Shown one piece after another: positions 1 to 64,000 of a DNA stretch of 64,000 nt. The DNA is from Dendrobates tinctorius (Eukaryota). The stretch lies in NCBI RefSeq assembly GCF_039654945.1, contig NW_027361819.1:2790001-2854000 (forward strand). The letters are read 5' to 3'. Position numbers and translations under genes: made by a program. Below the pieces are notes generated by a model. It was given only the letters and a program-made list of their open reading frames with translations. It was not told where the DNA came from and did not search any database. Each line of letters opens with the position of its first letter. Positions within the stretch are counted from its first letter, which is position 1.

Positions 1-820
1 GCCCTATAGAGGGGGCAGTGCTGTATATACTGCTGTAGGAGGCCTCCCTGTATATACACACATATAAGGGCCCTATAGAGGGGGCAGTGCTGTATATACT
101 GCTGTAGGAGGCCTCCCTGTACACACATATATAAGGGCCCTATAGAGGGGGCAGTGCTGTATATACTCCTGTAGGAGGCCTCCCTGTACACACATATATA
201 AGGGCCCTATAGAGGGGGCAGTGCTGTATATACTGCTGTAGGAGGCCTCCCTGTATATACACATATAAGGGCCCTATATAGGGGTCAGTGCTGTATATAC
301 TGCTGTAGGAGGCCTCCCTGTATACACACATATAAGGGCCCTATAGAGGGGGCAGTGCTGTATATACTGCTGTAGGAGGCCTCCCTGTACACACATATAT
401 AAGGGCCCTATAGAGGGGGCAGTGCTGTATATACTCCTGTAGGAGGCCTCCCTGTACACACATATATAAGGGCCCTATAGAGGGGGCAGTGCTGTATATA
501 CCACTGTAGGAGGCCTCCCTGTACACACATATATAAGGGCCCTATAGAGGGGGCAGTGCTGTATATTCTGCTGTAGGAGGCCTCCCTGTATATACACACA
601 TATAAGGGCCCTATAGAGGGGGCAGTGCTGTATATACTGCTGTAGGAGGCCTCCCTGTATATACACACATATAAGGGCCCTATAGAGGGGGCAGTGCTGT
701 ATATACTCCTGTAGGAGGCCTCCCTGTATATACACATATAAGGGCACTATAGAGGGGGCAGTGCTGTATATACTGCTGTAGGAGGCCTCCCTGTATATAC
801 ACACATATAAGGGCCCTATA
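1..820. repeat. Minisatellite, 67-69 bp unit, about 12 copies, runs off the left edge
   Basis: Unit GCCCTATAGAGGGGGCAGTGCTGTATATACTGCTGTAGGAGGCCTCCCTGTATATACACACATATAAGG in tandem. It probably lies in intron 1 of the minus-strand gene that starts near 1.1 kb. Confidence 0.97.
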
Positions 821-1011
821 AACAACTATTGGGGGCCGCCTCCGTACACAGGAAACATATAAAGGGTCCTATGGAGGGCGGGACACAAGTCTACAGGACC
901 CCACACACCGGCGCGGTACACAGGGGTCGCACACCCGTCGCCCCTCACACACAGGCGCGGGCGGTACCGGCCGCTGTAGCGGAGCCCGAGCAGGCAGTGT
1001 GGCGGCCTCAC

Positions 1012-1330
1012 CTGCCGCTGAGTCCGGTGCAGCTCAGGCGGTGACAGCTCTCCCTGCTCCGGTGTCTCCCGCTTCCTCCTCCACACACCGAGAGCGAAGC
1101 CTCGCGACAGGATGACGTCACCTCCGCGTCGCCGGCTCCTCCTCCTCGTGCAGCCCTGCCTGGCAACCGGTCGTGACGCGCGCAAGGCGGGAAATCGTCA
1201 CTATTGAATTCCGAAACTTTATTGACCTTCTCGTGTCATCAACAAACACAGGCCTCAGGCCTGAGTGACAGGAAGGCGCCACATGTCAGAACAGCAAAAC
1301 TCGGGGTGGGGAGAGGGGACTTGTAGTTCT
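1012..1330 (-). promoter_or_regulatory. CpG-island promoter and non-coding first exon of a minus-strand gene (probably ppp4c by synteny)
   Basis: CpG-rich tract with minus-strand donor CAG|GTGAGG (exon ends at 1012), CRE TGACGTCA 1113-1120, E2F-like GGCGGGAAA 1186-1194 and an ACTACAAGTCCC (ZNF143/THAP11-type) motif near 1316-1327. Gene identity is inferred only from PPP4C lying downstream of ALDOA in the same orientation in mammals. Confidence 0.55.
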
Positions 1331-1419
1331 ACACTCTAGTAATCCCCCTCGACGTCAGAAGTAACATTGTTCTGTCCCCCATATTGTAAAATCAGTGCGG
1401 GGAGATACAAAAGAAAGCG

Positions 1420-1519
1420 ACCAATCCCAGTTCAGTTTTACTCCATAGCAACCAATCCCAGTTCAGTTTTACTCCATAGCAACCAATCCCAGTTCAGTTT
1501 TACTCCGTAGCAGCCAATC
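1420..1519. repeat. About 3 copies of a 31-bp CCAAT-containing repeat
   Basis: ACCAATCCCAGTTCAGTTTTACTCCATAGCA repeated; four CCAAT occurrences upstream of the CpG island. Confidence 0.85.
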
Positions 1520-2654
1520 ACAGTGCAGCTTTTCTGCATAGTAACTGAAGGTGAGCGGACCCCTGGATGTTCAGGTTCGGCCGAACAGTTACAAAAACTT
1601 CGGGTTCACGTACCGGAACAGACCCGGACCCCGTACGCTTGAACGGGGGGCCCAAACATCCAGTGTTTGCCATGTTGTCATGTACATGACACCGCAGCTT
1701 CTGATCAGCGGTGATGTGATCCCTGCCCGTCAGAGCCGCGGTTCCCACGCTGTCAGAAGACAGAGCGCTCAGCTGTGACCGGAGGTGTAGAGTTTACCTC
1801 CAGTCACTGGTGTCAGCGGATGGGACTGCCGCTCGCATCATCCGACACCTGCTGCAGCCGCTAACTACAGTGACGGGAGGATTCAGCCAACGACTGCGCT
1901 GTAAATAAATAACAAGCGGCGTGGAGCCCGCCATCTTTCACAATCAGTCTAAAGCAGACAGCTGGGGGCCGGTGTTCTCAGGCTGGTAAGGGGCCATGGA
2001 TATAGACCCCCCCCAGAAAAGGCGCATCTATTAGATGCCCCAATGCTGAAGCTTTGCCCGGCTCTTCCCACTTGTCCTGTAGCGGTGGCAAGTGGGGTAA
2101 TAACATAAGTCCCAACCGTCCTGATTCCCGCGGGACATTCCCGTTTTGGGTCCGTATCCCGCCGTCCGGACCGGGAAGCTTTCTTTCCCGCGATCGACCG
2201 CGAAATACAAGCAGTCTGACTCTGAGCCGCACTTCATGTTCCACCGGAAGTGACATGCTGTAAGCTGAGCGCCGGAAGTGACTGCTGACCTCATCTCCGG
2301 CTTACAGCCTGTCAGGAGGTAATCGCTCGGGTCTCCACGGGAGGACAGAGACCCGGCGGCGCTTCAGCGCTCCCTACAGTACCCGGCTCTCTCTGTCACG
2401 TGCTGCCGCGGCGCTCCATGCGGGGCGAGAGACAGGCAGGATCTGGGGTCAGCATCTGTTAGTGCCGGGTGCTGTATGGAGCGCTCACTGGGGAGGGATT
2501 GTTGTCATATCATAAGTGTATGAGCTGGTGTCCATGATGACAGGTGACTCCCTCCCGCCTCCCGCGCCCCTGCTCCGTCAGGTTTAACCATTGTGTTACT
2601 TTTCCTCACAGCGATGGCCCAGAACTGACAAGAAACTGTCCTGTGCTTCTCAGG

Positions 2655-4487
2655 GTTATACCGTCCACACACCGTGCCTGCCAGCTATATACAACCGTCC
2701 ACACACCGTGCCAGCTATGTACAACCGTCCACACACCGTGCCAGCTTTATACAACCGTCCACACACCGTGCCAGCTATGTACAACCGTCCACACACCGTG
2801 CCAGCTTTATACAACCGTCCACACACCGTGCCAGCTTTATACAATCGTCCACACACCGTGCCAGCTATGTACAACCGTCCACACACCGTGCCAGCTATAT
2901 ACAACCGTCCACACACCGTGCCAGCTTTATACAACCGTCCACACACCGTGCCAGCTATGTACAACCGTCCACACACCGTGCCAGCTTTATACAACCGTCC
3001 ACACACCGTGCCAGCTATGTACAACCGTCCACACACCGTGCCAGCTTTATACAATCGTCCACACACCGTGCCAGCTATATACAACCGTCCACACACCATG
3101 CCAGCTATGTACAACCGTCCACACACCGTGCCAGCTATGTACAACCGTCCACACACCGTGCCAGCTATGTACAACCGTCCACACACCGTGCCAGCTATAT
3201 ACAACCGTCCACACACCGTGCCAGCTATGTACAAGCGTCCACACACCGTGCCAGCTTTATACAACCGTCCACACACCGTGCCAGCTATATACAACCGTCC
3301 ACACCGTGCCAGCTATGTACAACCGTCCATACACCGTGCCAGCTATGTTCAACCATCCACACACCGTGCCAGCTTTATACAAACGTCCACACACCGTGCC
3401 AGCTATATACAACCGTCCACACACCGTGCCAGCTATATACAACCGTCCACACACCGTGCCAGCTATATACAACCGTCCACACACCGTGCCAGCTATATGC
3501 AACCGTCCACACACCGAGCCAGCTATAATAATAATAATAATCTTTATTTTTATATAGCGCTAACATATTCCGCAGCGCTTTACAGTTTTGCACATATTAT
3601 CATCACTGTCCCCGATGGGGCTCACAATCTAAATTCCCTATCAGTATGTCTTTATATATACAACCGTCCACACTCCGTGCCAGCTATATACAACCGTCCA
3701 CAAACCGTGCCAGCTATGTACAACCGTCCACACACCGTGCCAGCTATATACAATCGTCCACACACCATGCCAGCTAAATACAACCGTCCACACACCGTGC
3801 CAGCTATATACAACCGTCCACACACCGTGCCAGCTATATACAACCGTCCACACACCGTGCCAGCTATATGCAACCGTCCACACACCGAGCCAGCTATATA
3901 CAACCGTCCACACACCGTGCCAGCTTTATACAACCGTCCACACACCGTGCCAGCTACATACAACCGTCCACACACCGTGCCAGCTATATACAACCGTCCA
4001 CACACCGTGCCAGCTATATACAACCGTCCACACACCGTGCCAGCTATATACAACCGTCCACACACCGTGCCAGCTATGTACAACCGTCCACACACCGTGC
4101 CAGCTATGTTCAACCATCCACACACAGTGCCAGCTATATACAACCGTCCACACACCGTGCCAGCTATGTACAACCGTCCACACACCGTGCCAGCTATGTA
4201 CAACCGTCCACACACCGTGCCAGCTAAATACAACCATCCACACACCGTGCCAGCTATATACAACCGTCCACACACCGAGCCAGCTATATACAACCGTCCA
4301 CACACCGTGCCAGCTTTATACTACCGTCCACACACCGTGCCAGCTATATACAACCGTCCACACACCGTGCCAGCTATATACAACCGTCCACACACCGTGC
4401 CAGCTATATACAACCGTCCTCACACCGTGCCAGCTATATACAACCGTCCACACACCATGCCAGCTATATACAACTGTCCACACACAT
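2655..4487. repeat. 30-bp minisatellite, about 56 copies
   Basis: Unit TATACAACCGTCCACACACCGTGCCAGCTA, interrupted at 3525-3652. Confidence 0.97.
3525..3652 (-). mobile_element. 5'-truncated SINE/LINE 3' tail (L2/CR1-type) inserted in the minisatellite
   Basis: Minus strand reads ...GATTGTGAGCCCCATCGGGGACAG...GTAAAGCGCTGCGGAATATGTTAGCGCTATATAAAAATAAAGATTATTATTATTAT: an AGCGCT stem-loop, AATAAA and an (ATT)n tail, typical of amphibian SINE/L2 3' ends. Confidence 0.75.
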
Positions 4488-4989
4488 AATTTTTTTTTCT
4501 TTTCTGTTTATAATTATTGTTTATGAAACAGTGTGATCAGCAGTGCTAAATGGGTGTGGTTGGGGTGTGGATATGGGTGTGACTACTAAAATGGGCGTGG
4601 TTAGGGGGTGTGGCCTAAAATTTGCCGCTACGCGCGCCGCAGTCTCTGTCCCTCTTTCCCTTCTTCAAAAGTTGGGAGGTATGTAATAAGGGGTTAATGT
4701 CACTTTTGTATTGTCCGGTGATATCAAGCCCAAGGCTTAGTAATGGAGAAGCGTCTGTAAGACACCCATCCATTACTGATCCTATAGTGATATGGTAAAT
4801 AAAGACACAGAATAAAGTATTTATGAGAAATATATCAAAACACGCTTTTCCATTTTTATTTCAAAATAACAATCACCGATATACTCACCGAACGCTGAAT
4901 TCCACCGAAGCACGAACAAGAAACAATCTGAGGGGCTGACAAGGGGGAAATACTGACATCGACAGTGTCAGAGCAGCTCCAAAATGTCA

Positions 4990-7900
4990 GCTCTTGTGGG
5001 GGGTCTCCGGTATACAGAGGTGGGGTGTTACTGCTATATGGAAGGTCTTGTGGGGTGTTCCCGGTATATGGAGGGTCTTGTAGGGTGTTCTTGGTATACA
5101 GAGGTGGGGTGTTACTGCTATATGGAAGGTCTTCTGGGGTGTTTCCAGTATACGGAGGGTCTTGTGGGGTGTTCCCGGTATATGGAGGGTCTTCTTGGGT
5201 GTTCCCAGTATACGGAGGGCCTTGTGGGGTATTCCCAGTATATGGAGGGTCTTGTGGGGTGTTCCCGGTATATAGAGGGTCTTGTGGGGTGTTCCCGGTA
5301 TATAGAGAGTCTTGTGGGGTATTCCCAGTATATGGAGGGTCTTGTGGGGTGTTCCCGGTATATAGAGGGTCTTGTGGGGTATTCCCGGTATATGGAGGGT
5401 CTTCTTGGGTGTTCCCAGTATACGGAGGGTCTTGTGAGGTGTTCCCGGTATATGGAGGGTCTTGTGGGGTGTTCCCGGTATATGGAGGGTCTTGTGGGGT
5501 GTTCCCGGTATATGGAGGGTCTTGTGGGGTGTTCCCGCTATATAGAGGGTCTTGTGGGGTATTCCCAGTATATGGAGGGTCTTGTGGGGTGTTCCCGGTA
5601 TATAGAGGGTCTTGTGGGGTATTCCCAGTATATGGAGGGTCTTGTGGGGTGTTCCCGGTATATAGAGGGTCTTGTGGGGTATTCCCAGTATATGGAGGGT
5701 CTTGTGGGGTGTTCCCAGTATATGGAGGGTCTTGTGGGGTGTTTCCGGTATATAGAGGGTCTTGTGGGGTGTTCCCGGTATATAGAGGGTCTTGTGGGGT
5801 ATTCCCAGTATATGGAGGGTCTTGTGGGGTGTTCCCGGTATATAGAGGGTCTTGTGGGGTATTCCCAGTATATGGAGGGTCTTGTGGGGTGTTCCCGGTA
5901 TATGGAGGGTCTTGTGGGGTGTTCCCGCTATATGGAGGGTCTTGTGGGGTATTCCCAGTATATGGAGGGTCTTGTGGGGTGTTCCCGGTATATAGAGGGT
6001 CTTGTGGGGTATTCCCAGTATATGGAGGGTCTTGTGGGGTGTTCCTAGTATATGGAAGGTCTTGTGGGGTGTTCCCGCTATATGGAGGGTCTTGTGGGGT
6101 ATTCCCAGTATATGGAGGGTCTTGTGGGGTGTTCCCGGCATATGGAGGGTCTTGTGGGGTGTTCCCGGTATACGGAGGGTATTGTGGGGTGTTCCTGGTA
6201 TATGGAGGGTCTTGTGTGGTGTTCCCGGTATACGGAGGGTCTTGTGGGGTATTCCCGGTATACGGAGGGTCTTGTGGGGTATTCCCGGTATATGGAGGGT
6301 CTTGTGGGGTGTTCCCGGTATACGGAGGGTCTTGTGGGGTGTCCCCGGTATATGGAGGGTCTTGTGGGGTGTTCCCGGTATACGGAGGGTCTTGTGGGGT
6401 GTTCCTGGTATATGGAGGGTCTTGTGGGGTGTTCCTGGTATAAGGAAGGTCTTGTGGGATGTTCCCGGTTTATGGAGCGTCTTGTGCGGTGTTCCCGGTA
6501 TACGGAGGGTCTTGTGCAGTGTTCCCGGTATATGGAGGGTCTTGTGGGGTGTTCCTGGTATATGGAGGGTCTTGTGGGGTGTTCCCGGTATACGGAGGGT
6601 CTTGTGCAGTGTTCCCGGTATATGGAGGGTCTTGTGGGGTATTCCCGGTATACAGAGGGTCTTGTGGGATGTTCCCGGTATATGGAGGGTCTTGTGGGGT
6701 ATTCCTGGTATACAGAGGGTCTTGTGGGATGTTCCCGGTATATGGAGGGTCTTGTGGGGTGTTTCTGGTTTTCGGAGGTTCTTGTGGGGTGTTCCCAGTA
6801 TATGGAGGGTCTTGTGTGGTGTTCCCGGTATATGGAGGGTCTTGTGGGATGTCCCCGGTATATGGAGGGTCTTGTGGGGTGTTCCTGGTATACGGAGGGT
6901 ATTGTGGGGTGTTCCTGGTATATGGAGGGTTTTGTGGGGTGTTCCCGGTATACGGAGGGTCTTGTGGGGTGTTCCTGGTATAAGGAGGGTCTTGTGGGAT
7001 GTTCCCCAGTTTATGGAGGGTCTTGTGCGGTGTTCCTGGTATATGGAGGGTCTTGTGGGGTGTTCCTGGTATACGGAGGGTCTTGTGCAGTGTTCCCGGT
7101 ATACGGAGGGTATTGTGGGGTATTCCCGGTATACGGAGGGTCTTGTGGGGTTTCCTCGGTATACGGTCTTGTGGGGTGTCCCCAGTATACGGAGGGTCTT
7201 GTGGGGTGTCCCTGGTATAAGGAGGGTCTTGTGCGGTGTTCCTGGTATATGGAGGGTTTTGTGGGATGTTCCCGGTATATGGAGGGTCTTGTGGGGTTTC
7301 CTCGGTATACGGAGGGTCTTGTGAGGTGTCCCCAGTATACGGAGGGTCTTGTGGGGTGTCCCTGGTATAAGGAGGGTGTTGTGCGGTGTTCCCGTTATAT
7401 GGCGGGTCTTGTAGGGTGTCCCCGGTATACGGAAGGTCTTGTGGGTGTTCCCAGTATATGGAGCGTCTTGTGGGGTGTCCTCAGTATTCGGAGGGTCTTG
7501 TCGGGTGTCTCCGGTATATGGAGGGTCTTGTGGGGTGTTCCCGGTATACGGAGGGTCTTGTGGGGTGTCCTCAGTATACGGAGGGTCTTGTGGGGTGTCC
7601 CCGGTATACGGAGGGTCTTGTGGGGTGTCCTCAGTAAACGGAGGGTCTTGTGGGGTGTCCCCGGTATATGTAGTCTTGTGGGGTGTCCTCGGTATACGGA
7701 GGGTCTTGTGGGGTGTCCCCGGTATACGGCAGGTCTTGTGGGGTGTCCCCGGTATATGGAGGGCCTTGTGGGGCGTCCCCAGTATAAGGATGGTCTTGTG
7801 GGGTGTCCTCAGTATACGGGGGTCTTGTAGGGTGTTCCTGGTATACTCAGGGTCTTGTGGGTTGTCCCCGGTATACGGAGGGTCTTGTGGTGTGTCCCCG

Positions 7901-8020
7901 GTATATGGAGTGTCTTGTCGGGTGTCCTCAGTATACGGAGGGTCTTGTGGGGGTGTCCTCAGTATACGGAGGGTCTTGTGGGGGGTGTCCTCAGTATACA
8001 GAGGGTCTTGTGGGGTGTTC
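4990..8020. repeat. 30-bp G-rich minisatellite, about 100 copies
   Basis: Unit TATGGAGGGTCTTGTGGGGTGTTCCCGGTA; homogeneous at 5.2-6.4 kb and increasingly divergent to the right. Confidence 0.97.
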
Positions 8021-8154
8021 TCATTATAAAGTGTTTATTACCCACGAAAAGTTTCCAAGAACAGAGAAATGATGAAGCAGCGATCTGGTCATGGGCTGAT
8101 CGATGTGTGAGGAGTAAAGGTGTATCTTAGAGAAGTGTCTGTTCCCCAAATTAC

Positions 8155-8780
8155 TGACAAATGTGTCAGGACCCGCAGAGCATCGCAGCTATAATAGAAA
8201 TGTGTCAGGACACGCAGAGCATCACAGCTGTGATAGAAAGGTGTCAGGACCGGCAGAGCATCGCAGCTGTGATAGAAATGTGTCAGGACACGCAGAGCAT
8301 CACAGCTATGATAGAAAGGTGTCAGGACCGGCAGAGCATCACAGCTATGATAGAATGGAGTCAGGATACGCAGAGCATCGCAGCTGATAGAAATGTGTCA
8401 GGACCCGCAGAGCATCGCAGCTGTGATAGAAAGGTGTCAGGACCCGCAGAGCATCGCAGCTGTGATAGAAAGGTGTCAGGACCCGCAGAGCATCGCAGCT
8501 GTGAGAAATGTGTCAGGACCCGCAGAGCATCGCAGCTGTGATAGAAAGGTGTCAGGACCCGCAGAGCATCGCAGCTGTGATAGAAAGGTGTCAGGACCCG
8601 CAGAGCATCGCAGCTGTGATAGAAAGGTGTCAGGACCCGCAGAGCATCGCAGCTGTGAGAAATGTGTCAGGACCCGCAGAGCATCGCAGCTGTGATAGAA
8701 AGGTGTCAGGACCCGCAGAGCATCGCAGCTATGACTGAAATGTGTCAGAACCCGCAGAGCATCGCAGCTGTGATGGAAAG
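8155..8780. repeat. 39-bp minisatellite, about 16 copies
   Basis: Unit AGGTGTCAGGACCCGCAGAGCATCGCAGCTGTGATAGAA. Confidence 0.95.
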
Positions 8781-9429
8781 GTTCTTATAACGGGCACACA
8801 AGCATTAGCACTGGACCGTGAGGACATCGGGCCGGTTTTCTGCATCACCTGTGACCATGGTATTAGGCAGCTGGTTTTATTGTTATGGCTGATGGGTTTA
8901 TGACCGCCGGGCGTGCGGCAGATAAATCTTTATTTGCATTTCAGGAGGAGCAGACGATGATTCGGGATTTGTGTTTATGATGAAAGACGAGGAAGCTGGG
9001 AGTATAATTAGACGGAGGATCGCGGTCGGTGCCGGCCTGGAGTTATGGAAGTGATGACATCACCAGCGCCGTCGTCTCATCTGTGACCTCATAACGTTCA
9101 AGCAGCCGCCTCACTGCAGAACAAGGGTGGGAGCCCCCCGATTTGTCAGCCAGCTTGGCTCCGGGCGGTAGGAGCAGTATCTGATGTGCAGCAGCCATTT
9201 TTTGGGCGCTGTCATATTTTCACAGTCACTCGGACTTTGTAGGAGCGCACGGCCCCCACTGCGGTCAGTGTAATCTCTCATCTATGGAAGAGAGGGCACA
9301 AAAGGGAGAAACCGCAGGTTCATTACTACAAGGGACACCACAGAATGGAGGACCGGACCTGGATTCCCCCTTTAAAGTTTAATGGCTCCAGGTAGCCAGA
9401 GCCATGGGACATGACATTTCACCGATTAC

Positions 9430-9443
9430 CCACCAGGTGGCGC
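9430..9443 (+). promoter_or_regulatory. Strong CTCF-like motif just 3' of aldoa
   Basis: CCACCAGGTGGCGC matches the CTCF core consensus CCASYAGRKGGCRS. Confidence 0.6.
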
Positions 9444-9628
9444 TGCGTTACATACCAAATTGTGACTCCATAGTTTTGGGACTAGTCTGTGTGAGAGCTC
9501 CTCCTCATCGGCTCAGCACGCGGGCCCGCTTCCTACAACACCTGCCATAGGCCGGGAGCTGCCCCTCCAACCCAAATTAGATCTGGGACCCCATAAAAAT
9601 AAGTGAGACGTGAGGTTCATCTACCTGC

Positions 9629-9634
9629 TTTATT
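9629..9634 (-). terminator. aldoa polyadenylation signal
   Basis: AATAAA on the minus strand (tttatt on plus), about 290 nt after the stop codon. Confidence 0.7.
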
Positions 9635-9925
9635 GAGGTTTCACCAGCAGTGACACAAGTTTGACGTGACTCAGAGCCGAGGACAGAGACATGAGCGCAC
9701 TCGCTCTCTGCACTCACCATTCACACCCTATGCACTGCCACCCATCCGCCAGCAGAGCGGCAACACTCCGCCGGCCTCTATCGTTTTCTCCAGCAATGGG
9801 AAGGTTAACCGTGTAATACTCTGCAGATGGGAACAGCAGTTAATGGCTAGAGGTGGGGGGTTCACACTACAATACACAGAAACAGCATCCAGTGACACCA
9901 ACACGAAGAATGGAGGAGACGACGT

Positions 9926-12206
<2,281 letters not shown>

Positions 12207-12502
12207 GGTGATGCGTTCTGCAGAGACAGAGCGGAGGATGGGGGTTGTTGTCAGGGGATAGTCTTAAAGGGACAGTGCTCCCAATTCTTTAGCACCCGAT
12301 TTCAGGCTGCACCAGTACAGATCACACGAGGAATGTTAACCCCAGCATCGCCAGGACATCGCACCTCAAGCACCAGGTTACTAGTCACACTAAAGAGTCA
12401 CTGGAGTGGTAATATACTGCACCCCTCCCACATAAATGGAGGCCACAAGATACGCAAGACAAGAAGTGCCGCAGCAGCAGACGCCCTGACAGTGAAGGAT
12501 AC

Positions 12503-12599
12503 TTAGAGGACAAGCGGGGGAACAGCAGCACACGGGGGGTTAATGATGCCACCAGACAGGAAATGATAAAGCAAAAAAAGGTTGCAGAATCCCTGAGGT
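12503..12599 (-). other. Candidate non-coding 5'UTR cassette exon of aldoa
   Basis: Acceptor TTTCCCTTACAG| and a weak donor TAA|GTATCC bound a 97-nt segment. No transcript evidence. Confidence 0.3.
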
Positions 12600-13699
12600 C
12601 TGTAAGGGAAACTGAGCGTCCAGCACTGTGCACACCGGCCTTCACCCCGCCGGGCCGCCCAGCATCCCTCACCTCTGGAGCACCTGCCCTGCAGCAGATG
12701 CGGACACAGGGCCCCATAGTGTTCACCCACCACGTGCCAGAAGCCCAGGCATGGACGCTGCGCCAACGCTGCCGAAGTCACATCACAGTACGGTGTACGT
12801 CCCACCAAACAGCCCCCCAGGACCCCCCTGCTCTACACGCCTGTCACCGTCACAGCAACACCCAAAACACATCCCCTGGATCCTTCTCGTCATCACCCTA
12901 GTCCCTTTCCAATGGCCCCTGACTCCTAGGATCCCCCCAAACTAGCCCCCTCATCATCAGCCCCCCAACCCCCAGAACCCCACCTCGCCATCCGCCTCCC
13001 AACCCCCTACAGTGTAAGGCCGACATCATCGGCCTCCAGAACACGACCATTGGCTCCCCAAGACCACCACCCCTCACCGTCAGCCCGACTATTACCCCCC
13101 CTCATCATCAGGCCCCAGGATCCAACCTCACCCTCCGCCCCACAGAACCCCAACCTTGCCATTGGGCTCCAAGACCCAACCGTTGACCCCCTCCAGTCCA
13201 CCACCTCGCCATCAGCCCCTGGGACTCGGCCTTGCCTGCCTCCTTCCCCCCTCATCACTGGACCCCGGAACCCGACCTTGCCATCAGCCCCCTGGGGATC
13301 AACCATTGAACCCCACCCCACGAGCCTACCTCGCCATCGGCCCCCTCAACTCTCCCCCCTCATTATTGGAACCCACAATCCCACCTTGCCATTGGCCCCC
13401 CAACACCCCCCCCCCCCCCACCATTAGCCTCCAGGAATCAACCACTGGCCCGCAAATAGCCAGGACTCCACCATGCCATCGCTACCCCACCTTGATATCA
13501 GCCCACCAACCAAGCCCCCCTCACCATCGGCCTCTGGGATCTGAACATTAGCCCCCAAACTCCCTGGGTTCCCATTGGCTTTTGACCCTCATACGACCTT
13601 CCTGATCATCACCCCAACCTTACATCCCTTGGGCCTGTCTTGCCATCGCCCCTTCACCCCACAGCACTATGCGTTTCCTCGCCCTCCATCAGGGGCCTC

Positions 13700-14543
13700 C
13701 CCTCTCTGCAGCTCTACTCTCCCCAGCTCTCTCCTCTGCTCTCAACCCTCTCCGCAGCTCTATCCTCTGCTCTCTCCCCTCTCCGCAGCTCTCACCTCTC
13801 TGCTCTCTACCCTCTCCGCAGCTCTCACCTCTCTGCTCTCTCCCCTCTCAGCAGCTCTCACCTCTCTGCTCTCTCCCCTCTCAGCAGCTCTCACCTCTCT
13901 GCTCTCTCCCCTCTCCGCAGCTCTCACCTCTCTGCTCTCTCCCCTCTCCGCAGCTCTCACCTCTCTGCTCTCTCCCCTCTCCGCAGCTCTCACCTCTCTG
14001 CTCTCTCCCCTCTCCGCAGCTCTCACCTCTCCGCAGCTCTCCCCTCTCCGCAGCTCTCACCTCTCCGCAGCTCTCACCTCTCCGCAGCTCTCACCTCTCT
14101 GCAGCTCTCACCTCTCTGCTCTCTCCCCTCTCCGCAGCTCTCACCTCTCTGCTCTCTCCCCTCTCCGCAGCTCTCACCTCTCCGCAGCTCTCACCTCTCT
14201 GCTCTCTCCCCTCTCCGCAGCTCTCACCTCTCTGCTCTCTCCCCAGCTCTCACCTCTCTGCTCTCTCCCCTCTTCGCAGCTCTCACCTCTCCGCAGCTCT
14301 CACCTCTCTGCTCTCTCCCCTCTCCGCAGCTCTCACCTCTCTGCTCTCTCCCCTCTCCGCAGCTCTCCCCTCTCTGCTCTCTCCCCTCTCCGCAGCTCTC
14401 TCCCCTCTCCCCTCTCTGCTCTCTCCCCTCTCCGCAGCTCTCACCTCTCTGCTCTCTCCCCTCTCCGCAGCTCTCACCTCTCTGCTCTCTCCCCTCTCCG
14501 CAGCTCTCCCCTCTCTGCTCTCTCCCCTCTCCGCAGCTCTCAC
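13700..14543. repeat. CT-rich minisatellite (about 33 bp, with 16-17 bp subunits)
   Basis: Unit CTCTCCGCAGCTCTCACCTCTCTGCTCTCTCCC. On the minus strand each unit carries GAG|GTGAGA, a copy of the adjacent exon/intron junction. Confidence 0.93.
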
Positions 14544-14850
14544 CTCTCTGCTCTCCTCCTGCGCACTGACACTCGGGGTTCTATGGTAGAACGTCAAGTA
14601 ACAGGCTGAGGGCGGGGCTTCCACTTAAAGGCGCAGACACCGAGGCCTTCTCTGCAGAGGCGGAAGGTCAGGCAGGATGTGTGAAGCAGGCGCCGTCATC
14701 CTGCGGCTGGGGTGGGGCCGGCGCACATTCACCAGGGCTGGCTGTGACCTGTAGTCCCACCTAGAGCAGCAGACGAGGGCGGAGCATGGAGGGATGGAGA
14801 CGTGACACAGATACAGCCAGTGGTGACGTCACCAGCCGTACGTGACAGCA
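14544..14850 (-). promoter_or_regulatory. aldoa: Proximal (housekeeping-type) aldoa promoter and short non-coding first exon
   Basis: Donor GAG|GTGAGA at 14544/14543, GC box 14610-14617, TATA-like TTTAAG near 14624-14629, HRE-type GACGTGAC 14799-14806 and TACGTGAC 14839-14846, CRE TGACGTCA 14824-14831. Confidence 0.6.
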
Positions 14851-14912
14851 GGGAGGAAACTCCAGTCATCTCCCCCCTCCCCCAACCTTCCGGTACCCGG
14901 AGACATCCCCCC

Positions 14913-17900
14913 TGCAGAGCATCTCACCGAGACAGCAGAGCATCTCACCGAGACAGCAGAGCATCTCACAGACAGCAGAGCATCTCACCGACAGCAGAGC
15001 GTCTCACCGAGACTGCGGAGCGTCTCACCGAGGCAGCAGAGCATCTCACAGACAGCAGAGCATCTCACCGAGACTGCAGAGCATCTCACCGAGACAGCAG
15101 TGCATCTCACCGAGGCAGCAGAGCATCTCACCGAGGCAGCAGAGCATCTCACCGAGGCAGCAGAGCATCTCACCGAGACAACAGAGCATCTCACCGAGGC
15201 AGCAGAGCATCTCACAGACAGCAGAGCGTCTCACCGAGACAACAGAGCATCTCACCGAGGCAGCAGAGCATCTCACAGACAGCAGAGCATCTCACAGACA
15301 GCAGAGCATCTCACCGAGACAGCAGAGCATCTCACCGAGGCAGCAGAGCATCTCACAGACAGCAGAGCATCTCACAGACAGCGGAGCGTCTCACCGAGAC
15401 AGCAGAGCATCTCACAGACAGCAGAGCATCTCACCGAGACTGCAGTGCATCTCACAGACAGCAGAGCATCTCACCGAGACTGCAGTGCATCTCACCGAGA
15501 CTGCAGAGCATCTCACCGAGGCAGCAGAGTATCTCACAGACAGCAGAGCATCTCACAGACAGCGGAGCGTCTCACCGAGACAGCGGAGCATCTCACAGAG
15601 ACTGCAGAGCATCTCACAGACAGCAGAGCATCTCACCGAGACAGCAGAGCATCTCACCGAGACTGCAGAGCATCTCACCGAGGCAGCAGAGTATCTCACA
15701 GACAGTAGAGCATCTCACCGAGACAGCAGAGCATCTCACCGAGACAGCAGAGTATCTCACAGACAGTAGAGCATCTCACCGAGACTGCAGAGCATCTCAC
15801 AGAGCATCTCACCGAGACTGCAGAGCATCTCACCGAGACTGCAGAGCATCTCACCGAGACTGCAGAGCATCTCACCGAGACTGCAGAGCATCTCACAGAG
15901 CATCTCACCGAGACAACAGAGCATCTCACCGAGACTGCAGAGCATCTCACCGAGACTGCAGAGCATCTCACAGAGCATCTCACCGAGACTGCAGAGCATC
16001 TCACCGAGGCAGCAGAGCATCTCACAGACAGCAGAGCATCTCACCGAGACAACAGAGCATCTCACCGAGACAACAGAGCATCTCACCGAGACTGCAGAGC
16101 ATCTCACCGAGACTGCAGAGCATCTCACCGAGACTGCAGAGCATCTCACCGAGACAACAGAGCATCTCACAGACAGCAGAGCATCTCACCGAGACAGCGG
16201 AGCATCTCACCGAGACAGCGGAGCGTCTCACCGAGGCAGCGGAGCGTCTCACCGAGACTGCAGAGCGTCTCACCGAGACAGCGGAGCGTCTCACCGAGAC
16301 TGCAGAGCGTCTCACCGAGGCAGCGGAGCTTCTCACCGAGACAGCGGAGCGTCTCACCGAGACTGCAGAGCGTCTCACCGAGGCAGCGGAGCATCTCACC
16401 GAGACTGCAGAGCATCTCACCGAGACTGCAGAGCATCTCACAGACAGCAGAGCATCTCACCGAGACAACAGAGCATCTCACAGACAGCAGAGCATCTCAC
16501 CGAGACTGCAGAGCATCTCACCGAGACTGCAGAGCATCTCACCGAGGCAGCAGAGTATCTCACAGACAGTAGAGCATCTCACCGAGACTGCAGAGCATCT
16601 CACAGAGCATCTCACCGAGACTGCAGAGCATCTCACCGAGACAACAGAGCATCTCACTGAGACTGCAGAGCATCTCACCGAGACTGCAGAGCATCTCACA
16701 GAGCATCTCACCGAGACTGCAGAGCATCTCACCGAGGCAGCAGAGCATCTCACAGACAGCAGAGCATCTCACCAAGACTGCAGAGCATCTCACCGAGGCA
16801 GCAGAGCATCTCACCGAGACAACAGAGCATCTCACCGAGACAGCAGAGCGTCTCACCGAGACTGCAGAGCGTCTCACCGAGGCAGCGGAGCGTCTCACCG
16901 AGACTGCAGAGCATCTCACCGAGACTGCAGAGCATCTCACAGACAGCAGAGCATCTCACAGACAGCAGAGCATCTCACCGAGACTGCAGAGCATCTCACC
17001 GAGACAACAGAGCATCTCACAGACAGCAGAGCATCTCACCGAGACTGCAGAGCATCTCACCGAGACTGCAGAGCATCTCACCGAGGCAGCAGAGCATCTC
17101 ACCGAGACAGCAGAGCATCTCACCGAGACAGCAGAGTATCTCACAGACAGTAGAGCATCTCACCGAGACTGCAGAGCATCTCACAGAGCATCTCACCGAG
17201 ACTGCAGAGCATCTCACCGAGACAACAGAGCATCTCACCGAGACTGCAGAGCATCTCACCGAGACTGCAGAGCATCTCACAGAGCATCTCACCGAGACTG
17301 CAGAGCATCTCACCGAGGCAGCAGAGCATCTCACAGACAGCAGAGCATCTCACCAAGACTGCAGAGCATCTCACCGAGGCAGCAGAGCATCTCACCGAGA
17401 CAACAGAGCATCTCACCGAGACAGCAGAGCATCTCACCGAGACAGCAGAGCATCTCACCGAGACAGCAGAGCATCTCACAGACTGCAGAGCATCTCACCA
17501 AGACTGCAGAGCATCTCACCGAGACAACAGAGCATCTCACCGAGACAGCAGAGCATCTCACCGAGACTGCAGAGCATCTCACCGAGACTGCAGAGCATCT
17601 CACCGAGGCAGCAGAGCATCTCACCGAGGCAGCAGAGCATCTCACCGAGACTGCAGAGCATCTCACCGAGACTGCAGAGCATCTCACAGACAGCAGAGCA
17701 TCTCACAGACAGCAGAGCATCTCACCGAGACAGCAGAGCATCTCACAGACAGCAGAGCATCTCACCGAGACTGCAGAGCATCTCACCAAGACTGCAGAGC
17801 ATCTCACCGAGGCAGCAGAGCATCTCACCGAGACAGCAGAGCGTCTCACCGAGACAGCAGAGCATCTCACAGACAGCAGAGCATCTCACCGAGGCAGCAG

Positions 17901-20900
17901 AGCATCTCACAGAGGAGCAGAGCATCTCACCGAGACTGCAGAGCATCTCACAGACAGCAGAGCATCTCACCGAGACTGCAGAGCATCTCACCAAGACTGC
18001 AGAGCATCTCACCGAGGCAGCAGAGCATCTCACCGAGACAGCAGAGCATCTCACCGAGACAGCAGAGCGTCTCACCGAGACAGCAGAGCGTCTCACAGAC
18101 AGCAGAGCATCTCACAGACAGCAGAGCATCTCACCGAGACTGCAGAGCATCTCACAGACAGCAGAGCATCTCACAGACAGCAGAGCATCTCACCGAGACA
18201 GAGGAGCATCTCACCGAGACTGCAGAGCATCTCACAGACAGCAGAGCATCTCACCGAGACTGCAGAGCATCTCACCGAGACAACAGAGCATCTCACCGAG
18301 ACAACAGAGCATCTCACCGAGACAGCAGAGCATCTCACCGAGACTGCAGAGCATCTCAACGAGGCAGCAGAGCATCTCACCGAGACAGCAGAGTATCTCA
18401 CAGACAGTAGAGCATCTCACCGAGACTGCAGAGCATCTCACAGAGCATCTCACCGAGACTGCAGAGCATCTCACCGAGACAGCAGAGCATCTCACCGAGA
18501 CTGCAGAGCATCTCACCGAGGCAGCAGAGCATCTCACCGAGGCAGCAGAGCATCTCACAGACAGCAGAGCATCTCACCAAGACTGCAGAGCATCTCACCG
18601 AGGCAGCAGAGCATCTCACCGAGGCAGCAGAGCATCTCACCGAGACAACAGAGCATCTCACAGACAGCAGAGCATCTCACCGAGACTGCAGAGCATCTCA
18701 CAGACAGCAGAGCATCTCACCGAGACAGCAGAGCATCTCACCGAGACAGCAGAGCATCTCACCGAGACTGCAGAGCATATCACCAAGACTGCAGAGCATC
18801 TCACCAAGACTGCAGAGCATCTCACCAAGACTGCAGAGCATCTCACCGAGGCAGCAGAGCATCTCACCGAGGCAGCAGAGAATCTCACCGAGGCAGCAGA
18901 GAATCTCACCGAGGCAGCGGAGCATCTCACCGAGGCAGCGGAGCATCTCACCGAGACAGCGGAGCATCTCACCGAGACAGAGGAGCATCTCACCGAGACT
19001 GCAGAGCATCTCACCGAGACAACAGAGCATCTCACCGAGACAGCAGAGCATCTCACAGACAGCAGAGCATCTCACAGACGACAGAGCATCTCACCGAGAC
19101 AGCAGAGCATCTCACAGACAGCAGAGCATCTCACCGAGACTGCAGAGCATCTCACCAAGACTGCAGAGCATCTCACCAAGACTGCAGAGCATCTCACCGA
19201 GACTGCAGAGCATCTCACCGAGACAGCAGAGCATCTCACCGAGACAGCAGAGCGTCTCACAGACAGCAGAGCATCTCACCGAGGCAGCAGAGCATCTCAC
19301 AGAGGAGCAGAGCATCTCACCGAGACAGCAGAGCATCTCACCGAGGCAGCAGAGCATCTCACCGAGGCAGCAGAGCGTCTCACCGAGACTGCAGAGCGTC
19401 TCACCGAGACAGCAGAGCGTCTCACCGAGACTGCAGAGCGTCTCACCGAGGCAGCAGAGCGTCTCACCGAGACAACAGAGCATCTCACAGACAGCAGAGC
19501 ATCTCACCGAGACTGCAGAGCATCTCACCGAGACTGCAGAGCATCTCACAGACAGCAGAGCATCTCACAGACAGCAGAGCATCTCACCGAGACAGAGGAG
19601 CATCTCACCGAGACTGCAGAGCATCTCACAGACAGCAGAGCATCTCACCGAGACTGCAGAGCATCTCACCGAGACAACAGAGCATCTCACAGACAGCAGA
19701 GCATCTCACCGAGACTGCAGAGCATCTCACCGAGGCAGCAGAGCATCTCACCGAGACAGCAGAGTATCTCACAGACAGTAGAGCATCTCACCGAGACTGC
19801 AGAGCATCTCACAGAGCATCTCACCGAGACTGCAGAGCATCTCACCGAGACAACAGAGCATCTCACAGACAGCAGAGCATCTCACAGACAGCAGAGCATC
19901 TCACCAAGACTGCAGAGCATCTCACCGAGACAACAGAGCATCTCACAGACAGCAGAGCATCTCACCGAGACAGCAGAGCATCTCACCGAGACTGCAGAGC
20001 ATATCACCAAGACTGCAGAGCATCTCACCAAGACTGCAGAGCATCTCACCGAGGCAGCAGAGCATCTCACAGACAGCAGAGCATCTCACCGAGGCAGCAG
20101 AGCATCTCACCGAGACAGCGGAGCATCTCACCGAGACAGAGGAGCATCTCACCGAGACTGCAGAGCATCTCACCGAGACAACAGAGCATCTCACCGAGAC
20201 AGCAGAGCATCTCACAGACAGCAGAGCATCTCACCGAGACAGCAGAGCATCTCACCGAGACAGCAGAGCATCTCACAGACAGCAGAGCATCTCACCGAGA
20301 CTGCAGAGCATCTCACCGAGACTGCAGAGCATCTCACCAAGACTGCAGAGCATCTCACCGAGGCAGCAGAGCATCTCACCGAGACAGCAGAGCATCTCAC
20401 CGAGACAGCAGAGCGTCTCACCGAGACAGCAGAGCATCTCACCGAGACAGCAGAGCATCTCACCGAGGCAGCAGAGCATCTCACAGAGGAGCAGAGCATC
20501 TCACCGAGACAGCAGAGCGTCTCACCGAGGCAGCAGAGCGTCTCACCGAGACTGCAGAGCGTCTCACCGAGGCAGCAGAGCGTCTCACCGAGACAGCAGA
20601 GCATCTCACCGAGACAGCAGAGCATCTCACCGACAGCAGAGCATCTCACCGAGGCAGCAGAGCATCTCACAGACAGCAGAGCATCTCACCGAGGCAGCAG
20701 AGCATCTCACAGAGGAGCAGAGCATCTCACCGAGACAGCAGAGCATCTCACCGAGGCAGCAGAGCTTCTCACCGAGACAGCAGAGCTTCTCACCGAGACT
20801 ACAGAGCATCTCACAGAGGCAGCAGAGCATCTCACAGAGGCAGCAGAGCATCTCACAGAGGCAGCAGAGCATCTCACAGAGACTACAGAGCATCTCACCG

Positions 20901-21005
20901 AGACAGCAGAGCATCTCACAGAGACAGGAGAGCATCTCACAGAGACTGCAGAGCATCTCACAGAGGCAGCAGAGCATCTCACCAAGACTGCAGAACATCT
21001 CAGAG
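14913..21005. repeat. About 6.1-kb minisatellite of 21/19-bp units
   Basis: GCAGAGCATCTCACCGAGACA, ...GAGACT and ...GAGGCA variants plus 19-bp GCAGAGCATCTCACAGACA, roughly 300 units. Confidence 0.98.
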
Positions 21006-21094
21006 ATGTGATCGGATTTCTCCATTGTATTCTTTGTTCTATTTATGACATTTCTTGTCCGTCTTTTATTTGTAACAAAAAAAAAAACATTTCT

Positions 21095-21166
21095 TGCGTT
21101 GGCCGGGAATCGAACCCGGGTCAACTGCTTGGAAGGCAGCTATGCTCACCACTATACCACCAACGC
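21095..21166 (-). tRNA. tRNA-Gly (anticodon TCC)
   Basis: Minus strand GCGTTGGTGGTATAGTGGTGAGCATAGCTGCCTTCCAAGCAGTTGACCCGGGTTCGATTCCCGGCCAACGCA, 72 nt, canonical vertebrate sequence; oligo-T terminator at 21077-21087. Confidence 0.98.
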
Positions 21167-21464
21167 CTGATGCTGCTGCTCTCTTGCTCACGGTTTCCTC
21201 CAGCCGATGTGCTGTGACTGTGTTTCTATAGTCCGTGTTTGCTGTGGACATTTCTGCACCCAAAACACATCACTTATCAGGGAAAAAGCTGCATGAAATC
21301 CGCACGGGTTTATGTATTTCAGTTATTAGAACGGGTGAAAAATGCTGAAAGAATTGACAAATTGTAGAAAAGAAACTGCTTCATATTTGGGACGGAAAAT
21401 GTTTATTTCCTGGAAAAAAAAAACGCAGCATGTGAACAGACCCCGAGTGTGTGGATACTAGAAA

Positions 21465-23052
21465 AGTGACCCCCAGGGCGTAAGAGGCCAGACCTGTGAC
21501 CCCCAGGGTGTACGAGGCCAGCTCTCCGCTCCCTAGGCACAGTGACCCCCTGGGTGTAAGAGGCCAGACCTCCGCTCCCTAGGCACAGTGACCCCCAGGG
21601 TGTAAGAGGCCAGACCTCCGCTCCCTAGGCACAGTGACCCCCAGGGTGTAAGAGGCCAGACCTCCGCTCCCTAGGCACAGTGACCCCAGGGTGTAAGAGG
21701 CCAGACCTCTGCCCCCTAGGCACAGTGACCCCAGGGTGTAAGAGGCCAGATCTCCGCTCCCTAGGCACAGTGACCCCTGGATGTAAGAGGCCAGATCTCC
21801 GCTCCCTAGGCACAGTGACCCCAGGGTGTAAGAGGCCAGATCTCCGCTCCCTAGGCACAGTGACCCCAGGGTGTAAGAGGCCAGATCTCTGCCCCCTAGG
21901 CACAGTGACCCCCAGGGTGTAAGAGGCCAGACCTCCGCTCCCTAGGCACAGTGACCCCAGGGTGTAAGAGGCCAGACCTCTGCCCCCTAGGCACAGTGAC
22001 CCCAGGGTGTAAGAGGCCAGATCTCCGCTCCCTAGGCACAGTGACCCCTGGATGTAAGAGGCCAGATCTCCGCTCCCTAGGCACAGTGACCCCAGGGTGT
22101 AAGAGGCCAGATCTCTGCTCCCTAGGCACAGTGACCCCAGGGTGTAAGAGGCCAGACCTCTGCCCCCTAGGCACAGTGACCCCAGGGTGTAAGAGGCCAG
22201 CTCTCCGCTCCCTAGGCACAGTGACCCCCTGGGTGTATGAGGCCAGATCTCCGCTCCCTAGGCACAGTGACCCCAGGGTGTAAGAGGCCAGATCTCCGCT
22301 CCCTAGGCACAGTGACCCCAGGGTGTAAGAGGCCAGACCTCCGCTCCCTAGGCACAGCGACCCCAGGGTGTAAGAGGCCAGACCTCTGCCCCCTAGGCAC
22401 AGTGACCCCTGGGTGTAAGAGGCCAGACCTCTGCCCCCTAGGCACAGTGACCCCTGGGTGTAAGAGGCCAGATCTCAGCTCCCTAGGCACAGTGACCCCA
22501 GGGTGTAAGAGGCCAGACCTCCGCTCCCTAGGCACAGTGACCCCAGGGTGTAAGAGGCCAGACCTCCGCTCCCTAGGCACAGTGACCCCAGGGTGTAAGA
22601 GGCCAGACCTCCGCCCCCTAGGCACAGTGACCCCAGGGTGTAAGAGGCCAGATCTCCACCCCCTAGGCACAGTGACCCCTGGATGTAAGAGGCCAGATCT
22701 CCACCCTCTAGGCACAGTGACCCCAGGGTGTAAGAGGCCAGATCTCCGCTCCCTAGGCACAGTGACCCCAGGGTGTAAGAGGCCAGATCGCCCCCTAGGC
22801 ACAGTGACCCCAGGGTGTAAGAGGCCAGATCTCCGCCCCCTAGGCACAGTGACCCCTGGATGTAAGAGGCCAGATCTCTGCCCCCTAGGCACAGTGACCC
22901 CAGGGTGTAAGAGGCAAGATCTCCGCTCCCTAGGCACAGTGACCCCAAAGTGTAAGAGGCCAGATCTCCGCCCCCTAGGCACAGTGACCCCAGGGTGTAA
23001 GAGGCCAGATCTCCGCCCCCTAGGCACAGTGACCCCAGGGTGTAAGAGGCCG
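21465..23052. repeat. 45-bp minisatellite, about 35 copies
   Basis: Unit CCCTAGGCACAGTGACCCCAGGGTGTAAGAGGCCAGATCTCCGCT. Confidence 0.97.
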
Positions 23053-24009
23053 GCCCCCCACCCCACAGGTAAAGTGTTTGACTGGAAATGTGACAACCTT
23101 ATCTCTGAACACAGAACCTGTCATCAGGTTGTCAGTTCCCTTCCCCCGCTCAATGGTCATGAGATGGACTCGCTAATTAATAATGAATGGAGGGACACTC
23201 ACTTTCCTTCCCAGACTTTACCTTTAAACTTAGTCCTGGAAGGGTCTTGTCTGAGAGGAGAGGGGCGACACAGCCCCCCGGCCAGGTCACAGGGATATGA
23301 TGGATGCTGGGGGTCTGGACTTAGCAGCTGTCGGGTGACAGAACCTGAGCTCATCTCCAGGGCCCAGAAATAGCTGTGACCTTTAGAGAGCGGCAGCTGC
23401 CAGCCGGGGTCGTCCGGTGGGCGAGAGTGACACCACCCTGCCATGTCTGTGCTGTTAGGAGGACCTTAGCGGGGGCTTCAGGGGTCACTATACCAGCACG
23501 CAGACCCCCACCAGGGTGGGACAGAGAGACCCCCAGCCCCCTCGAAAATGCAGGCGCCCCCACAGGGAGAATGTAGTATTACAGAACAGGCCGCCTGGAG
23601 TGGCGGGGGGTCCGGTGCACCACCCCTGCCTGCAGGCCGTATGTTGTACTGCAGCTCTGCCCCAGTCACATGAACCGAGAAGACCCAAAATACAGACACA
23701 GGCCATAGTCAGGGCGGGCGCTGCGGGTGGAAGGAAGCCGCCATGTTCTCCTGATCGCAGACAATCCCTTTAAACGTCCCCTTCACCCCCCATACACTAG
23801 GTGCGGAGGCGAGCACAGCACCCTGGGGCGGTTTGTAAGGAGACAATACGAGTGGTCTGGACTTGTCCCCGCTGTTTTGTGCTGTGGGATTATAGGCCGA
23901 ATGAGGAATTTGCCAGTCAGCGGGATAATGGGGGCAGGCGGGGGGCTCCTCCTGAGCAGCTGCACTGGTGGCGGGGGTCTGCCTGTGTGACAGCGCTCAC
24001 GTAGGACCG

Positions 24010-24742
24010 GCACCGAGGAGGGGCACCAGGGGGCACCACTAAGACCGAGGAGGGGCACAACTAAGACCGAGGGGGGGCACCGGGGGGAACCACTAAGACC
24101 GAGGAGGGGCACCGGGGGGGCACAACTAAGATCGAGGAGGGGCGCCGGGGGGCACCACTAAGACCGAAGAGGGGCACCGAGGGGGCACAACTAAGACCGA
24201 GGAGGGGCACCGGGGGGGGCACAACTAAGACCAAGGAGGGGCACAACTAAGACTGAGGAGGGGCACCGGGGGCACAACTAAGACCGAGGAGGGGCACCGG
24301 GGGGCACAACTAAGACTGAGGAGGGGCACAACTAAGACCGAGGAGGGGCACAACTAAGACTGAGGAGGGGCACCGGGGGGCACAACTAAGACCGAGGAGG
24401 GGCACTGGGGGGCACCACTAAGACTGAAGGGGGGCACCACTAAGACTGAGGAGGGGCACCGGGGGGGAGGCACAACAAAGACTGAGGAGGGGCACCGGGG
24501 GGGGGCACGACAAAGACCGAGGAGGGGCACCGGGGGGGCACAACTAAGACCGAGGAGGGGCACCACTAAGACCGAGGAGGGGCACCGGGGGGGCACAACT
24601 AAGACTGAGGAGGGGCACCGGGGGGGCACAACTAAGACCGAGGAGGGGCACCGGGGGGGCACAACTAAGACCGAGGAGGGGCACAGGGGGGGCACAACTA
24701 AGACCGAGGAGGGGCACCGGGGAGGGGCACAACTAAGACTGA
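24010..24742. repeat. About 23-35 bp G-rich minisatellite
   Basis: GCACAACTAAGACCGAGGAGGGGCACCGGGGGG with a variable G-run. Confidence 0.93.
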
Positions 24743-25349
24743 GCAACCACCACAACCTAGACCCGGCCCACGAATCCAAGCCGGGCACTCGCCCAAAAAG
24801 ATAAAACTGGGCAGTGTAAACTCCTGGCATACAAACGGGCGACTGTGCCCACAACGCCCTGGCAGAGGCCGACGCAGCACTTTCTACAGTGTTATTAACC
24901 CATTATCCCCAGGAATTAGAGGGATGACCTTAAGCAGCCGACATCTGTACCTCACACCAGTCACCTGACCTCTGCAGCCAATCACTGCCCCAAGCGGTCA
25001 CAATATGCTGAACATGCAAAAGTCACCACTGGGACCAGTGATTGGTTGCAGCGGTCATGTGACCCCAGAGCAGCAGGAAAGGCCGTGATAACACATGGAT
25101 GACACACAGGGTGAAGGCCGCCATCATGGGCAACAGACTGGCATCGAGTCACTCGCGACATCAACAGAGAGGAAGTGACCGCGAGGAAACCGAGACATGG
25201 CGCAAAGAGGAAGGAGGCGGAAACAGGGAGACATTACCAAAGAGACAGCGGATGGAGAGAGAAAAAAGAGAGATAGAAATGAGGACCGATATAGATCACA
25301 ATGTGACTGCTACAATTCCTGCAGGGTCAACATCCTCAGTGCTGCAATG

Positions 25350-26135
25350 TCCCCCGGCCCCCCACATCGTACTCTGTGCCCCCCCAGCCCTACACATCAT
25401 ACTCTGTGCCCCCCGGCCCCACACATCGTACTCTGTGCCCCCCCGGCCCCACACATCGTACTCTGTGCCCCCCCGGCCCCACACATCGTACTCTGTGCCC
25501 CCCCGGCCCCACACATCGTACTCTGTGCCCCCCCGGCCCCACACATCGTACTCTGTGCCCCCCCGGCCCCACACATCGTACTCTGTGCCCCCCGGCCCCA
25601 CACATCGTACTCTGTGCCCCCCGGCCCTACACATCGTACCTTGTGCCCCTGGCCTCACACATCGTACTCTGTGCCCCCCGGCCCTACACATCGCACTCTG
25701 TGCCCCCCCGGCCCCACACATCGTACTCTGTGCCCCCCGGCCCCACACATCGTACTCTGTGCCCCCCGGCCCTACACATCGTACTCTGTGCCCCCCCAGC
25801 CTCACACGTCGTACTCTGTGCCCCCCCAGCCTCACACGTCGTACTCTGTGCCCCCGGCCCCACACATCGTACCTTGTGCCCCCGGCCTCACACATCGTAC
25901 TCTGTGCCCCCGGCCTCACACATCGTACTCTGTGCCCCCCGGCCCCACACGTCGTACTCTGTGCCCCCGGCCTCACACGTCGTACTCTGTGCCCCCGGCC
26001 CCACACGTCGTACTCTGTGCCCCCGGCCCCACACATCGTACCTTGTGCCCCCGGCCCCACACATCGTACTCTGTGCCCCCGGCCCCACACGTCGTACTCT
26101 GTGCCCCCGGCCCCACACATCATAGTCTGTGCCCC
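25350..26135. repeat. 28-30 bp C-rich minisatellite
   Basis: CCCCGGCCCCACACATCGTACTCTGTGCCC; begins a few bases into the intron that follows the muscle-type first exon. Confidence 0.95.
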
Positions 26136-26146
26136 CCACCTCTTAC

Positions 26147-26350
26147 CTGGTGCTCTGGAGAAGCAGGCGGTTAGTCAGTGACTCGGCTCTGAGTGCCCGG
26201 CCGCTCCGCACTGGGTGGTTTATAAAGGCGGCCTCCTTGGTATGAAGAGTTTGTCACTGACCTTCGTGGATGACCCCTGACCTTTCCCACCCGAGTAAAT
26301 ATAGCCCGAGTCCTCGGCATGTGAAACCGGAGAGACGGTGACATTCACAG
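26147..26350 (-). promoter_or_regulatory. aldoa: Distal muscle-type aldoa promoter (pM-like) and about 50-nt non-coding first exon
   Basis: On the minus strand: TGAATGTCA...TCCGGTTTC (MEF3/Six, 26323-26331), MEF2-like CTATATTTAC (26295-26304), DR1 AGGTCAGGGGTCA (26271-26283), TATA TTTATAAA (26219-26226), donor CAG|GTAAGA at 26147/26146. Confidence 0.72.
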
Positions 26351-26614
26351 AAGGTGAAGAGGCTCCTCGTGGTGTCGGCCCGGGCATCGCAGTATGGCAT
26401 CTGTGCCCTCATTGTTATGCCCAGGGCCGATCCAGAGCAGGGCAAAAGCCCCATGAGGTGGAGACCAACTGCCCCAACAAAGGTCATGGGCTCCAGACCA
26501 CCCGGGACATCGGCCCAACATGGCCGAGGGGGTCACTGTGACACCCAAGGTCCTACATGCGGCTCAGGCGTCGAGACTCAAAGGCTTATCCACCATAAGT
26601 CCCACCACAGCAGG

Positions 26615-28545
26615 TCATTGCCCCAGACCACCAGGGAAAGGACATTAACCTCATCACTGCCTCGACCACCAGGGAAACTGACATTAACCCCATCACTGCC
26701 CCAGACCACCAGGGAAACTGACATTAACCCCATCACTGCCCCACACCACCAGGGAAACTGATATTAACCCCATCACTGCCCCACACCACCAGGGAAACGG
26801 ACAATAACTCCATCACTGCCCCAGACCACCAGGGAAAAGACATTAACCTCATCACTGCCTCGACCACCAGGGAAACTGACATTAACCCCATCACTGCCCC
26901 AGACCACCAGGGAAACGGACAATAACTCCATCACTGCCCCAGACCACCAGGGAAAAGACATTAACCCCATCACTGCCCCAGACCACCAGGGAAACGGACA
27001 ATAACCCCCACCACTGCCCCAGACCACCAGGGAAATGGACAATAACCCCCACCACTGCCCCAGACCACCAGGGAAACGGACAATAACCCCATCACTGCCC
27101 CAGACCACCAGGGAAAAGACATTAACCCCATCACTGCCCCAGACCACCAGGGAAACGGACAATAACCCCCACCACTGCCCCAGACCACCAGGGAAACGGA
27201 CAATAACCCCATCACTGCCCCACACCACCAGGGAAACGGACATTAACTCCATCACTGCCCCAGACCACCAGGGAAAAGACATTAACCCCATCACTGCCCC
27301 ACATCACCAGGGAAACGGACAATAACCCCCACCACTGCCCCAGACCACCAGGGAAACGGACAATAACCCCATCACTGCCCCAGACCACCAGGGAAACTGA
27401 CATTAACCCCATCACTGCCCCAGACCACCAGGGACACGGACAATAACCCCCACCACTGCCCCAGACCACCAGGGAAACGGACAATAACTCCATCACTGCC
27501 CCAGACCACCAGGGAAAAGACATTAACCCCATCACTGCCCCACATCACCAGTGAAACGGATAATAACCCCATCACTTCCCCGACCACCAGGGAAAGGACA
27601 TTAACCCCACCACTGCCCCAGACCACCAGGGAAACGGACAATAACCCCATCACTGCCCCAGACCACCAGTGAAACTGATATTAACCCCATCACTGCCCCA
27701 GACCACCAGTGAAACTGATATTAACCCCATCACTGCCCCACACCACCAGGGAAACGAACAATAACCCCATCACTGCCCCAGACCACCAGGGAAATGGACA
27801 ATAACCCCATCACTGCCCCAGACCACCAGTGAAACTGATATTAACCCCATCACTGCCCCACACCACCAGGGAAACAAACAATAACCCCATCACTGCCCCA
27901 GACCACCAAGAAAATGGACAATAACCCCATCACTGCCCCGGGCCCCAAGGGAAACGGACAATAACCCATCACCGCCCCAGACCACCAGGGAAACTGACAA
28001 TAACCCCATCACTGCCCCAGACCACCAGGGAAACTGACATTAACCCCATCAGTACCCCAGACCACCAGGGAAACTGACAATAACCCCATCAGTACCCCAG
28101 ACCACCAGGGAAACTGACATTAACCCCATCACTGCTCCAGGCCATCAGGGAAATTGACATTAACCCCATCACTGCCCCGACCACCAGAGAAACTGACATT
28201 AACCCCATAATTGCCTCAGACCACCAGGGAAACTGACATTAACTCCATCAGTACCCCAGACCACCAGGGAAACTGACGTTCACCTGCCAGGGCTGTGGAG
28301 TCGGAGCCCATTTTGGTGGAGTCAGAGTCATGGAAATTGAGGAGTCGGAGGTTTGGCTTAACGACTCCACAGCCCTGGTTAGCCCCATCACTGCCCAAGA
28401 CCACCAGGGAAATTGATTCTGTGTACTTGACTGCCAGGACTCTTGATAACAATTTCACTCCCCTAGATCACCAGGAACACTGACATTAACCCCTTTATTT
28501 CCACAGACCACCAGGGACCCTGTCCTGATATTAACCCCATCACTG
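26615..28545. repeat. About 40-42 bp minisatellite
   Basis: CATCACTGCCCCAGACCACCAGGGAAACTGACATTAACCC and variants. Confidence 0.95.
28288..28377. mobile_element. 90-bp MITE (hAT-like) inside the minisatellite
   Basis: Perfect 16-bp TIRs CAGGGCTGTGGAGTCG / CGACTCCACAGCCCTG; TSD not cleanly preserved. Confidence 0.8.
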
Positions 28546-29084
28546 CATGCTACGGTGTATCATAAACTGCTGAAGACCAAGTCTGTAGCATGGCATGAGC
28601 GGCTGGTTCCCCGTCGTCGGTGTCAGCGAGCGGCGGCTCCAGGGAGTCATTACCGCCAGCAGCTTCCGGCTAATTACATTACTGTACAGACTGCTCGCCC
28701 CGCGCCACGTCCTGGGGGGCGACATTACCCGGGCACCAGGGAGCCGCTTCCTGCCAGCACTAATAGAATATCTATTTATATCCGATCAATACATTCATGT
28801 AAGCAGGAGGCGGCGGGCGCTAAATATACCGGGGGAAAGGTCAGCCAAGGGTAGACCCCGGGCCGCTCGTAAAGGGTACACCCAGAATCTGAGGATATAG
28901 CGGGAAGATCTAAGACACAAGGCAGGAGACATTGGATTCTGCAGGATTGGTGGCAGTGGCCCTTTAAAAAAAAGTTATAGCTTGAATATTGGGGCCGACG
29001 AGCTTCTTCTGGGGGAGGAGGTATGTGCCCCGACCCTGTTACAGCCAGACTACCCCTTTAAAGTTTAGGGCCCCCCTGTACTCT

Positions 29085-29453
29085 AGTGCCACCTGCAGGT
29101 CACCAGTGCCCATCACTACCAGCACTGTAACATCAGGGTTGCAAACTTGAATTTTTCTCTACAAAATTTATGGACAAATTGGAAAACATTAAAGATAATT
29201 GTAACTTTTTTTTTTTTAGGAGGGGAAAAAAATGTAATAAAAGAGCAATAAGAAATATAAAAATCATGGATGTGAGTGTCATGGTCAGCCTCCTCTCTGC
29301 AGTGCCACCTGCAGGCAGCATAGGCTCACCACATCTCACCCTCCACCATAGTCAGTGGGCCTCTCTCCATCGCCACCTGCAGGCCGCCTGCTCTCATCAC
29401 ATCTCACTCTCTACCCTACAGGCAGTTCTCACTTTGGCGCCATCTGGAGGCCG
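29085..29453 (-). promoter_or_regulatory. Cluster of four same-orientation CTCF-like motifs
   Basis: Minus strand CCTGCAGGTGGCAC (about 29086-29099 and 29302-29315), CCTGCAGGTGGCGA (about 29370-29383), CCTCCAGATGGCGC (about 29437-29450). A fifth, CCTGTAGGGGGCAG, lies near 30017-30030. Confidence 0.6.
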
Positions 29454-29614
29454 CCTGTGTTCTTACATCTACTCATAGCCGCCATAATCAGTGTCAGCGA
29501 TATGACGCAGATTACACCGTGTCGGTATAACGGGGAGACGCAGAGGCGCTGACGCGTCTCATAGACGAGGGCTCCGCCATGGAGGAGAATAAAAAAAAAA
29601 AAATATTTTGGAGC

Positions 29615-29687
29615 CGCCCGAACAGGGACTTGAACCCTGGACCCTCAGATTAAAAGTCTGATGCTCTACCGACTGAGCTATCCGGGC
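29615..29687 (-). tRNA. tRNA-Lys (anticodon TTT)
   Basis: Minus strand GCCCGGATAGCTCAGTCGGTAGAGCATCAGACTTTTAATCTGAGGGTCCAGGGTTCAAGTCCCTGTTCGGGCG, 73 nt, canonical tRNA-Lys3 sequence; T13 run at 29591-29603. Confidence 0.98.
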
Positions 29688-29868
29688 TCCTTAAGATCCT
29701 GCTGTCACTGACGCCCTACATGTGTGCAGCCCTGCCTGGTACACTGTGACAGAAGCCCAGTACTGTATGGTCAGGGCCAGCCAGGCATATCACACATGAT
29801 GACAGCGATTCCCTGCTACAGGTGGGACACAGTGACGAGTCCGAGCAACAAACAGTTAAAATTAACTC

Positions 29869-29874
29869 TTTAAT
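29869..29874 (-). terminator. Putative poly(A) signal of the small Cys-rich gene
   Basis: ATTAAA on the minus strand after a T-rich stretch, about 210 nt past the stop codon. Confidence 0.5.
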
Positions 29875-30086
29875 ATACAAAAAAATAATATAAAAATAGA
29901 CATGAAATATATATAAGACCCTCTGGAATAGAGGGGAGCCCGACACTGGACTGGGACCACCACAGCGCACAGGACTGCACGTAATAAGAGCACTGGGAGG
30001 GGGGATGAGCGTTACACTGCCCCCTACAGGGAGCCGGGCACACCGCAGGCACTGGAGGGTTGGGGGGGGACGCAGCCCCGCTCTCC

Positions 30087-30200
30087 TCACCGCATCTTGA
30101 TCTCGCAGCAGATGCAGTTAATGATGCTGCAGTCCGGGGGCTGGTAAACGCAGGCGAAGCCGCAGGGGCATCCGGGGACGTCGCGGCATCTGGCGCAGCC
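30087..30200 (-). CDS. Uncharacterised Cys-rich single-pass membrane protein (LOC112694756-like), last coding exon
   Basis: Acceptor CCCCCTTCTGCAG|, phase 0. Encodes GCARCRDVPGCPCGFACVYQPPDCSIINCICCEIKMR*, resembling the remembered C-terminus (PDCQSLNCLCFEIKLR) of the human ORF upstream of ALDOA. Confidence 0.85.
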   Translation of the reverse strand, partial: GCARCRDVPGCPCGFACVYQPPDCSIINCICCEIKMR

Positions 30201-30272
30201 CTGCAGAAGGGGGACAAGGGGGTCACTTACTTTACTGCATCAGATCCCACAATGCACTGCTCATTAAATAGA

Positions 30273-31541
30273 GACTGCAGCTCTGGAGGATAAGACACAA
30301 TGTAACAGCAGAATAGTGAGTGCAGCTCTGGAGGATAAGACACAATGTAACAGCAGAATACTGAGTGCAGCTCTGGAGGTGACTGCAGGATAAGACAATG
30401 TAACAGCAGAATAGTGAGTGCAGCTCTGGAGGATAAGACACAATGTAACAGCAGAATACTGAGTGCAGCTCTGGAGGTGACTGCAGGATAAGACAATGTA
30501 ACAGCAGAATAGTGAGTGCAGCTCTGGAGGATAAGACACAATGTAACAGCAGAATACTGAGTGCAGCTCTGGAGGTGACTGCAGGATAAGACAATGTAAC
30601 AGCAGAATAGTGAGTGCAGCTCTGGAGGATAAGACACAATGTAACAGCAGAATACTGAGTGCAGCTCTGGAGGTGACTGCAGGATAAGACAATGTAACAG
30701 CAGAATAGTGAGTGCAGCTTTGGAGGATAAGACACAATGTAACAGCAGAATACTGAGTGCAGCTCTGGAGGTGACTGGAGCATGACACAATGTAACAGCA
30801 GAATACTGAGTGCAGCTCTGGAGGTGACTGGAGCATGACACAATGTAACAGCAGAATACTGAGTGCAGCTCTGGAGGTGACTGGAGGATAAGACAGGATG
30901 TAACAGCAGAATAGTGAGGGCAGCTCTGGAGGTGACTGGAGGATACGACACGATGTAACAGCAGAATAGTGACTGCAGCTCTGGAGGTGACTGGAGGATA
31001 AGACACAATGTAACAGCAGAATGGTGACTGGAGGATAAGACACAATGTAACAGCAGAATAGTGAGTGCAGCTCTGGAGGTGACTGCAGGATAAGACAATG
31101 TAACAGCAGAAGAGTGAGTGCAGCTCTGGAGGTGACTGGAGCATGACACGATGTAACAGCAGAATACTGAGTGCAGCTCTGGAGGTGACTGGAGGATAAG
31201 ACAGGATGTAACAGCAGAATAGTGAGTGCAGCTCTGGAGGTGACTGGAGGGTAAAACAGTGTAACCGCAGAATAGTGAGGGCATCACTGGAGGATAAGAC
31301 ACCATGTAACAGCAGAATAGTGACTGCAGCTCTGGAGGTGACTGGAGGATAAGACACAATGTAACAGCAGAATGGTGACTGGAGGATAAGACACAATGTA
31401 ACAGCAGAATAGTGAGTGCAGCTCAGCAGGTGACTGGAGGATAAGACAACGTAACAGCAGAATAGTGAGTGCAGCTCTGGAGGATAAGACACAATGTAAC
31501 AGCAGAATGGTGAGTGCAGCTCAGCATGTGACTGGAGGATA
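30273..31541. repeat. Composite 35-57 bp minisatellite (Tx1 target array, left part)
   Basis: Units built from TGGAGGATAAGACACAATGTAACAGCAGAATAGTGAGTGCAGCTCTGGAGGTGAC. Confidence 0.95.
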
Positions 31542-31789
31542 GAGCACGCCCAGGAAGAGGAGGAGCATCTGTGCTGAGCGTCTGCAGGCTAGGGCCTTGC
31601 TAAGCTCCTGGGAAGGGAGGATTTTTCCTGCAAGGACTTTCCATCTGCCCCCTTCCCAGGAAAGAGGACTTTCCCTGGGACTGAGCGCCGGGGCTGTGCC
31701 CCTGGCTCCCATCCCCCGGCAAGCCAGCTGGGGGTGGGGGGCCTCAGCACCATCCGGAGGCCAGGGTGCAGCCAGCCAGTCCCAGGGAG

Positions 31790-34700
31790 ATGGGGAAGAG
31801 ACGGAGCCAGGAGAGAGGGGGTCGCAGGACCCAGGAGCCCCGGGACACCGGGCCCCCCGAAGCTGGTACCGTGGCGGCTCCTCCTCCCGGAGGAGTGGCG
31901 GCCCAGAGCAGAGGTGCAGTGGCAGAGCCCCCCAACATCTGGGGCTCCAGAGCTGAGGGAGAGCCATCTACCATCTACGCCTCCTGCATCCATGCGCACC
32001 TCTGCGAATATGAGGAGGCCGCCAAACAGCTGAGAAAACTCCGGGAGGAGTTAAGGGGAGCACGAGCGGTGGCTAAGAACCGGCTCCCCGCCTCGAGACG
32101 AGCTGAGGTCTCCGCCACGGTGGAGAGGCTGAAGGGGGCTATCAGGGCCTTGGAGGAGATACGGGCGGCTATCCTGAGTGGGAGCGGCCCCTTCGCAGAG
32201 AAACTGAAAAACGATGACCGGTTTAGAGCCATGACCGGAGGGTCTCCTGGGGGGTCGGGAGGCCCCTGCCAGGTGGAGGGCCAAGAGGAGGAGGAGGAGG
32301 ATGGCGGAACATCTACGCCTGCCCCACCTGAAGGCCTGGTGAGCAGCGACACCCAGGTAACATGCAGCGGGGTGGCCCCTGAGCAAGTGGCTCTCCCACC
32401 GGACTCCAGTTACTCGGAGGAAAGTGGGGGCGAGGGGGAGGCTGGTGGGAGTGGGGACAGTAGTAGTGAGGGGGGCTGCCTCGTCCTACAGCAGGTGAGG
32501 CGGATCGAGTCCCCAGAGCGGTTTGGCACACTGCTCTTTGGGGATGAGGTCTGCCCTGAGGACGAGGCAACCGGAAAGAGGAAAAAGAAAAAAAACAAGC
32601 GCAAGCCAAAAAACACCGTGGCTGACAAACTTATGTTTGTCCCTCTTTCCGGGGCCCCTCTGTCCCGCTGTATGGAACCCGCTGCCCACCCCGGCTCGGG
32701 CCCTGTGGTGGGTCCGCAGCGGGGGCGCGGGCAGAGTGATGTGTGCCTGGGCCTTACCGTCACATCTGGTGGTGGCGGTGAGGGTTCAGGCAGCGACATG
32801 GAGGTCGGTGCTGGTGCCAGTGGTGTAACAGCCGCTGGCGGTATTGGCAGTAGTGGTGTCCGGGCTCAGTCCCCGGTGGCAGGGGGGGCTGGCCTGGCGC
32901 TCAGCACGGGTACAGCCAGGACCGCACCTCCGGCGGTGAGTGCTGGGGTCTCTGGATCCCCCACGCACGGGTCCGTTAAGTCTGGTCCACTTATGGGGGT
33001 CCAGAGACCTAGAAAGGGCGTGGAGGCTGCTGTGAAGCAGCAGCTAAAAAAATGCAAGGGGCTGGTAGCTCCTCTGACGGCGCCCGTGGCAAGAGCGGGG
33101 TCCCCGGCGCGTAGACCCAAAAAGGGGTCCGTGCTGGGGGCACCGCCGCCGCTGGGCGACGAGGGGGAGTGGCCAGCCCTGCCAACATCAAGTGGTGGGT
33201 TCAGGGGCGCAGTGACAGTCCGTGAGGGGGGCGTGGCCTCCCCGAGTGTTGCCCAGCCTGCAAAGGCTGCGGCATGCGGGGGGGGCGTGTCCTCCTCGGC
33301 CGCTGTCCCGCCTGCTGTGCCCGCGTCACCTGGGGAGGGCGTGGCCTCGCAAGGGGTCACTGCTCTGCCCGGGGTGGCTGCGGCCGGCGGGGGGGGCGTG
33401 GCCTTGGCGGGCCCACTGCCTCCTGTCCCGCCTACCCCCTCAAGCAGCATAGTGCCCCCAAAAGTCGGTAGGGAGTTGTCGGGGTCCCCAGCCCGCTTAC
33501 CTCCATCTGGTGGTGCGGGGGCTCTGGCGCTCCTTGGGAAGCCGGCGGGGGCGAACAGCAGAGGGCAGGGTGCGGTGGCAGTGGCCGTCCCTGTCCTCAG
33601 TGCAAAGACACCGCAAAAAGAAAAAAAAGTGGAGCCAGAGAACCCAGGAGCTGCTGCTGCTCCCAGGCTCGGGCAGGGCGTACTGAGTGCGCTCTGCTCG
33701 GAGGTATTTAAAGGGGCAGCGGCACTCCTGGACAAGAGTTGGAGCAGTGCCAGCAGCTCCAAGGAGCAGAGCACTGGCCAGTCAGGGCCCCCAGCAGGCA
33801 GACAGGGGTACTGCAACACCAAGTCTGCTAATGTAAATAGTGGTCTATCTGGAAGTGAGAGTGGGAGTGAGATAGGAGATATTTTTGAAGAGCTGTTTGA
33901 GGACATAAATGGTGATGTGAGCGATATGGATGAGGGAGTGAGTGCGAGTGTGAATGTGGCAGTAAATGCTGGAGTGAGTGCCGGAGCGAGTGGAAATAAT
34001 AAAAGAGTGAACGGGAGAGTGAATGAGGGTGCTGGCACAAGTGGTGGTAGTGGTGGGAGGGCTGGCCCGTCTGCCCCCCCAGCCGCGAGGCCCCAACGTA
34101 ATTATGCGGGGGTCGCGGCTGGGGGTCGGGGTGGTTCCGGGGGGGTCTCCTCGCCTCCGGGCTCCGGGGACGGCGGTTTGCACCGCCGTTTCCTGGAGGC
34201 CCTCCAAAGGGGAGAAAGATCGATCATGGTAGAGGGGAGGACAGTGGACCTGTCTTTCTGGATAGAGAGACATGGCCTAGCAGCCTTCCAAAATCAAAGG
34301 GAGGGAGGGACTGTTTGGTCTCTCCCCACAGCCGGGCAGGGGCCGCCAAGAAGGAATGTGGTCCGTCTTAGGTGGGGGGGCAGTGAAGCTTGTCCACCTA
34401 GGAGCAAGGTGGTGGAGCTCCTACTTAAGATGGGCTTCGGGGCGAATGACATCTTTGCCCTGATACACCCTTCGGCGTCCCGCTTCTTCGACGTCAGCTT
34501 CGTGCGGCCAGAGGGGCTTGAGCTCTTCTGGTCAAACTACGAGCTGGTGCGAGAAGAGCCCGGATGGCGAGACTTCGTGGCTCAAGCGGTGTCTCGCCAA
34601 AATTCCGTCAAGCGAGTGACCGTGGTTACATGTAACGAGTCACTCGCAGGCGTGGACATCATGACGTGGCTTTCCCGTTACGGGGAGGTCACCGAGGTCC

Positions 34701-35812
34701 CAAAAAAGAACAGGGACGAGTTTGGCATCTGGTCGGGGGGCTGGACCTTCATGGTCAAATTGAAGGTTTCCGGCGGCACGGTCACCCACATCCCTTCCTC
34801 GGCGTTCCTGGGAAGGGACAGGATCCTGGTCTTCTTCCAGGGGCAACCGAAGGTCTGCCACAAGTGCGGCGACCCCACTCACTTCAGCGCCAACTGCAAG
34901 GTGCAGAAGTGCGCGTTGTGTGGTGGGGTAGGTCACCTGGCTGCCTTGTGCAAAGACATTCGGTGCCACCTGTGTGGTGACCTGGGTCACCCTCTCAGCC
35001 GCTGCCCTCGCTCTTTCTCTAATGCCGCCACAGGCCCGGTGGGGGGAGACCGCGGGGGGGCAACCCCCGGTGGCGCTGCTTCTGCTGTGGCAGGTGGTGG
35101 CGAAGGGGGAAGGGCTGAGGGGCCAGTGAGGAAGGGCAATGCTGCAAGGGGCCCCGCGTACCAGCGGAGGCAGGAAAAACGCCAGGGAGGTAAGGGACAG
35201 GTGGAGCCTCGGGCAACCGGGGTGATGCCTGCTCCTCCCTCCAGGCCCGTGGCCAAAGCCTCTGAGGCCCTGGGGGAGAGTGCGGTGAGTGAGGAGATCA
35301 GGAGGATGGAGAGAGAGGAGAAAGCGGCTGACTCGGACAATTCCTCTCAGTATGAAAGTGTTGATGAGGATGTCCAAGAGCAGCCTACAGCACCAGGTGG
35401 CAAAACCAGGCGTGCCAAGCGCAAAGCGGTGGGGAGGAAGGCTGACAAGCCTTCAAAGTCCCCCCCGCCCCCGACCACAAGGGTGCATACGGAAGGGCCC
35501 GCTGACCCCCCTCTGATCAGACTCTCCAACCGGTTCAGCGCCCTCGGGGGTTCAGATGATGAACCGCAAGACGAGGGTACTGGGCCGGGGGTAACACCGG
35601 AGGGTCCTTCGGGGGATGGCGGAGTCTGTCCCTCAGGGGGCATTGCTCCTCCTGAGGGGGGGACAGACCTGGAACCCGGGGGCGAGGACACCAGGGGGGG
35701 TGGGATGGACACGTCGGGAGCTTCCCTGAAAAGGAAGGTGTCTGACCCCTCCCCAGGAGGAGGTAATAGCGGGGTAGGGAAGAAATTGGCCATCCAACTC
35801 GATCACCCATGA
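31790..35812 (+). CDS. Tx1-like ORF1p (1340 aa from the first ATG): coiled coil, long low-complexity spacer, RRM-like region, three CCHC knuckles
   Basis: Open frame. Knuckles CHKCGDPTHFSANC, CALCGGVGHLAALC, CHLCGDLGHPLSRC; basic NLS-like KRKKKKNKRKPK. Confidence 0.9.
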   Translation: MGKRRSQERGGRRTQEPRDTGPPEAGTVAAPPPGGVAAQSRGAVAEPPNIWGSRAEGEPSTIYASCIHAHLCEYEEAAKQLRKLREELRGARAVAKNRLPASRRAEVSATVERLKGAIRALEEIRAAILSGSGPFAEKLKNDDRFRAMTGGSPGGSGGPCQVEGQEEEEEDGGTSTPAPPEGLVSSDTQVTCSGVAPEQVALPPDSSYSEESGGEGEAGGSGDSSSEGGCLVLQQVRRIESPERFGTLLFGDEVCPEDEATGKRKKKKNKRKPKNTVADKLMFVPLSGAPLSRCMEPAAHPGSGPVVGPQRGRGQSDVCLGLTVTSGGGGEGSGSDMEVGAGASGVTAAGGIGSSGVRAQSPVAGGAGLALSTGTARTAPPAVSAGVSGSPTHGSVKSGPLMGVQRPRKGVEAAVKQQLKKCKGLVAPLTAPVARAGSPARRPKKGSVLGAPPPLGDEGEWPALPTSSGGFRGAVTVREGGVASPSVAQPAKAAACGGGVSSSAAVPPAVPASPGEGVASQGVTALPGVAAAGGGGVALAGPLPPVPPTPSSSIVPPKVGRELSGSPARLPPSGGAGALALLGKPAGANSRGQGAVAVAVPVLSAKTPQKEKKVEPENPGAAAAPRLGQGVLSALCSEVFKGAAALLDKSWSSASSSKEQSTGQSGPPAGRQGYCNTKSANVNSGLSGSESGSEIGDIFEELFEDINGDVSDMDEGVSASVNVAVNAGVSAGASGNNKRVNGRVNEGAGTSGGSGGRAGPSAPPAARPQRNYAGVAAGGRGGSGGVSSPPGSGDGGLHRRFLEALQRGERSIMVEGRTVDLSFWIERHGLAAFQNQREGGTVWSLPTAGQGPPRRNVVRLRWGGSEACPPRSKVVELLLKMGFGANDIFALIHPSASRFFDVSFVRPEGLELFWSNYELVREEPGWRDFVAQAVSRQNSVKRVTVVTCNESLAGVDIMTWLSRYGEVTEVPKKNRDEFGIWSGGWTFMVKLKVSGGTVTHIPSSAFLGRDRILVFFQGQPKVCHKCGDPTHFSANCKVQKCALCGGVGHLAALCKDIRCHLCGDLGHPLSRCPRSFSNAATGPVGGDRGGATPGGAASAVAGGGEGGRAEGPVRKGNAARGPAYQRRQEKRQGGKGQVEPRATGVMPAPPSRPVAKASEALGESAVSEEIRRMEREEKAADSDNSSQYESVDEDVQEQPTAPGGKTRRAKRKAVGRKADKPSKSPPPPTTRVHTEGPADPPLIRLSNRFSALGGSDDEPQDEGTGPGVTPEGPSGDGGVCPSGGIAPPEGGTDLEPGGEDTRGGGMDTSGASLKRKVSDPSPGGGNSGVGKKLAIQLDHP

Positions 35813-38800
35813 TGGCTGAACTCGCCCCGTTGACGCTGGCGTCTATTAATGTCGCCAGCATTAAGTCAGATGCGGCTCGCTTCACGGCCTTTGATTTTTT
35901 CTCCCGGATTGAGGCAGAAATTTTATTCTTGCAAGAGACCAGACTAACAGACATGGGGGCCATCTATAAAGCACGGAGGGAGTGGAGGTGCGGGCCCTCA
36001 TACTGGTCTCTTGCGGCCGAGCCGTATAGCGGGGTGGCAGTCCTTTTTAAGACTGCAGCAGTTGAATGCCGACGGGTTACTGAGTTGGAAATGGGGAGGT
36101 GCCTGATCCTAGATGTCTTCATGAGGGGACAAGAGCTCCGGCTCATCAACATCTACGGCCCGCAGTCCAAGTGGGACCGCAAATGTCTCTTCCTGAGGAT
36201 CAAGCCCTTTCTTTTTACGAGCCGACAGGTGGTCTTCGGTGGGGACTTCAACACCATTACGAGGTCCCGTGACCGGGGGGGTCCCGGAGATCGCCTGGCT
36301 TATGATAGCGTCGCGTTGAATAGCATAGCCAGTGAAGCTCGCCTGGTGGATGCCCACATCCGGCACACCCCAGGTCACGGAGGTTTCACCTACCATAGGG
36401 GTAGCTGTAGGTCTAGAATAGACAGGTTTTTTTTGAAGGAGGACGCCATCTTTTCTGCTGTGTCCGCCGTTGAGGTGGAGTTCTCCGATCACTGTCTAAT
36501 TTTCTTTTCTCTGAATGTTGCAGAGACTCCTCGGATGGGAAGAGGGCTGTGGAAGCTCAATTCGTCCCTGCTGGAAGAAGCGGAGGTGAGACAATCCTTC
36601 GAGGATTTTCTTCAGAGCCAGGTACCGCTGTTGGATCTCTGTAGTAGTAAGTCAGAGTGGTGGGAGATCTTCAAAAAGCGGGTGGCGGGGTTCTTCCGTC
36701 AGCTCTCGAGCCTCAGGAGTCTGAACAGGCACCGCTTGTACCAGGCTCTGGGGAGGAAACTCGAGCAGCTTGTCTCGACTGGAGGTGACCGAGAGGAAAT
36801 CTCCAGAGTGAAATCTTTGCTCAAGAGGTGTCAGTATGATAGGCACACATCTTTGGTTTTTGAGAGGGACTTCGGGAAGTACCGCTCGCCCGACCCTTAC
36901 AGAAACTGTAAGATGTCAGTGAATTGTAAGATGGTGACAGGACTGATCGACAGTACGGGGTCCCTGAACAGATCCAAATCAGGGATCCTGGAGGTGGTCA
37001 GATCCTTCTACTCACACCTCTTGGAAAAGAAGGATCTGGATCGGGACAGGATGTCGGCTTTCCTGGCTGAAGCCATCCCTGAGCCAGGGGGTGACCCCTC
37101 TCTTGGTGTTTTGGCAGAAGAAATCAGGGAAGAGGAAGTGAGACTGGCCATTGATGGGCTTCGGCTCAAGAAATCGCCAGGTCCGGATGGCTTAACATCT
37201 GAGTTCTATAAGACTTTTAGGGACTCCTTGGTCCCCCTCTTGACAGGGGTCTTTAATGAGTGTCTCTCCTCGGGCACTCTTCCCGGCTCAATGAGGAAGT
37301 CAGCCCTCATTATTCTGTCAAAGGGTAAGGATCCGTCCCGAATCGAGAACTGGCGTCCCATAGCGCTTCTCGATACGGACCGGAAGGTTCTGGCCAAGGT
37401 GCTGTTTAATCGGCTGGTGAAGTTTGCACCCCGGCTCCTTTCAGGGGCCCAGCATTGCTCTGTTCCAGGCCGCAGTACTTTTAGTGCTGTGCTCGGTGTC
37501 CGAGAGGCAGTGGAGCAGGGTAGGGCAGGTCACTGGAAGGGGTACTTGCTGTCATTAGATCAAGCGAAAGCCTTTGACCGGGTCAACCACGAGTACCTCT
37601 GGTCCGTCCTTTTGAGGTATGGTCTGCCTGGGAGGTTTGTAAAATGGTTAGAGATCTTGTACCAAGGGGCTGAGACTTTTCCGCTGGTGAATGGTTGGTC
37701 AGGTCGTCCTTTTGAGGTGGGTTCTGGGGTCCGTCAGGGCTGTCCGCTGAGCCCGCTTTTATACGTGTTCGCGATCGATCCCTTCTTAAGGAGGGTAGAT
37801 CGTGGACCGTTGGCGGGAGTCGGGATGGACCGGGCGGGCTCTGGCTCCTCTCTGAGGGTGGTGGCGTACGCCGATGATGTTTCCCTGTTCGTATCCTCGA
37901 GAGGGGAGGCGGACTGGGTCATGTCGGAGGTAGTGCGCTACTCGGAGGCATCCGGGTCCATGATCAACCGGGATAAGTGTGAAAGTCTCTGGCTGGGAGG
38001 GGGAGATCCTAGTTTTGATCTCCCGGACACCCTTCCAGGGCCCCAGGCCACCGCCAAAATTCTAGGCATCGAATTTGGCCCCGGGGACTACCCCCAGCAA
38101 AATTGGGAGGGCAGACTTAAGATCGCCGCCCAAAAGGTGGACCAATGGAAGGGTTGGTCTTTAACCCTGAGGGAAAGGGTTGCCCTGGCTAAAGGCTATC
38201 TGCTACCTTTATTGATATACCTGGGCAGTGTGTGCATCTTGCCGGAACCTCTCTGGACGCGGGTCTATAGCCTGTTCTTCCAATTGTTATGGGGGAATAG
38301 GCTTAACCTAATCAAGAGGGAGGTTACATACCGTACGAGGAGACTAGGCGGGTTGGGTATGGTCAACCCGGTGGTGTTTCTAGTAAACACCTTTCTTAAG
38401 ACTAACATCTCTAACCTCTGGCTAGAGAGGGCTCCTCCGTGGGTAGTCTCCTGCAAGGGTTGGCTTTGGCCTTTCTTCCAGGAATGGGAGACAGGAGGGC
38501 GGGTGAAGGACCTACGCACACCTCATGGGCATCTTCCGGCTTACGCTACCCCGGTTCTGAAGGTGATCCGCCGGTGGGGTCTGGGAATGTGGGAAATCAG
38601 GACCATGTCGAGGCAGTGCCTTGACAGGAGGGTCCTGTTGACCCATTTCCAGAAGCCCCTGGCCCTTAAGGATTGCCCAGGCCGGGATCTGGAGGTCGGG
38701 CTGGGGCTTTTAAATTCTAAGCGGATCCCCATGAAGTTTTGGGACTTGACCTGGCGTTGCTTCCACGGGAGGCTGTATGTAAGGGACAACTTGAAGTGCA

Positions 38801-39201
38801 GGAACTCCGATGACCGGGGTTGCCCTCGTGAGGAGTGTGGCGACGTGCTGGAAAGCATGGAGCACTTCCTGCTTCATTGTCCCTTTAATGCAGAGGTTTA
38901 CAACAGGGTGGGTGCCTCCATACGTTGGCCGCGGCTGGCGTCCCTCTCCTACACTGAATGGGCCTATGGAGCGTTCAGATCCCTGGGTGGCCGGGACCCG
39001 TGCACTTTATTCCTAGTCAGTGCAGCGGTTAGGTTCCACACTTGGAATGCACGGTGCCTAGTTACGACGCGGAAAAAAACCCTCCCAAGGGATGAGGTGG
39101 TAGGAAACATCTTGGGTGACCTGGTGAAGGTCCGTTCTTTGGAGTTCGAAAGGTTGGGTGTGAGGAAGGCCTCTTGGCTTTGGAGAGGCCTCTCCTTTTA
39201 A
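35809..39201 (+). CDS. Tx1-like ORF2p (1130 aa): AP endonuclease, reverse transcriptase, C-terminal Zn finger
   Basis: Endonuclease motifs SINV, FLQET, NIYGP, GGDFN, SRIDRF, SDH. RT motifs KSPGPDG, WRPIAL, DQAKAFD, GVRQGCPLSP, YADD. C-terminal CPREECGDVLESMEHFLLHC. Confidence 0.97.
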   Translation: MMAELAPLTLASINVASIKSDAARFTAFDFFSRIEAEILFLQETRLTDMGAIYKARREWRCGPSYWSLAAEPYSGVAVLFKTAAVECRRVTELEMGRCLILDVFMRGQELRLINIYGPQSKWDRKCLFLRIKPFLFTSRQVVFGGDFNTITRSRDRGGPGDRLAYDSVALNSIASEARLVDAHIRHTPGHGGFTYHRGSCRSRIDRFFLKEDAIFSAVSAVEVEFSDHCLIFFSLNVAETPRMGRGLWKLNSSLLEEAEVRQSFEDFLQSQVPLLDLCSSKSEWWEIFKKRVAGFFRQLSSLRSLNRHRLYQALGRKLEQLVSTGGDREEISRVKSLLKRCQYDRHTSLVFERDFGKYRSPDPYRNCKMSVNCKMVTGLIDSTGSLNRSKSGILEVVRSFYSHLLEKKDLDRDRMSAFLAEAIPEPGGDPSLGVLAEEIREEEVRLAIDGLRLKKSPGPDGLTSEFYKTFRDSLVPLLTGVFNECLSSGTLPGSMRKSALIILSKGKDPSRIENWRPIALLDTDRKVLAKVLFNRLVKFAPRLLSGAQHCSVPGRSTFSAVLGVREAVEQGRAGHWKGYLLSLDQAKAFDRVNHEYLWSVLLRYGLPGRFVKWLEILYQGAETFPLVNGWSGRPFEVGSGVRQGCPLSPLLYVFAIDPFLRRVDRGPLAGVGMDRAGSGSSLRVVAYADDVSLFVSSRGEADWVMSEVVRYSEASGSMINRDKCESLWLGGGDPSFDLPDTLPGPQATAKILGIEFGPGDYPQQNWEGRLKIAAQKVDQWKGWSLTLRERVALAKGYLLPLLIYLGSVCILPEPLWTRVYSLFFQLLWGNRLNLIKREVTYRTRRLGGLGMVNPVVFLVNTFLKTNISNLWLERAPPWVVSCKGWLWPFFQEWETGGRVKDLRTPHGHLPAYATPVLKVIRRWGLGMWEIRTMSRQCLDRRVLLTHFQKPLALKDCPGRDLEVGLGLLNSKRIPMKFWDLTWRCFHGRLYVRDNLKCRNSDDRGCPREECGDVLESMEHFLLHCPFNAEVYNRVGASIRWPRLASLSYTEWAYGAFRSLGGRDPCTLFLVSAAVRFHTWNARCLVTTRKKTLPRDEVVGNILGDLVKVRSLEFERLGVRKASWLWRGLSF

Positions 39202-39994
39202 AAACGCACTCAAGGGAGAGCTAGCTCCGTGTGAATGAGGGTAGGGATAGCATAAGTTTCACTGGGTGTGTTAGGGACAGAAGTAGGGGCAGATAGGGAC
39301 AGGGAGGGACAGGCACTGAGGGACAGATAGAGAGTTAGTTATGATAAGTTAGGTAGAGTAGGGGCAGGTAGGGACAGATAGGGACAGGTTTCTTTTTTTT
39401 AGGGACAGAAGTAGGGACAGTCTTAGTTCTTGAGGGATAGGATGAATGTGTTAGTGAGGGATGGAGCCTCTAGAACCCCGTTTTCCTGGTGGTGGGCTGG
39501 TGCATGCCACCTTAGCTTTTTGTTTTAAAAACAGGACATATAATGGATATTGGGCTTACAGGTGCCAAACTTGGGCCTTGGGTATGTAAATGCTGTGTTT
39601 AGTTTGTATATTAATGCGTAAGTAGATGGGATGGTATTGAGAGTTTTGGAAAATGTCTTTTGGTTGTGCTTTGGTAAAAGGAAAAACATATAACACACGT
39701 TTTTTTTTGTTTTTTTAGTTAGAATGTGTGGATGGGGTGTAGTCAGGTTGGGAGGGGGGTGCATGGGGGGTGGTGGATGGATGACCGGATGCCAAGAGCA
39801 ACATGAAGGAGCAGAGGAGCAGGGCAGGAGAAGTAGACTCTGCGGACCCTGGAAATAATTTTCGTGTGGAATCAAAAGGCCATAAACTTTCGTGGACCAG
39901 ATTTTGCAGTGACAAGGCTACAAACTTGTAGGACCTGCGGTGCAAGGTGGTGGGAAAAAAAAGGCTGCGAACTTGTTGCCATGTGTGGGAGAGG

Positions 39995-40032
<38 letters not shown>

Positions 40033-40435
40033 TGCTGTGTAATAGGAGGTAAGGTTTGTCGGCCAAAGTGGCAGAGTTCTTGTTTTTTTTCAAGGCGGAG
40101 GGCCAGGAAAGGGTTATTTTCGTTTGGTTTTTGTAAATAGTAAAATTGTAAATAGTAAACTAGTAAAATCGGTGAGGTGTGAATGGGGGTGAATGGGGGT
40201 GAATGGAGTGAGAGTGGGGAGAGGGGTTTATGTTTCTTTGTATTCTCTTTTAAGTGGATTCCTGCTGGGGGACCCTAAGCTGCCGAGCTCAGTGGGGGAC
40301 AAGGAAAGGATTTGGACTTTCAGTTGTTTGCGCATGTTTTGCACATTTTATGTCTGTCTATGTTGGTTTTCTTTAGTTTATGTATTGTGGTTTGTTTCTG
40401 AGTGTAATTTTGATAATTTTGTAAAATAAAAGAGT

Positions 40436-40591
40436 TGGAGGATAAGACACAATGTAACAGCAGAATGGTGACTGGAGGATAAGACACAATGTAACAGCAG
40501 AATGGTGAGTGCAGCTCAGCATGTGACTGGAGGATAATATACGATGTCGCAGCAGAATAGTGACCGCTGCTCTGGAGGTGACTGGAGGATA
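40436..40591. repeat. Minisatellite spacer (about 3 units) between the two retrotransposons
   Basis: Same TGGAGGATAAGACACAATGTAACAGCAGAAT family, including one divergent unit (AATATACGATGTCGCAGC...) not present left of copy 1. Confidence 0.92.
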
Positions 40592-40839
40592 GAGCACGCC
40601 CAGGAAGAGGAGGAGCATCTGTGCTGAGCGTCTGCAGGCTAGGGCCTTGCTAAGCTCCTGGGAAGGGAGGATTTTTCCTGCAAGGACTTTCCATCTGCCC
40701 CCTTCCCAGGAAAGAGGACTTTCCCTGAGACTGAGCGCCGGGGCTGTTCCCCTGGCTCCCACCCTCCGGCAAGCCAGCTGGGGGTGGGGGGCCTCAGCAC
40801 CATCCGGAGGCCAGGGTGCAGCCAGCCAGTCCCAGGGAG

Positions 40840-43800
40840 ATGGGGAAGAGACGGAGCCAGGAGAGAGGGGGTCGCAGGACCCAGGAGCCCCGGGACACCG
40901 GGCCCCCCGAAGCTGGTACCGTGGCGGCTCCTCCTCCCGGAGGAGTGGCGGCCCAGAGCAGAGGTGCAGTGGCAGAGCCCCCCAACATCTGGGGCTCCAG
41001 AGCTGAGGGAGAGCCGTCTACCATCTACGCCTCCCGCATCCATGCGCACCTCTGCGAATATGAGGAGGCCGACAAACAGCTGAGAAAACTCCGGGAGGAG
41101 TTAAGGGGAGCACGAGCGGTGGCTAAGAACCGGCTCCCCGCCTCGAGACGAGCTGAGGTCTCCGCCACGGTGGAGAGGCTGAAGGGGGCTATCAGGGCCT
41201 TGGAGGAGATACGGGCGGCTATCCTGAGTGGGAGCGGCCCCTTTGCAGAGAAACTGAAAAACGATGACCGGTTTAGAGCCATGACCGGAGGGTCTCCTGG
41301 GGGGTCGGGAGGCCCCTGCCAGGTGGAGGGCCAAGAGGAGGAGGAGGAGGATGGCGGAACATCTACGCCTGCCCCACCTGAAGGCCTGGTGAGCAACAAC
41401 ACCCAGGTAACAAGCAGCGGGGTGGCCCCTGAGCAAGTGGCTCTCCCACCGGACTCCAGTTACTCGGAGGAAAGTGGGGGCGAGGGGGAGGCTGGTGGAA
41501 GTGGGGACAGTAGTAGTGAGGGGGGCTGCCTCGTCCTACAACAGGTGAGGCGGATCGAGTCCCCAGAGCGGTTTGGCACACTGCTCTTTGGGGATGAGGT
41601 CTGCCCTGAGGACGAGGCAACCGGAAAGAGGAAAAAGAAAAAAAACAAGCGCAAGCCAAAAAACACCGTGGCTGACAAACTTATGTTTGTCCCTCTTTCC
41701 GGGGCCCCTCTGTCCCGCTGTATGGAACCCGCTGCCCACCCCGGCTCGGGCCCTGTGGTGGGTCCGCAGCGGGGGCGCGGGCAGAGTGATGTGTGCCTGG
41801 ACCTTACCGTCACATCTGGTGGTGGCGGTGAGGGTTCAGGCAGCGACATGGAGGTCGGTGCTGGTGCCAGTGGTGTAACAGCCGCTGGCGGTATTGGCGG
41901 TAGTGGTGTCCGGGCTCAGTCCCCGGTGGCAGGGGGGGCTGGCCTGGCGCTCAGCACGGGTACAGCCAGGACCGCACCTCCGGCGGTGAGTGCTGGGGTC
42001 TCTGGATCCCCCACGCACGGGTCCGTTAAGTCTGGTCCACTTATGGGGGTCCAGAGACCTAGAAAGGGCGTGGAGGCTGCTGTGAAGCAGCAGCTAAAAA
42101 AATGCAAGGGGCTGGTAGCTCCTCTGACGGCGCCCGTGGCAAGAGCGGGGTCCCCGGCGCGTAGACCCAAAAAGGGGTCCGTGCTGGGGGCACCGCGGGG
42201 GAGTGGCCAGCCCTGCCAACATCAAGTGGTGGGTTCAGGGGCGCAGTGACGGTCCGTGAGGGGGGCGTGGCCTCCCCGAGTGTTGCCCGGCCTGCAAAGG
42301 CTGCGGCATGCGGGGGGGCGTGTCCTCCTCGGCCGCTGTCCCGCCCGCTGTGCCCGCGTCACCTGGGGAGGGCGTGGCCTCGCAAGGGGTCACTGCTCTG
42401 CCCGGGGTGGCTGCAGCCGGCGGGGGGGGGTGTGGCCTTGGCGGGCCCACTGCCTCCTGTCCCGCCTACCCCCTCAAGCAGCATAGTGCCCCCAAAAGTC
42501 GGTAGGGAGTTGTCGGGGTCCCCAGCCCGCTTACCTCCATCTGGTGGTGCGGGGGCTCTGGCGCTCCTTGGGAAGCCAGCGGGGGCGAACAGCAGAGGGC
42601 AGGGTGCGGTGGCAGTGGCTGTCCCTGTCCTCAGTGCAAAGACACCGCAAAAAGAAAAAAAAGTGGAGCCAGAGAACCCAGGAGCTGCTGCTGCTCCCAG
42701 GCTCGGGCAGGGCGTACTGAGTGCGCTCTGCTCGGAGGTATTTAAAGGGGCAGCGGCACTCCTGGACAAGAGTTGGAGCAGTGCCAGCAGCTCCAAGGAG
42801 CAGAGCACTGGCCAGTCAGGGCCCCCAGCAGGCAGGCAGGGGTACTGCAACACCAAGTCTGCTAATGTAAATAGTGGTCTATCTGGAAGTGAGAGTGGGA
42901 GTGAGATAGGAGATATTTTTGAAGAGCTGTTTGAGGACATAAATGGTGATGTGAGCGATATGGATGCTGGAGTGAGTGCGAGTGTGAATGTGGCAGTAAA
43001 TGCTGGAGTGAGTGCCGGAGCGAGTGGAAATAATAAAAGAGTGAACGGGAGAATGAATGAGGGTGCTGGCACAAGTGGTGGTAGTGGTGGGAGGGCTGGC
43101 CCGTCTGCCCCCCCAGCCGCGAGGCCCCAACGTAATTATGCGGGGGTCGCGGCTGGGGGTCGGGGTGGTTCCGGGGGGGGGTCTCCTCGCCTCCGGGCTC
43201 CGGGGACGGCGGTTTGCACCGCCGTTTCCTGGAGGCCCTCCAAAGGGGAGAAAGATCGATCATGGTAGAGGGGAGGACAGTGGACCTGTCTTTCTGGATA
43301 GAGAGACATGGCCTAGCAGCCTTCCAAAATCAAAGGGAGGGAGGGACTGTTTAGTCTCTCCCCACAGCCGGGCAGGGGCCGCCAAGAAGGAATGTGGTCC
43401 GTCTTAGGTGGGGGGGCAGTGAAGCTTGTCCACCTAGGAGCAAGGTGGTGGAGCTCCTCCTTAAGATGGGCTTCGGGGCGAATGACATCTTTGCCCTGAT
43501 ACACCCTTCGGCGTCCCGCTTCTTCGACGTCAGCTTCGTGCGGCCAGAGGGGCTTGAGCTCTTCTGGTCAAACTACGAGCTGGTGCGAGAAGAGCCCGGA
43601 TGGCGAGACTTCGTGGCTCAAGCGGTGTCTCGCCAAAATTCCGTCAAGCGAGTGACCGTGGTTACATGTAACGAGTCACTCGCAGGCGTGGACATCATGA
43701 CGTGGCTTTCCCGTTACGGGGAGGTCACCGAGGTCCCAAAAAAGAACAGGGACGAGTTTGGCATCTGGTCGGGGGGCTGGACCTTCATGGTCAAATTGAA

Positions 43801-44848
43801 GGTTTCCGGCGGCACGGTCACCCACATCCCTTCCTCGGCGTTCCTGGGAAGGGACAGGATCCTGGTCTTCTACCAGGGGCAACCGAAGGTCTGCCACAAG
43901 TGCGGCGACCCCACTCACTTCAGCGCCAACTGCAAGGTGCAGAAGTGCGCGTTGTGTGGTGGGGTAGGTCACCTGGCTGCCTTGTGCAAAGACATTCGGT
44001 GCCACCTGTGTGGTGACCTGGGTCACCCTCTCAGCCGCTGCCCTCGCTCTTTCTCTAATGCCGCCACAGGCACGGTGGGGGGAGACCGCGGGGGGGCAAC
44101 CCCCGGTGGCGCTGCTTCTGCTGTGGCAGGTGGTGGCGAAGGGGGAAGGGCTGAGGGGCCAGTGAGGAAGGGCAATGCTGCAAGGGGCCCCGCGTACCAG
44201 CGGAGGCAGGAAAAGCGCCAGGGAGGTAAGGGACAGGTGGAGCCTCGGGCAACCGGGGTGATGCCTGCTCCTCCCTCCAGGCCCGTGGCCAAAGCCTCTG
44301 AGGCCCTGGGGGAGAGTGCGGTGAGTGAGGAGATCAGGAGGATGGAGAGAGAGGAGAAAGCGGCTGACTCGGACAATTCCTCTCAGTATGAAAGTGTTGA
44401 TGAGGATGTCCAAGAGCAGCCTACAGCACCAGGTGGCAAAACCAGGCGTGCCAAGCGCAAAGCGGTGGGGAGGAAGGCTGACAAGCCTTCAAAGTCCCCC
44501 CCGCCCCCGACCACAAGGGTGCATACGGAAGGGCCCGCTGACCCCCCTCTGATCAGACTCTCCAACCGGTTCAGCGCCCTCGGGGGTTCAGATGATGAAC
44601 CGCAAGACGAGGGTACTGGGCCGGGGGCAACACCGGAGGGTCCTTCAGGGGATGGCGGAGTCCGTTCCGCAGGGGGCATTGCTCCTCCTGAGGGGGGGAC
44701 AGACCTGGAACCCGGGGGCGAGGACACCGGGGGGGGTGGGATGGACACGTCGGGAGCTTCCCTGAAAAGGAAGGTGTCTGACCCCTCCCCAGGAGGAGGT
44801 AATAGCGGGGTAGGGAAGAAATTGGCCATCCAACTCGATCACCCATGA
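40840..44848 (+). pseudogene. Disrupted ORF1 of copy 2
   Basis: Relative to copy 1: 16-nt deletion near 42196, G-run indels (-1, +1, +2), and TGG>TAG at 43352-43354. Confidence 0.9.
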
Positions 44849-47800
44849 TGGCTGAACTCGCCCCGTTGACGCTGGCGTCTATTAATGTCGCCAGCATTAA
44901 GTCAGATGCGGCTCGCTTCACGGCCTTTGATTTTTTCTCCCGGATTGAGGCAGAAATTTTATTCTTGCAAGAGACCAGACTAACAGACATGGGGGCCATC
45001 TATAAAGCACGGAGGGAGTGGAGGTGCGGGCCCTCATACTGGTCTCTTGCGGCCGAGCCGTATAGCGGGGTGGCAGTCCTTTTTAAGACTGCAGCAGTTG
45101 AATGCCGACGGGTTACTGAGTTGGAAATGGGGAGGTGCCTGATCCTAGATGTCTTCATGAGGGGACAAGAGCTCCGGCTCATCAACATCTACGGCCCGCA
45201 GTCCAAGTGGGACCGCAAATGTCTCTTCCTGAGGATCAAGCCCTTTCTTTTTACGAGCCGGCAGGTGGTCTTCGGTGGGGACTTCAACACCATTACGAGG
45301 TCCCGTGACCGGGGGGGTCCCGGAGATCGCCTGGCTTATGATAGCGTCGCGTTGAATAGCATAGCCAGTGAAGCTCGCCTGGTGGATGTCCACATCCGGC
45401 ACACCCCAGGTCACGGGGGTTTCACCTACCATAGGGGTAGCAGTAGGTCTAGAATAGACAGGTTTTTTTTGAAGGAGGACGCCATCTTTTCTGCTGTGTC
45501 CGCCGTTGAGGTGGAGTTCTCCGATCACTGTCTAATTTTCTTTTCTCTGAATGTTGCAGAGACTCCTCGGATGGGAAGAGGGCTGTGGAAGCTCAATTCG
45601 TCCCTGCTGGAAGAAGCGGAGGTGAGACAATCCTTCGAGGATTTTCTTCAGAGCCAGGTACCGCTGTTGGATCTCTGTAGTAGTAAGTCAGAGTGGTGGG
45701 AGATCTTCAAAAAGCGGGTGGCGGGGTTCTTCCGTCAGCTCTCGAGCCTCAGGAGTCTGAACAGGCACCGCTTGTACCAGGCCCTGGGGAGGAAACTCGA
45801 GCAGCTTGTCTCGACTGGAGGTGACCGAGAGGAAATCTCCAGAGTGAAATCTTTGCTCAAGAGGTGTCAGTATGATAGACACACATCTTTGGTTTTTGAG
45901 AGGGACTTCGGGAAGTACCGCTCGCCCAACCCTTACAGAAACTGTAAGATGTCAGTGAATTGTAAGATGGTGACAGGACTGATCGACAGTACGGGGTCCC
46001 TGAACAGATCCAAATCAGGGATCCTGGAGGTGGTCAGATCCTTCTACTCACACCTCTTGGAAAAGAAGGATCTGGATCAGGATAGGATGTCGGCTTTCCT
46101 GGCTGAAGCCATCCCTGAGCCAGGGGGTGACCCCTCTCTTGGTGTTTTGGCAGAAGAAATCAGGGAAGAGGAAGTGAGACTGGCCATTGATGGGCTTCGG
46201 CTCAAGAAATCGCCAGGTCCGGATGGCTTAACATCTGAGTTCTATAAGACTTTTAGGGACTCCTTGGTCCCCCTCTTGACAGGGGTCTTTAATGAGTGTC
46301 TCTCCTCGGGCACTCTTCCCGGCTCAATGAGGAAGTCAGCCCTCATTATTCTGTCAAAGGGTAAGGATCCGTCCCGAATCGAGAACTGGCGTCCCATAGC
46401 GCTTCTCGATACAGACCGGAAGGTTCTGGCCAAGGTGCTGTTTAATCGGCTGGTGAAGTTTGCACCCCGGCTCCTTTCAGGGGCCCAGCATTGCTCTGTT
46501 CCAGGCCGCAGTACTTTTAGTGCTGTGCTCGGTGTCCGAGAGGCAGTGGAGCAGGGTAGGGCAGGTCACTGGAAGGGGTACTTGCTGTCATTAGATCAAG
46601 CGAAAGCCTTTGACCGGGTCAACCACGAGTACCTCTGATCCGTCCTTTTGAGGTATGGTCTGCCTGGGAGGTTTGTAAAATGGTTAGAGATCTTGTACCA
46701 AGGGGCTGAGACTTTTCCGCTGGTTAACGGTTGGTCAGGTCGTCCTTTTGAGGTGGGTTCTGGGGTCCGTCAGGGCTGTCCGCTGAGCCCGCTTTTATAC
46801 GTGTTCGCGATCGATCCCTTCTTAAGGAGGGTAGATCGTGGACCGTTGGCGGGAGTCGGGATGGACCGGGCGGGCTCTGGCTCCTCTCTGAGGGTGGTGG
46901 CGTACGCCGATGATGTTTCCCTGTTCGTATCTTCGAGAGGGGAGGCGGACTGGGTCATGTCGGAGGTAGTGCGCTACTCGGAGGCATCCGGGTCCATGAT
47001 CAACCGGGATAAGTGTGAAAGTCTCTGGCTGGGAGGGGGAGATCCTAGTTTTGATCTCCCGGACACCCTTCCAGGGCCCCAGGCCACCGCCAAAATTCTA
47101 GGCATCGAATTTGGCCCCGGGGACTACCCCCAGCAAAATTGGGAGGGCAGACTTAAGATCGCCGCCCAAAAGGTGGACCAATGGAAGGGTTGGTCTTTAA
47201 CCCTGAGGGAAAGGGTTGCCCTGGCTAAAGGCTATCTGCTACCTTTATTGATATACCTGGGCAGTGTGTGCATCTTGCCGGAACCTCTCTGGACGCGGGT
47301 CTATAGCCTGTTCTTCCAATTGTTATGGGGGAATAGGCTTAACCTAATCAAGAGGGAGGTTACATACCGTACGAGGAGACTAGGCGGGTTGGGTATGGTC
47401 AACCCGGTGGTGTTTCTAGTAAACACCTTTCTTAAGACTAACATCTCCAACCTCTGGCTAGAGAGGGCTCCTCCGTGGGTAGTCTCCTGCAAGGGTTGGC
47501 TTTGGCCTTTCTTCCAGGAATGGGAGACAGGAGGGCGGGTGAAGGACCTACGCACACCTCATGGGCATCTCCCGGCTTATGCTACCCCGGTTCTGAAGGT
47601 GATCCGCCGGTGGGGTCTGGGAATGTGGGAAATCAGGACCATGTCGAGGCAGTGACAGGAGGGTCCTGTTGACCCATTTCCAGAAGCCCCTGGCCCTTAA
47701 GGATTGCCCAGGCCGGGATCTGGAGGTCGGGCTGGGGCTTTTAAATTCTAAGCGGATCCCCATGAAGTTTTGGGACTTGACCTGGCGTTGCTTCCACGGG

Positions 47801-48232
47801 AGGCTGTATGTAAGGGACAACTTGAAGTGCAGGAACTCCGATGACCGGGGTTGCCCTCGTGAGGAGTGTGGCGACGTGCTGGAAAGCATGGAGCACTTCC
47901 TGCTTCATTGTCCCTTTAATGCAGAGGTTTACAACAGGGTGGGTGCCTCCATACGTTGGCCGCGGCTGGCGTCCCTCTCCTACGCTGAATGGGCCTATGG
48001 AGCGTTCAGATCCCTGGGTGGCCGGGACCCGTGCACTTTATTCCTAGTCAGTGCAGCGGTTAGGTTCCACACTTGGAATGCACGGTGCCTAGTTTCGACG
48101 CGGAAAAAAACCCTCCCAAGGGATGAGGTGGTAGGAAACATCTTGGGTGACCTGGTGAAGGTCCGTTCTTTGGAGTTCGAAAGGTTGGGTGTGAGGAAGG
48201 CCTCTTGGCTTTGGAGAGGCCTCTCCTTTTAA
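44845..48232 (+). pseudogene. Disrupted ORF2 of copy 2
   Basis: TGG>TGA at 46636-46638 within the RT domain; 5-nt deletion and frameshift near 47653. Confidence 0.92.
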
Positions 48233-49441
48233 AAACGCACTCAAGGGAGAGCTAGCTCCGTGCGAATGAGGGTAGGGATAGCATAAGTTTCACTGGGTGT
48301 GTTAGGGACAGAAGTAGAGGCAGATAGGGACAGGGAGGGACAGGCACTGAGGGACAGATAGAGAGTTAGTTATGATAAGTTAGGTAGAGTAGGGGCAGGT
48401 AGGGGCAGATAGGGACAGGTTTCTTTTTTAGGGACAGAAGTAGGGACAGTCTTAGTTCTTGAGGGATAGGATGAATGTGTTAGTGAGGGATGGAGCCTCT
48501 AGAACCCCTTTTTCCTGGTGGTGGGCTGGTGCATGCCACCTTAGCTTTTTTGTTTTAAAAACAGGACATATAATGGATATTGGGCTTACAGGTGCCAAAC
48601 TTGGGCCTTGGGTATGCAAATGCTGTGTTTAGTTTGTATATTAATGCGTAAGTAGATGGGATGGTATTGAGAGTTTTGGAAAATGTCTTTTGGTTGTGCT
48701 TTGGTAAAAGGAAAAACATATAACACACGTTTTTTTGTTTTTTTTTAGTTAGAATGTGTGGATGGGGTGTAGTCAGGTTGGGAGGGGGGTGCATGGGGGG
48801 TGGTGGATGGATGACCGGATGCCAAGAGCAACATAAAGGAGCAGGGCAGGAGAAGTAGACTCTGCGGACCCTGGAAATAGTTTTCGTGTGGAATCAAAAG
48901 GCCATAAACTTTTGTGGACCAGATTTTGCAGTGACAAGGCTACAAACTTGTAGGACCTGCGGTGCAAGGTGGTGGGAAAAAAGGCTGCGAACTTGTTGCC
49001 ATGTGTGGGAGAGGGAAAAAAAAAAAAAAAAAAATCTTTGCTGTGTAATAGGAGGTAAGGTTTGTCGGCCAAAGTGGCAGAGTTCTTGTTTTTTTTCAAG
49101 GCGGAGGGCCAGGAAAGGGTTATTTTCGTTTGGTTTTTGTAAATAGTAAAATTGTAAATAGTAAACTAGTAAAATCGGTGAGGTGTGAATGGGGGTGAAT
49201 GGGGGTGAATGGAGTGAGAGTGGGGAGTGGGGTTTATGTTTCTTTGTATTCTCTTTTCAGTGGATTCCTGCTGGGGGACCCTAAGCTGCCGAGCTCAGTG
49301 GGGGACAAGGAAAGGATTTGGACTTTCAGTTGTTTGCGCATGTTTTGCACATTTTATGTCTGTCTATGTTGGTTTTCTTTAGTTTATGTATTGTGGTTTG
49401 TTTCTGAGTGTAATTTTGATAATTTTGTAAAATAAAAGAGT

Positions 49442-49494
49442 TGGAGGATAAGACACAATGTAACAGCAGAATAGTGAGTGCAGCTCTGGAGGTG
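49442..49494. repeat. Final unit of the Tx1 target minisatellite
   Basis: TGGAGGATAAGACACAATGTAACAGCAGAATAGTGAGTGCAGCTCTGGAGGTG, followed by unique sequence. Confidence 0.9.
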
Positions 49495-49592
49495 TCCTGA
49501 TAAAGTCTTCACACCCATGTGTTCTCTTGGATTTCCAGTGACAGCACTAAGTACAAGTATTTGGGACTGGAGGTTTTCTTGATTTCACTCAC

Positions 49593-49739
49593 CGGTTTGG
49601 CCGGACAGCAGGAGTCCATACAGCGGGTGACGGACGGGACCTTGCAGTCACAGGACTGGGCGCAGCCTGCACACATATCACAGAAGCCAAAGTCACCCAC
49701 CTTCTGCCACCCGAAACAGGACGGGCAGCAGCCTCGAGC
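49593..49739 (-). CDS. Cys-rich membrane protein (LOC112694756-like), coding exon 3
   Basis: CTTATTTTCAG| ... CCG|GTGAGT, 147 nt, phase 0/0. ARGCCPSCFGWQKVGDFGFCDMCAGCAQSCDCKVPSVTRCMDSCCPAKP. Confidence 0.87.
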
Positions 49740-49847
49740 CTGAAAATAAGAGGGGGGAGGGCAGCAGGTGATGAGGAGCGAGAACAACACATCCCAGAAT
49801 GCCCGGAACCAGCAGCAATCAGCATCTAACCAGTCATGTCCTAGGGA

Positions 49848-50325
49848 AGGGGCGATGGGCCACTCAAGGGGAGGGGGGGGGGCGATGGGCCACTCAAGGG
49901 GAGGGGGGGGGCGATGGGCCACTCAAGGGGAGGGGGGGGGGGGGCGATGGGCCACTCAAGGGGAGGGGGGGGGGCGATGGGCCACTCAAGGGGAGGGGGG
50001 GGGGGCGATGGGCCACTCAAGGGGAGGGGGGGGGGGCGCGATGGGCCACTCGAGGGGAGGGGGGGGGGAGGGCGATGGGCCACTCGAGGGGAGGGGGGGG
50101 GGAGGGCGATGGGCCACTCGAGGGGAGGGGGGGGGGAGGGCGATGGGCCACTCGAGGGGAGGGGGGGGGGAGGGCGATGGGCCACTCGAGGGGAGGGGGG
50201 GGGGAGGGCGATGGGCCACTCGAGGGGAGGGGGGAGGGCGATGGGCCACTCGAGGGGAGGGGGGAGGGCGATGGGCCACTCAAAGGGAGGGGGGGTGATG
50301 GGCCAATCGAGGGGAGGGGAGGGGG
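49848..50325. repeat. About 28-35 bp G-run minisatellite
   Basis: GGCGATGGGCCACTC(A/G)AGGGGAGGGGGGGG with a variable G tract; intronic. Confidence 0.92.
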
Positions 50326-50365
50326 GCCATCTGGACCCGGTAGTCAGAGTTCTCGGATCGCCCAC

Positions 50366-50506
50366 CTGGAGACACTGGTGAATCATAAGGAGAAGCAGCA
50401 GCACAATGAGATACAGCGAGACGGTCAGGAAGATGACCCCCGGCAGAGGGACGCTGAGCTCAGGAGCGACCGCCGCCGAGGAAGAGACCGCAGGGAATGT
50501 CAGAGC
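50366..50506 (-). CDS. Cys-rich membrane protein (LOC112694756-like), coding exon 2 (transmembrane segment)
   Basis: CTTTTCTTTTCCAG| ... CAG|GTGGGC, 141 nt, phase 0/0. ALTFPAVSSSAAVAPELSVPLPGVIFLTVSLYLIVLLLLLMIHQCLQ. Confidence 0.87.
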
Positions 50507-50644
50507 CTGGAAAAGAAAAGAGTGAGAAACGGCAGCAACAAACAACAGAGACGGCGAGACGCCCGACACTGCGGGACGAGAACGATCCTCACCGTCACCA
50601 TCAGGGGGATTATAGCACGAGAGAATGGAGACAGGAGACTCCGC

Positions 50645-51530
50645 AGAGGGACGAGAGACCCCGCCGTCCGCACACAGAGGGACCAGAGACCCCGCCGTCC
50701 GCACACAGAGGGACCAGAGACCCCGCCGTCCGCACACAGAGGGACCAGAGACCCCGCCGTCCGCACACAGAGGGACCAGAGACCCCGCCGTCCGCACACA
50801 GAGGGACCAGAGACCCCGCCGTCCGCACACAGGGGGACCAGAGACCCCGCCGTCCGCACACAGGGGGACCAGAGACCCCGCCGTCCGCACACAGGGGGAC
50901 CAGAGACCCCGCCGTCCGCACACAGGGGGACCAGAGACCCCGCCGTCCGCACACAGGGGGACCAGAGACCCCGCCGTCCGCACACAGGGGGACCAGAGAC
51001 CCCGCCGTCCGCACACAGAGGGACCGGAGACCCCGCCGTCCACACACAGAGGGACCGGAGACCCCGCCGTCCGCACACAGAGACCCCGCCGTCCGCACAC
51101 AGAGACCCCGCCGTCCGCACACAGAGGGACCAGAGACCCCGCCGTCCGCACACAGAGGGACCAGAGACCCCGCCGTCCGCACACAGAGACCCCGCCGTCC
51201 GCACACAGAGACCCCGCCGTCCGCACACAGAGGGACCAGAGACCCCGCCGTCCGCACGCAGAGGGACCAGAGACCCCGCTGTCCGCACCCAGAGGGACCA
51301 GAGACCCCGCCGTCCGCACACAGAGGGACCAGAGACCCCGCCGTCCGCACGCAGAGGGACCAGAGACCCCGCTGTCCGCACCCAGAGGGACCAGAGACCC
51401 CGCCGTCCGCACACAGAGGGACCAGAGACCCCGCCGTCCGCACGCAGAGGGACCAGAGACCCCGCTGTCCGCACCCAGAGGGACCAGAGACCCCGCCGTC
51501 CGCACACAGAGACCCCGCCGTCCGCACTCA
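50645..51530. repeat. 31-bp minisatellite (with 22-bp variants)
   Basis: AGAGGGACCAGAGACCCCGCCGTCCGCACAC. Confidence 0.95.
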
Positions 51531-51550
51531 GAGGGGTGGGGGACACTCAC

Positions 51551-51556
51551 CGCCAT
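51551..51556 (-). CDS. Cys-rich membrane protein, start-codon micro-exon (exon 51575-51551; coding part ATG GCG)
   Basis: TTCTCTCTTCCTCCTAG|GATCCAGTAGCCGAAGGTGATGGCG|GTGAGT. Good Kozak context (G at -3 and +4), phase 0 into the next exon. Confidence 0.7.
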
Positions 51557-51689
51557 CACCTTCGGCTACTGGATCCTAGGAGGAAGAGAGAAGCCGTCAG
51601 TTTTGTGCGACTTCATGTTCTACAGAAAAAAAGTCGCCCCTGAGCCTGAAATGTGACCGGTCTGCGCCGTTTCCCGTACGCCGCCTGCG

Positions 51690-52050
51690 GAGCCCACAAC
51701 GGTCATGTGACCCAATGTCACACCTGATAACCACGCCCCTTTGTCAATAACAACGACGTGACTGATTGGGGGCACATAGGAAACACTGTATCACCCACCT
51801 GGTGCCCCTCGTGCTCCGTGCTCCCCTCTTTCCTCCTCCGGGGTCCCCGCATCTCGCGAGACTCCGTTCCGCGTCCCTCGTTGCCATAGAGACCGGGCGC
51901 AGCAGTTCAGCCGTACGGCGGCCGTCAGCGGACACTCTTCCTCCGGAGCAGTCACGTGCAGGCTCCTAGAGAGGGCACCGAGCTAAGTACGGAGTCAGCA
52001 CGAGGGGGAGCGGCCCGCGGGCCGCCGGTGACGGGATCAGCGCGAGGCAC
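51690..52050. promoter_or_regulatory. CpG-island promoter (probably bidirectional) with the non-coding first exon of the Cys-rich gene
   Basis: Minus-strand donor CAG|GTGGGT at 51799/51798; TCTCGCGAGA (BANP/ZBTB33-type) 51852-51861; RFX X-box GTTGCCATAGAGAC 51880-51893; E-box GTCACGTG 51951-51958; ATTGG 51765-51769; CCACGCCCC 51731-51739. Confidence 0.65.
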
Positions 52051-52068
52051 CGGCCATAATGGAATCAT

Positions 52069-54265
52069 TTAACCTCTTAATGACCGGAGGGTTTTTTTCC
52101 CGTTTTCCGCTCCCCTTCTTCCCAGAGCCATCACTTTGTTATTTCTCCGGCTATTCGGCCGAGTGAGGGCTGATTATTTGCGGGACGAGCTGCACTTTTG
52201 AACGACACCGTTGGTTTTACCATTTCGTGTTCTAGAAAACGGGAAAAAGATTCCAAGTGCGGAGAAATTGCAAAAAAAACACCTGCCGCCCCCTGTGTGT
52301 TATTTGGCTTTTTTGCTCGGTTCCCTGCTGATTCTCCGGCTCATCACGAGGTCGCAGGCACCAGGACTTGTCCGGCGTCTTTTTATCTAAGTGGTGAAAA
52401 AAAATTACAAAACTTGCTAAAAAGCCAACATGGCGCCATCCTCCTCCTCGCCCGCAGCGTCTCCGTCCTCCTCGCCCCGCAGCGTCTCCGTCCTCCTCGC
52501 CCCGCAGCGTCTCCGTCCTCCTCGCCCGCAGCGTCTCCGTCCTCCTCGCCCCGCAGCGTCTCCGTCCTCCTCGCCCGCAGCGTCTCCGTCCTCCTCGCCC
52601 CGCAGCGTCTCCGTCCTCCTCGCCCCGCAGCGTCTCCGTTCTCCTCGCCCGCAGCGTCTCCATCCTCCTCCTGACCCCGCAGCGTCTCCGTCCTCCTCGC
52701 CCGCAGCGTCTCCGTCCTCCTCGCCCGCAGCGTCTCCGTCCTCCTCGCCCGCAGCGTCTCCGTCCTCCTCGCCCGCAGCGTCTCCGTCCTCCTCGCCCGC
52801 AGCGTCTCCGTCCTCCTCGCCCCGCAGCGTCTCCATCCTCCTCGCCCCGCAGCGTCTCCGTTCTCCTCGCCCGCAGCGTCTCCATCCTCCTCCTGACCCC
52901 GCAGCGTCTCCGTCCTCCTCGCCCGCAGCGTCTCCGTCCTCCTCGCCCGCAGCGTCTCCGTCCTCCTCGCCCCGCAGCGTCTCCGTCCTCCTCGCCCGCA
53001 GCGTCTCCGTCCTCCTCGCCCGCAGCGTCTCCGTCCTCCTCGCCCGCAGCGTCTCCGTCCTCCTCGCCCCGCAGCGTCTCCGTCCTCCTCGCCCCGCAGC
53101 GTCTCCGTCCTCCTCGCCCGCAGCGTCTCCGTCCTCCTCGCCCGCAGCGTCTCCGTCCTCCTCGCCCGCAGCGTCTCCGTCCTCCTCGCCCCGCAGCGTC
53201 TCCGTCCTCCTCGCCCGCAGCGTCTCCGTCCTCCTCGCCCGCAGCGTCTCCGTCCTCCTCGCCCGCAGCGTCTCCGTCCTCCTCGCCCCGCAGCGTCTCC
53301 GTCCTCCTCGCCCCGCAGCGTCTCCGTCCTCCTCGCCCCGCAGCGTCTCCGTCCTCCTCGCCCGCAGCGTCTCCGTCCTCCTCGCCCCGCAGCGTCTCCG
53401 TTCTCCTCGCCCGCAGCGTCTCCGTCCTCCTCGCCCCGCAGCGTCTCCGTCCTCCTCGCCCGCAGCGTCTCCGTCCTCCTCGCCCCGCAGCGTCTCCGTC
53501 CTCCTCGCCCGCAGCGTCTCCGTCCTCCTCGCCCGCAGCGTCTCCGTCCTCCTCGCCCGCAGCGTCTCCGTCCTCCTCGCCCCGCAGCGTCTCCGTCCTC
53601 CTCGCCCCGCAGCGTCTCCGTCCTCCTCGCCCCGCAGCGTCTCCGTCCTCCTCGCCCCGCAGCGTCTCCGTCCTCCTCGCCCGCAGCGTCTCCGTCCTCC
53701 TCGCCCGCAGCGTCTCCGTCCTCCTCGCCCCGCAGCGTCTCCGTCCTCCTCGCCCCGCAGCGTCTCCGTCCTCCTCGCCCCGCAGCGTCTCCGTCCTCCT
53801 CGCCCGCAGCGTCTCCGTCCTCCTCGCCCCGCAGCGTCTCCGTCCTCCTCGCCCCGCAGCGTCTCCGTTCTCCTCGCCCGCAGCGTTTCCATTCTTCGTG
53901 CTCTAGGGTCGGGGGCGGCTGATTTTTTCCGTGCCGGGCTGACGGTTTATTGATGCCACTTTTGTGCAGCGACGATCTTCTGATCGCCCGTTATTGCATT
54001 TTAATGCGACCAAAAAACGTAATTCTGGCGTTTTGGTTTTTTTTGCGATCGGGTTAATTCCTTTTTTTATTGATTGATCGGCCGATTCCTAATATGTGTC
54101 TGTGGGATTTTTTTTTTAAATTGTTTTATTTTGATTGAGGTGAAAGGAGGGGATGTAAAGTTTTATGTTTTTTTATTTTTAAACACTTTTTTTTTACCTT
54201 TGTCATGCTTCAGCAGCTTCCATAGGAGACGAGAAGCTCCCAGACTTGATCGGCTCCGCTACATG
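52069..54265. mobile_element. TTAA-type (piggyBac-like) non-autonomous element fragment, interrupted by a minisatellite
   Basis: Begins TTAA-CCTCTTAATGACC followed by T-rich internal sequence like anuran TTAA elements (from memory). No matching right terminus found. Confidence 0.45.
52440..53890. repeat. 23-24 bp CpG-rich minisatellite, about 60 copies
   Basis: CGCAGCGTCTCCGTCCTCCTCGCC(C). Confidence 0.96.
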
Positions 54266-55432
54266 CTGTAGTTAGGAGGGTGGTGGGGGGGGGTCCTGTA
54301 GTTAGGAGGGTGGTGGGGGGGTGGTCCTGTAGTTAGGAGGGTGGTGGGGGTCCTGTAGTTAGGAGGGTGGTGGGGGGGGTGGTCCTGTAGTTAGGAGGGT
54401 GGCTGGGGGGGGGGTCCTGTAGTTAGGAGGGTGGTGGGGGGGGGGTCCTGTAGTTAGGAGGGTGGTGGGGGGGGGGTCCTGTAGTTAGGAGGGTGGTGGG
54501 GGGGGTGGTCCTGTAGTTAGGAGGGTGGTGGGGGTCCTGTAGTTAGGAGGGTGGTGGGGGGGGTGGTCCTGTAGTTAGGAGGGTGGCTGGGGGGGGGGTC
54601 CTGTAGTTAGGAGGGCGGCGGCGGGGGGGGGGGGTCCTGTAGTTAGGAGGGCGGCGGGGGGGGGGTCCTGTACTTAGGAGGGCGGCGGGGGGGGTCCTGT
54701 AGTTAGGAGGGTGTTGGGGGGGGTCCTGTAGTTAGGAGGGTGGTGGGGGGGGTCCTGTAGTTAGGAGGGTGGTGGGGGGGGGGTCCTGTAGTTAGGAGGG
54801 TGGCGGGGGGGTCCTGTAGTTAGGAGGGTGGTGGGGGGGGGTCCTGTAGTTAGGAGGGTGTTGGGGGGGTCCTGTAGTTAGGAGGGTGGTGGGGGGGGGT
54901 CCTGTAGTTAGGAGGGTGGTGGCGGGGGGGTCCTGTAGTTAGGAGGGTGGTGGGGGGGGTCCTGTAGTTAGGAGGGTGGCGGGGGGGTCCTGTAGTTAGG
55001 AGGGTGGCGGGGGGGTCCTGTAGTTAGGAGGGTGGTGGGGGGGGGGTCCTGTAGTTAGGAGGGTGGTGGGGGGGGGGGTCCTGTAGTTAGGAGGGTGGTG
55101 GTGGGGGGGTCCTGTAGTTAGGAGGGTGGCGGGGGGGTCCTGTAGTTAGGAGGGTGGTGGGGGGGGGGTCCTGTAGTTAGGAGGGTGGTGGGGGGGGGGT
55201 CCTGTAGTTAGGAGGGTGGTGGGGGGGGGTCCTGTAGTTAGGAGGGTGGCGGGGGGGTCCTGTAGTTAGGAGGGTGGCGGGGGGTCCTGTAGTTAGGAGG
55301 GTGGTGGGGGGGGGGTCATGTAGTTAGGAGGGTGGCGGGGGGGTCCTGTAGTTAGGAGGGTGGCGGGGGGTCCTGTAGTTAGGAGGGTGGCGGGGGGGTC
55401 CTGTAGTTAGGAGGGTGGCGGGGGGTCCTGTT
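54266..55432. repeat. About 26-33 bp G-run minisatellite
   Basis: CCTGTAGTTAGGAGGGTGG(T/C)GGGGGGG(n)T, about 40 copies. Confidence 0.95.
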
Positions 55433-55444
55433 GTCAGGATGTTA

Positions 55445-55788
55445 GGGTATGTTTACACTGGGTGTTTTTGCTGCGTTTTTTATGCTCATTTTCAGCTTCC
55501 CATTACCAGCAGCGTCTGTGAGATCTCTCTCCTGCACACATTGTTTTTTGGCATCAGGGTTTTGCGTTTTCTTGGCAGAGAGCCGGTCACCGCTTCCTGC
55601 GTTTCTCGCCCTGTGGCTGCAGTGGACGGTGAATCCGCCGCTCTCGTCACTTTCTGCCGATTCGGCTTTTTTAGCCTCCACAGAGAGACACAAGTTTGCC
55701 TGAAACACTCAGGAACAATCCGCAGCTAAACCTGCGTTTCTGCCGCCGCTTCTTTCCTGCCAAGAAACCGCCCAGTGTGAACGTCGCC
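55445..55788. mobile_element. PIF/Harbinger-type MITE (344 bp)
   Basis: Imperfect TIRs GGGTATGTTTACACTGGG / CCCAGTGTGAACGTCGCC, with TTA on both sides (55442-55444 and 55789-55791). Confidence 0.7.
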
Positions 55789-56115
55789 TTACAGGGATGA
55801 AGACACCATGATGCCAGGAATGCGCAGTGTTTAACCCCTTCACACACTGCCTCTAGGAGAGCAGTGACGCTTTATAGCACAAGCGACCAAACGATTTGAG
55901 GGGAACGAAAGAAGTAAAAAAGGCTAAAAATTAATATAACAACCACCCCCCGTATTCAGTGTCACATTGTCCATAAAATTCCTCTCTAATATAAGAGAGT
56001 AGAATAGTAATAAAGAATGTCGTCCGGTGATCGCAGCGATCCGGAGATCAGTGCCATCCGGTCATTGTAGCCGCACTGTGACCAGTCTGTAGCTCTGGGT
56101 GCAGAACGAGCAGCA

Positions 56116-56132
56116 GGCACCAGAGGGCGCCA
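56116..56132 (+). promoter_or_regulatory. CTCF-like motif
   Basis: GGCACCAGAGGGCGCCA, close to the CTCF core consensus. Confidence 0.45.
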
Positions 56133-56344
56133 TCGTCACACAGGACACCTCCCGCCACCGCTTTATATTTATTTTTTCACTCCCTTTAATAAGTTTCTGC
56201 ACCCCAGAACATCACGATCTGTCAGACATGACACCTCCCCCCAGACCCGGAACAGCTGCCCCCATTACATTACTTCTGCCATTTATGGAGAGGCCGCCTC
56301 CTAATTGTGGAATAAAAAAAAAAGGACAGGGGTGCACATACTTC

Positions 56345-57270
56345 TCCACACCCCTCCACCTCCGCACCTCGACCCCTCCGCACCTCGACCCCTCCGCTCC
56401 CCTTCACCTCCACACCCCGACGCCTCCGCACCCCGACCCCTCCGCTCCCCTTCACTTCTGCACCCCTCCACCTCCGCACCTCGACCCCTCCGCACCTCGA
56501 CCCCTCCGCACCCCTCCACCTCCACACCCCGACGCCTCCGCACCCCGACCCCTCCGCTCCCCTTCACTTCTGCACCCCTCCACCTCCGCACCTCGACCCC
56601 TCCACACCTCGACCCCTCCGCACCCCTCCACCTCCACACCCCGACGCCTCCGCACCCCGACCCCTCCGCTCCCCTCCACTTCTGCACCCCTCCACCTCCG
56701 CACCTCGACCCCTCCACACCTCGACCCCTCCGCACCCCTCCACCTCCACACCCCGACGCCTCCGCACCCCGACCCCTCCGCTCCCCTCCACTTCTGCACC
56801 CCTCCACCTCCGCACCTCGACCCCTCCACACCTCGACCCCTCCGCACCCCTCCACCTCCACACCCCGACGCCTCCGCACCCCGACCCCTCCGCACCCCTC
56901 CACTTCTGCACCCCTCCACCTCCGCACCTCGACCCCTCCGCACCCCTCCACCTCCGCACCCCTCCATCTTCGCACCCCTCCGCCTCCGCTCCTCTCCGCT
57001 TCCACACCCTGATCCCTCTACCTCTGCACTCCTCCACCACCACACCCCGACACCTCCACACCCCGACCCCTCCACCTCCGCTCCCCTCCACCTCCACACC
57101 CCAACCCCTCTGCACCCCTCCACCTCCGTCCACCTCCACACCCCTCCACCTCCGCACCCTGACCCCTGCACCTCCACACCCCGACCCCTGCACCTCCACA
57201 CCCCTCCACCTCCGTACCCCAACCCCTCCACCTCTGCACCCCGACCCCTCCACTCCCAGTCTCTCAGACA
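56345..57270. repeat. C-rich composite tandem repeat
   Basis: CCCCTCCACCTCCGCACCTCGA and CCCCGACGCCTCCGCA modules with a longer period of roughly 100-120 bp. Confidence 0.9.
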
Positions 57271-57877
57271 CCCCCCGCCACAATCTTCCGCTTCATCTTT
57301 CTTCCGATTTTGCAAATCAAAGCTTCTCTAGGCAAAAAAGAGGTTTTGCATAAATCCTCAGCCCCTCCGTATTAACTCTTTCCTTTCCCTCTTGCCAACA
57401 CCTGCTGCTGTTTTCCTTTTTTTTTCTTCTTCTTTCTATAAATGGACGAATCAGGTCAAAAAGTATTTGCTTTTCCTGCAGCTCCCCCGATGGTGGTGTG
57501 GAGTATTACATGGTGACTATTGTAATCAGTGGGCCGGGTCCTCCAGAGCAATACATAGGAGTGATGGCAGGTGAGGGCGCCCCCTGTGGTTTGATGCCAA
57601 AGTCTCGAAGTGCACATTAGGTAAAGTGGGGGGTTCTGAAAATTGCCCATAAAGCAGTGAGAGCAGGAACCTGCAGCTGAGGAGCGAACAGCGGAGTAAG
57701 CAGAATCCGGAGATCGCAGCCGGCGCGGGTCCTGTATCAGCAGAAGCTGCCGATCAATGTCTGGAAAATCAATCCATAAGGAAAACTGCAGGACCCAAGG
57801 GGGAGGGGAGGACGCACCAGGCAGGGGGTCCGGAGAGCAAGGGGGAGGGCAGCATAATGTACAGTAATCCAGAAAGG

Positions 57878-60380
57878 ATAGTGAGTGCAGCTCTGGGGTA
57901 TAATACAGGATGTAACTCAGGATCAGTAACGTAATGTATGTACACAGTGACTGCACCAGCAGAATAGTGAGTGCAGCTCTTGGGTATAATACAGGATGTA
58001 ACTCAGGATCAATAATGTAATGTATGTACACAGTGACTGCACCAGCAGACTAGTGAGTGCAGCTCTGGGGTATAATACAGGAGGTAACTTAGGATCAGTA
58101 ATGTAATGTATGTACACAGTGACAGCACCAGCAGAATAGTGAGTGCAGCTCTGGAGTATAATACAGGATGTAACTCAGGATCAGTAATGTAATGTCTGTA
58201 CACAGTGACCGCACCAGCAGAATAGTGAGTGCAGCTCTGGAGTATAATACAGGAGGTAACTCAGGATCAGTAATGTAATGTATGTACACAGTGACCGCAC
58301 CAGCAGAATAGTGAGTGCAGCTCTGGAGTATAATACAGGAGGTAACTCAGGATCAGTAACGTAATGTATGTACACAGTGACTGCACCAGCAGAATAGTGA
58401 GTGCAGCTCTGGAGTATAATACAGGAGGTAACTCAGGATCAGTAATGTAATGTATGTACACAGTGACTGCACCAGCAGAATAGTGAGTGCAGCTCTGGAG
58501 TATAATACAGGAGGTAACTTAGGATCAGTAATGTAATGTATGTACACAGTGACTGCACCAGCAGGATAGTGAGTGCAGCTCTGGAGTATAATACAGGATG
58601 TAACTCAGGATCAGTAATGTCTGTACACAGTGACCGCACCAGCAGAATAGTGAGTGCAGCTCTGGAGTATAATACAGGAGGTAACTCAGGATCAGTAATG
58701 TAATGTATGTACACAGTGACCGCACCAGCAGAATAGTGAGTGCAGCTCTGGAGTATAATACAGGAGGTAACTCAGGATCAGTAACGTAATGTATGTACAC
58801 AGTGACTGCACCAGCAGAATAGTGAGTGCAGCTCTGGAGTATAATACAGGAGGTAACTCAGGATCAGTAATGTAATGTATGTACACAGTGACTGCACCAG
58901 CAGAATAGTGAGTGCAGCTCTGGGGTATAATACAGGATGTAACTCAGGATCAGTAATGTAATGTATGTACACAGTGACCGCACCAGCAGAATAGTGAGTG
59001 CAGCTCTGGAGTATAATACAGGAGGTAACTCAGGATCAGTAACGTAATGTATGTACACAGTGACTGCACCAGCAGAATAGTGAGTGCAGCTCTGGGGTAT
59101 AATACAGGATGTAACTCAGGATCAGTAATGTAATGTATGTACACAGTGACTGCACCAGCAGAATAGTGAGTGCAGCTCTGGAGTATAATACAGGAGGTAA
59201 CTCAGGATCAGTAATGTAATGTATGTACACAATGACTGCACCAGCAGAATAGTGAGTGCAGCTCTGGGGTATAATACAGGAGGTAACTCAGGATCAGTAA
59301 TGTAATGTATGTACACAGTGACCGCACCAGCAGAATAGTGAGTGCAGCTCTGGAGTATAATACAGGAGGTAACTCAGGATCAGTAACGTAATGTATGTAC
59401 ACAGTGACTGCACCAGCAGAATAGTGAGTGCAGCTCTGGGGTATAATACAGGATGTAACTCAGGATCAGTAATGTAATGTATGTACACAGTGACTGCACC
59501 AGCAGAATAGTGAGTGCAGCTCTGGAGTATAATACAGGAGGTAACTCAGGATCAGTAATGTAATGTATGTACACAATGACTGCACCAGCAGAATAGTGAG
59601 TGCAGCTCTGGGGTATAATACAGGATGTAACTCAGGATCAGTAATGTAATGTATGTACACAGTGACTGCACCAGCAGAATAGTGAGTGCAGCTCTGGAGT
59701 ATAATACAGGAGGTAACTCAGGATCAGTAATGTAATGTATGTACACAATGACTGCACCAGCAGAATAGTGAGTGCAGCTCTGGAGTATAATACAGGATGT
59801 AACTCAGGATCAGTAATGTAATGTATGTACACAATGACTGCACCAGCAGAATAGTGAGTGCAGCTCTGGGGTATAATACAGGATGTAACTCAGGATCAGC
59901 AATGTAATGTATGTACACAGTGACTGCACCAGCAGAATAGTGAGTGCAGCTCTGGAGTATAATACAGGATGTAACTCAGGATCAGTAATGTAATGTATGT
60001 ACACAGTGACTGCACCAGCAGAATAGTGAGTGCAGCTCTGGGGTATAATACAGGATGTAACTCAGGATCAGTAATGTAATGTATGTACACAGTGACTGCA
60101 CCAGCAGAATAGTGAGTGCAGCTCTGGAGTATAATACAGAATGTAACTCAGGATGAGCAATGTAATGTATGTACACAGTGAGTGCAAGAGCGGAATATTG
60201 AGTGCAGCTCTGAAGTATAATACAGGATGTAACCTAGGATCAGTAATGTATGTACACAGTGACTGCACCAGCAGAATAGTGAGTGCAGCTCTGGAGTATA
60301 ATACAGGATGTAACTCAGTATCAGTAATGTATGTACACAGTGGCTGCACCAGCAGAATAGTGAGTGCAGCTCTGGAGGAT
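57878..60380. repeat. 86-bp satellite, about 29 copies
   Basis: CAGCAGAATAGTGAGTGCAGCTCTGGAGTATAATACAGGATGTAACTCAGGATCAGTAATGTAATGTATGTACACAGTGACTGCAC; the ORF track shows the 86-nt period. Confidence 0.98.
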
Positions 60381-61025
60381 ATTTTCCTGGTTATACAGTA
60401 ATTCTTCCTCTTTCTTTTCTCTCGCAGGGAGCAGTGACCGCAGAGCTGAGTGTGAGCTCTTCAGACAAGTTCTGTCCCGCCTGCTCCCCCCGAGTTGCGG
60501 TATAGCAGTGGTCTGTCTCCTGTGTTGCTGTCTGGTGTCTCTGGCAGTGGGGGATGTAGTGGGGGCCGCTGTGACGTGAGCCCCCGGCAGCTGTCATGAG
60601 ATGGGGGGCGGTGTGCTTATAATAAGGATTACACTGAAGACATGTGAACCCGGATTATGACAGCCCGGAGCAGCGTGCTGCAGACACCAAATCCATGCTG
60701 TGCCTTTAAATCCCTCCTCCTGGTGCCGTCCTCCTGTCCTTGTCACTGACAGCCCCTGTGCCTGTCTCTGGGCTGCTGGAGCGAGCGCAGCATCCACCCT
60801 CATCCCTGATCAGCAGGGTACCACTCATCCTCCATCGCCCCCTCCCCGGCCGCTCCATGCCCCCCTCCCCACTGCCTCTTTGTCTTTTCCTAGGACTCTG
60901 CCCCCTTTTGTCTGTGTGTCTGTGTGCCCCCCTCTCCGGCGTGTGTGTGTGACGGGGGTCCCCCCTGTGCGGTGTCTCTGTCTCCCCCGTCCCTGTCTCT
61001 CGTCTCCATCCTCTCCTCTGCCGCA

Positions 61026-61150
61026 ATGGTACATGTCCTGGCCGCTGGCAGCCTCTTCTTCCCGGGTCTCTTCCTCCTCTCCAAGGCCGGACTGCGGAGG
61101 CTGAGGCTCTTCCGTGGGGAGGAATCCAACACCGTCATAGTGTCAGCCAG
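61026..61150 (+). CDS. tlcd3b: TLC domain-containing 3B (FAM57B, ceramide synthase), first coding exon; remaining exons not seen in the window
   Basis: MVHVLAAGSLFFPGLFLLSKAGLRRLRLFRGEESNTVIVSAR ending at donor AG|GTACCG (125 nt, phase 2). Matches the remembered TLCD3B N-terminus (FPGLFLLSK...VIVSAR). Head-to-head with aldoa as in mammals. Confidence 0.85.
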
Positions 61151-61359
61151 GTACCGGGGGGGGGCGAGGGGCGGCGGGGGGCACCGGCCGGGGCGGAGGG
61201 CTCCAGGGCAGCACTGCAGGCCGGATATACTGTATACAGAGGGAGCGCACACCTATATACAGCACCGTGCCCCGCCAATGCCCCCGCGTGCAGTGCAGCT
61301 CCACGTATGTGTGTCACCGAGATCCCCAGATACAGCGATACCTTATATACAGATGTAGC

Positions 61360-63130
61360 TAGTGTTACATAGGACTGCAGGTGACAGCGACTGCACCACC
61401 TGTGCTCAGGGAGTGATCACTGGTGTTACATAGGACTGCAGGTGACAGCGACTGCACCACCTGTGCTCAGGGAGTGATCACTGGTGTTACATAGGACTGC
61501 AGGTGACAGCGACTGCACCACCTGTGCGCAGGGAGTGATCACTGGTGTTACATAGGACTGCAGGTGACAGCGACTGCACCACCTGTGCTCAGGGAGTGAT
61601 CACTGGTGTTACATAGGACTGCAGGTGACAGTGACTGCGCCACCTGTGCTCAGGGAGTGATCACTGGTGTTACATAGGACTGCAGGTGACAGCGACTGCA
61701 CCACCTGTGCTCAGGGAGTGATCACTGGTGTTACATAGGACTGCAGGTGACAGCGACTGCACCACCTGTGCTCAGAGAGTGATCACTGGTGTTACATAGG
61801 ACTGCAGGTGACAGCGACGGCACCACCTGTGCTCAGAGAGTGATCACTGGTGTTACATAGGGCTGCAGGTGACAGCGACTGCACCACCTGTGCTCAGGGA
61901 GTCATCACTGGTGTTACATAGGACTGCAGGTGACAGCGACTGCACCACCTGTGCTCAGAGAGTGATCACTGGTGTTACATAGGACTGCAGGTGACAGTGA
62001 CTGCGCCACCTGTGCTCAGAGAGTGATCACTGGTGTTACATAGGACTTCAGGTGACAGCGACTGCACCACCTGTGCTCAGAGAGTGATCACTGGTGTTAC
62101 ATAGGACTGCAGGTGACAGTGACTGCGCCACCTGTGCTCAGAGAGTGATCACTGGTGTTACATAGGACTTCAGGTGACAGTGACTGCGCCACCTGTGCTC
62201 AGAGAGTGATCACTGGTGTTACATAGGACTTCAGGTGACAGCGACTGCACCACCTGTGCTCAGAGAGTGATCACTGGTGTTACATAGGACTGCAGGTGAC
62301 AGCGACTGCACCACCTGTGCTCAGAGAGTGATCACTGGTGTTACATAGGACTGCAGGTGACAGTGACTGCGCCACCTGTGCTCAGAGAGTGATCACTGGT
62401 GTTACATAGGACTGCATGTGACAGCAACTGCACCACCTGTGCTCAGGGAGTGATCACTGATACTACATAGGACTGCAGGTGACAGCGACTGCACTACCTG
62501 TGCTCAGGGAGTGATCACTGGTGTTACATAGGACTGCAGGTGACAGCGACTGCACCACCTGTGCTCAGAGAGTGATCACTGGTGTTACATAGGACTGCAG
62601 GTGACAGCGACTGCGCCACCTGTGCTCAGAGAGTGATCACTGGTGTTACATAGGACTTCAGGTGACAGCGACTGCACCACCTGTGCTCAGAGAGTGATCA
62701 CTGGTGTTACATAGGACTGCAGGTGACAGTGACTGCGCCACCTGTGCTCAGAGAGTGATCACTGGTGTTACATAGGACTTCAGGTGACAGTGACTGCGCC
62801 ACCTGTGCTCAGAGAGTGATCACTGGTGTTACATAGGACTTCAGGTGACAGCGACTGCACCACCTGTGCTCAGAGAGTGATCACTGGTGTTACATAGGAC
62901 TGCAGGTGACAGCGACTGCACCACCTGTGCTCAGAGAGTGATCACTGGTGTTACATAGGACTGCAGGTGACAGTGACTGCGCCACCTGTGCTCAGAGAGT
63001 GATCACTGGTGTTACATAGGACTTCAGGTGACAGCGACTGCACCACCTGTGCTCAGAGAGTGATCACTGGTGTTACATAGGACTGCAGGTGACAGCAACT
63101 GCACCACCTGTGCTCAGAGAGTGATCACTT
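61360..63130. repeat. 61-bp minisatellite, about 29 copies (tlcd3b intron 1)
   Basis: GGTGTTACATAGGACTGCAGGTGACAGCGACTGCACCACCTGTGCTCAGAGAGTGATCACT. Confidence 0.97.
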
Positions 63131-63903
63131 GTGTTACATAGGACTGCAGGTAACATCTACTACATTATCTGTACTCACAGAGCTATCACTGTGCTATCTG
63201 TGGTGTTACATAGGACTGCAGGTGTCATCTACTACATTATCTGTACTCAGAGAGTTATCACTGTGTTATATGTGTTGTTACATAGTGTAGTAGATGAAAC
63301 CTGCAGTCCTATCAGTACTCAGAGAGATATCACTGTGTGATCTGTGGTGTTACATAGGACTGCAGGTGACATCTACTACATTATCTGTACTCAGAGAGTT
63401 ATCGCTGTGTTATCTGTGGTGTTACATAGGACTGCAGGTGACATCTACTACATTATCTGTACTCAGAGAGTTATCACTGTGTGATCTGTGGTGTTACATA
63501 GGACTGCAGGTGACATCTACTACATTATCTGTACTCAGAGAGTTATCACCGTGTTATCTGTGGTGTTACATAGGACTGCAGGTGACATCTACTACATTAT
63601 CTGTACTCACAGAGCTATCACTGTGCTATCTGTGGTGTTACATAGGACTGCAGATGACATCTACTACATTATCTGTACTCAGAGATATCACTGCTATCTG
63701 TGGTGTTACATAGGACTGCAGGCGACATCTACTACATTATCTGTACTCAGTTATCACTGTGTTATATGTGTTGTTACATAGGACTGCAGGTTTCATCTAC
63801 TACACTATTGGTACTCAGAGAGATATCACTTTGTGATCTGTGGTGTTACATAGGACTGCTGGTGACATCTACTACATTATCTGTACTCAGAGAGTTATCA
63901 CTG
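63131..63903. repeat. Related minisatellite, about 71-bp unit
   Basis: GGTGTTACATAGGACTGCAGGTGACATCTACTACATTATCTGTACTCAGAGAGTTATCACTGTGTTATCTGT; shares its core with the 61-bp array. Confidence 0.93.
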
Positions 63904-63969
63904 GTATATAGGGGATATATATTTGTATATAGGAAGTGAACACTCCTATATAAGGGATATACATTTGTA

Positions 63970-64000
63970 CAGTTGTGCTCAAAAGTTTACAAACCCCGGC
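63970..64000. mobile_element. Start of a Tc1/mariner element (terminal inverted repeat)
   Basis: TA|CAGTTGTGCTCAAAAGTTTACA, a typical Tc1-like terminus, cut by the window edge. Confidence 0.6.

What the first reader, a model, noticed from the sequence alone, without database searches (positions are those of the whole stretch)
30087..51556. Hidden conserved 135-aa single-pass protein with a 21-cysteine tail, split by a 19-kb intron
Seen: four phase-0 GT-AG coding exons join to give MA-ALTFPAVSSSAAVAPELSVPLPGVIFLTVSLYLIVLLLLLMIHQCLQ-ARGCCPSCFGWQKVGDFGFCDMCAGCAQSCDCKVPSVTRCMDSCCPAKP-GCARCRDVPGCPCGFACVYQPPDCSIINCICCEIKMR*. It has one hydrophobic helix, no obvious signal peptide, and 21 Cys in the last 89 residues (CC, CxC, CxxC). 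From memory, a similar uncharacterised ORF sits at the syntenic position upstream of human ALDOA (LOC112694756) in the 16p11.2 CNV interval. Inference: an ancient, functionally undescribed small membrane protein, probably heavily palmitoylated or metal-binding.
Basis: partly seen in the sequence, partly recalled or inferred. Interest (0 to 1): 0.8.

Follow-up and report, generated by a model that had tools for sequence, protein, structure and literature searches.

The report
Frog orthologue of ALDOA-upstream cysteine-rich protein
The four exons are a real, spliced and expressed frog gene for a small cysteine-rich membrane protein, but it is the orthologue of a vertebrate gene already reported upstream of human ALDOA in 2019, and its function is still unknown.

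Summary
Four phase-0 GT-AG exons on the minus strand join to a 135-aa protein: a short N-tail, one membrane helix, and 21 Cys in the last 89 residues. Transcript contigs from four public runs show all three junctions, including the one across the 19,392-bp intron.

The gene is not new. It is 84% identical to an annotated Hyla sarda protein, and 13 frog species have annotated orthologues. It belongs to the family that NCBI labels "LOC112694756 homolog" in turtles and si:ch211-198p11.6 in fish. Mudge et al. 2019 described the human member (ENSG00000285043, 139 aa, 4 exons, within the ALDOA 5'UTR).

Supporting evidence:
- **Synteny:** aldoa lies 18 kb downstream on the same strand.
- **Selection:** dN/dS is 0.14-0.22 against two other frogs.
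- **Gene structure:** intron positions are shared from lamprey to frog, and also with a hemichordate, an annelid and a spider.
- **Big intron:** it is a local accident, made of two 98.6%-identical LINE copies plus a minisatellite.

No Pfam family, no solved relative and no confident AlphaFold fold were found for the Cys tail. The charge bias around the helix predicts N-out/C-in, so I infer a cytosolic metal-thiolate and/or S-acylated tail. That mechanism is untested.

The parts
51551..51707 (-). Exon 1: 5'UTR (observed up to at least 51707) plus the first two codons, ATG GCG, at 51556-51551
   Evidence: Contigs X1 record 7 and X2 record 21 reach 51707 and 51676. The donor is GTGAGT. The N-terminus MAAL/MAPL/MAPV is conserved in frogs, a ray and lamprey.
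51566..51616 (-). 16-codon upstream ORF in the 5'UTR, ending 9 nt before the main ATG
   Evidence: Read directly from the sequence. It lies inside the transcribed 5'UTR. Its conservation was not tested.
50507..51550 (-). Intron 1 (1044 bp), mostly a 31-nt minisatellite at 50644-51511
   Evidence: Joint 50505>51550 in runs X1 and X2; TRF.
50366..50506 (-). Exon 2 (141 nt, phase 0): N-tail, the LPLPG motif and the membrane helix, ending in HQCLQ
   Evidence: The homologous exon is 138-141 nt in lamprey, ray and two frogs, and 111 nt in a cyprinid.
49740..50365 (-). Intron 2 (626 bp) with a 34-nt minisatellite at 49849-50295
   Evidence: Joint 49738>50365 in four runs; TRF.
49593..49739 (-). Exon 3 (147 nt, phase 0): first half of the Cys-rich tail (the CAQSCDC..P and CMDSCCP motifs)
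   Evidence: It is 90% identical to Hyla sarda over this exon.
30201..49592 (-). Intron 3 (19,392 bp): minisatellite 30283-31541 plus two tandem copies of an ~8.8-kb non-LTR retrotransposon on the + strand, at 31651-40471 (two long open frames) and 40701-49477 (frames interrupted)
   Evidence: The loose end at 49592 equals window 30170-30199. Pfam finds ZCCHC3-type RNA-binding domains, an endonuclease and a reverse transcriptase. The two copies are 98.6% identical over 8825 bp. TRF.
30087..30200 (-). Exon 4, coding part (111 nt plus TGA): the most conserved block, C.C..AC.YQPPDC..INCICCEIKMR
   Evidence: Cys127 and Cys129 are invariant in all 70 aligned family members.
29869..30086 (-). 3'UTR with an ATTAAA signal at 29874-29869
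   Evidence: The X1 contig continues 152 nt past the stop, and X1 holds 0.35 of the sampled words of 29750-30086, so this stretch is contiguous genomic 3'UTR. The signal was read. The actual poly(A) site was not observed.
10408..12263 (-). Context: the first coding exons of a class-I aldolase (aldoa-like), 18 kb downstream on the same strand
   Evidence: Pfam Glycolytic, E down to 4e-30. The best solved relatives are aldolase A (126 bits, against 109 for C and 79 for B).

Best explanation
Shown: this is the frog orthologue of the vertebrate gene known as human ENSG00000285043/LOC112694756 and zebrafish si:ch211-198p11.6. It is a four-coding-exon gene lying between tlcd3b and aldoa. It ends in its own 3'UTR, seen for at least 152 nt past the stop. 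It encodes a 135-aa protein under purifying selection.

Inferred (about 65%): the single hydrophobic segment (residues about 25-44) acts as a reverse signal-anchor. The ~24-residue N-tail would then face outside or the lumen, and the 89-residue Cys-rich tail would face the cytosol.

Inferred (about 50%): in the reducing cytosol the conserved CC, CxC and CxxC cysteines do not form disulfides. Instead they coordinate metal ions (Zn2+ or Cu+) in metallothionein-like thiolate clusters. The cysteines next to the membrane (Cys47, Cys53/54, Cys57) may be S-acylated. The protein would thus be a membrane-tethered metal-binding or redox-sensing module.

The 19-kb intron has no functional meaning. It was inflated by two recent LINE insertions into a minisatellite.
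For: Gene model and expression.

Orthology:
- 84% identity to Hyla sarda LOC130284161 and 13 annotated frog orthologues.
- A profile search finds 113 representatives at E<=1e-3.
- Turtles are named 'LOC112694756 homolog' and the fish are named si:ch211-198p11.6. The Atlas cluster carries the same name.
- Mudge et al. 2019 describe the human 139-aa, 4-exon CDS in the ALDOA 5'UTR.

Synteny: aldoa lies downstream on the same strand. The order is the same in Spea (TLC-domain gene, this gene, aldolase), and in a cyprinid an aldolase gene lies 3.4 kb downstream on the same strand.

Exon structure: conserved from lamprey to frog and in a hemichordate, an annelid and a spider.

Selection: dN/dS 0.14 and 0.22.

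Topology: in 50 non-redundant members, K+R averages 0.28 in the 15 residues before the helix and 2.50 after it. 47 of 50 have more after and none has fewer. There are almost no Cys before the helix and about 23 after it.

Cys tail: seven Cys positions are at least 86% conserved in frogs, other vertebrates and invertebrates alike. AlphaFold gives the helix pLDDT above 90 but the tail only 40-50, as expected for a domain that folds only around metal.
Against: No metal-binding or acylation evidence exists. No Pfam family and no solved relative were found. The low AlphaFold confidence could equally mean disorder or a shallow alignment. For the window protein itself the charge bias is weak (0 against 1 K/R, plus one His), so the topology call rests on the whole family. 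Conserved Cys spacing is also typical of extracellular disulfide-rich domains. Whether the frog transcript also reads on into aldoa, as in human, was not resolved; run X19 holds every sampled word down to 29750, past the ATTAAA signal. tlcd3b beyond the window end is known only from an earlier unchecked note.
Confidence: 0.85

Rival explanations
1. Opposite topology. The helix is a type II signal-anchor or an uncleaved signal, and the Cys-rich tail is lumenal or extracellular. It would be folded by about ten disulfides into a small knotted ectodomain that acts as a ligand or receptor module.
For: Strictly conserved Cys spacing with conserved Pro, Asp and Asn between the cysteines is typical of disulfide-rich extracellular domains. 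Nothing tested here shows the redox state.
Against: The positive-inside bias points the other way in 47 of 50 non-redundant members and the opposite way in none. The Cys count is variable and often odd among orthologues (16-23 in vertebrates). The tail has no confident AlphaFold fold. No hit was found to any extracellular Cys-rich Pfam family.
Confidence: 0.2
2. The tail is mainly a multiply S-acylated lipid anchor, like a cysteine-string, with no metal cluster. It would drive sorting into membrane microdomains or vesicles.
For: Cys47, Cys53/54 and Cys57 sit within 13 residues of the helix on the predicted cytosolic side. Cys47 and Cys54 are at least 95% conserved in vertebrates. From general knowledge, juxtamembrane cysteines of type III proteins such as synaptotagmin are palmitoylated.
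Against: The best-conserved block is the distal C-terminus (Cys122, 127 and 129 with QPPDC..INC.C.E). It lies about 80 residues from the helix and contains conserved non-Cys residues, which suggests a folded or liganded unit rather than only lipid attachment.
Confidence: 0.25
3. It is not a protein-function gene but a regulatory upstream ORF of long aldoa transcripts, as its position in the human ALDOA 5'UTR might suggest.
For: Mudge et al. found no human transcript carrying this CDS that does not also use ALDOA exons. Linkage to aldolase on the same strand is conserved from cyprinid to frog.
Against: The amino-acid sequence is under purifying selection (dN/dS 0.14-0.22). It is also conserved in invertebrates that have no aldolase within 10 kb. 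The frog transcript has its own 3'UTR and an ATTAAA signal. 18 kb and two tRNA genes separate it from the aldoa ATG exon. In zebrafish it is a separate transcription unit.
Confidence: 0.03

Closest known systems
Human ENSG00000285043 / LOC112694756 (139-aa CDS in ALDOA 5'UTR exons; Mudge et al. 2019, PMC6886504); zebrafish si:ch211-198p11.6
   Same: Same family by profile search and by NCBI naming. Both have four coding exons, a short N-tail, one helix and a Cys-rich tail ending in C.C.EIK.R (CFEIKLR in most; CCEIKMR here). Both sit directly upstream of aldolase A on the same strand. Both are uncharacterised.
   Different: In human the CDS is reported only on transcripts that read into ALDOA. 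Here contigs carry a contiguous 3'UTR of at least 152 nt with an ATTAAA signal, and 18 kb plus two tRNA genes precede aldoa, which is more like the separate unit reported for zebrafish. Intron 3 is 19.4 kb here, against 0.4-0.7 kb in two other frogs.
Metallothioneins (a functional analogy only)
   Same: Dense CC, CxC and CxxC cysteines (21 in 89 residues), and no stable predicted fold without metal.
   Different: This protein is membrane-anchored and larger, it contains aromatic residues, and it has no Pfam metallothionein hit. Metal binding has not been shown.
Type III (N-out/C-in) small membrane proteins with juxtamembrane cysteines, e.g. stannin or the synaptotagmin N-terminus (from general knowledge); influenza B NB appeared as a weak Atlas look-alike (0.76)
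   Same: Short N-tail without a signal peptide, a single helix, basic residues and cysteines just after the helix.
   Different: No sequence homology. The Atlas score is below the level the tool treats as evidence. The long, conserved distal Cys block has no counterpart in those proteins.
Keratin-associated proteins (the name given by automatic annotation to the Xenopus laevis, elephant and Limulus members)
   Same: High cysteine content only.
   Different: No Pfam keratin-associated family matches. These proteins have a membrane helix and an unrelated conserved motif set. The name is an artefact of composition.

Membership tests
LOC112694756 / ENSG00000285043 / si:ch211-198p11.6 family | Significant sequence similarity to named members | tested here: met
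   Exon 3 alone hits 7 frog proteins at E 4e-22 to 4e-15. The frog profile hits fish si:ch211-198p11.6 and lamprey. A profile built from the frog, fish, ray, lamprey and lizard hits (A3) also hits the cluster of turtle 'LOC112694756 homolog' at E 3e-32.
LOC112694756 / ENSG00000285043 / si:ch211-198p11.6 family | Architecture: short N-tail, one membrane helix preceded by LPLP(A/G), and a Cys-rich tail with CAQSCDC..P, CLD..CP and a terminal C.C.C..QPPDC..INC.C.EIK(L/M)R | tested here: met
LOC112694756 / ENSG00000285043 / si:ch211-198p11.6 family | Four coding exons with phase-0 introns at fixed positions (after the first few codons (two in frogs), after HQCLQ, and after CCPxxx) | tested here: met
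   Window. Lamprey, ray, cyprinid and two frogs. The paper's table gives 4 in the column after the CDS length, read here as coding exons, for human.
LOC112694756 / ENSG00000285043 / si:ch211-198p11.6 family | Position between tlcd3b and aldoa, on the same strand as aldoa | tested here: met
aldoa-like exons at 12263-10408 on the minus strand. The full order was seen in Spea. The human order comes from PMC11354020.
LOC112694756 / ENSG00000285043 / si:ch211-198p11.6 family | Co-transcription with ALDOA (reported for human only) | tested here: inconclusive
Read-through into aldoa was not examined.
Metallothionein | Match to a metallothionein family profile | tested here: not met
   No Pfam hit, even at E<=10, for the exon pieces or for 17 family members.
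Metallothionein | Metal-thiolate clusters | not testable with these tools
   This needs metal analysis of the purified tail.
Keratin-associated proteins | Match to keratin-associated protein profiles; no membrane helix | tested here: not met
   No Pfam hit. AlphaFold predicts a membrane helix with pLDDT above 90.

The most novel reading that the evidence does not exclude
The family is not just vertebrate, as published, but at least bilaterian-wide: hemichordate, annelid, bivalve, spiders, horseshoe crab, a nematode, an orthonectid and Seison, with a borderline choanoflagellate hit. The three invertebrate genes mapped (hemichordate, annelid, spider) share the phase-0 intron positions. It would then be an unrecognised ancient class of N-out/C-in membrane proteins carrying a cytosolic metallothionein-like metal or redox module. 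Its human copy would be an overlooked dosage-sensitive gene in the 16p11.2 BP4-BP5 interval.
Probability: 0.3. Interest if true: 0.65.

Novelty: new member of a known kind. Interest (0 to 1): 0.35.

Why it matters
The frog copy adds clean evidence that this little-studied gene is a genuine protein-coding unit: all junctions are seen in RNA, it has its own 3'UTR, and it is under strong purifying selection. Xenopus and other frogs could therefore serve as knockout models. The human orthologue lies in the 16p11.2 BP4-BP5 deletion/duplication interval and is reported as brain-expressed, yet it has no known function and is missing from most candidate-gene discussions. These narrow the hypotheses to a cytosolic thiol-rich tail, which is directly testable.

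Tried and rejected
- **Whole protein as one query:** the joined 135-aa peptide has no reference and I did not type it. The window protein was therefore searched only as exon pieces; exon 3 was embedded in the 137-aa ORF 49512-49922 using the region option. The rest went through its orthologues.
- **Pfam:** nothing for the exon pieces, for 7 frog orthologues, or for 10 diverse members.
- **Solved structures:** the family profile gave only chance-level phospholipase A2 hits, E>5.
- **AlphaFold2:** with a 70-sequence alignment the mean pLDDT was 56.9 and only the helix was confident. No fold search was run, because a low-confidence model gives meaningless matches.
- **Stop codon inside a splice donor:** the TGA here sits in CG|GTGAGG, which could hint at alternative splicing. 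I rejected this because the cyprinid, lamprey, ray and lizard have TAG, TGA-GTT, TGA-TGG and TAA without the motif.
- **Ancient aldolase linkage:** no aldolase within 10 kb in Ptychodera, Capitella or Argiope. None either within 10 kb in the lamprey, ray, Mixophyes or Phrynosoma loci; that is too short a flank to conclude anything.
- **AC093512.2:** this clone-based alias is ambiguous in papers and was not used.
- **Functional literature:** none found for LOC112694756, ENSMUSG00000114515 or ch211-198p11.6.
- **Human material:** no human contig was fetched, compared or searched.

Full report
**1. Observation**

On the minus strand the four proposed exons are present exactly as described: 51556-51551, 50506-50366, 49739-49593 and 30200-30087. 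Their lengths are 6, 141, 147 and 114 nt, all multiples of three. The donors are GTGAGT, GTGGGC and GTGAGT. Each acceptor is a pyrimidine tract ending in CAG. The joined CDS is 408 nt and gives 135 aa plus TGA. It has one hydrophobic segment (about residues 25-44) and 21 Cys, all in the last 89 residues.

**2. Expression and splicing**

Two look-ups found public runs of the same organism that hold the exons but not the unique intron sequence. Their contigs were laid on 49300-51800.
- The joint 49738>50365 (626 bases skipped, CT..AC on the + strand, which is GT..AG for the gene) appears in four runs.
- The joint 50505>51550 (1044 bases skipped) appears in two runs.
- Contigs ending at 49592 continue into letters that map uniquely to window 30170-30199. 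This is the exon 3 to exon 4 junction across the 19,392-bp intron.
- The 5'UTR reaches at least 51707.
- The X1 contig carries 152 nt beyond the stop. X1 holds 0.35 of the sampled words of 29750-30086, so that extension is the contiguous genomic 3'UTR. An ATTAAA signal lies at 29874-29869.

The runs are only guessed to be RNA. However, they show spliced forms at 100% identity, and X1-X3 have no depth on unique intron sequence (X19 has a little in intron 1). This leaves a very young retrocopy as the only, unlikely, alternative.

**3. Relatives**

The joined peptide has no reference, so I searched exon 3 inside the 137-aa ORF 49512-49922 using the region option.
- Seven annotated frog proteins came back, 67-90% identical over that exon. 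Their full lengths are 135-194 aa, and most share the N-terminus MAALT and the C-terminus C.CCEIK(M/L)R.
- A profile of these found six more frogs, a ray, lamprey, many teleosts (all named si:ch211-198p11.6) and a lizard fragment.
- The exhaustive profile search gave 113 representatives at E<=1e-3 and 41 at E<=1e-10.
- Cluster names show turtles labelled 'LOC112694756 homolog', 139-aa afrotherian and xenarthran proteins, and geckos.
- Among invertebrates they show Ptychodera, Capitella, Pinctada, orb-weaving spiders, Limulus, Seison, Trichinella and Intoshia, plus a borderline choanoflagellate hit (E 8e-4).
- The window protein is 84% identical to Hyla sarda LOC130284161 and is not itself in the collection.
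- Several database names are artefacts, including keratin-associated protein, elongation factor Tu and G-protein gamma 4.

**4. Gene structure and selection**

Mapping proteins onto their loci shows the same plan in lamprey, ray, cyprinid and two frogs: a tiny first coding exon, then phase-0 introns after the HQCLQ-equivalent and after the CCPxxx-equivalent. Ptychodera, Capitella and Argiope share these positions and have one extra phase-0 exon. This supports true homology rather than a match of Cys-rich composition. Nei-Gojobori dN/dS for the window is 0.14 against Mixophyes and 0.22 against Spea, with dS of 0.8-1.0. Seven Cys positions (54, 79, 94, 109, 122, 127, 129) are at least 86% conserved in frogs, other vertebrates and invertebrates alike. 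Cys127 and Cys129 are invariant.

**5. Synteny and prior knowledge**

Class-I aldolase exons lie at 12263-10408 on the same strand. They are closest to aldolase A and start with MPTEYPAF. An earlier unchecked note places tlcd3b about 26 kb beyond the window end. In Spea the order is a TLC-domain gene, this gene, then aldolase, within 21 kb. In a cyprinid the aldolase gene follows 3.4 kb downstream. Clinical papers list the human order TLCD3B, LOC112694756, ALDOA.

Mudge et al. 2019 (PMC6886504) already reported the human gene ENSG00000285043:
- a 139-aa CDS (the supplementary table lists 4, read here as coding exons), found by PhyloCSF within ALDOA 5'UTR exons;
- conserved among vertebrates and brain-expressed;
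- co-transcribed with ALDOA in human, but a separate unit in zebrafish;
- uncharacterised.

I found no functional paper. The finding is therefore a new member of a known but uncharacterised kind.

**6. The big intron**

Intron 3 consists of a 53/98-nt minisatellite (30283-31541) and two tandem + strand copies of an ~8.8-kb non-LTR retrotransposon. The copies are 98.6% identical (31651-40471 and 40701-49477). Each has ORF1 with ZCCHC3-type RNA-binding domains and ORF2 with an endonuclease and a reverse transcriptase. The first copy has long uninterrupted frames; the second is interrupted. The same intron is 400 bp in Spea and 723 bp in Mixophyes. The 19-kb size is therefore recent and incidental.

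**7. How it probably works**

There is no Pfam family and no solved relative. AlphaFold2 is confident only for the helix at residues 23-50; the tail has pLDDT 40-50. In 50 non-redundant full-length members, K+R averages 0.28 in the 15 residues before the helix and 2.50 after it. 47 of 50 have more after and none has fewer. By the positive-inside rule this predicts N-out/C-in.

A tail of about 23 cysteines in the reducing cytosol is best explained by metal-thiolate coordination, S-acylation near the membrane, or both. This is inference; nothing here tests it. The main rival is the opposite topology with a disulfide-rich ectodomain. The idea that the ORF is only a regulatory upstream ORF of aldoa is contradicted by three things: the amino-acid-level constraint, conservation in invertebrates with no aldolase within 10 kb, and the gene's own 3'UTR.

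**8. Limits**

- The poly(A) site was not observed.
- Tissue of expression is unknown because the runs are coded.
- No human contig was fetched or compared.

Noticed in passing
window 29615-29687 (-) and 21095-21166 (-): tRNA-Lys(UUU) lies about 400 nt downstream of the stop codon on the same strand and is followed by a T-run. tRNA-Gly(UCC) lies further down. Both sit between this gene and aldoa.
   Followed up: partly
window 31651-40471 and 40701-49477 (+): Two tandem copies of an ~8.8-kb non-LTR retrotransposon, 98.6% identical, antisense to the gene inside intron 3. The first keeps two long open frames (1348 and 1130 codons); the second is interrupted. A 53-nt minisatellite unit flanks them on both sides (31029-31081 equals 49442-49494).
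   Followed up: partly
window 49841-51559 (-): A 572-codon frame stays open from just before the ATG through intron 1, exon 2 and most of intron 2. The two GC-rich minisatellites there (31-nt and 34-nt units) carry no stop in that frame. RNA contigs show both introns are spliced out, so the long frame is not a coding feature.
   Followed up: yes
window 51566-51616 (-): A 16-codon upstream ORF in the 5'UTR ends 9 nt before the main ATG. The main ATG has G at -3 and G at +4.
   Followed up: no
window 49384-49551: This short stretch of intron 3 has very high contig depth in all four runs (thousands, against about 10 on the exons), with many rearranged joints. It is a high-copy, transcribed repeat related to the 53-nt minisatellite unit.
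   Followed up: no
L004:12606-12752 (Phrynosoma platyrhinos): The deposited 88-aa lizard protein (called 'Agouti signaling protein' in UniRef) skips the family's exon 3. That exon is intact in the locus (76% identical to the gecko protein). The next gene downstream is an SH2/SH3 adaptor, with no aldolase within 10 kb.
   Followed up: partly
L007:28189-31812 (Ptychodera flava): A second small gene (132 aa, no Pfam hit) follows the family member 6 kb downstream on the same strand. It may be a tandem paralogue.
   Followed up: no
protein clusters: Family members carry misleading automatic names in public databases: keratin-associated protein 5-2, 10-11 and 4-1-like, G-protein subunit gamma 4, elongation factor Tu, and histone-lysine N-methyltransferase MEDEA.
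   Followed up: partly

What the first reader, a model, noticed from the sequence alone, without database searches (positions are those of the whole stretch)
31533..49450. Tx1-group retrotransposon that appears to target one exact position in a minisatellite unit
Seen: two full-length elements of about 8.9 kb lie 156 bp apart in the same orientation within one minisatellite array. Both have 5' junction GTGAC-TGGAGGATA|GAGCACGCCC and 3' junction AATAAAAGAGT|TGGAGGATA-AGACACAATGTAAC, so the duplicated 9-mer and the register in the unit are identical. The units next to the junctions differ between copies (5' flank GCTCAGCATGTGAC vs GCTCTGGAGGTGAC; 3' flank GAATGGTGACTGG vs GAATAGTGAGTGC), which favours two independent insertions over a tandem duplication. 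Known: Tx1-group APE endonucleases are often sequence-specific, with targets including Xenopus Tx1D/Tx2D elements, U2 snRNA, tRNA spacers, 5S rDNA and simple repeats. Inference: this family uses an abundant dispersed minisatellite as a renewable landing pad, which also draws it into gene introns. I do not know of a described family with this target. Copy 1 is intact, so the family may be active.
Basis: partly seen in the sequence, partly recalled or inferred. Interest (0 to 1): 0.9.

Follow-up and report, generated by a model that had tools for sequence, protein, structure and literature searches.

The report
Frog LINE that targets a minisatellite
Two full-length copies of an L1/Tx1-type jumping gene sit at exactly the same base of a 55-bp repeat unit in a poison-frog genome, and its relatives in four other frog species behave the same way, so this is a real site-specific retrotransposon family of a known kind with a target not described in the papers I could search.

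Summary
Copy 1 (31542-40435, 8894 bp, both ORFs open) and copy 2 (40592-49441, 8850 bp, broken) are 98.65% identical. They lie 156 bp apart, and each is bracketed by TGGAGGATA in the same register of a 55/37-bp minisatellite.

Three within-window tests favour two separate insertions over a duplication:
- The flanking units do not fit an unequal crossover.
- All seven disabling lesions are in copy 2.
- Differences between the copies are enriched for synonymous changes (p=0.007).

In public read sets of the same species, contigs at the family's full depth run through the 3' end into TGGAG or further.

Sister families (76-84% nt identity in ORF2, one well-supported clade) are site-specific in other hyloid frogs:
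- 4 of 4 copies on four Anomaloglossus chromosomes, and 2 of 2 in Engystomops, sit at one base of the related 86-bp minisatellite.
- 3 of 3 in Pristimantis sit at one base of a 79-bp minisatellite.
- Others sit at one site in 18S rDNA.

The kind is known: Tx1-clade elements are famously target-specific, and satellites are already listed among their targets. This is therefore a new member of a known kind. The less expected point is that targets switch between near-identical elements. Other first-stage notes in this scan flagged similar Tx1/minisatellite cases elsewhere in this genome.

The parts
30283..31541 (+). Upstream part of the target minisatellite (55-, 37-, 43- and 98-bp unit variants, unit core ...GTGAC TGGAGGATA AGACACAATGTAACAGCAGAATAGTGAGTGCAGCTCTGGAG)
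   Evidence: TRF rows; unit list after removing both elements in silico
31533..31541 (+). Target-site duplication TGGAGGATA, 5' side of copy 1
31542..40435 (+). Copy 1, full length (8894 bp), both ORFs open
31542..31789 (+). 5' UTR of copy 1. It starts GAGCACGCCCAGGAAGAGGAGGAGC; the GGAAGAGGnGGnGC motif is shared with the 18S-targeting relatives.
31790..35812 (+). ORF1, 1340 aa: long low-complexity N-terminal part, two ZCCHC3-type RNA-binding domains (aa 855-1016) and three CCHC knuckles (type I ORF1p)
   Evidence: Pfam PF23057 7e-19, PF23058 7e-20, PF00098; translation
35809..39201 (+). ORF2, 1130 aa: APE endonuclease (aa 12-228), reverse transcriptase (512-755, YADD present), zf-RVT (970-1030). 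Its ATG overlaps the ORF1 stop (ATGA).
   Evidence: Pfam; L1 ORF2p in PDB at E 1e-67
39202..40435 (+). 3' UTR with an internal A34 run (39995-40028) and a 407-bp tail module. AATAAA lies at 40425-40430, five bases before the end, and there is no terminal poly(A).
40436..40591 (+). Spacer of three minisatellite units (37+55+55 bp plus the 9-mer). Its first and last 9 bp are the TSD copies of copy 1 (3') and copy 2 (5').
40592..49441 (+). Copy 2, full length (8850 bp) but degenerate: five frameshifting indels and two premature stops relative to the frames of copy 1
49442..49494 (+). TSD copy (49442-49450) and the last, partial minisatellite unit; the array ends here
57878..60381 (+). Related 86-bp minisatellite (29 units, homologous site TGGAGTATAATACAGG), unoccupied here. 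It is the target of the sister family in Anomaloglossus and Engystomops.

Best explanation
This is a site-specific non-LTR retrotransposon family of the L1/Tx1 type that inserts by target-primed reverse transcription at one position of a dispersed minisatellite. From the junctions I infer two nicks. The endonuclease nicks the bottom strand opposite GTGAC^TGGAGG, and the freed 3' OH primes cDNA synthesis at the element's conserved 3' end (...AATAAAAGAGT). A second nick on the top strand 9 nt downstream (GGATA^AGACAC) gives the TGGAGGATA duplication. The two copies in the window are separate insertions of different age into neighbouring units of one array. The element belongs to a clade of hyloid-frog elements that are all site-specific but use different tandem targets: 55-, 86-, 79- and 59-bp minisatellites and 18S rDNA. 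Shown: the junctions, the domains, and the repeated same-base insertions in relatives. Inferred: the nick positions, the order of events and the determinant of specificity.
For: - Identical junctions and a 9-bp TSD at both copies.
- Domains: APE, RT and zf-RVT in ORF2; RNA-binding domains plus CCHC knuckles in ORF1. The EN catalytic motifs and YADD are present.
- Not a duplication, line 1: the unit 5' of copy 2 (ATATACGATGTCGC...GACCGCTGCTC) differs from the unit 5' of copy 1, and removing both elements restores a coherent array.
- Line 2: five frameshifts and two stops, all in copy 2.
- Line 3: of the differences I could polarise against family contigs, about 9 are private to copy 1 and about 18 to copy 2.
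- Line 4: 26 of 52 coding differences are synonymous against 16.9 expected (p=0.007). Part of the divergence therefore arose under selection in active lineages.
- Family level: in two DNA runs the contig covering the last 144-188 bp of the element has the same depth as the element body (521 and 472 versus 380-495) and continues into TGGAG. Contigs from two other studies continue to TGGAGGATAAGAC (then 829 nt unlike this locus) and to TGGAGGATAAGACACAATGTAACAG.
- Relatives: four Anomaloglossus copies on four chromosomes all read GCAGCTCTG|...AAAAGAT(C/G)|TACAGGAGG in arrays of different length.
- Two Engystomops copies use the same 3' site. Three Pristimantis copies read AAAGAGT|TCCATACACTG.
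- The 18S site GGTAAT|TCCAGCTCC is used in two species.
- All these elements form one clade with 100% support.
- The 3' terminus ...TTTTAT-AATAAAAGAGT is conserved and similarity stops exactly there.
Against: - Only two copies of this exact family could be read directly. The genome-wide flank census was not possible with the tools.
- The DNA contigs branch after TGGAG. The flank is therefore uniform for only five bases at full depth, and copy number could not be calibrated.
- The 5' junction was not resolved in the read sets.
- The asymmetry in substitutions alone is not significant (9 versus 18, p=0.12).
- No biochemical evidence for the nick sites exists.
Confidence: 0.85

Rival explanations
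1. One insertion followed by recombination inside the array. Unequal crossing-over or ectopic gene conversion between misaligned units copied the element into a neighbouring unit. This keeps register and 'TSD' automatically, without any endonuclease specificity.
For: Frog minisatellite-rich subtelomeres are highly recombinogenic and expand by unequal crossing-over (PMC10794172). The two copies share about five variants against the family majority (39037, 40296, 40721, 41019, 41722). A 64-bp stretch 5' of copy 1 recurs inside the spacer.
Against: A simple crossover requires the 5' flank of copy 2 to equal that of copy 1, or the spacer to be downstream flank plus upstream flank; neither holds. 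All seven disabling lesions are in copy 2 (1/128 under equal decay). The excess of synonymous differences (p=0.007) is not expected for two dead copies drifting apart. This rival also cannot explain the same-base insertions of sister families on different chromosomes.
Confidence: 0.1
2. Targeting is guided mainly by the RNA, not by the endonuclease. Because AATAAA lies 5 nt before the element's end, transcripts would end in the downstream flank. That flank tag would pair with the nicked target and fix the insertion point, while the nick itself needs only a short motif (T-N-S-A-G-like).
For: There is no poly(A) at any junction, and AATAAA lies 5 nt from the end in all families. Pristimantis elements with 94% identical EN-coding sequence sit in 18S rDNA or in the 79-bp minisatellite, and both flanks start with TCCA. 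EN is no more diverged than RT between families with different targets. Contigs from runs guessed to be RNA run past the 3' end into the flank.
Against: The type of those runs is not on record. No conserved 3' structure or pairing was found. In studied site-specific APE-type LINEs the endonuclease is the main determinant (Takahashi and Fujiwara 2002, as cited in PMC4494074). A few changes in EN loops could also retarget; variable patches lie at aa 41-60 and about 150-200.
Confidence: 0.25
3. There is no sequence specificity. The element prefers, or only survives in, minisatellite-rich subtelomeric chromatin, and the shared register is chance.
For: The window is almost wall-to-wall minisatellites, so any insertion here is likely to hit one.
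Against: The same base and orientation occur in 2/2 copies here, and in 4/4, 2/2 and 3/3 copies of sister families. In the window, 29 units of the related 86-bp array and more than 20 other arrays are unoccupied.
Confidence: 0.03
4. The flanking minisatellite units are part of the mobile unit and travel with it.
For: Read-through transcripts could carry a short piece of downstream flank.
Against: The arrays flanking the copies vary from 57 bp to 4 kb and carry different unit variants. Similarity between families ends exactly at AAAGAGT.
Confidence: 0.02

Closest known systems
Tx1L of Xenopus laevis (founder of the Tx1 clade)
   Same: An APE-type LINE of the L1 superclade with a CCHC-bearing ORF1 that inserts at one specific sequence in a repeated host element (Tx1D, a piggyBac-type transposon; PMC4494074). 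It occurs in anurans.
   Different: The target here is a free-standing minisatellite, not a DNA transposon. The TSD is 9 bp. ORF2 has about 45-58% identity to the nearest Xenopus proteins found. Direct comparison with the Tx1L sequence was not possible.
Kibi and Koshi (Tx1 clade, teleosts) and the crocodilian (TTCC)n/(TTTC)n Tx1 families
   Same: Tx1-clade elements that use tandem repeats as a renewable landing pad (PMC4494074).
   Different: Their targets are 2-4-bp microsatellites, where register is trivial. Here one base in a 55-86-bp unit is chosen.
Tx1 families with satellite targets in Repbase ('Sat' in Fig. 3 of Kojima 2015, PMC4494074)
   Same: The same concept: a Tx1-clade element specific for a satellite.
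   Different: Which families and which satellites could not be read (figure not held, no supplements). Identity with the present lineage is unknown.
TRAS1/SART1 (telomeric repeats) and R1/R7 (rDNA), R1 clade, insects
   Same: APE-type LINEs that cut a defined base of a tandem unit. Precise 3' junctions are helped by read-through target sequence. SART1 also uses overlapping stop/start codons between its ORFs (own knowledge).
   Different: A different clade (R1, not L1/Tx1), a different ORF1 type and different hosts.
Keno (U2 snRNA), Mutsu (5S rDNA) and Tx1-Mar (Mariner-N4)
   Same: Tx1-clade members whose close relatives switch between unrelated multicopy targets (PMC4494074).
   Different: Their targets are genes or transposons. 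The switch seen here (18S rDNA versus minisatellite at about 94% ORF2 identity) is between much closer relatives.

Membership tests
Non-LTR retrotransposon, L1 superclade | ORF2 with an N-terminal APE-type endonuclease followed by a reverse transcriptase, closest to L1 ORF2p | tested here: met
   Pfam PF03372 1e-14 and PF00078 2e-31. PDB L1 ORF2p at E 1e-67 over aa 7-865, against 1e-22 for R2.
Tx1 clade (L1-Tx1) | RT phylogeny groups the element with Tx1L and Repbase Tx1 references rather than with vertebrate L1 | not testable with these tools
   No Repbase or Dfam library was available. No hit carried a Tx1 name. The nearest named relatives are unannotated Xenopus, Pelobates and hyloid RT proteins.
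Tx1 clade (L1-Tx1) | Type I ORF1p (RRM-like domains plus CCHC knuckles) instead of the Transposase_22 ORF1p of vertebrate L1 | tested here: met
   PF23057, PF23058 and zf-CCHC match and there is no Transposase_22 hit. [quoted passage not shown]
Tx1 clade (L1-Tx1) | C-terminal cysteine-rich (zf-RVT) domain in ORF2 | tested here: met
   PF13966 at 6.5e-07, aa 970-1030.
Target-specific LINE (Kojima's criterion: one sequence type in more than 20% of flanks) | The same flanking sequence at most copies of the family | tested here: inconclusive
   This family: 2/2 copies, plus family-depth contigs that enter TGGAG and beyond; a full census was not possible. Sister families meet the criterion: 4/4, 2/2 and 3/3.
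Target-specific LINE | Endonuclease cleaves the target sequence specifically | not testable with these tools
   This needs a nicking assay. Nick positions are inferred from the junctions only.

The most novel reading that the evidence does not exclude
Target choice in this clade is largely programmed by a flank-derived 3' tag on the RNA (polyadenylation signal 5 nt from the element's end). An element that lands by accident in a new tandem repeat would then re-aim its progeny at that repeat. This would explain why elements with about 94% identical endonuclease coding sequence sit in 18S rDNA or in a 79-bp minisatellite. It would also explain how one frog clade has colonised at least five different tandem targets. 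It would amount to a naturally re-programmable, RNA-guided LINE.
Probability: 0.2. Interest if true: 0.8.

Novelty: new member of a known kind. Interest (0 to 1): 0.5.

Why it matters
The result adds a well-documented vertebrate case of a LINE that picks one base in a long minisatellite unit, with intact copies in at least two species. It also places that family in a compact clade whose members have moved between 18S rDNA and several unrelated minisatellites while changing little in protein sequence. Such a set of natural near-isogenic elements with different targets is useful for working out what determines target choice in APE-type LINEs: endonuclease loops, the C-terminal domain, or an RNA flank tag. 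It also helps explain how frog subtelomeric minisatellites and transposons shape each other. For annotation, minisatellite arrays in hyloid genomes are predictable nests of full-length, possibly active LINEs.

Tried and rejected
- Exact-protein look-up of a 78-aa ORF at the element's 3' end, to fish out other junction contigs: nothing on record.
- Scan of JGI metagenome contigs for the last 24 bases: no match.
- Findings search by sequence: blank.
- ORF2 relatives L001-L003 end before the 3' junction. The Bufo gargarizans hit had no retrievable DNA.
- Search for a Tx1 name among hits, cluster members and Atlas clusters: none.
- Conserved 3' stem-loop across seven families: none predicted.
- The idea that EN is the most diverged domain between families with different targets: not so. 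EN is 76-82% identical, RT 75-86%, and the C-terminal 170 aa are the most diverged at 68-77%.
- Possible 18S relic at the 5' end of the window element (GAGCACGCCCA versus CAGCAGCCGCGG): the resemblance is too weak to claim.
- Expression: runs guessed to be RNA hold 85-89% of the words, but none is on record as RNA, so transcription is not shown.
- Copy number: it could not be calibrated. Single-locus contigs at depth 2-9 against 450-520 for the element suggest tens to more than 100 copies, but this is a rough inference.
- The 5' junction of the Pristimantis 79-bp family lies in an assembly gap (N run in L010), which I left as it is.
Full report
**1. Observation**

The window holds two head-to-tail elements: copy 1 at 31542-40435 (8894 bp) and copy 2 at 40592-49441 (8850 bp).
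- They are 98.65% identical (69 substitutions, 10 indels), and nothing else in the window resembles them.
- Both 5' junctions read GTGAC TGGAGGATA|GAGCACGCCC. Both 3' junctions read AATAAAAGAGT|TGGAGGATA AGACACAATGTAAC.
- The 9-mer cannot be extended on either side, so it is a clean 9-bp target-site duplication.
- The host sequence is a minisatellite with units of 55, 37, 43 and 98 bp. It runs 30283-31541, continues in the 156-bp spacer and ends about 50 bp after copy 2.
- Two random hits in the array would share register and orientation about once in 100.

**2. Anatomy**

- Copy 1 has a 248-bp 5' UTR.
- ORF1 encodes 1340 aa: a long low-complexity N-terminal part, two ZCCHC3-type RNA-binding domains and three CCHC knuckles.
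- ORF2 encodes 1130 aa: APE endonuclease, reverse transcriptase with YADD, and zf-RVT. Its ATG overlaps the ORF1 stop (ATGA).
- ORF2 matches L1 ORF2p structures at E 1e-67, far better than R2.
- The 1234-bp 3' UTR contains an internal A34 run, followed by a 407-bp tail that ends ...AATAAAAGAGT. The AATAAA hexamer lies five bases from the end and there is no terminal poly(A).
- Copy 2 carries five frameshifting indels and two premature stops relative to copy 1.

**3. Two insertions or one duplicated?**

Frog minisatellite regions recombine often (PMC10794172), so duplication is a serious rival. Four results argue against it.

(a) Flank logic. Removing both elements and one 9-mer each gives a coherent array...[55a] * [37][55a][55b] ** [last unit], where * is the copy 1 site and ** the copy 2 site. 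Copy 1 follows unit 55a (…GCTCAGCATGTGAC). Copy 2 follows a different unit, 55b (…ATATACGATGTCGC…GACCGCTGCTCTGGAGGTGAC). An unequal crossover would give both copies the same 5' unit, or a spacer made of downstream flank plus upstream flank. Neither is seen.

(b) Disabling lesions. All seven are in copy 2 and none in copy 1. The chance is 1/128 if both had decayed for the same time.

(c) Polarised differences. I polarised differences against the majority letter of family contigs laid on 39000-42000. About 9 changes are private to copy 1 and about 18 to copy 2. An 8-bp deletion and a 1-bp insertion in the 3' UTR are also private to copy 2. The substitutions alone give p=0.12. With the indels included, p is about 0.009.

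(d) Synonymous excess. Of 52 coding differences, 26 are synonymous, against 16.9 expected from the sequence and the observed mutation classes (p=0.007). Part of the divergence therefore accrued under purifying selection, that is, in replicating lineages before insertion.

The two copies do share about five variants against the family majority, so they come from related source elements. I put independent insertion at about 0.85.

**4. The family in read sets of the same species**

Thirty runs from seven studies of the same organism hold the element. Follow-up notes on other pieces of this genome call it a poison frog. Four runs were laid on 39000-42000.
- In the two DNA runs, the contig covering the last 144-188 bp of the element has depth 521 and 472. 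The element body has 380-495. The contig continues five bases into the flank (TGGAG) before it branches.
- A contig from another study continues to TGGAGGATAAGAC and then for 829 nt unlike this locus. It is therefore neither copy 1 nor copy 2 as assembled here.
- A contig from a further study continues through TGGAGGATAAGACACAATGTAACAG at the full depth of the element in that run.
- Random flanks would break the contig at the last base of the element.
- The conserved terminus AAAGAGT in sister families, whose flanks are independently known (18S rRNA), shows that TGGAG is flank and not element.
- The minisatellite words are about 25 times deeper than the element, so target sites are abundant.
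- The 5' junction was not resolved. Copy number could only be guessed at tens to more than 100.

**5. Relatives**

ORF2 searches found 76-84% nt identical elements in annotated hyloid genomes.

| Species and loci | Target | Junctions |
|---|---|---|
| Anomaloglossus baeobatrachus, four full-length copies (98-99% alike) on four chromosomes | 86/81-bp minisatellite; flanking arrays from under 200 bp to 4 kb with different unit variants | ...ATAGTGAGTGCAGCTCTG\|CTCAGCTGC... and ...AATAAAAGAT(C/G)\|TACAGGAGGTAAC |
| Engystomops pustulosus, two copies (89% nt to the Anomaloglossus family) | Same 3' site in a 100-bp variant of that repeat | ...AAAAGATT\|TACAGGATGTAAC |
| Pristimantis euphronides, three copies | 79-bp minisatellite | AAAAAGAGT\|TCCATACACTGTACAC |
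| Eleutherodactylus coqui, one copy | 59-bp repeat | — |
| Anomaloglossus, two copies, probably one insertion amplified with its rDNA unit | 18S rDNA | GGTAAT\|TCCAGCTCC |
| Pristimantis, two tandem copies | 18S rDNA, same site | GGTAAT\|TCCAGCTCC |

- The 86-bp repeat is the one at window 57878-60381. The 55-bp unit is a derivative of it. The window target GAC-TGGAGGATAA-GACA corresponds to CTC-TGGAGTATAA-TACA.
- The Anomaloglossus family sits within the same 10-bp core, but there 8 bp (GAGTATAA) are lost instead of 9 bp duplicated.
- All these elements form one clade with 100% support, separate from the Xenopus relatives.
- Site specificity is thus a property of the whole clade, and the 86-bp target has been kept in two frog families.

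**6. Mechanism**

The junctions fix the geometry.
- First-strand priming is at the bottom-strand nick opposite GTGAC^TGGAGG.
- Second-strand cleavage is 9 nt downstream, at GGATA^AGAC.
- The conserved A/U-rich terminus (…TTTTAT-AATAAAAGAGT) is the only conserved 3' feature, and no conserved stem was found.

What sets the specificity is open.
- EN is not the most diverged domain. EN is 76-82% identical between families with different targets, and the C-terminal 170 aa are 68-77% identical.
- The Pristimantis 18S and 79-bp elements are about 94% identical through the EN coding part. Their flanks both begin with TCCA.
- Either a few EN or C-terminal changes retarget the element, or a flank-derived RNA tag helps to aim it. 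The position of AATAAA predicts that transcripts end in the downstream flank.
- I rate the second mechanism as a main determinant at about 0.2-0.25.

**7. Comparison with what is known**

- Tx1-clade elements are the classic APE-type sequence-specific LINEs of vertebrates. Tx1L targets Tx1D, Keno targets U2, and Kibi and Koshi target microsatellites. The crocodilian families target Mariner-N4, LTR elements, Harbinger or microsatellites.
- The legend of Fig. 3 in Kojima 2015 already lists satellites among known targets (PMC4494074).
- The type I ORF1p seen here is stated to be consistent with the Tx1 clade (PMC5203782).
- Membership by RT phylogeny with Repbase references could not be tested. 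No hit carried a Tx1 name.
- I found no paper describing this lineage, its minisatellite targets or a Tx1-type 18S rDNA element in frogs. Repbase reports are not searchable here.

**8. Verdict**

- It is a new member, in fact a small clade, of a known kind. It is not a new mechanism.
- The most interesting by-product is the very recent target switching within the clade.
- Other first-stage notes in this scan (s1-389112, s1-389121, s1-376915, s1-376912, s1-366833, s1-377154) report Tx1-like elements in 35-, 36-, 62- and 81/86-bp minisatellites elsewhere in this genome. I did not test those loci, but they fit the picture.

Noticed in passing
L005:4000-12130, L015:3900-12140 (Anomaloglossus); L013:2560-2640 and 10470-10540 (Pristimantis): Sister families are inserted at one site of 18S rDNA, in the conserved GTGCCAGCAGCCGCGGTAAT|TCCAGCTCC region. 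I found no paper describing an 18S-specific L1/Tx1-type element in vertebrates. L005 and L015 share odd 18S variants and flanking repeats, so they are probably one insertion amplified with its rDNA unit.
   Followed up: partly
L013:2590-2640 and 10490-10540: Head-to-tail elements are joined by only about 30 nt: TCCAGCTCCAAG (18S downstream of the site) followed by TGGTGCCAGCAGCC (18S upstream of the site). This is the reverse of their order in 18S. Tandem arrays of the element with minimal target remnants resemble the tandem pair in the window.
   Followed up: no
L010 vs L013 (Pristimantis), ORF2: Elements in the 79-bp minisatellite and in 18S rDNA are 90-96% identical along ORF2, including the endonuclease part (94.4%). 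Both 3' flanks start with TCCA.
   Followed up: partly
L007:12541, 13990, 14858, 20375: A different retroelement (1046-aa ORF with a weak RT match, ends ...GGGTTGAGATTACATGTTAGTCCC) lies in the same 86-bp arrays. It abuts TAATGTATGTA at each junction, in both orientations. A second mobile element may prefer this minisatellite.
   Followed up: partly
window 35806-35812; L004, L008, L002 at the ORF1/ORF2 boundary: The ORF1 stop and the ORF2 start overlap (ATGA) in several families of the clade. The layout suggests termination-reinitiation coupling, as described for SART1 (own knowledge).
   Followed up: no
window 39995-40028 (A34), 49015-49034 in copy 2; L005:11858-11894 (A37); L004:11823-11836: An internal poly(A) run about 250-440 bp before the true 3' end is kept across the clade (an A/T-rich stretch in L006). 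It looks as if a tail module was added behind an ancestral poly(A) tail.
   Followed up: no
window 1-64000: The window is almost entirely minisatellite arrays: more than 25 different units of 16-112 bp, many GC-rich. This is typical of the extended recombinogenic subtelomeres described for frogs.
   Followed up: no
L014 (Engystomops) vs L004 (Anomaloglossus): ORF2 is 89% nt identical, and the proteins share a 90% cluster, between frogs of different families. The two also share the same target site. This indicates either slow evolution of an old site-specific lineage or horizontal transfer.
   Followed up: no
L007:5218-6420: One Anomaloglossus copy carries a 1.2-kb insertion inside ORF1.
   Followed up: no
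L008 and L006: These copies lie inside the annotated ranges of host genes (a gene with an EPO_TPO domain; a gene with RA and SARAH domains).
   Followed up: no
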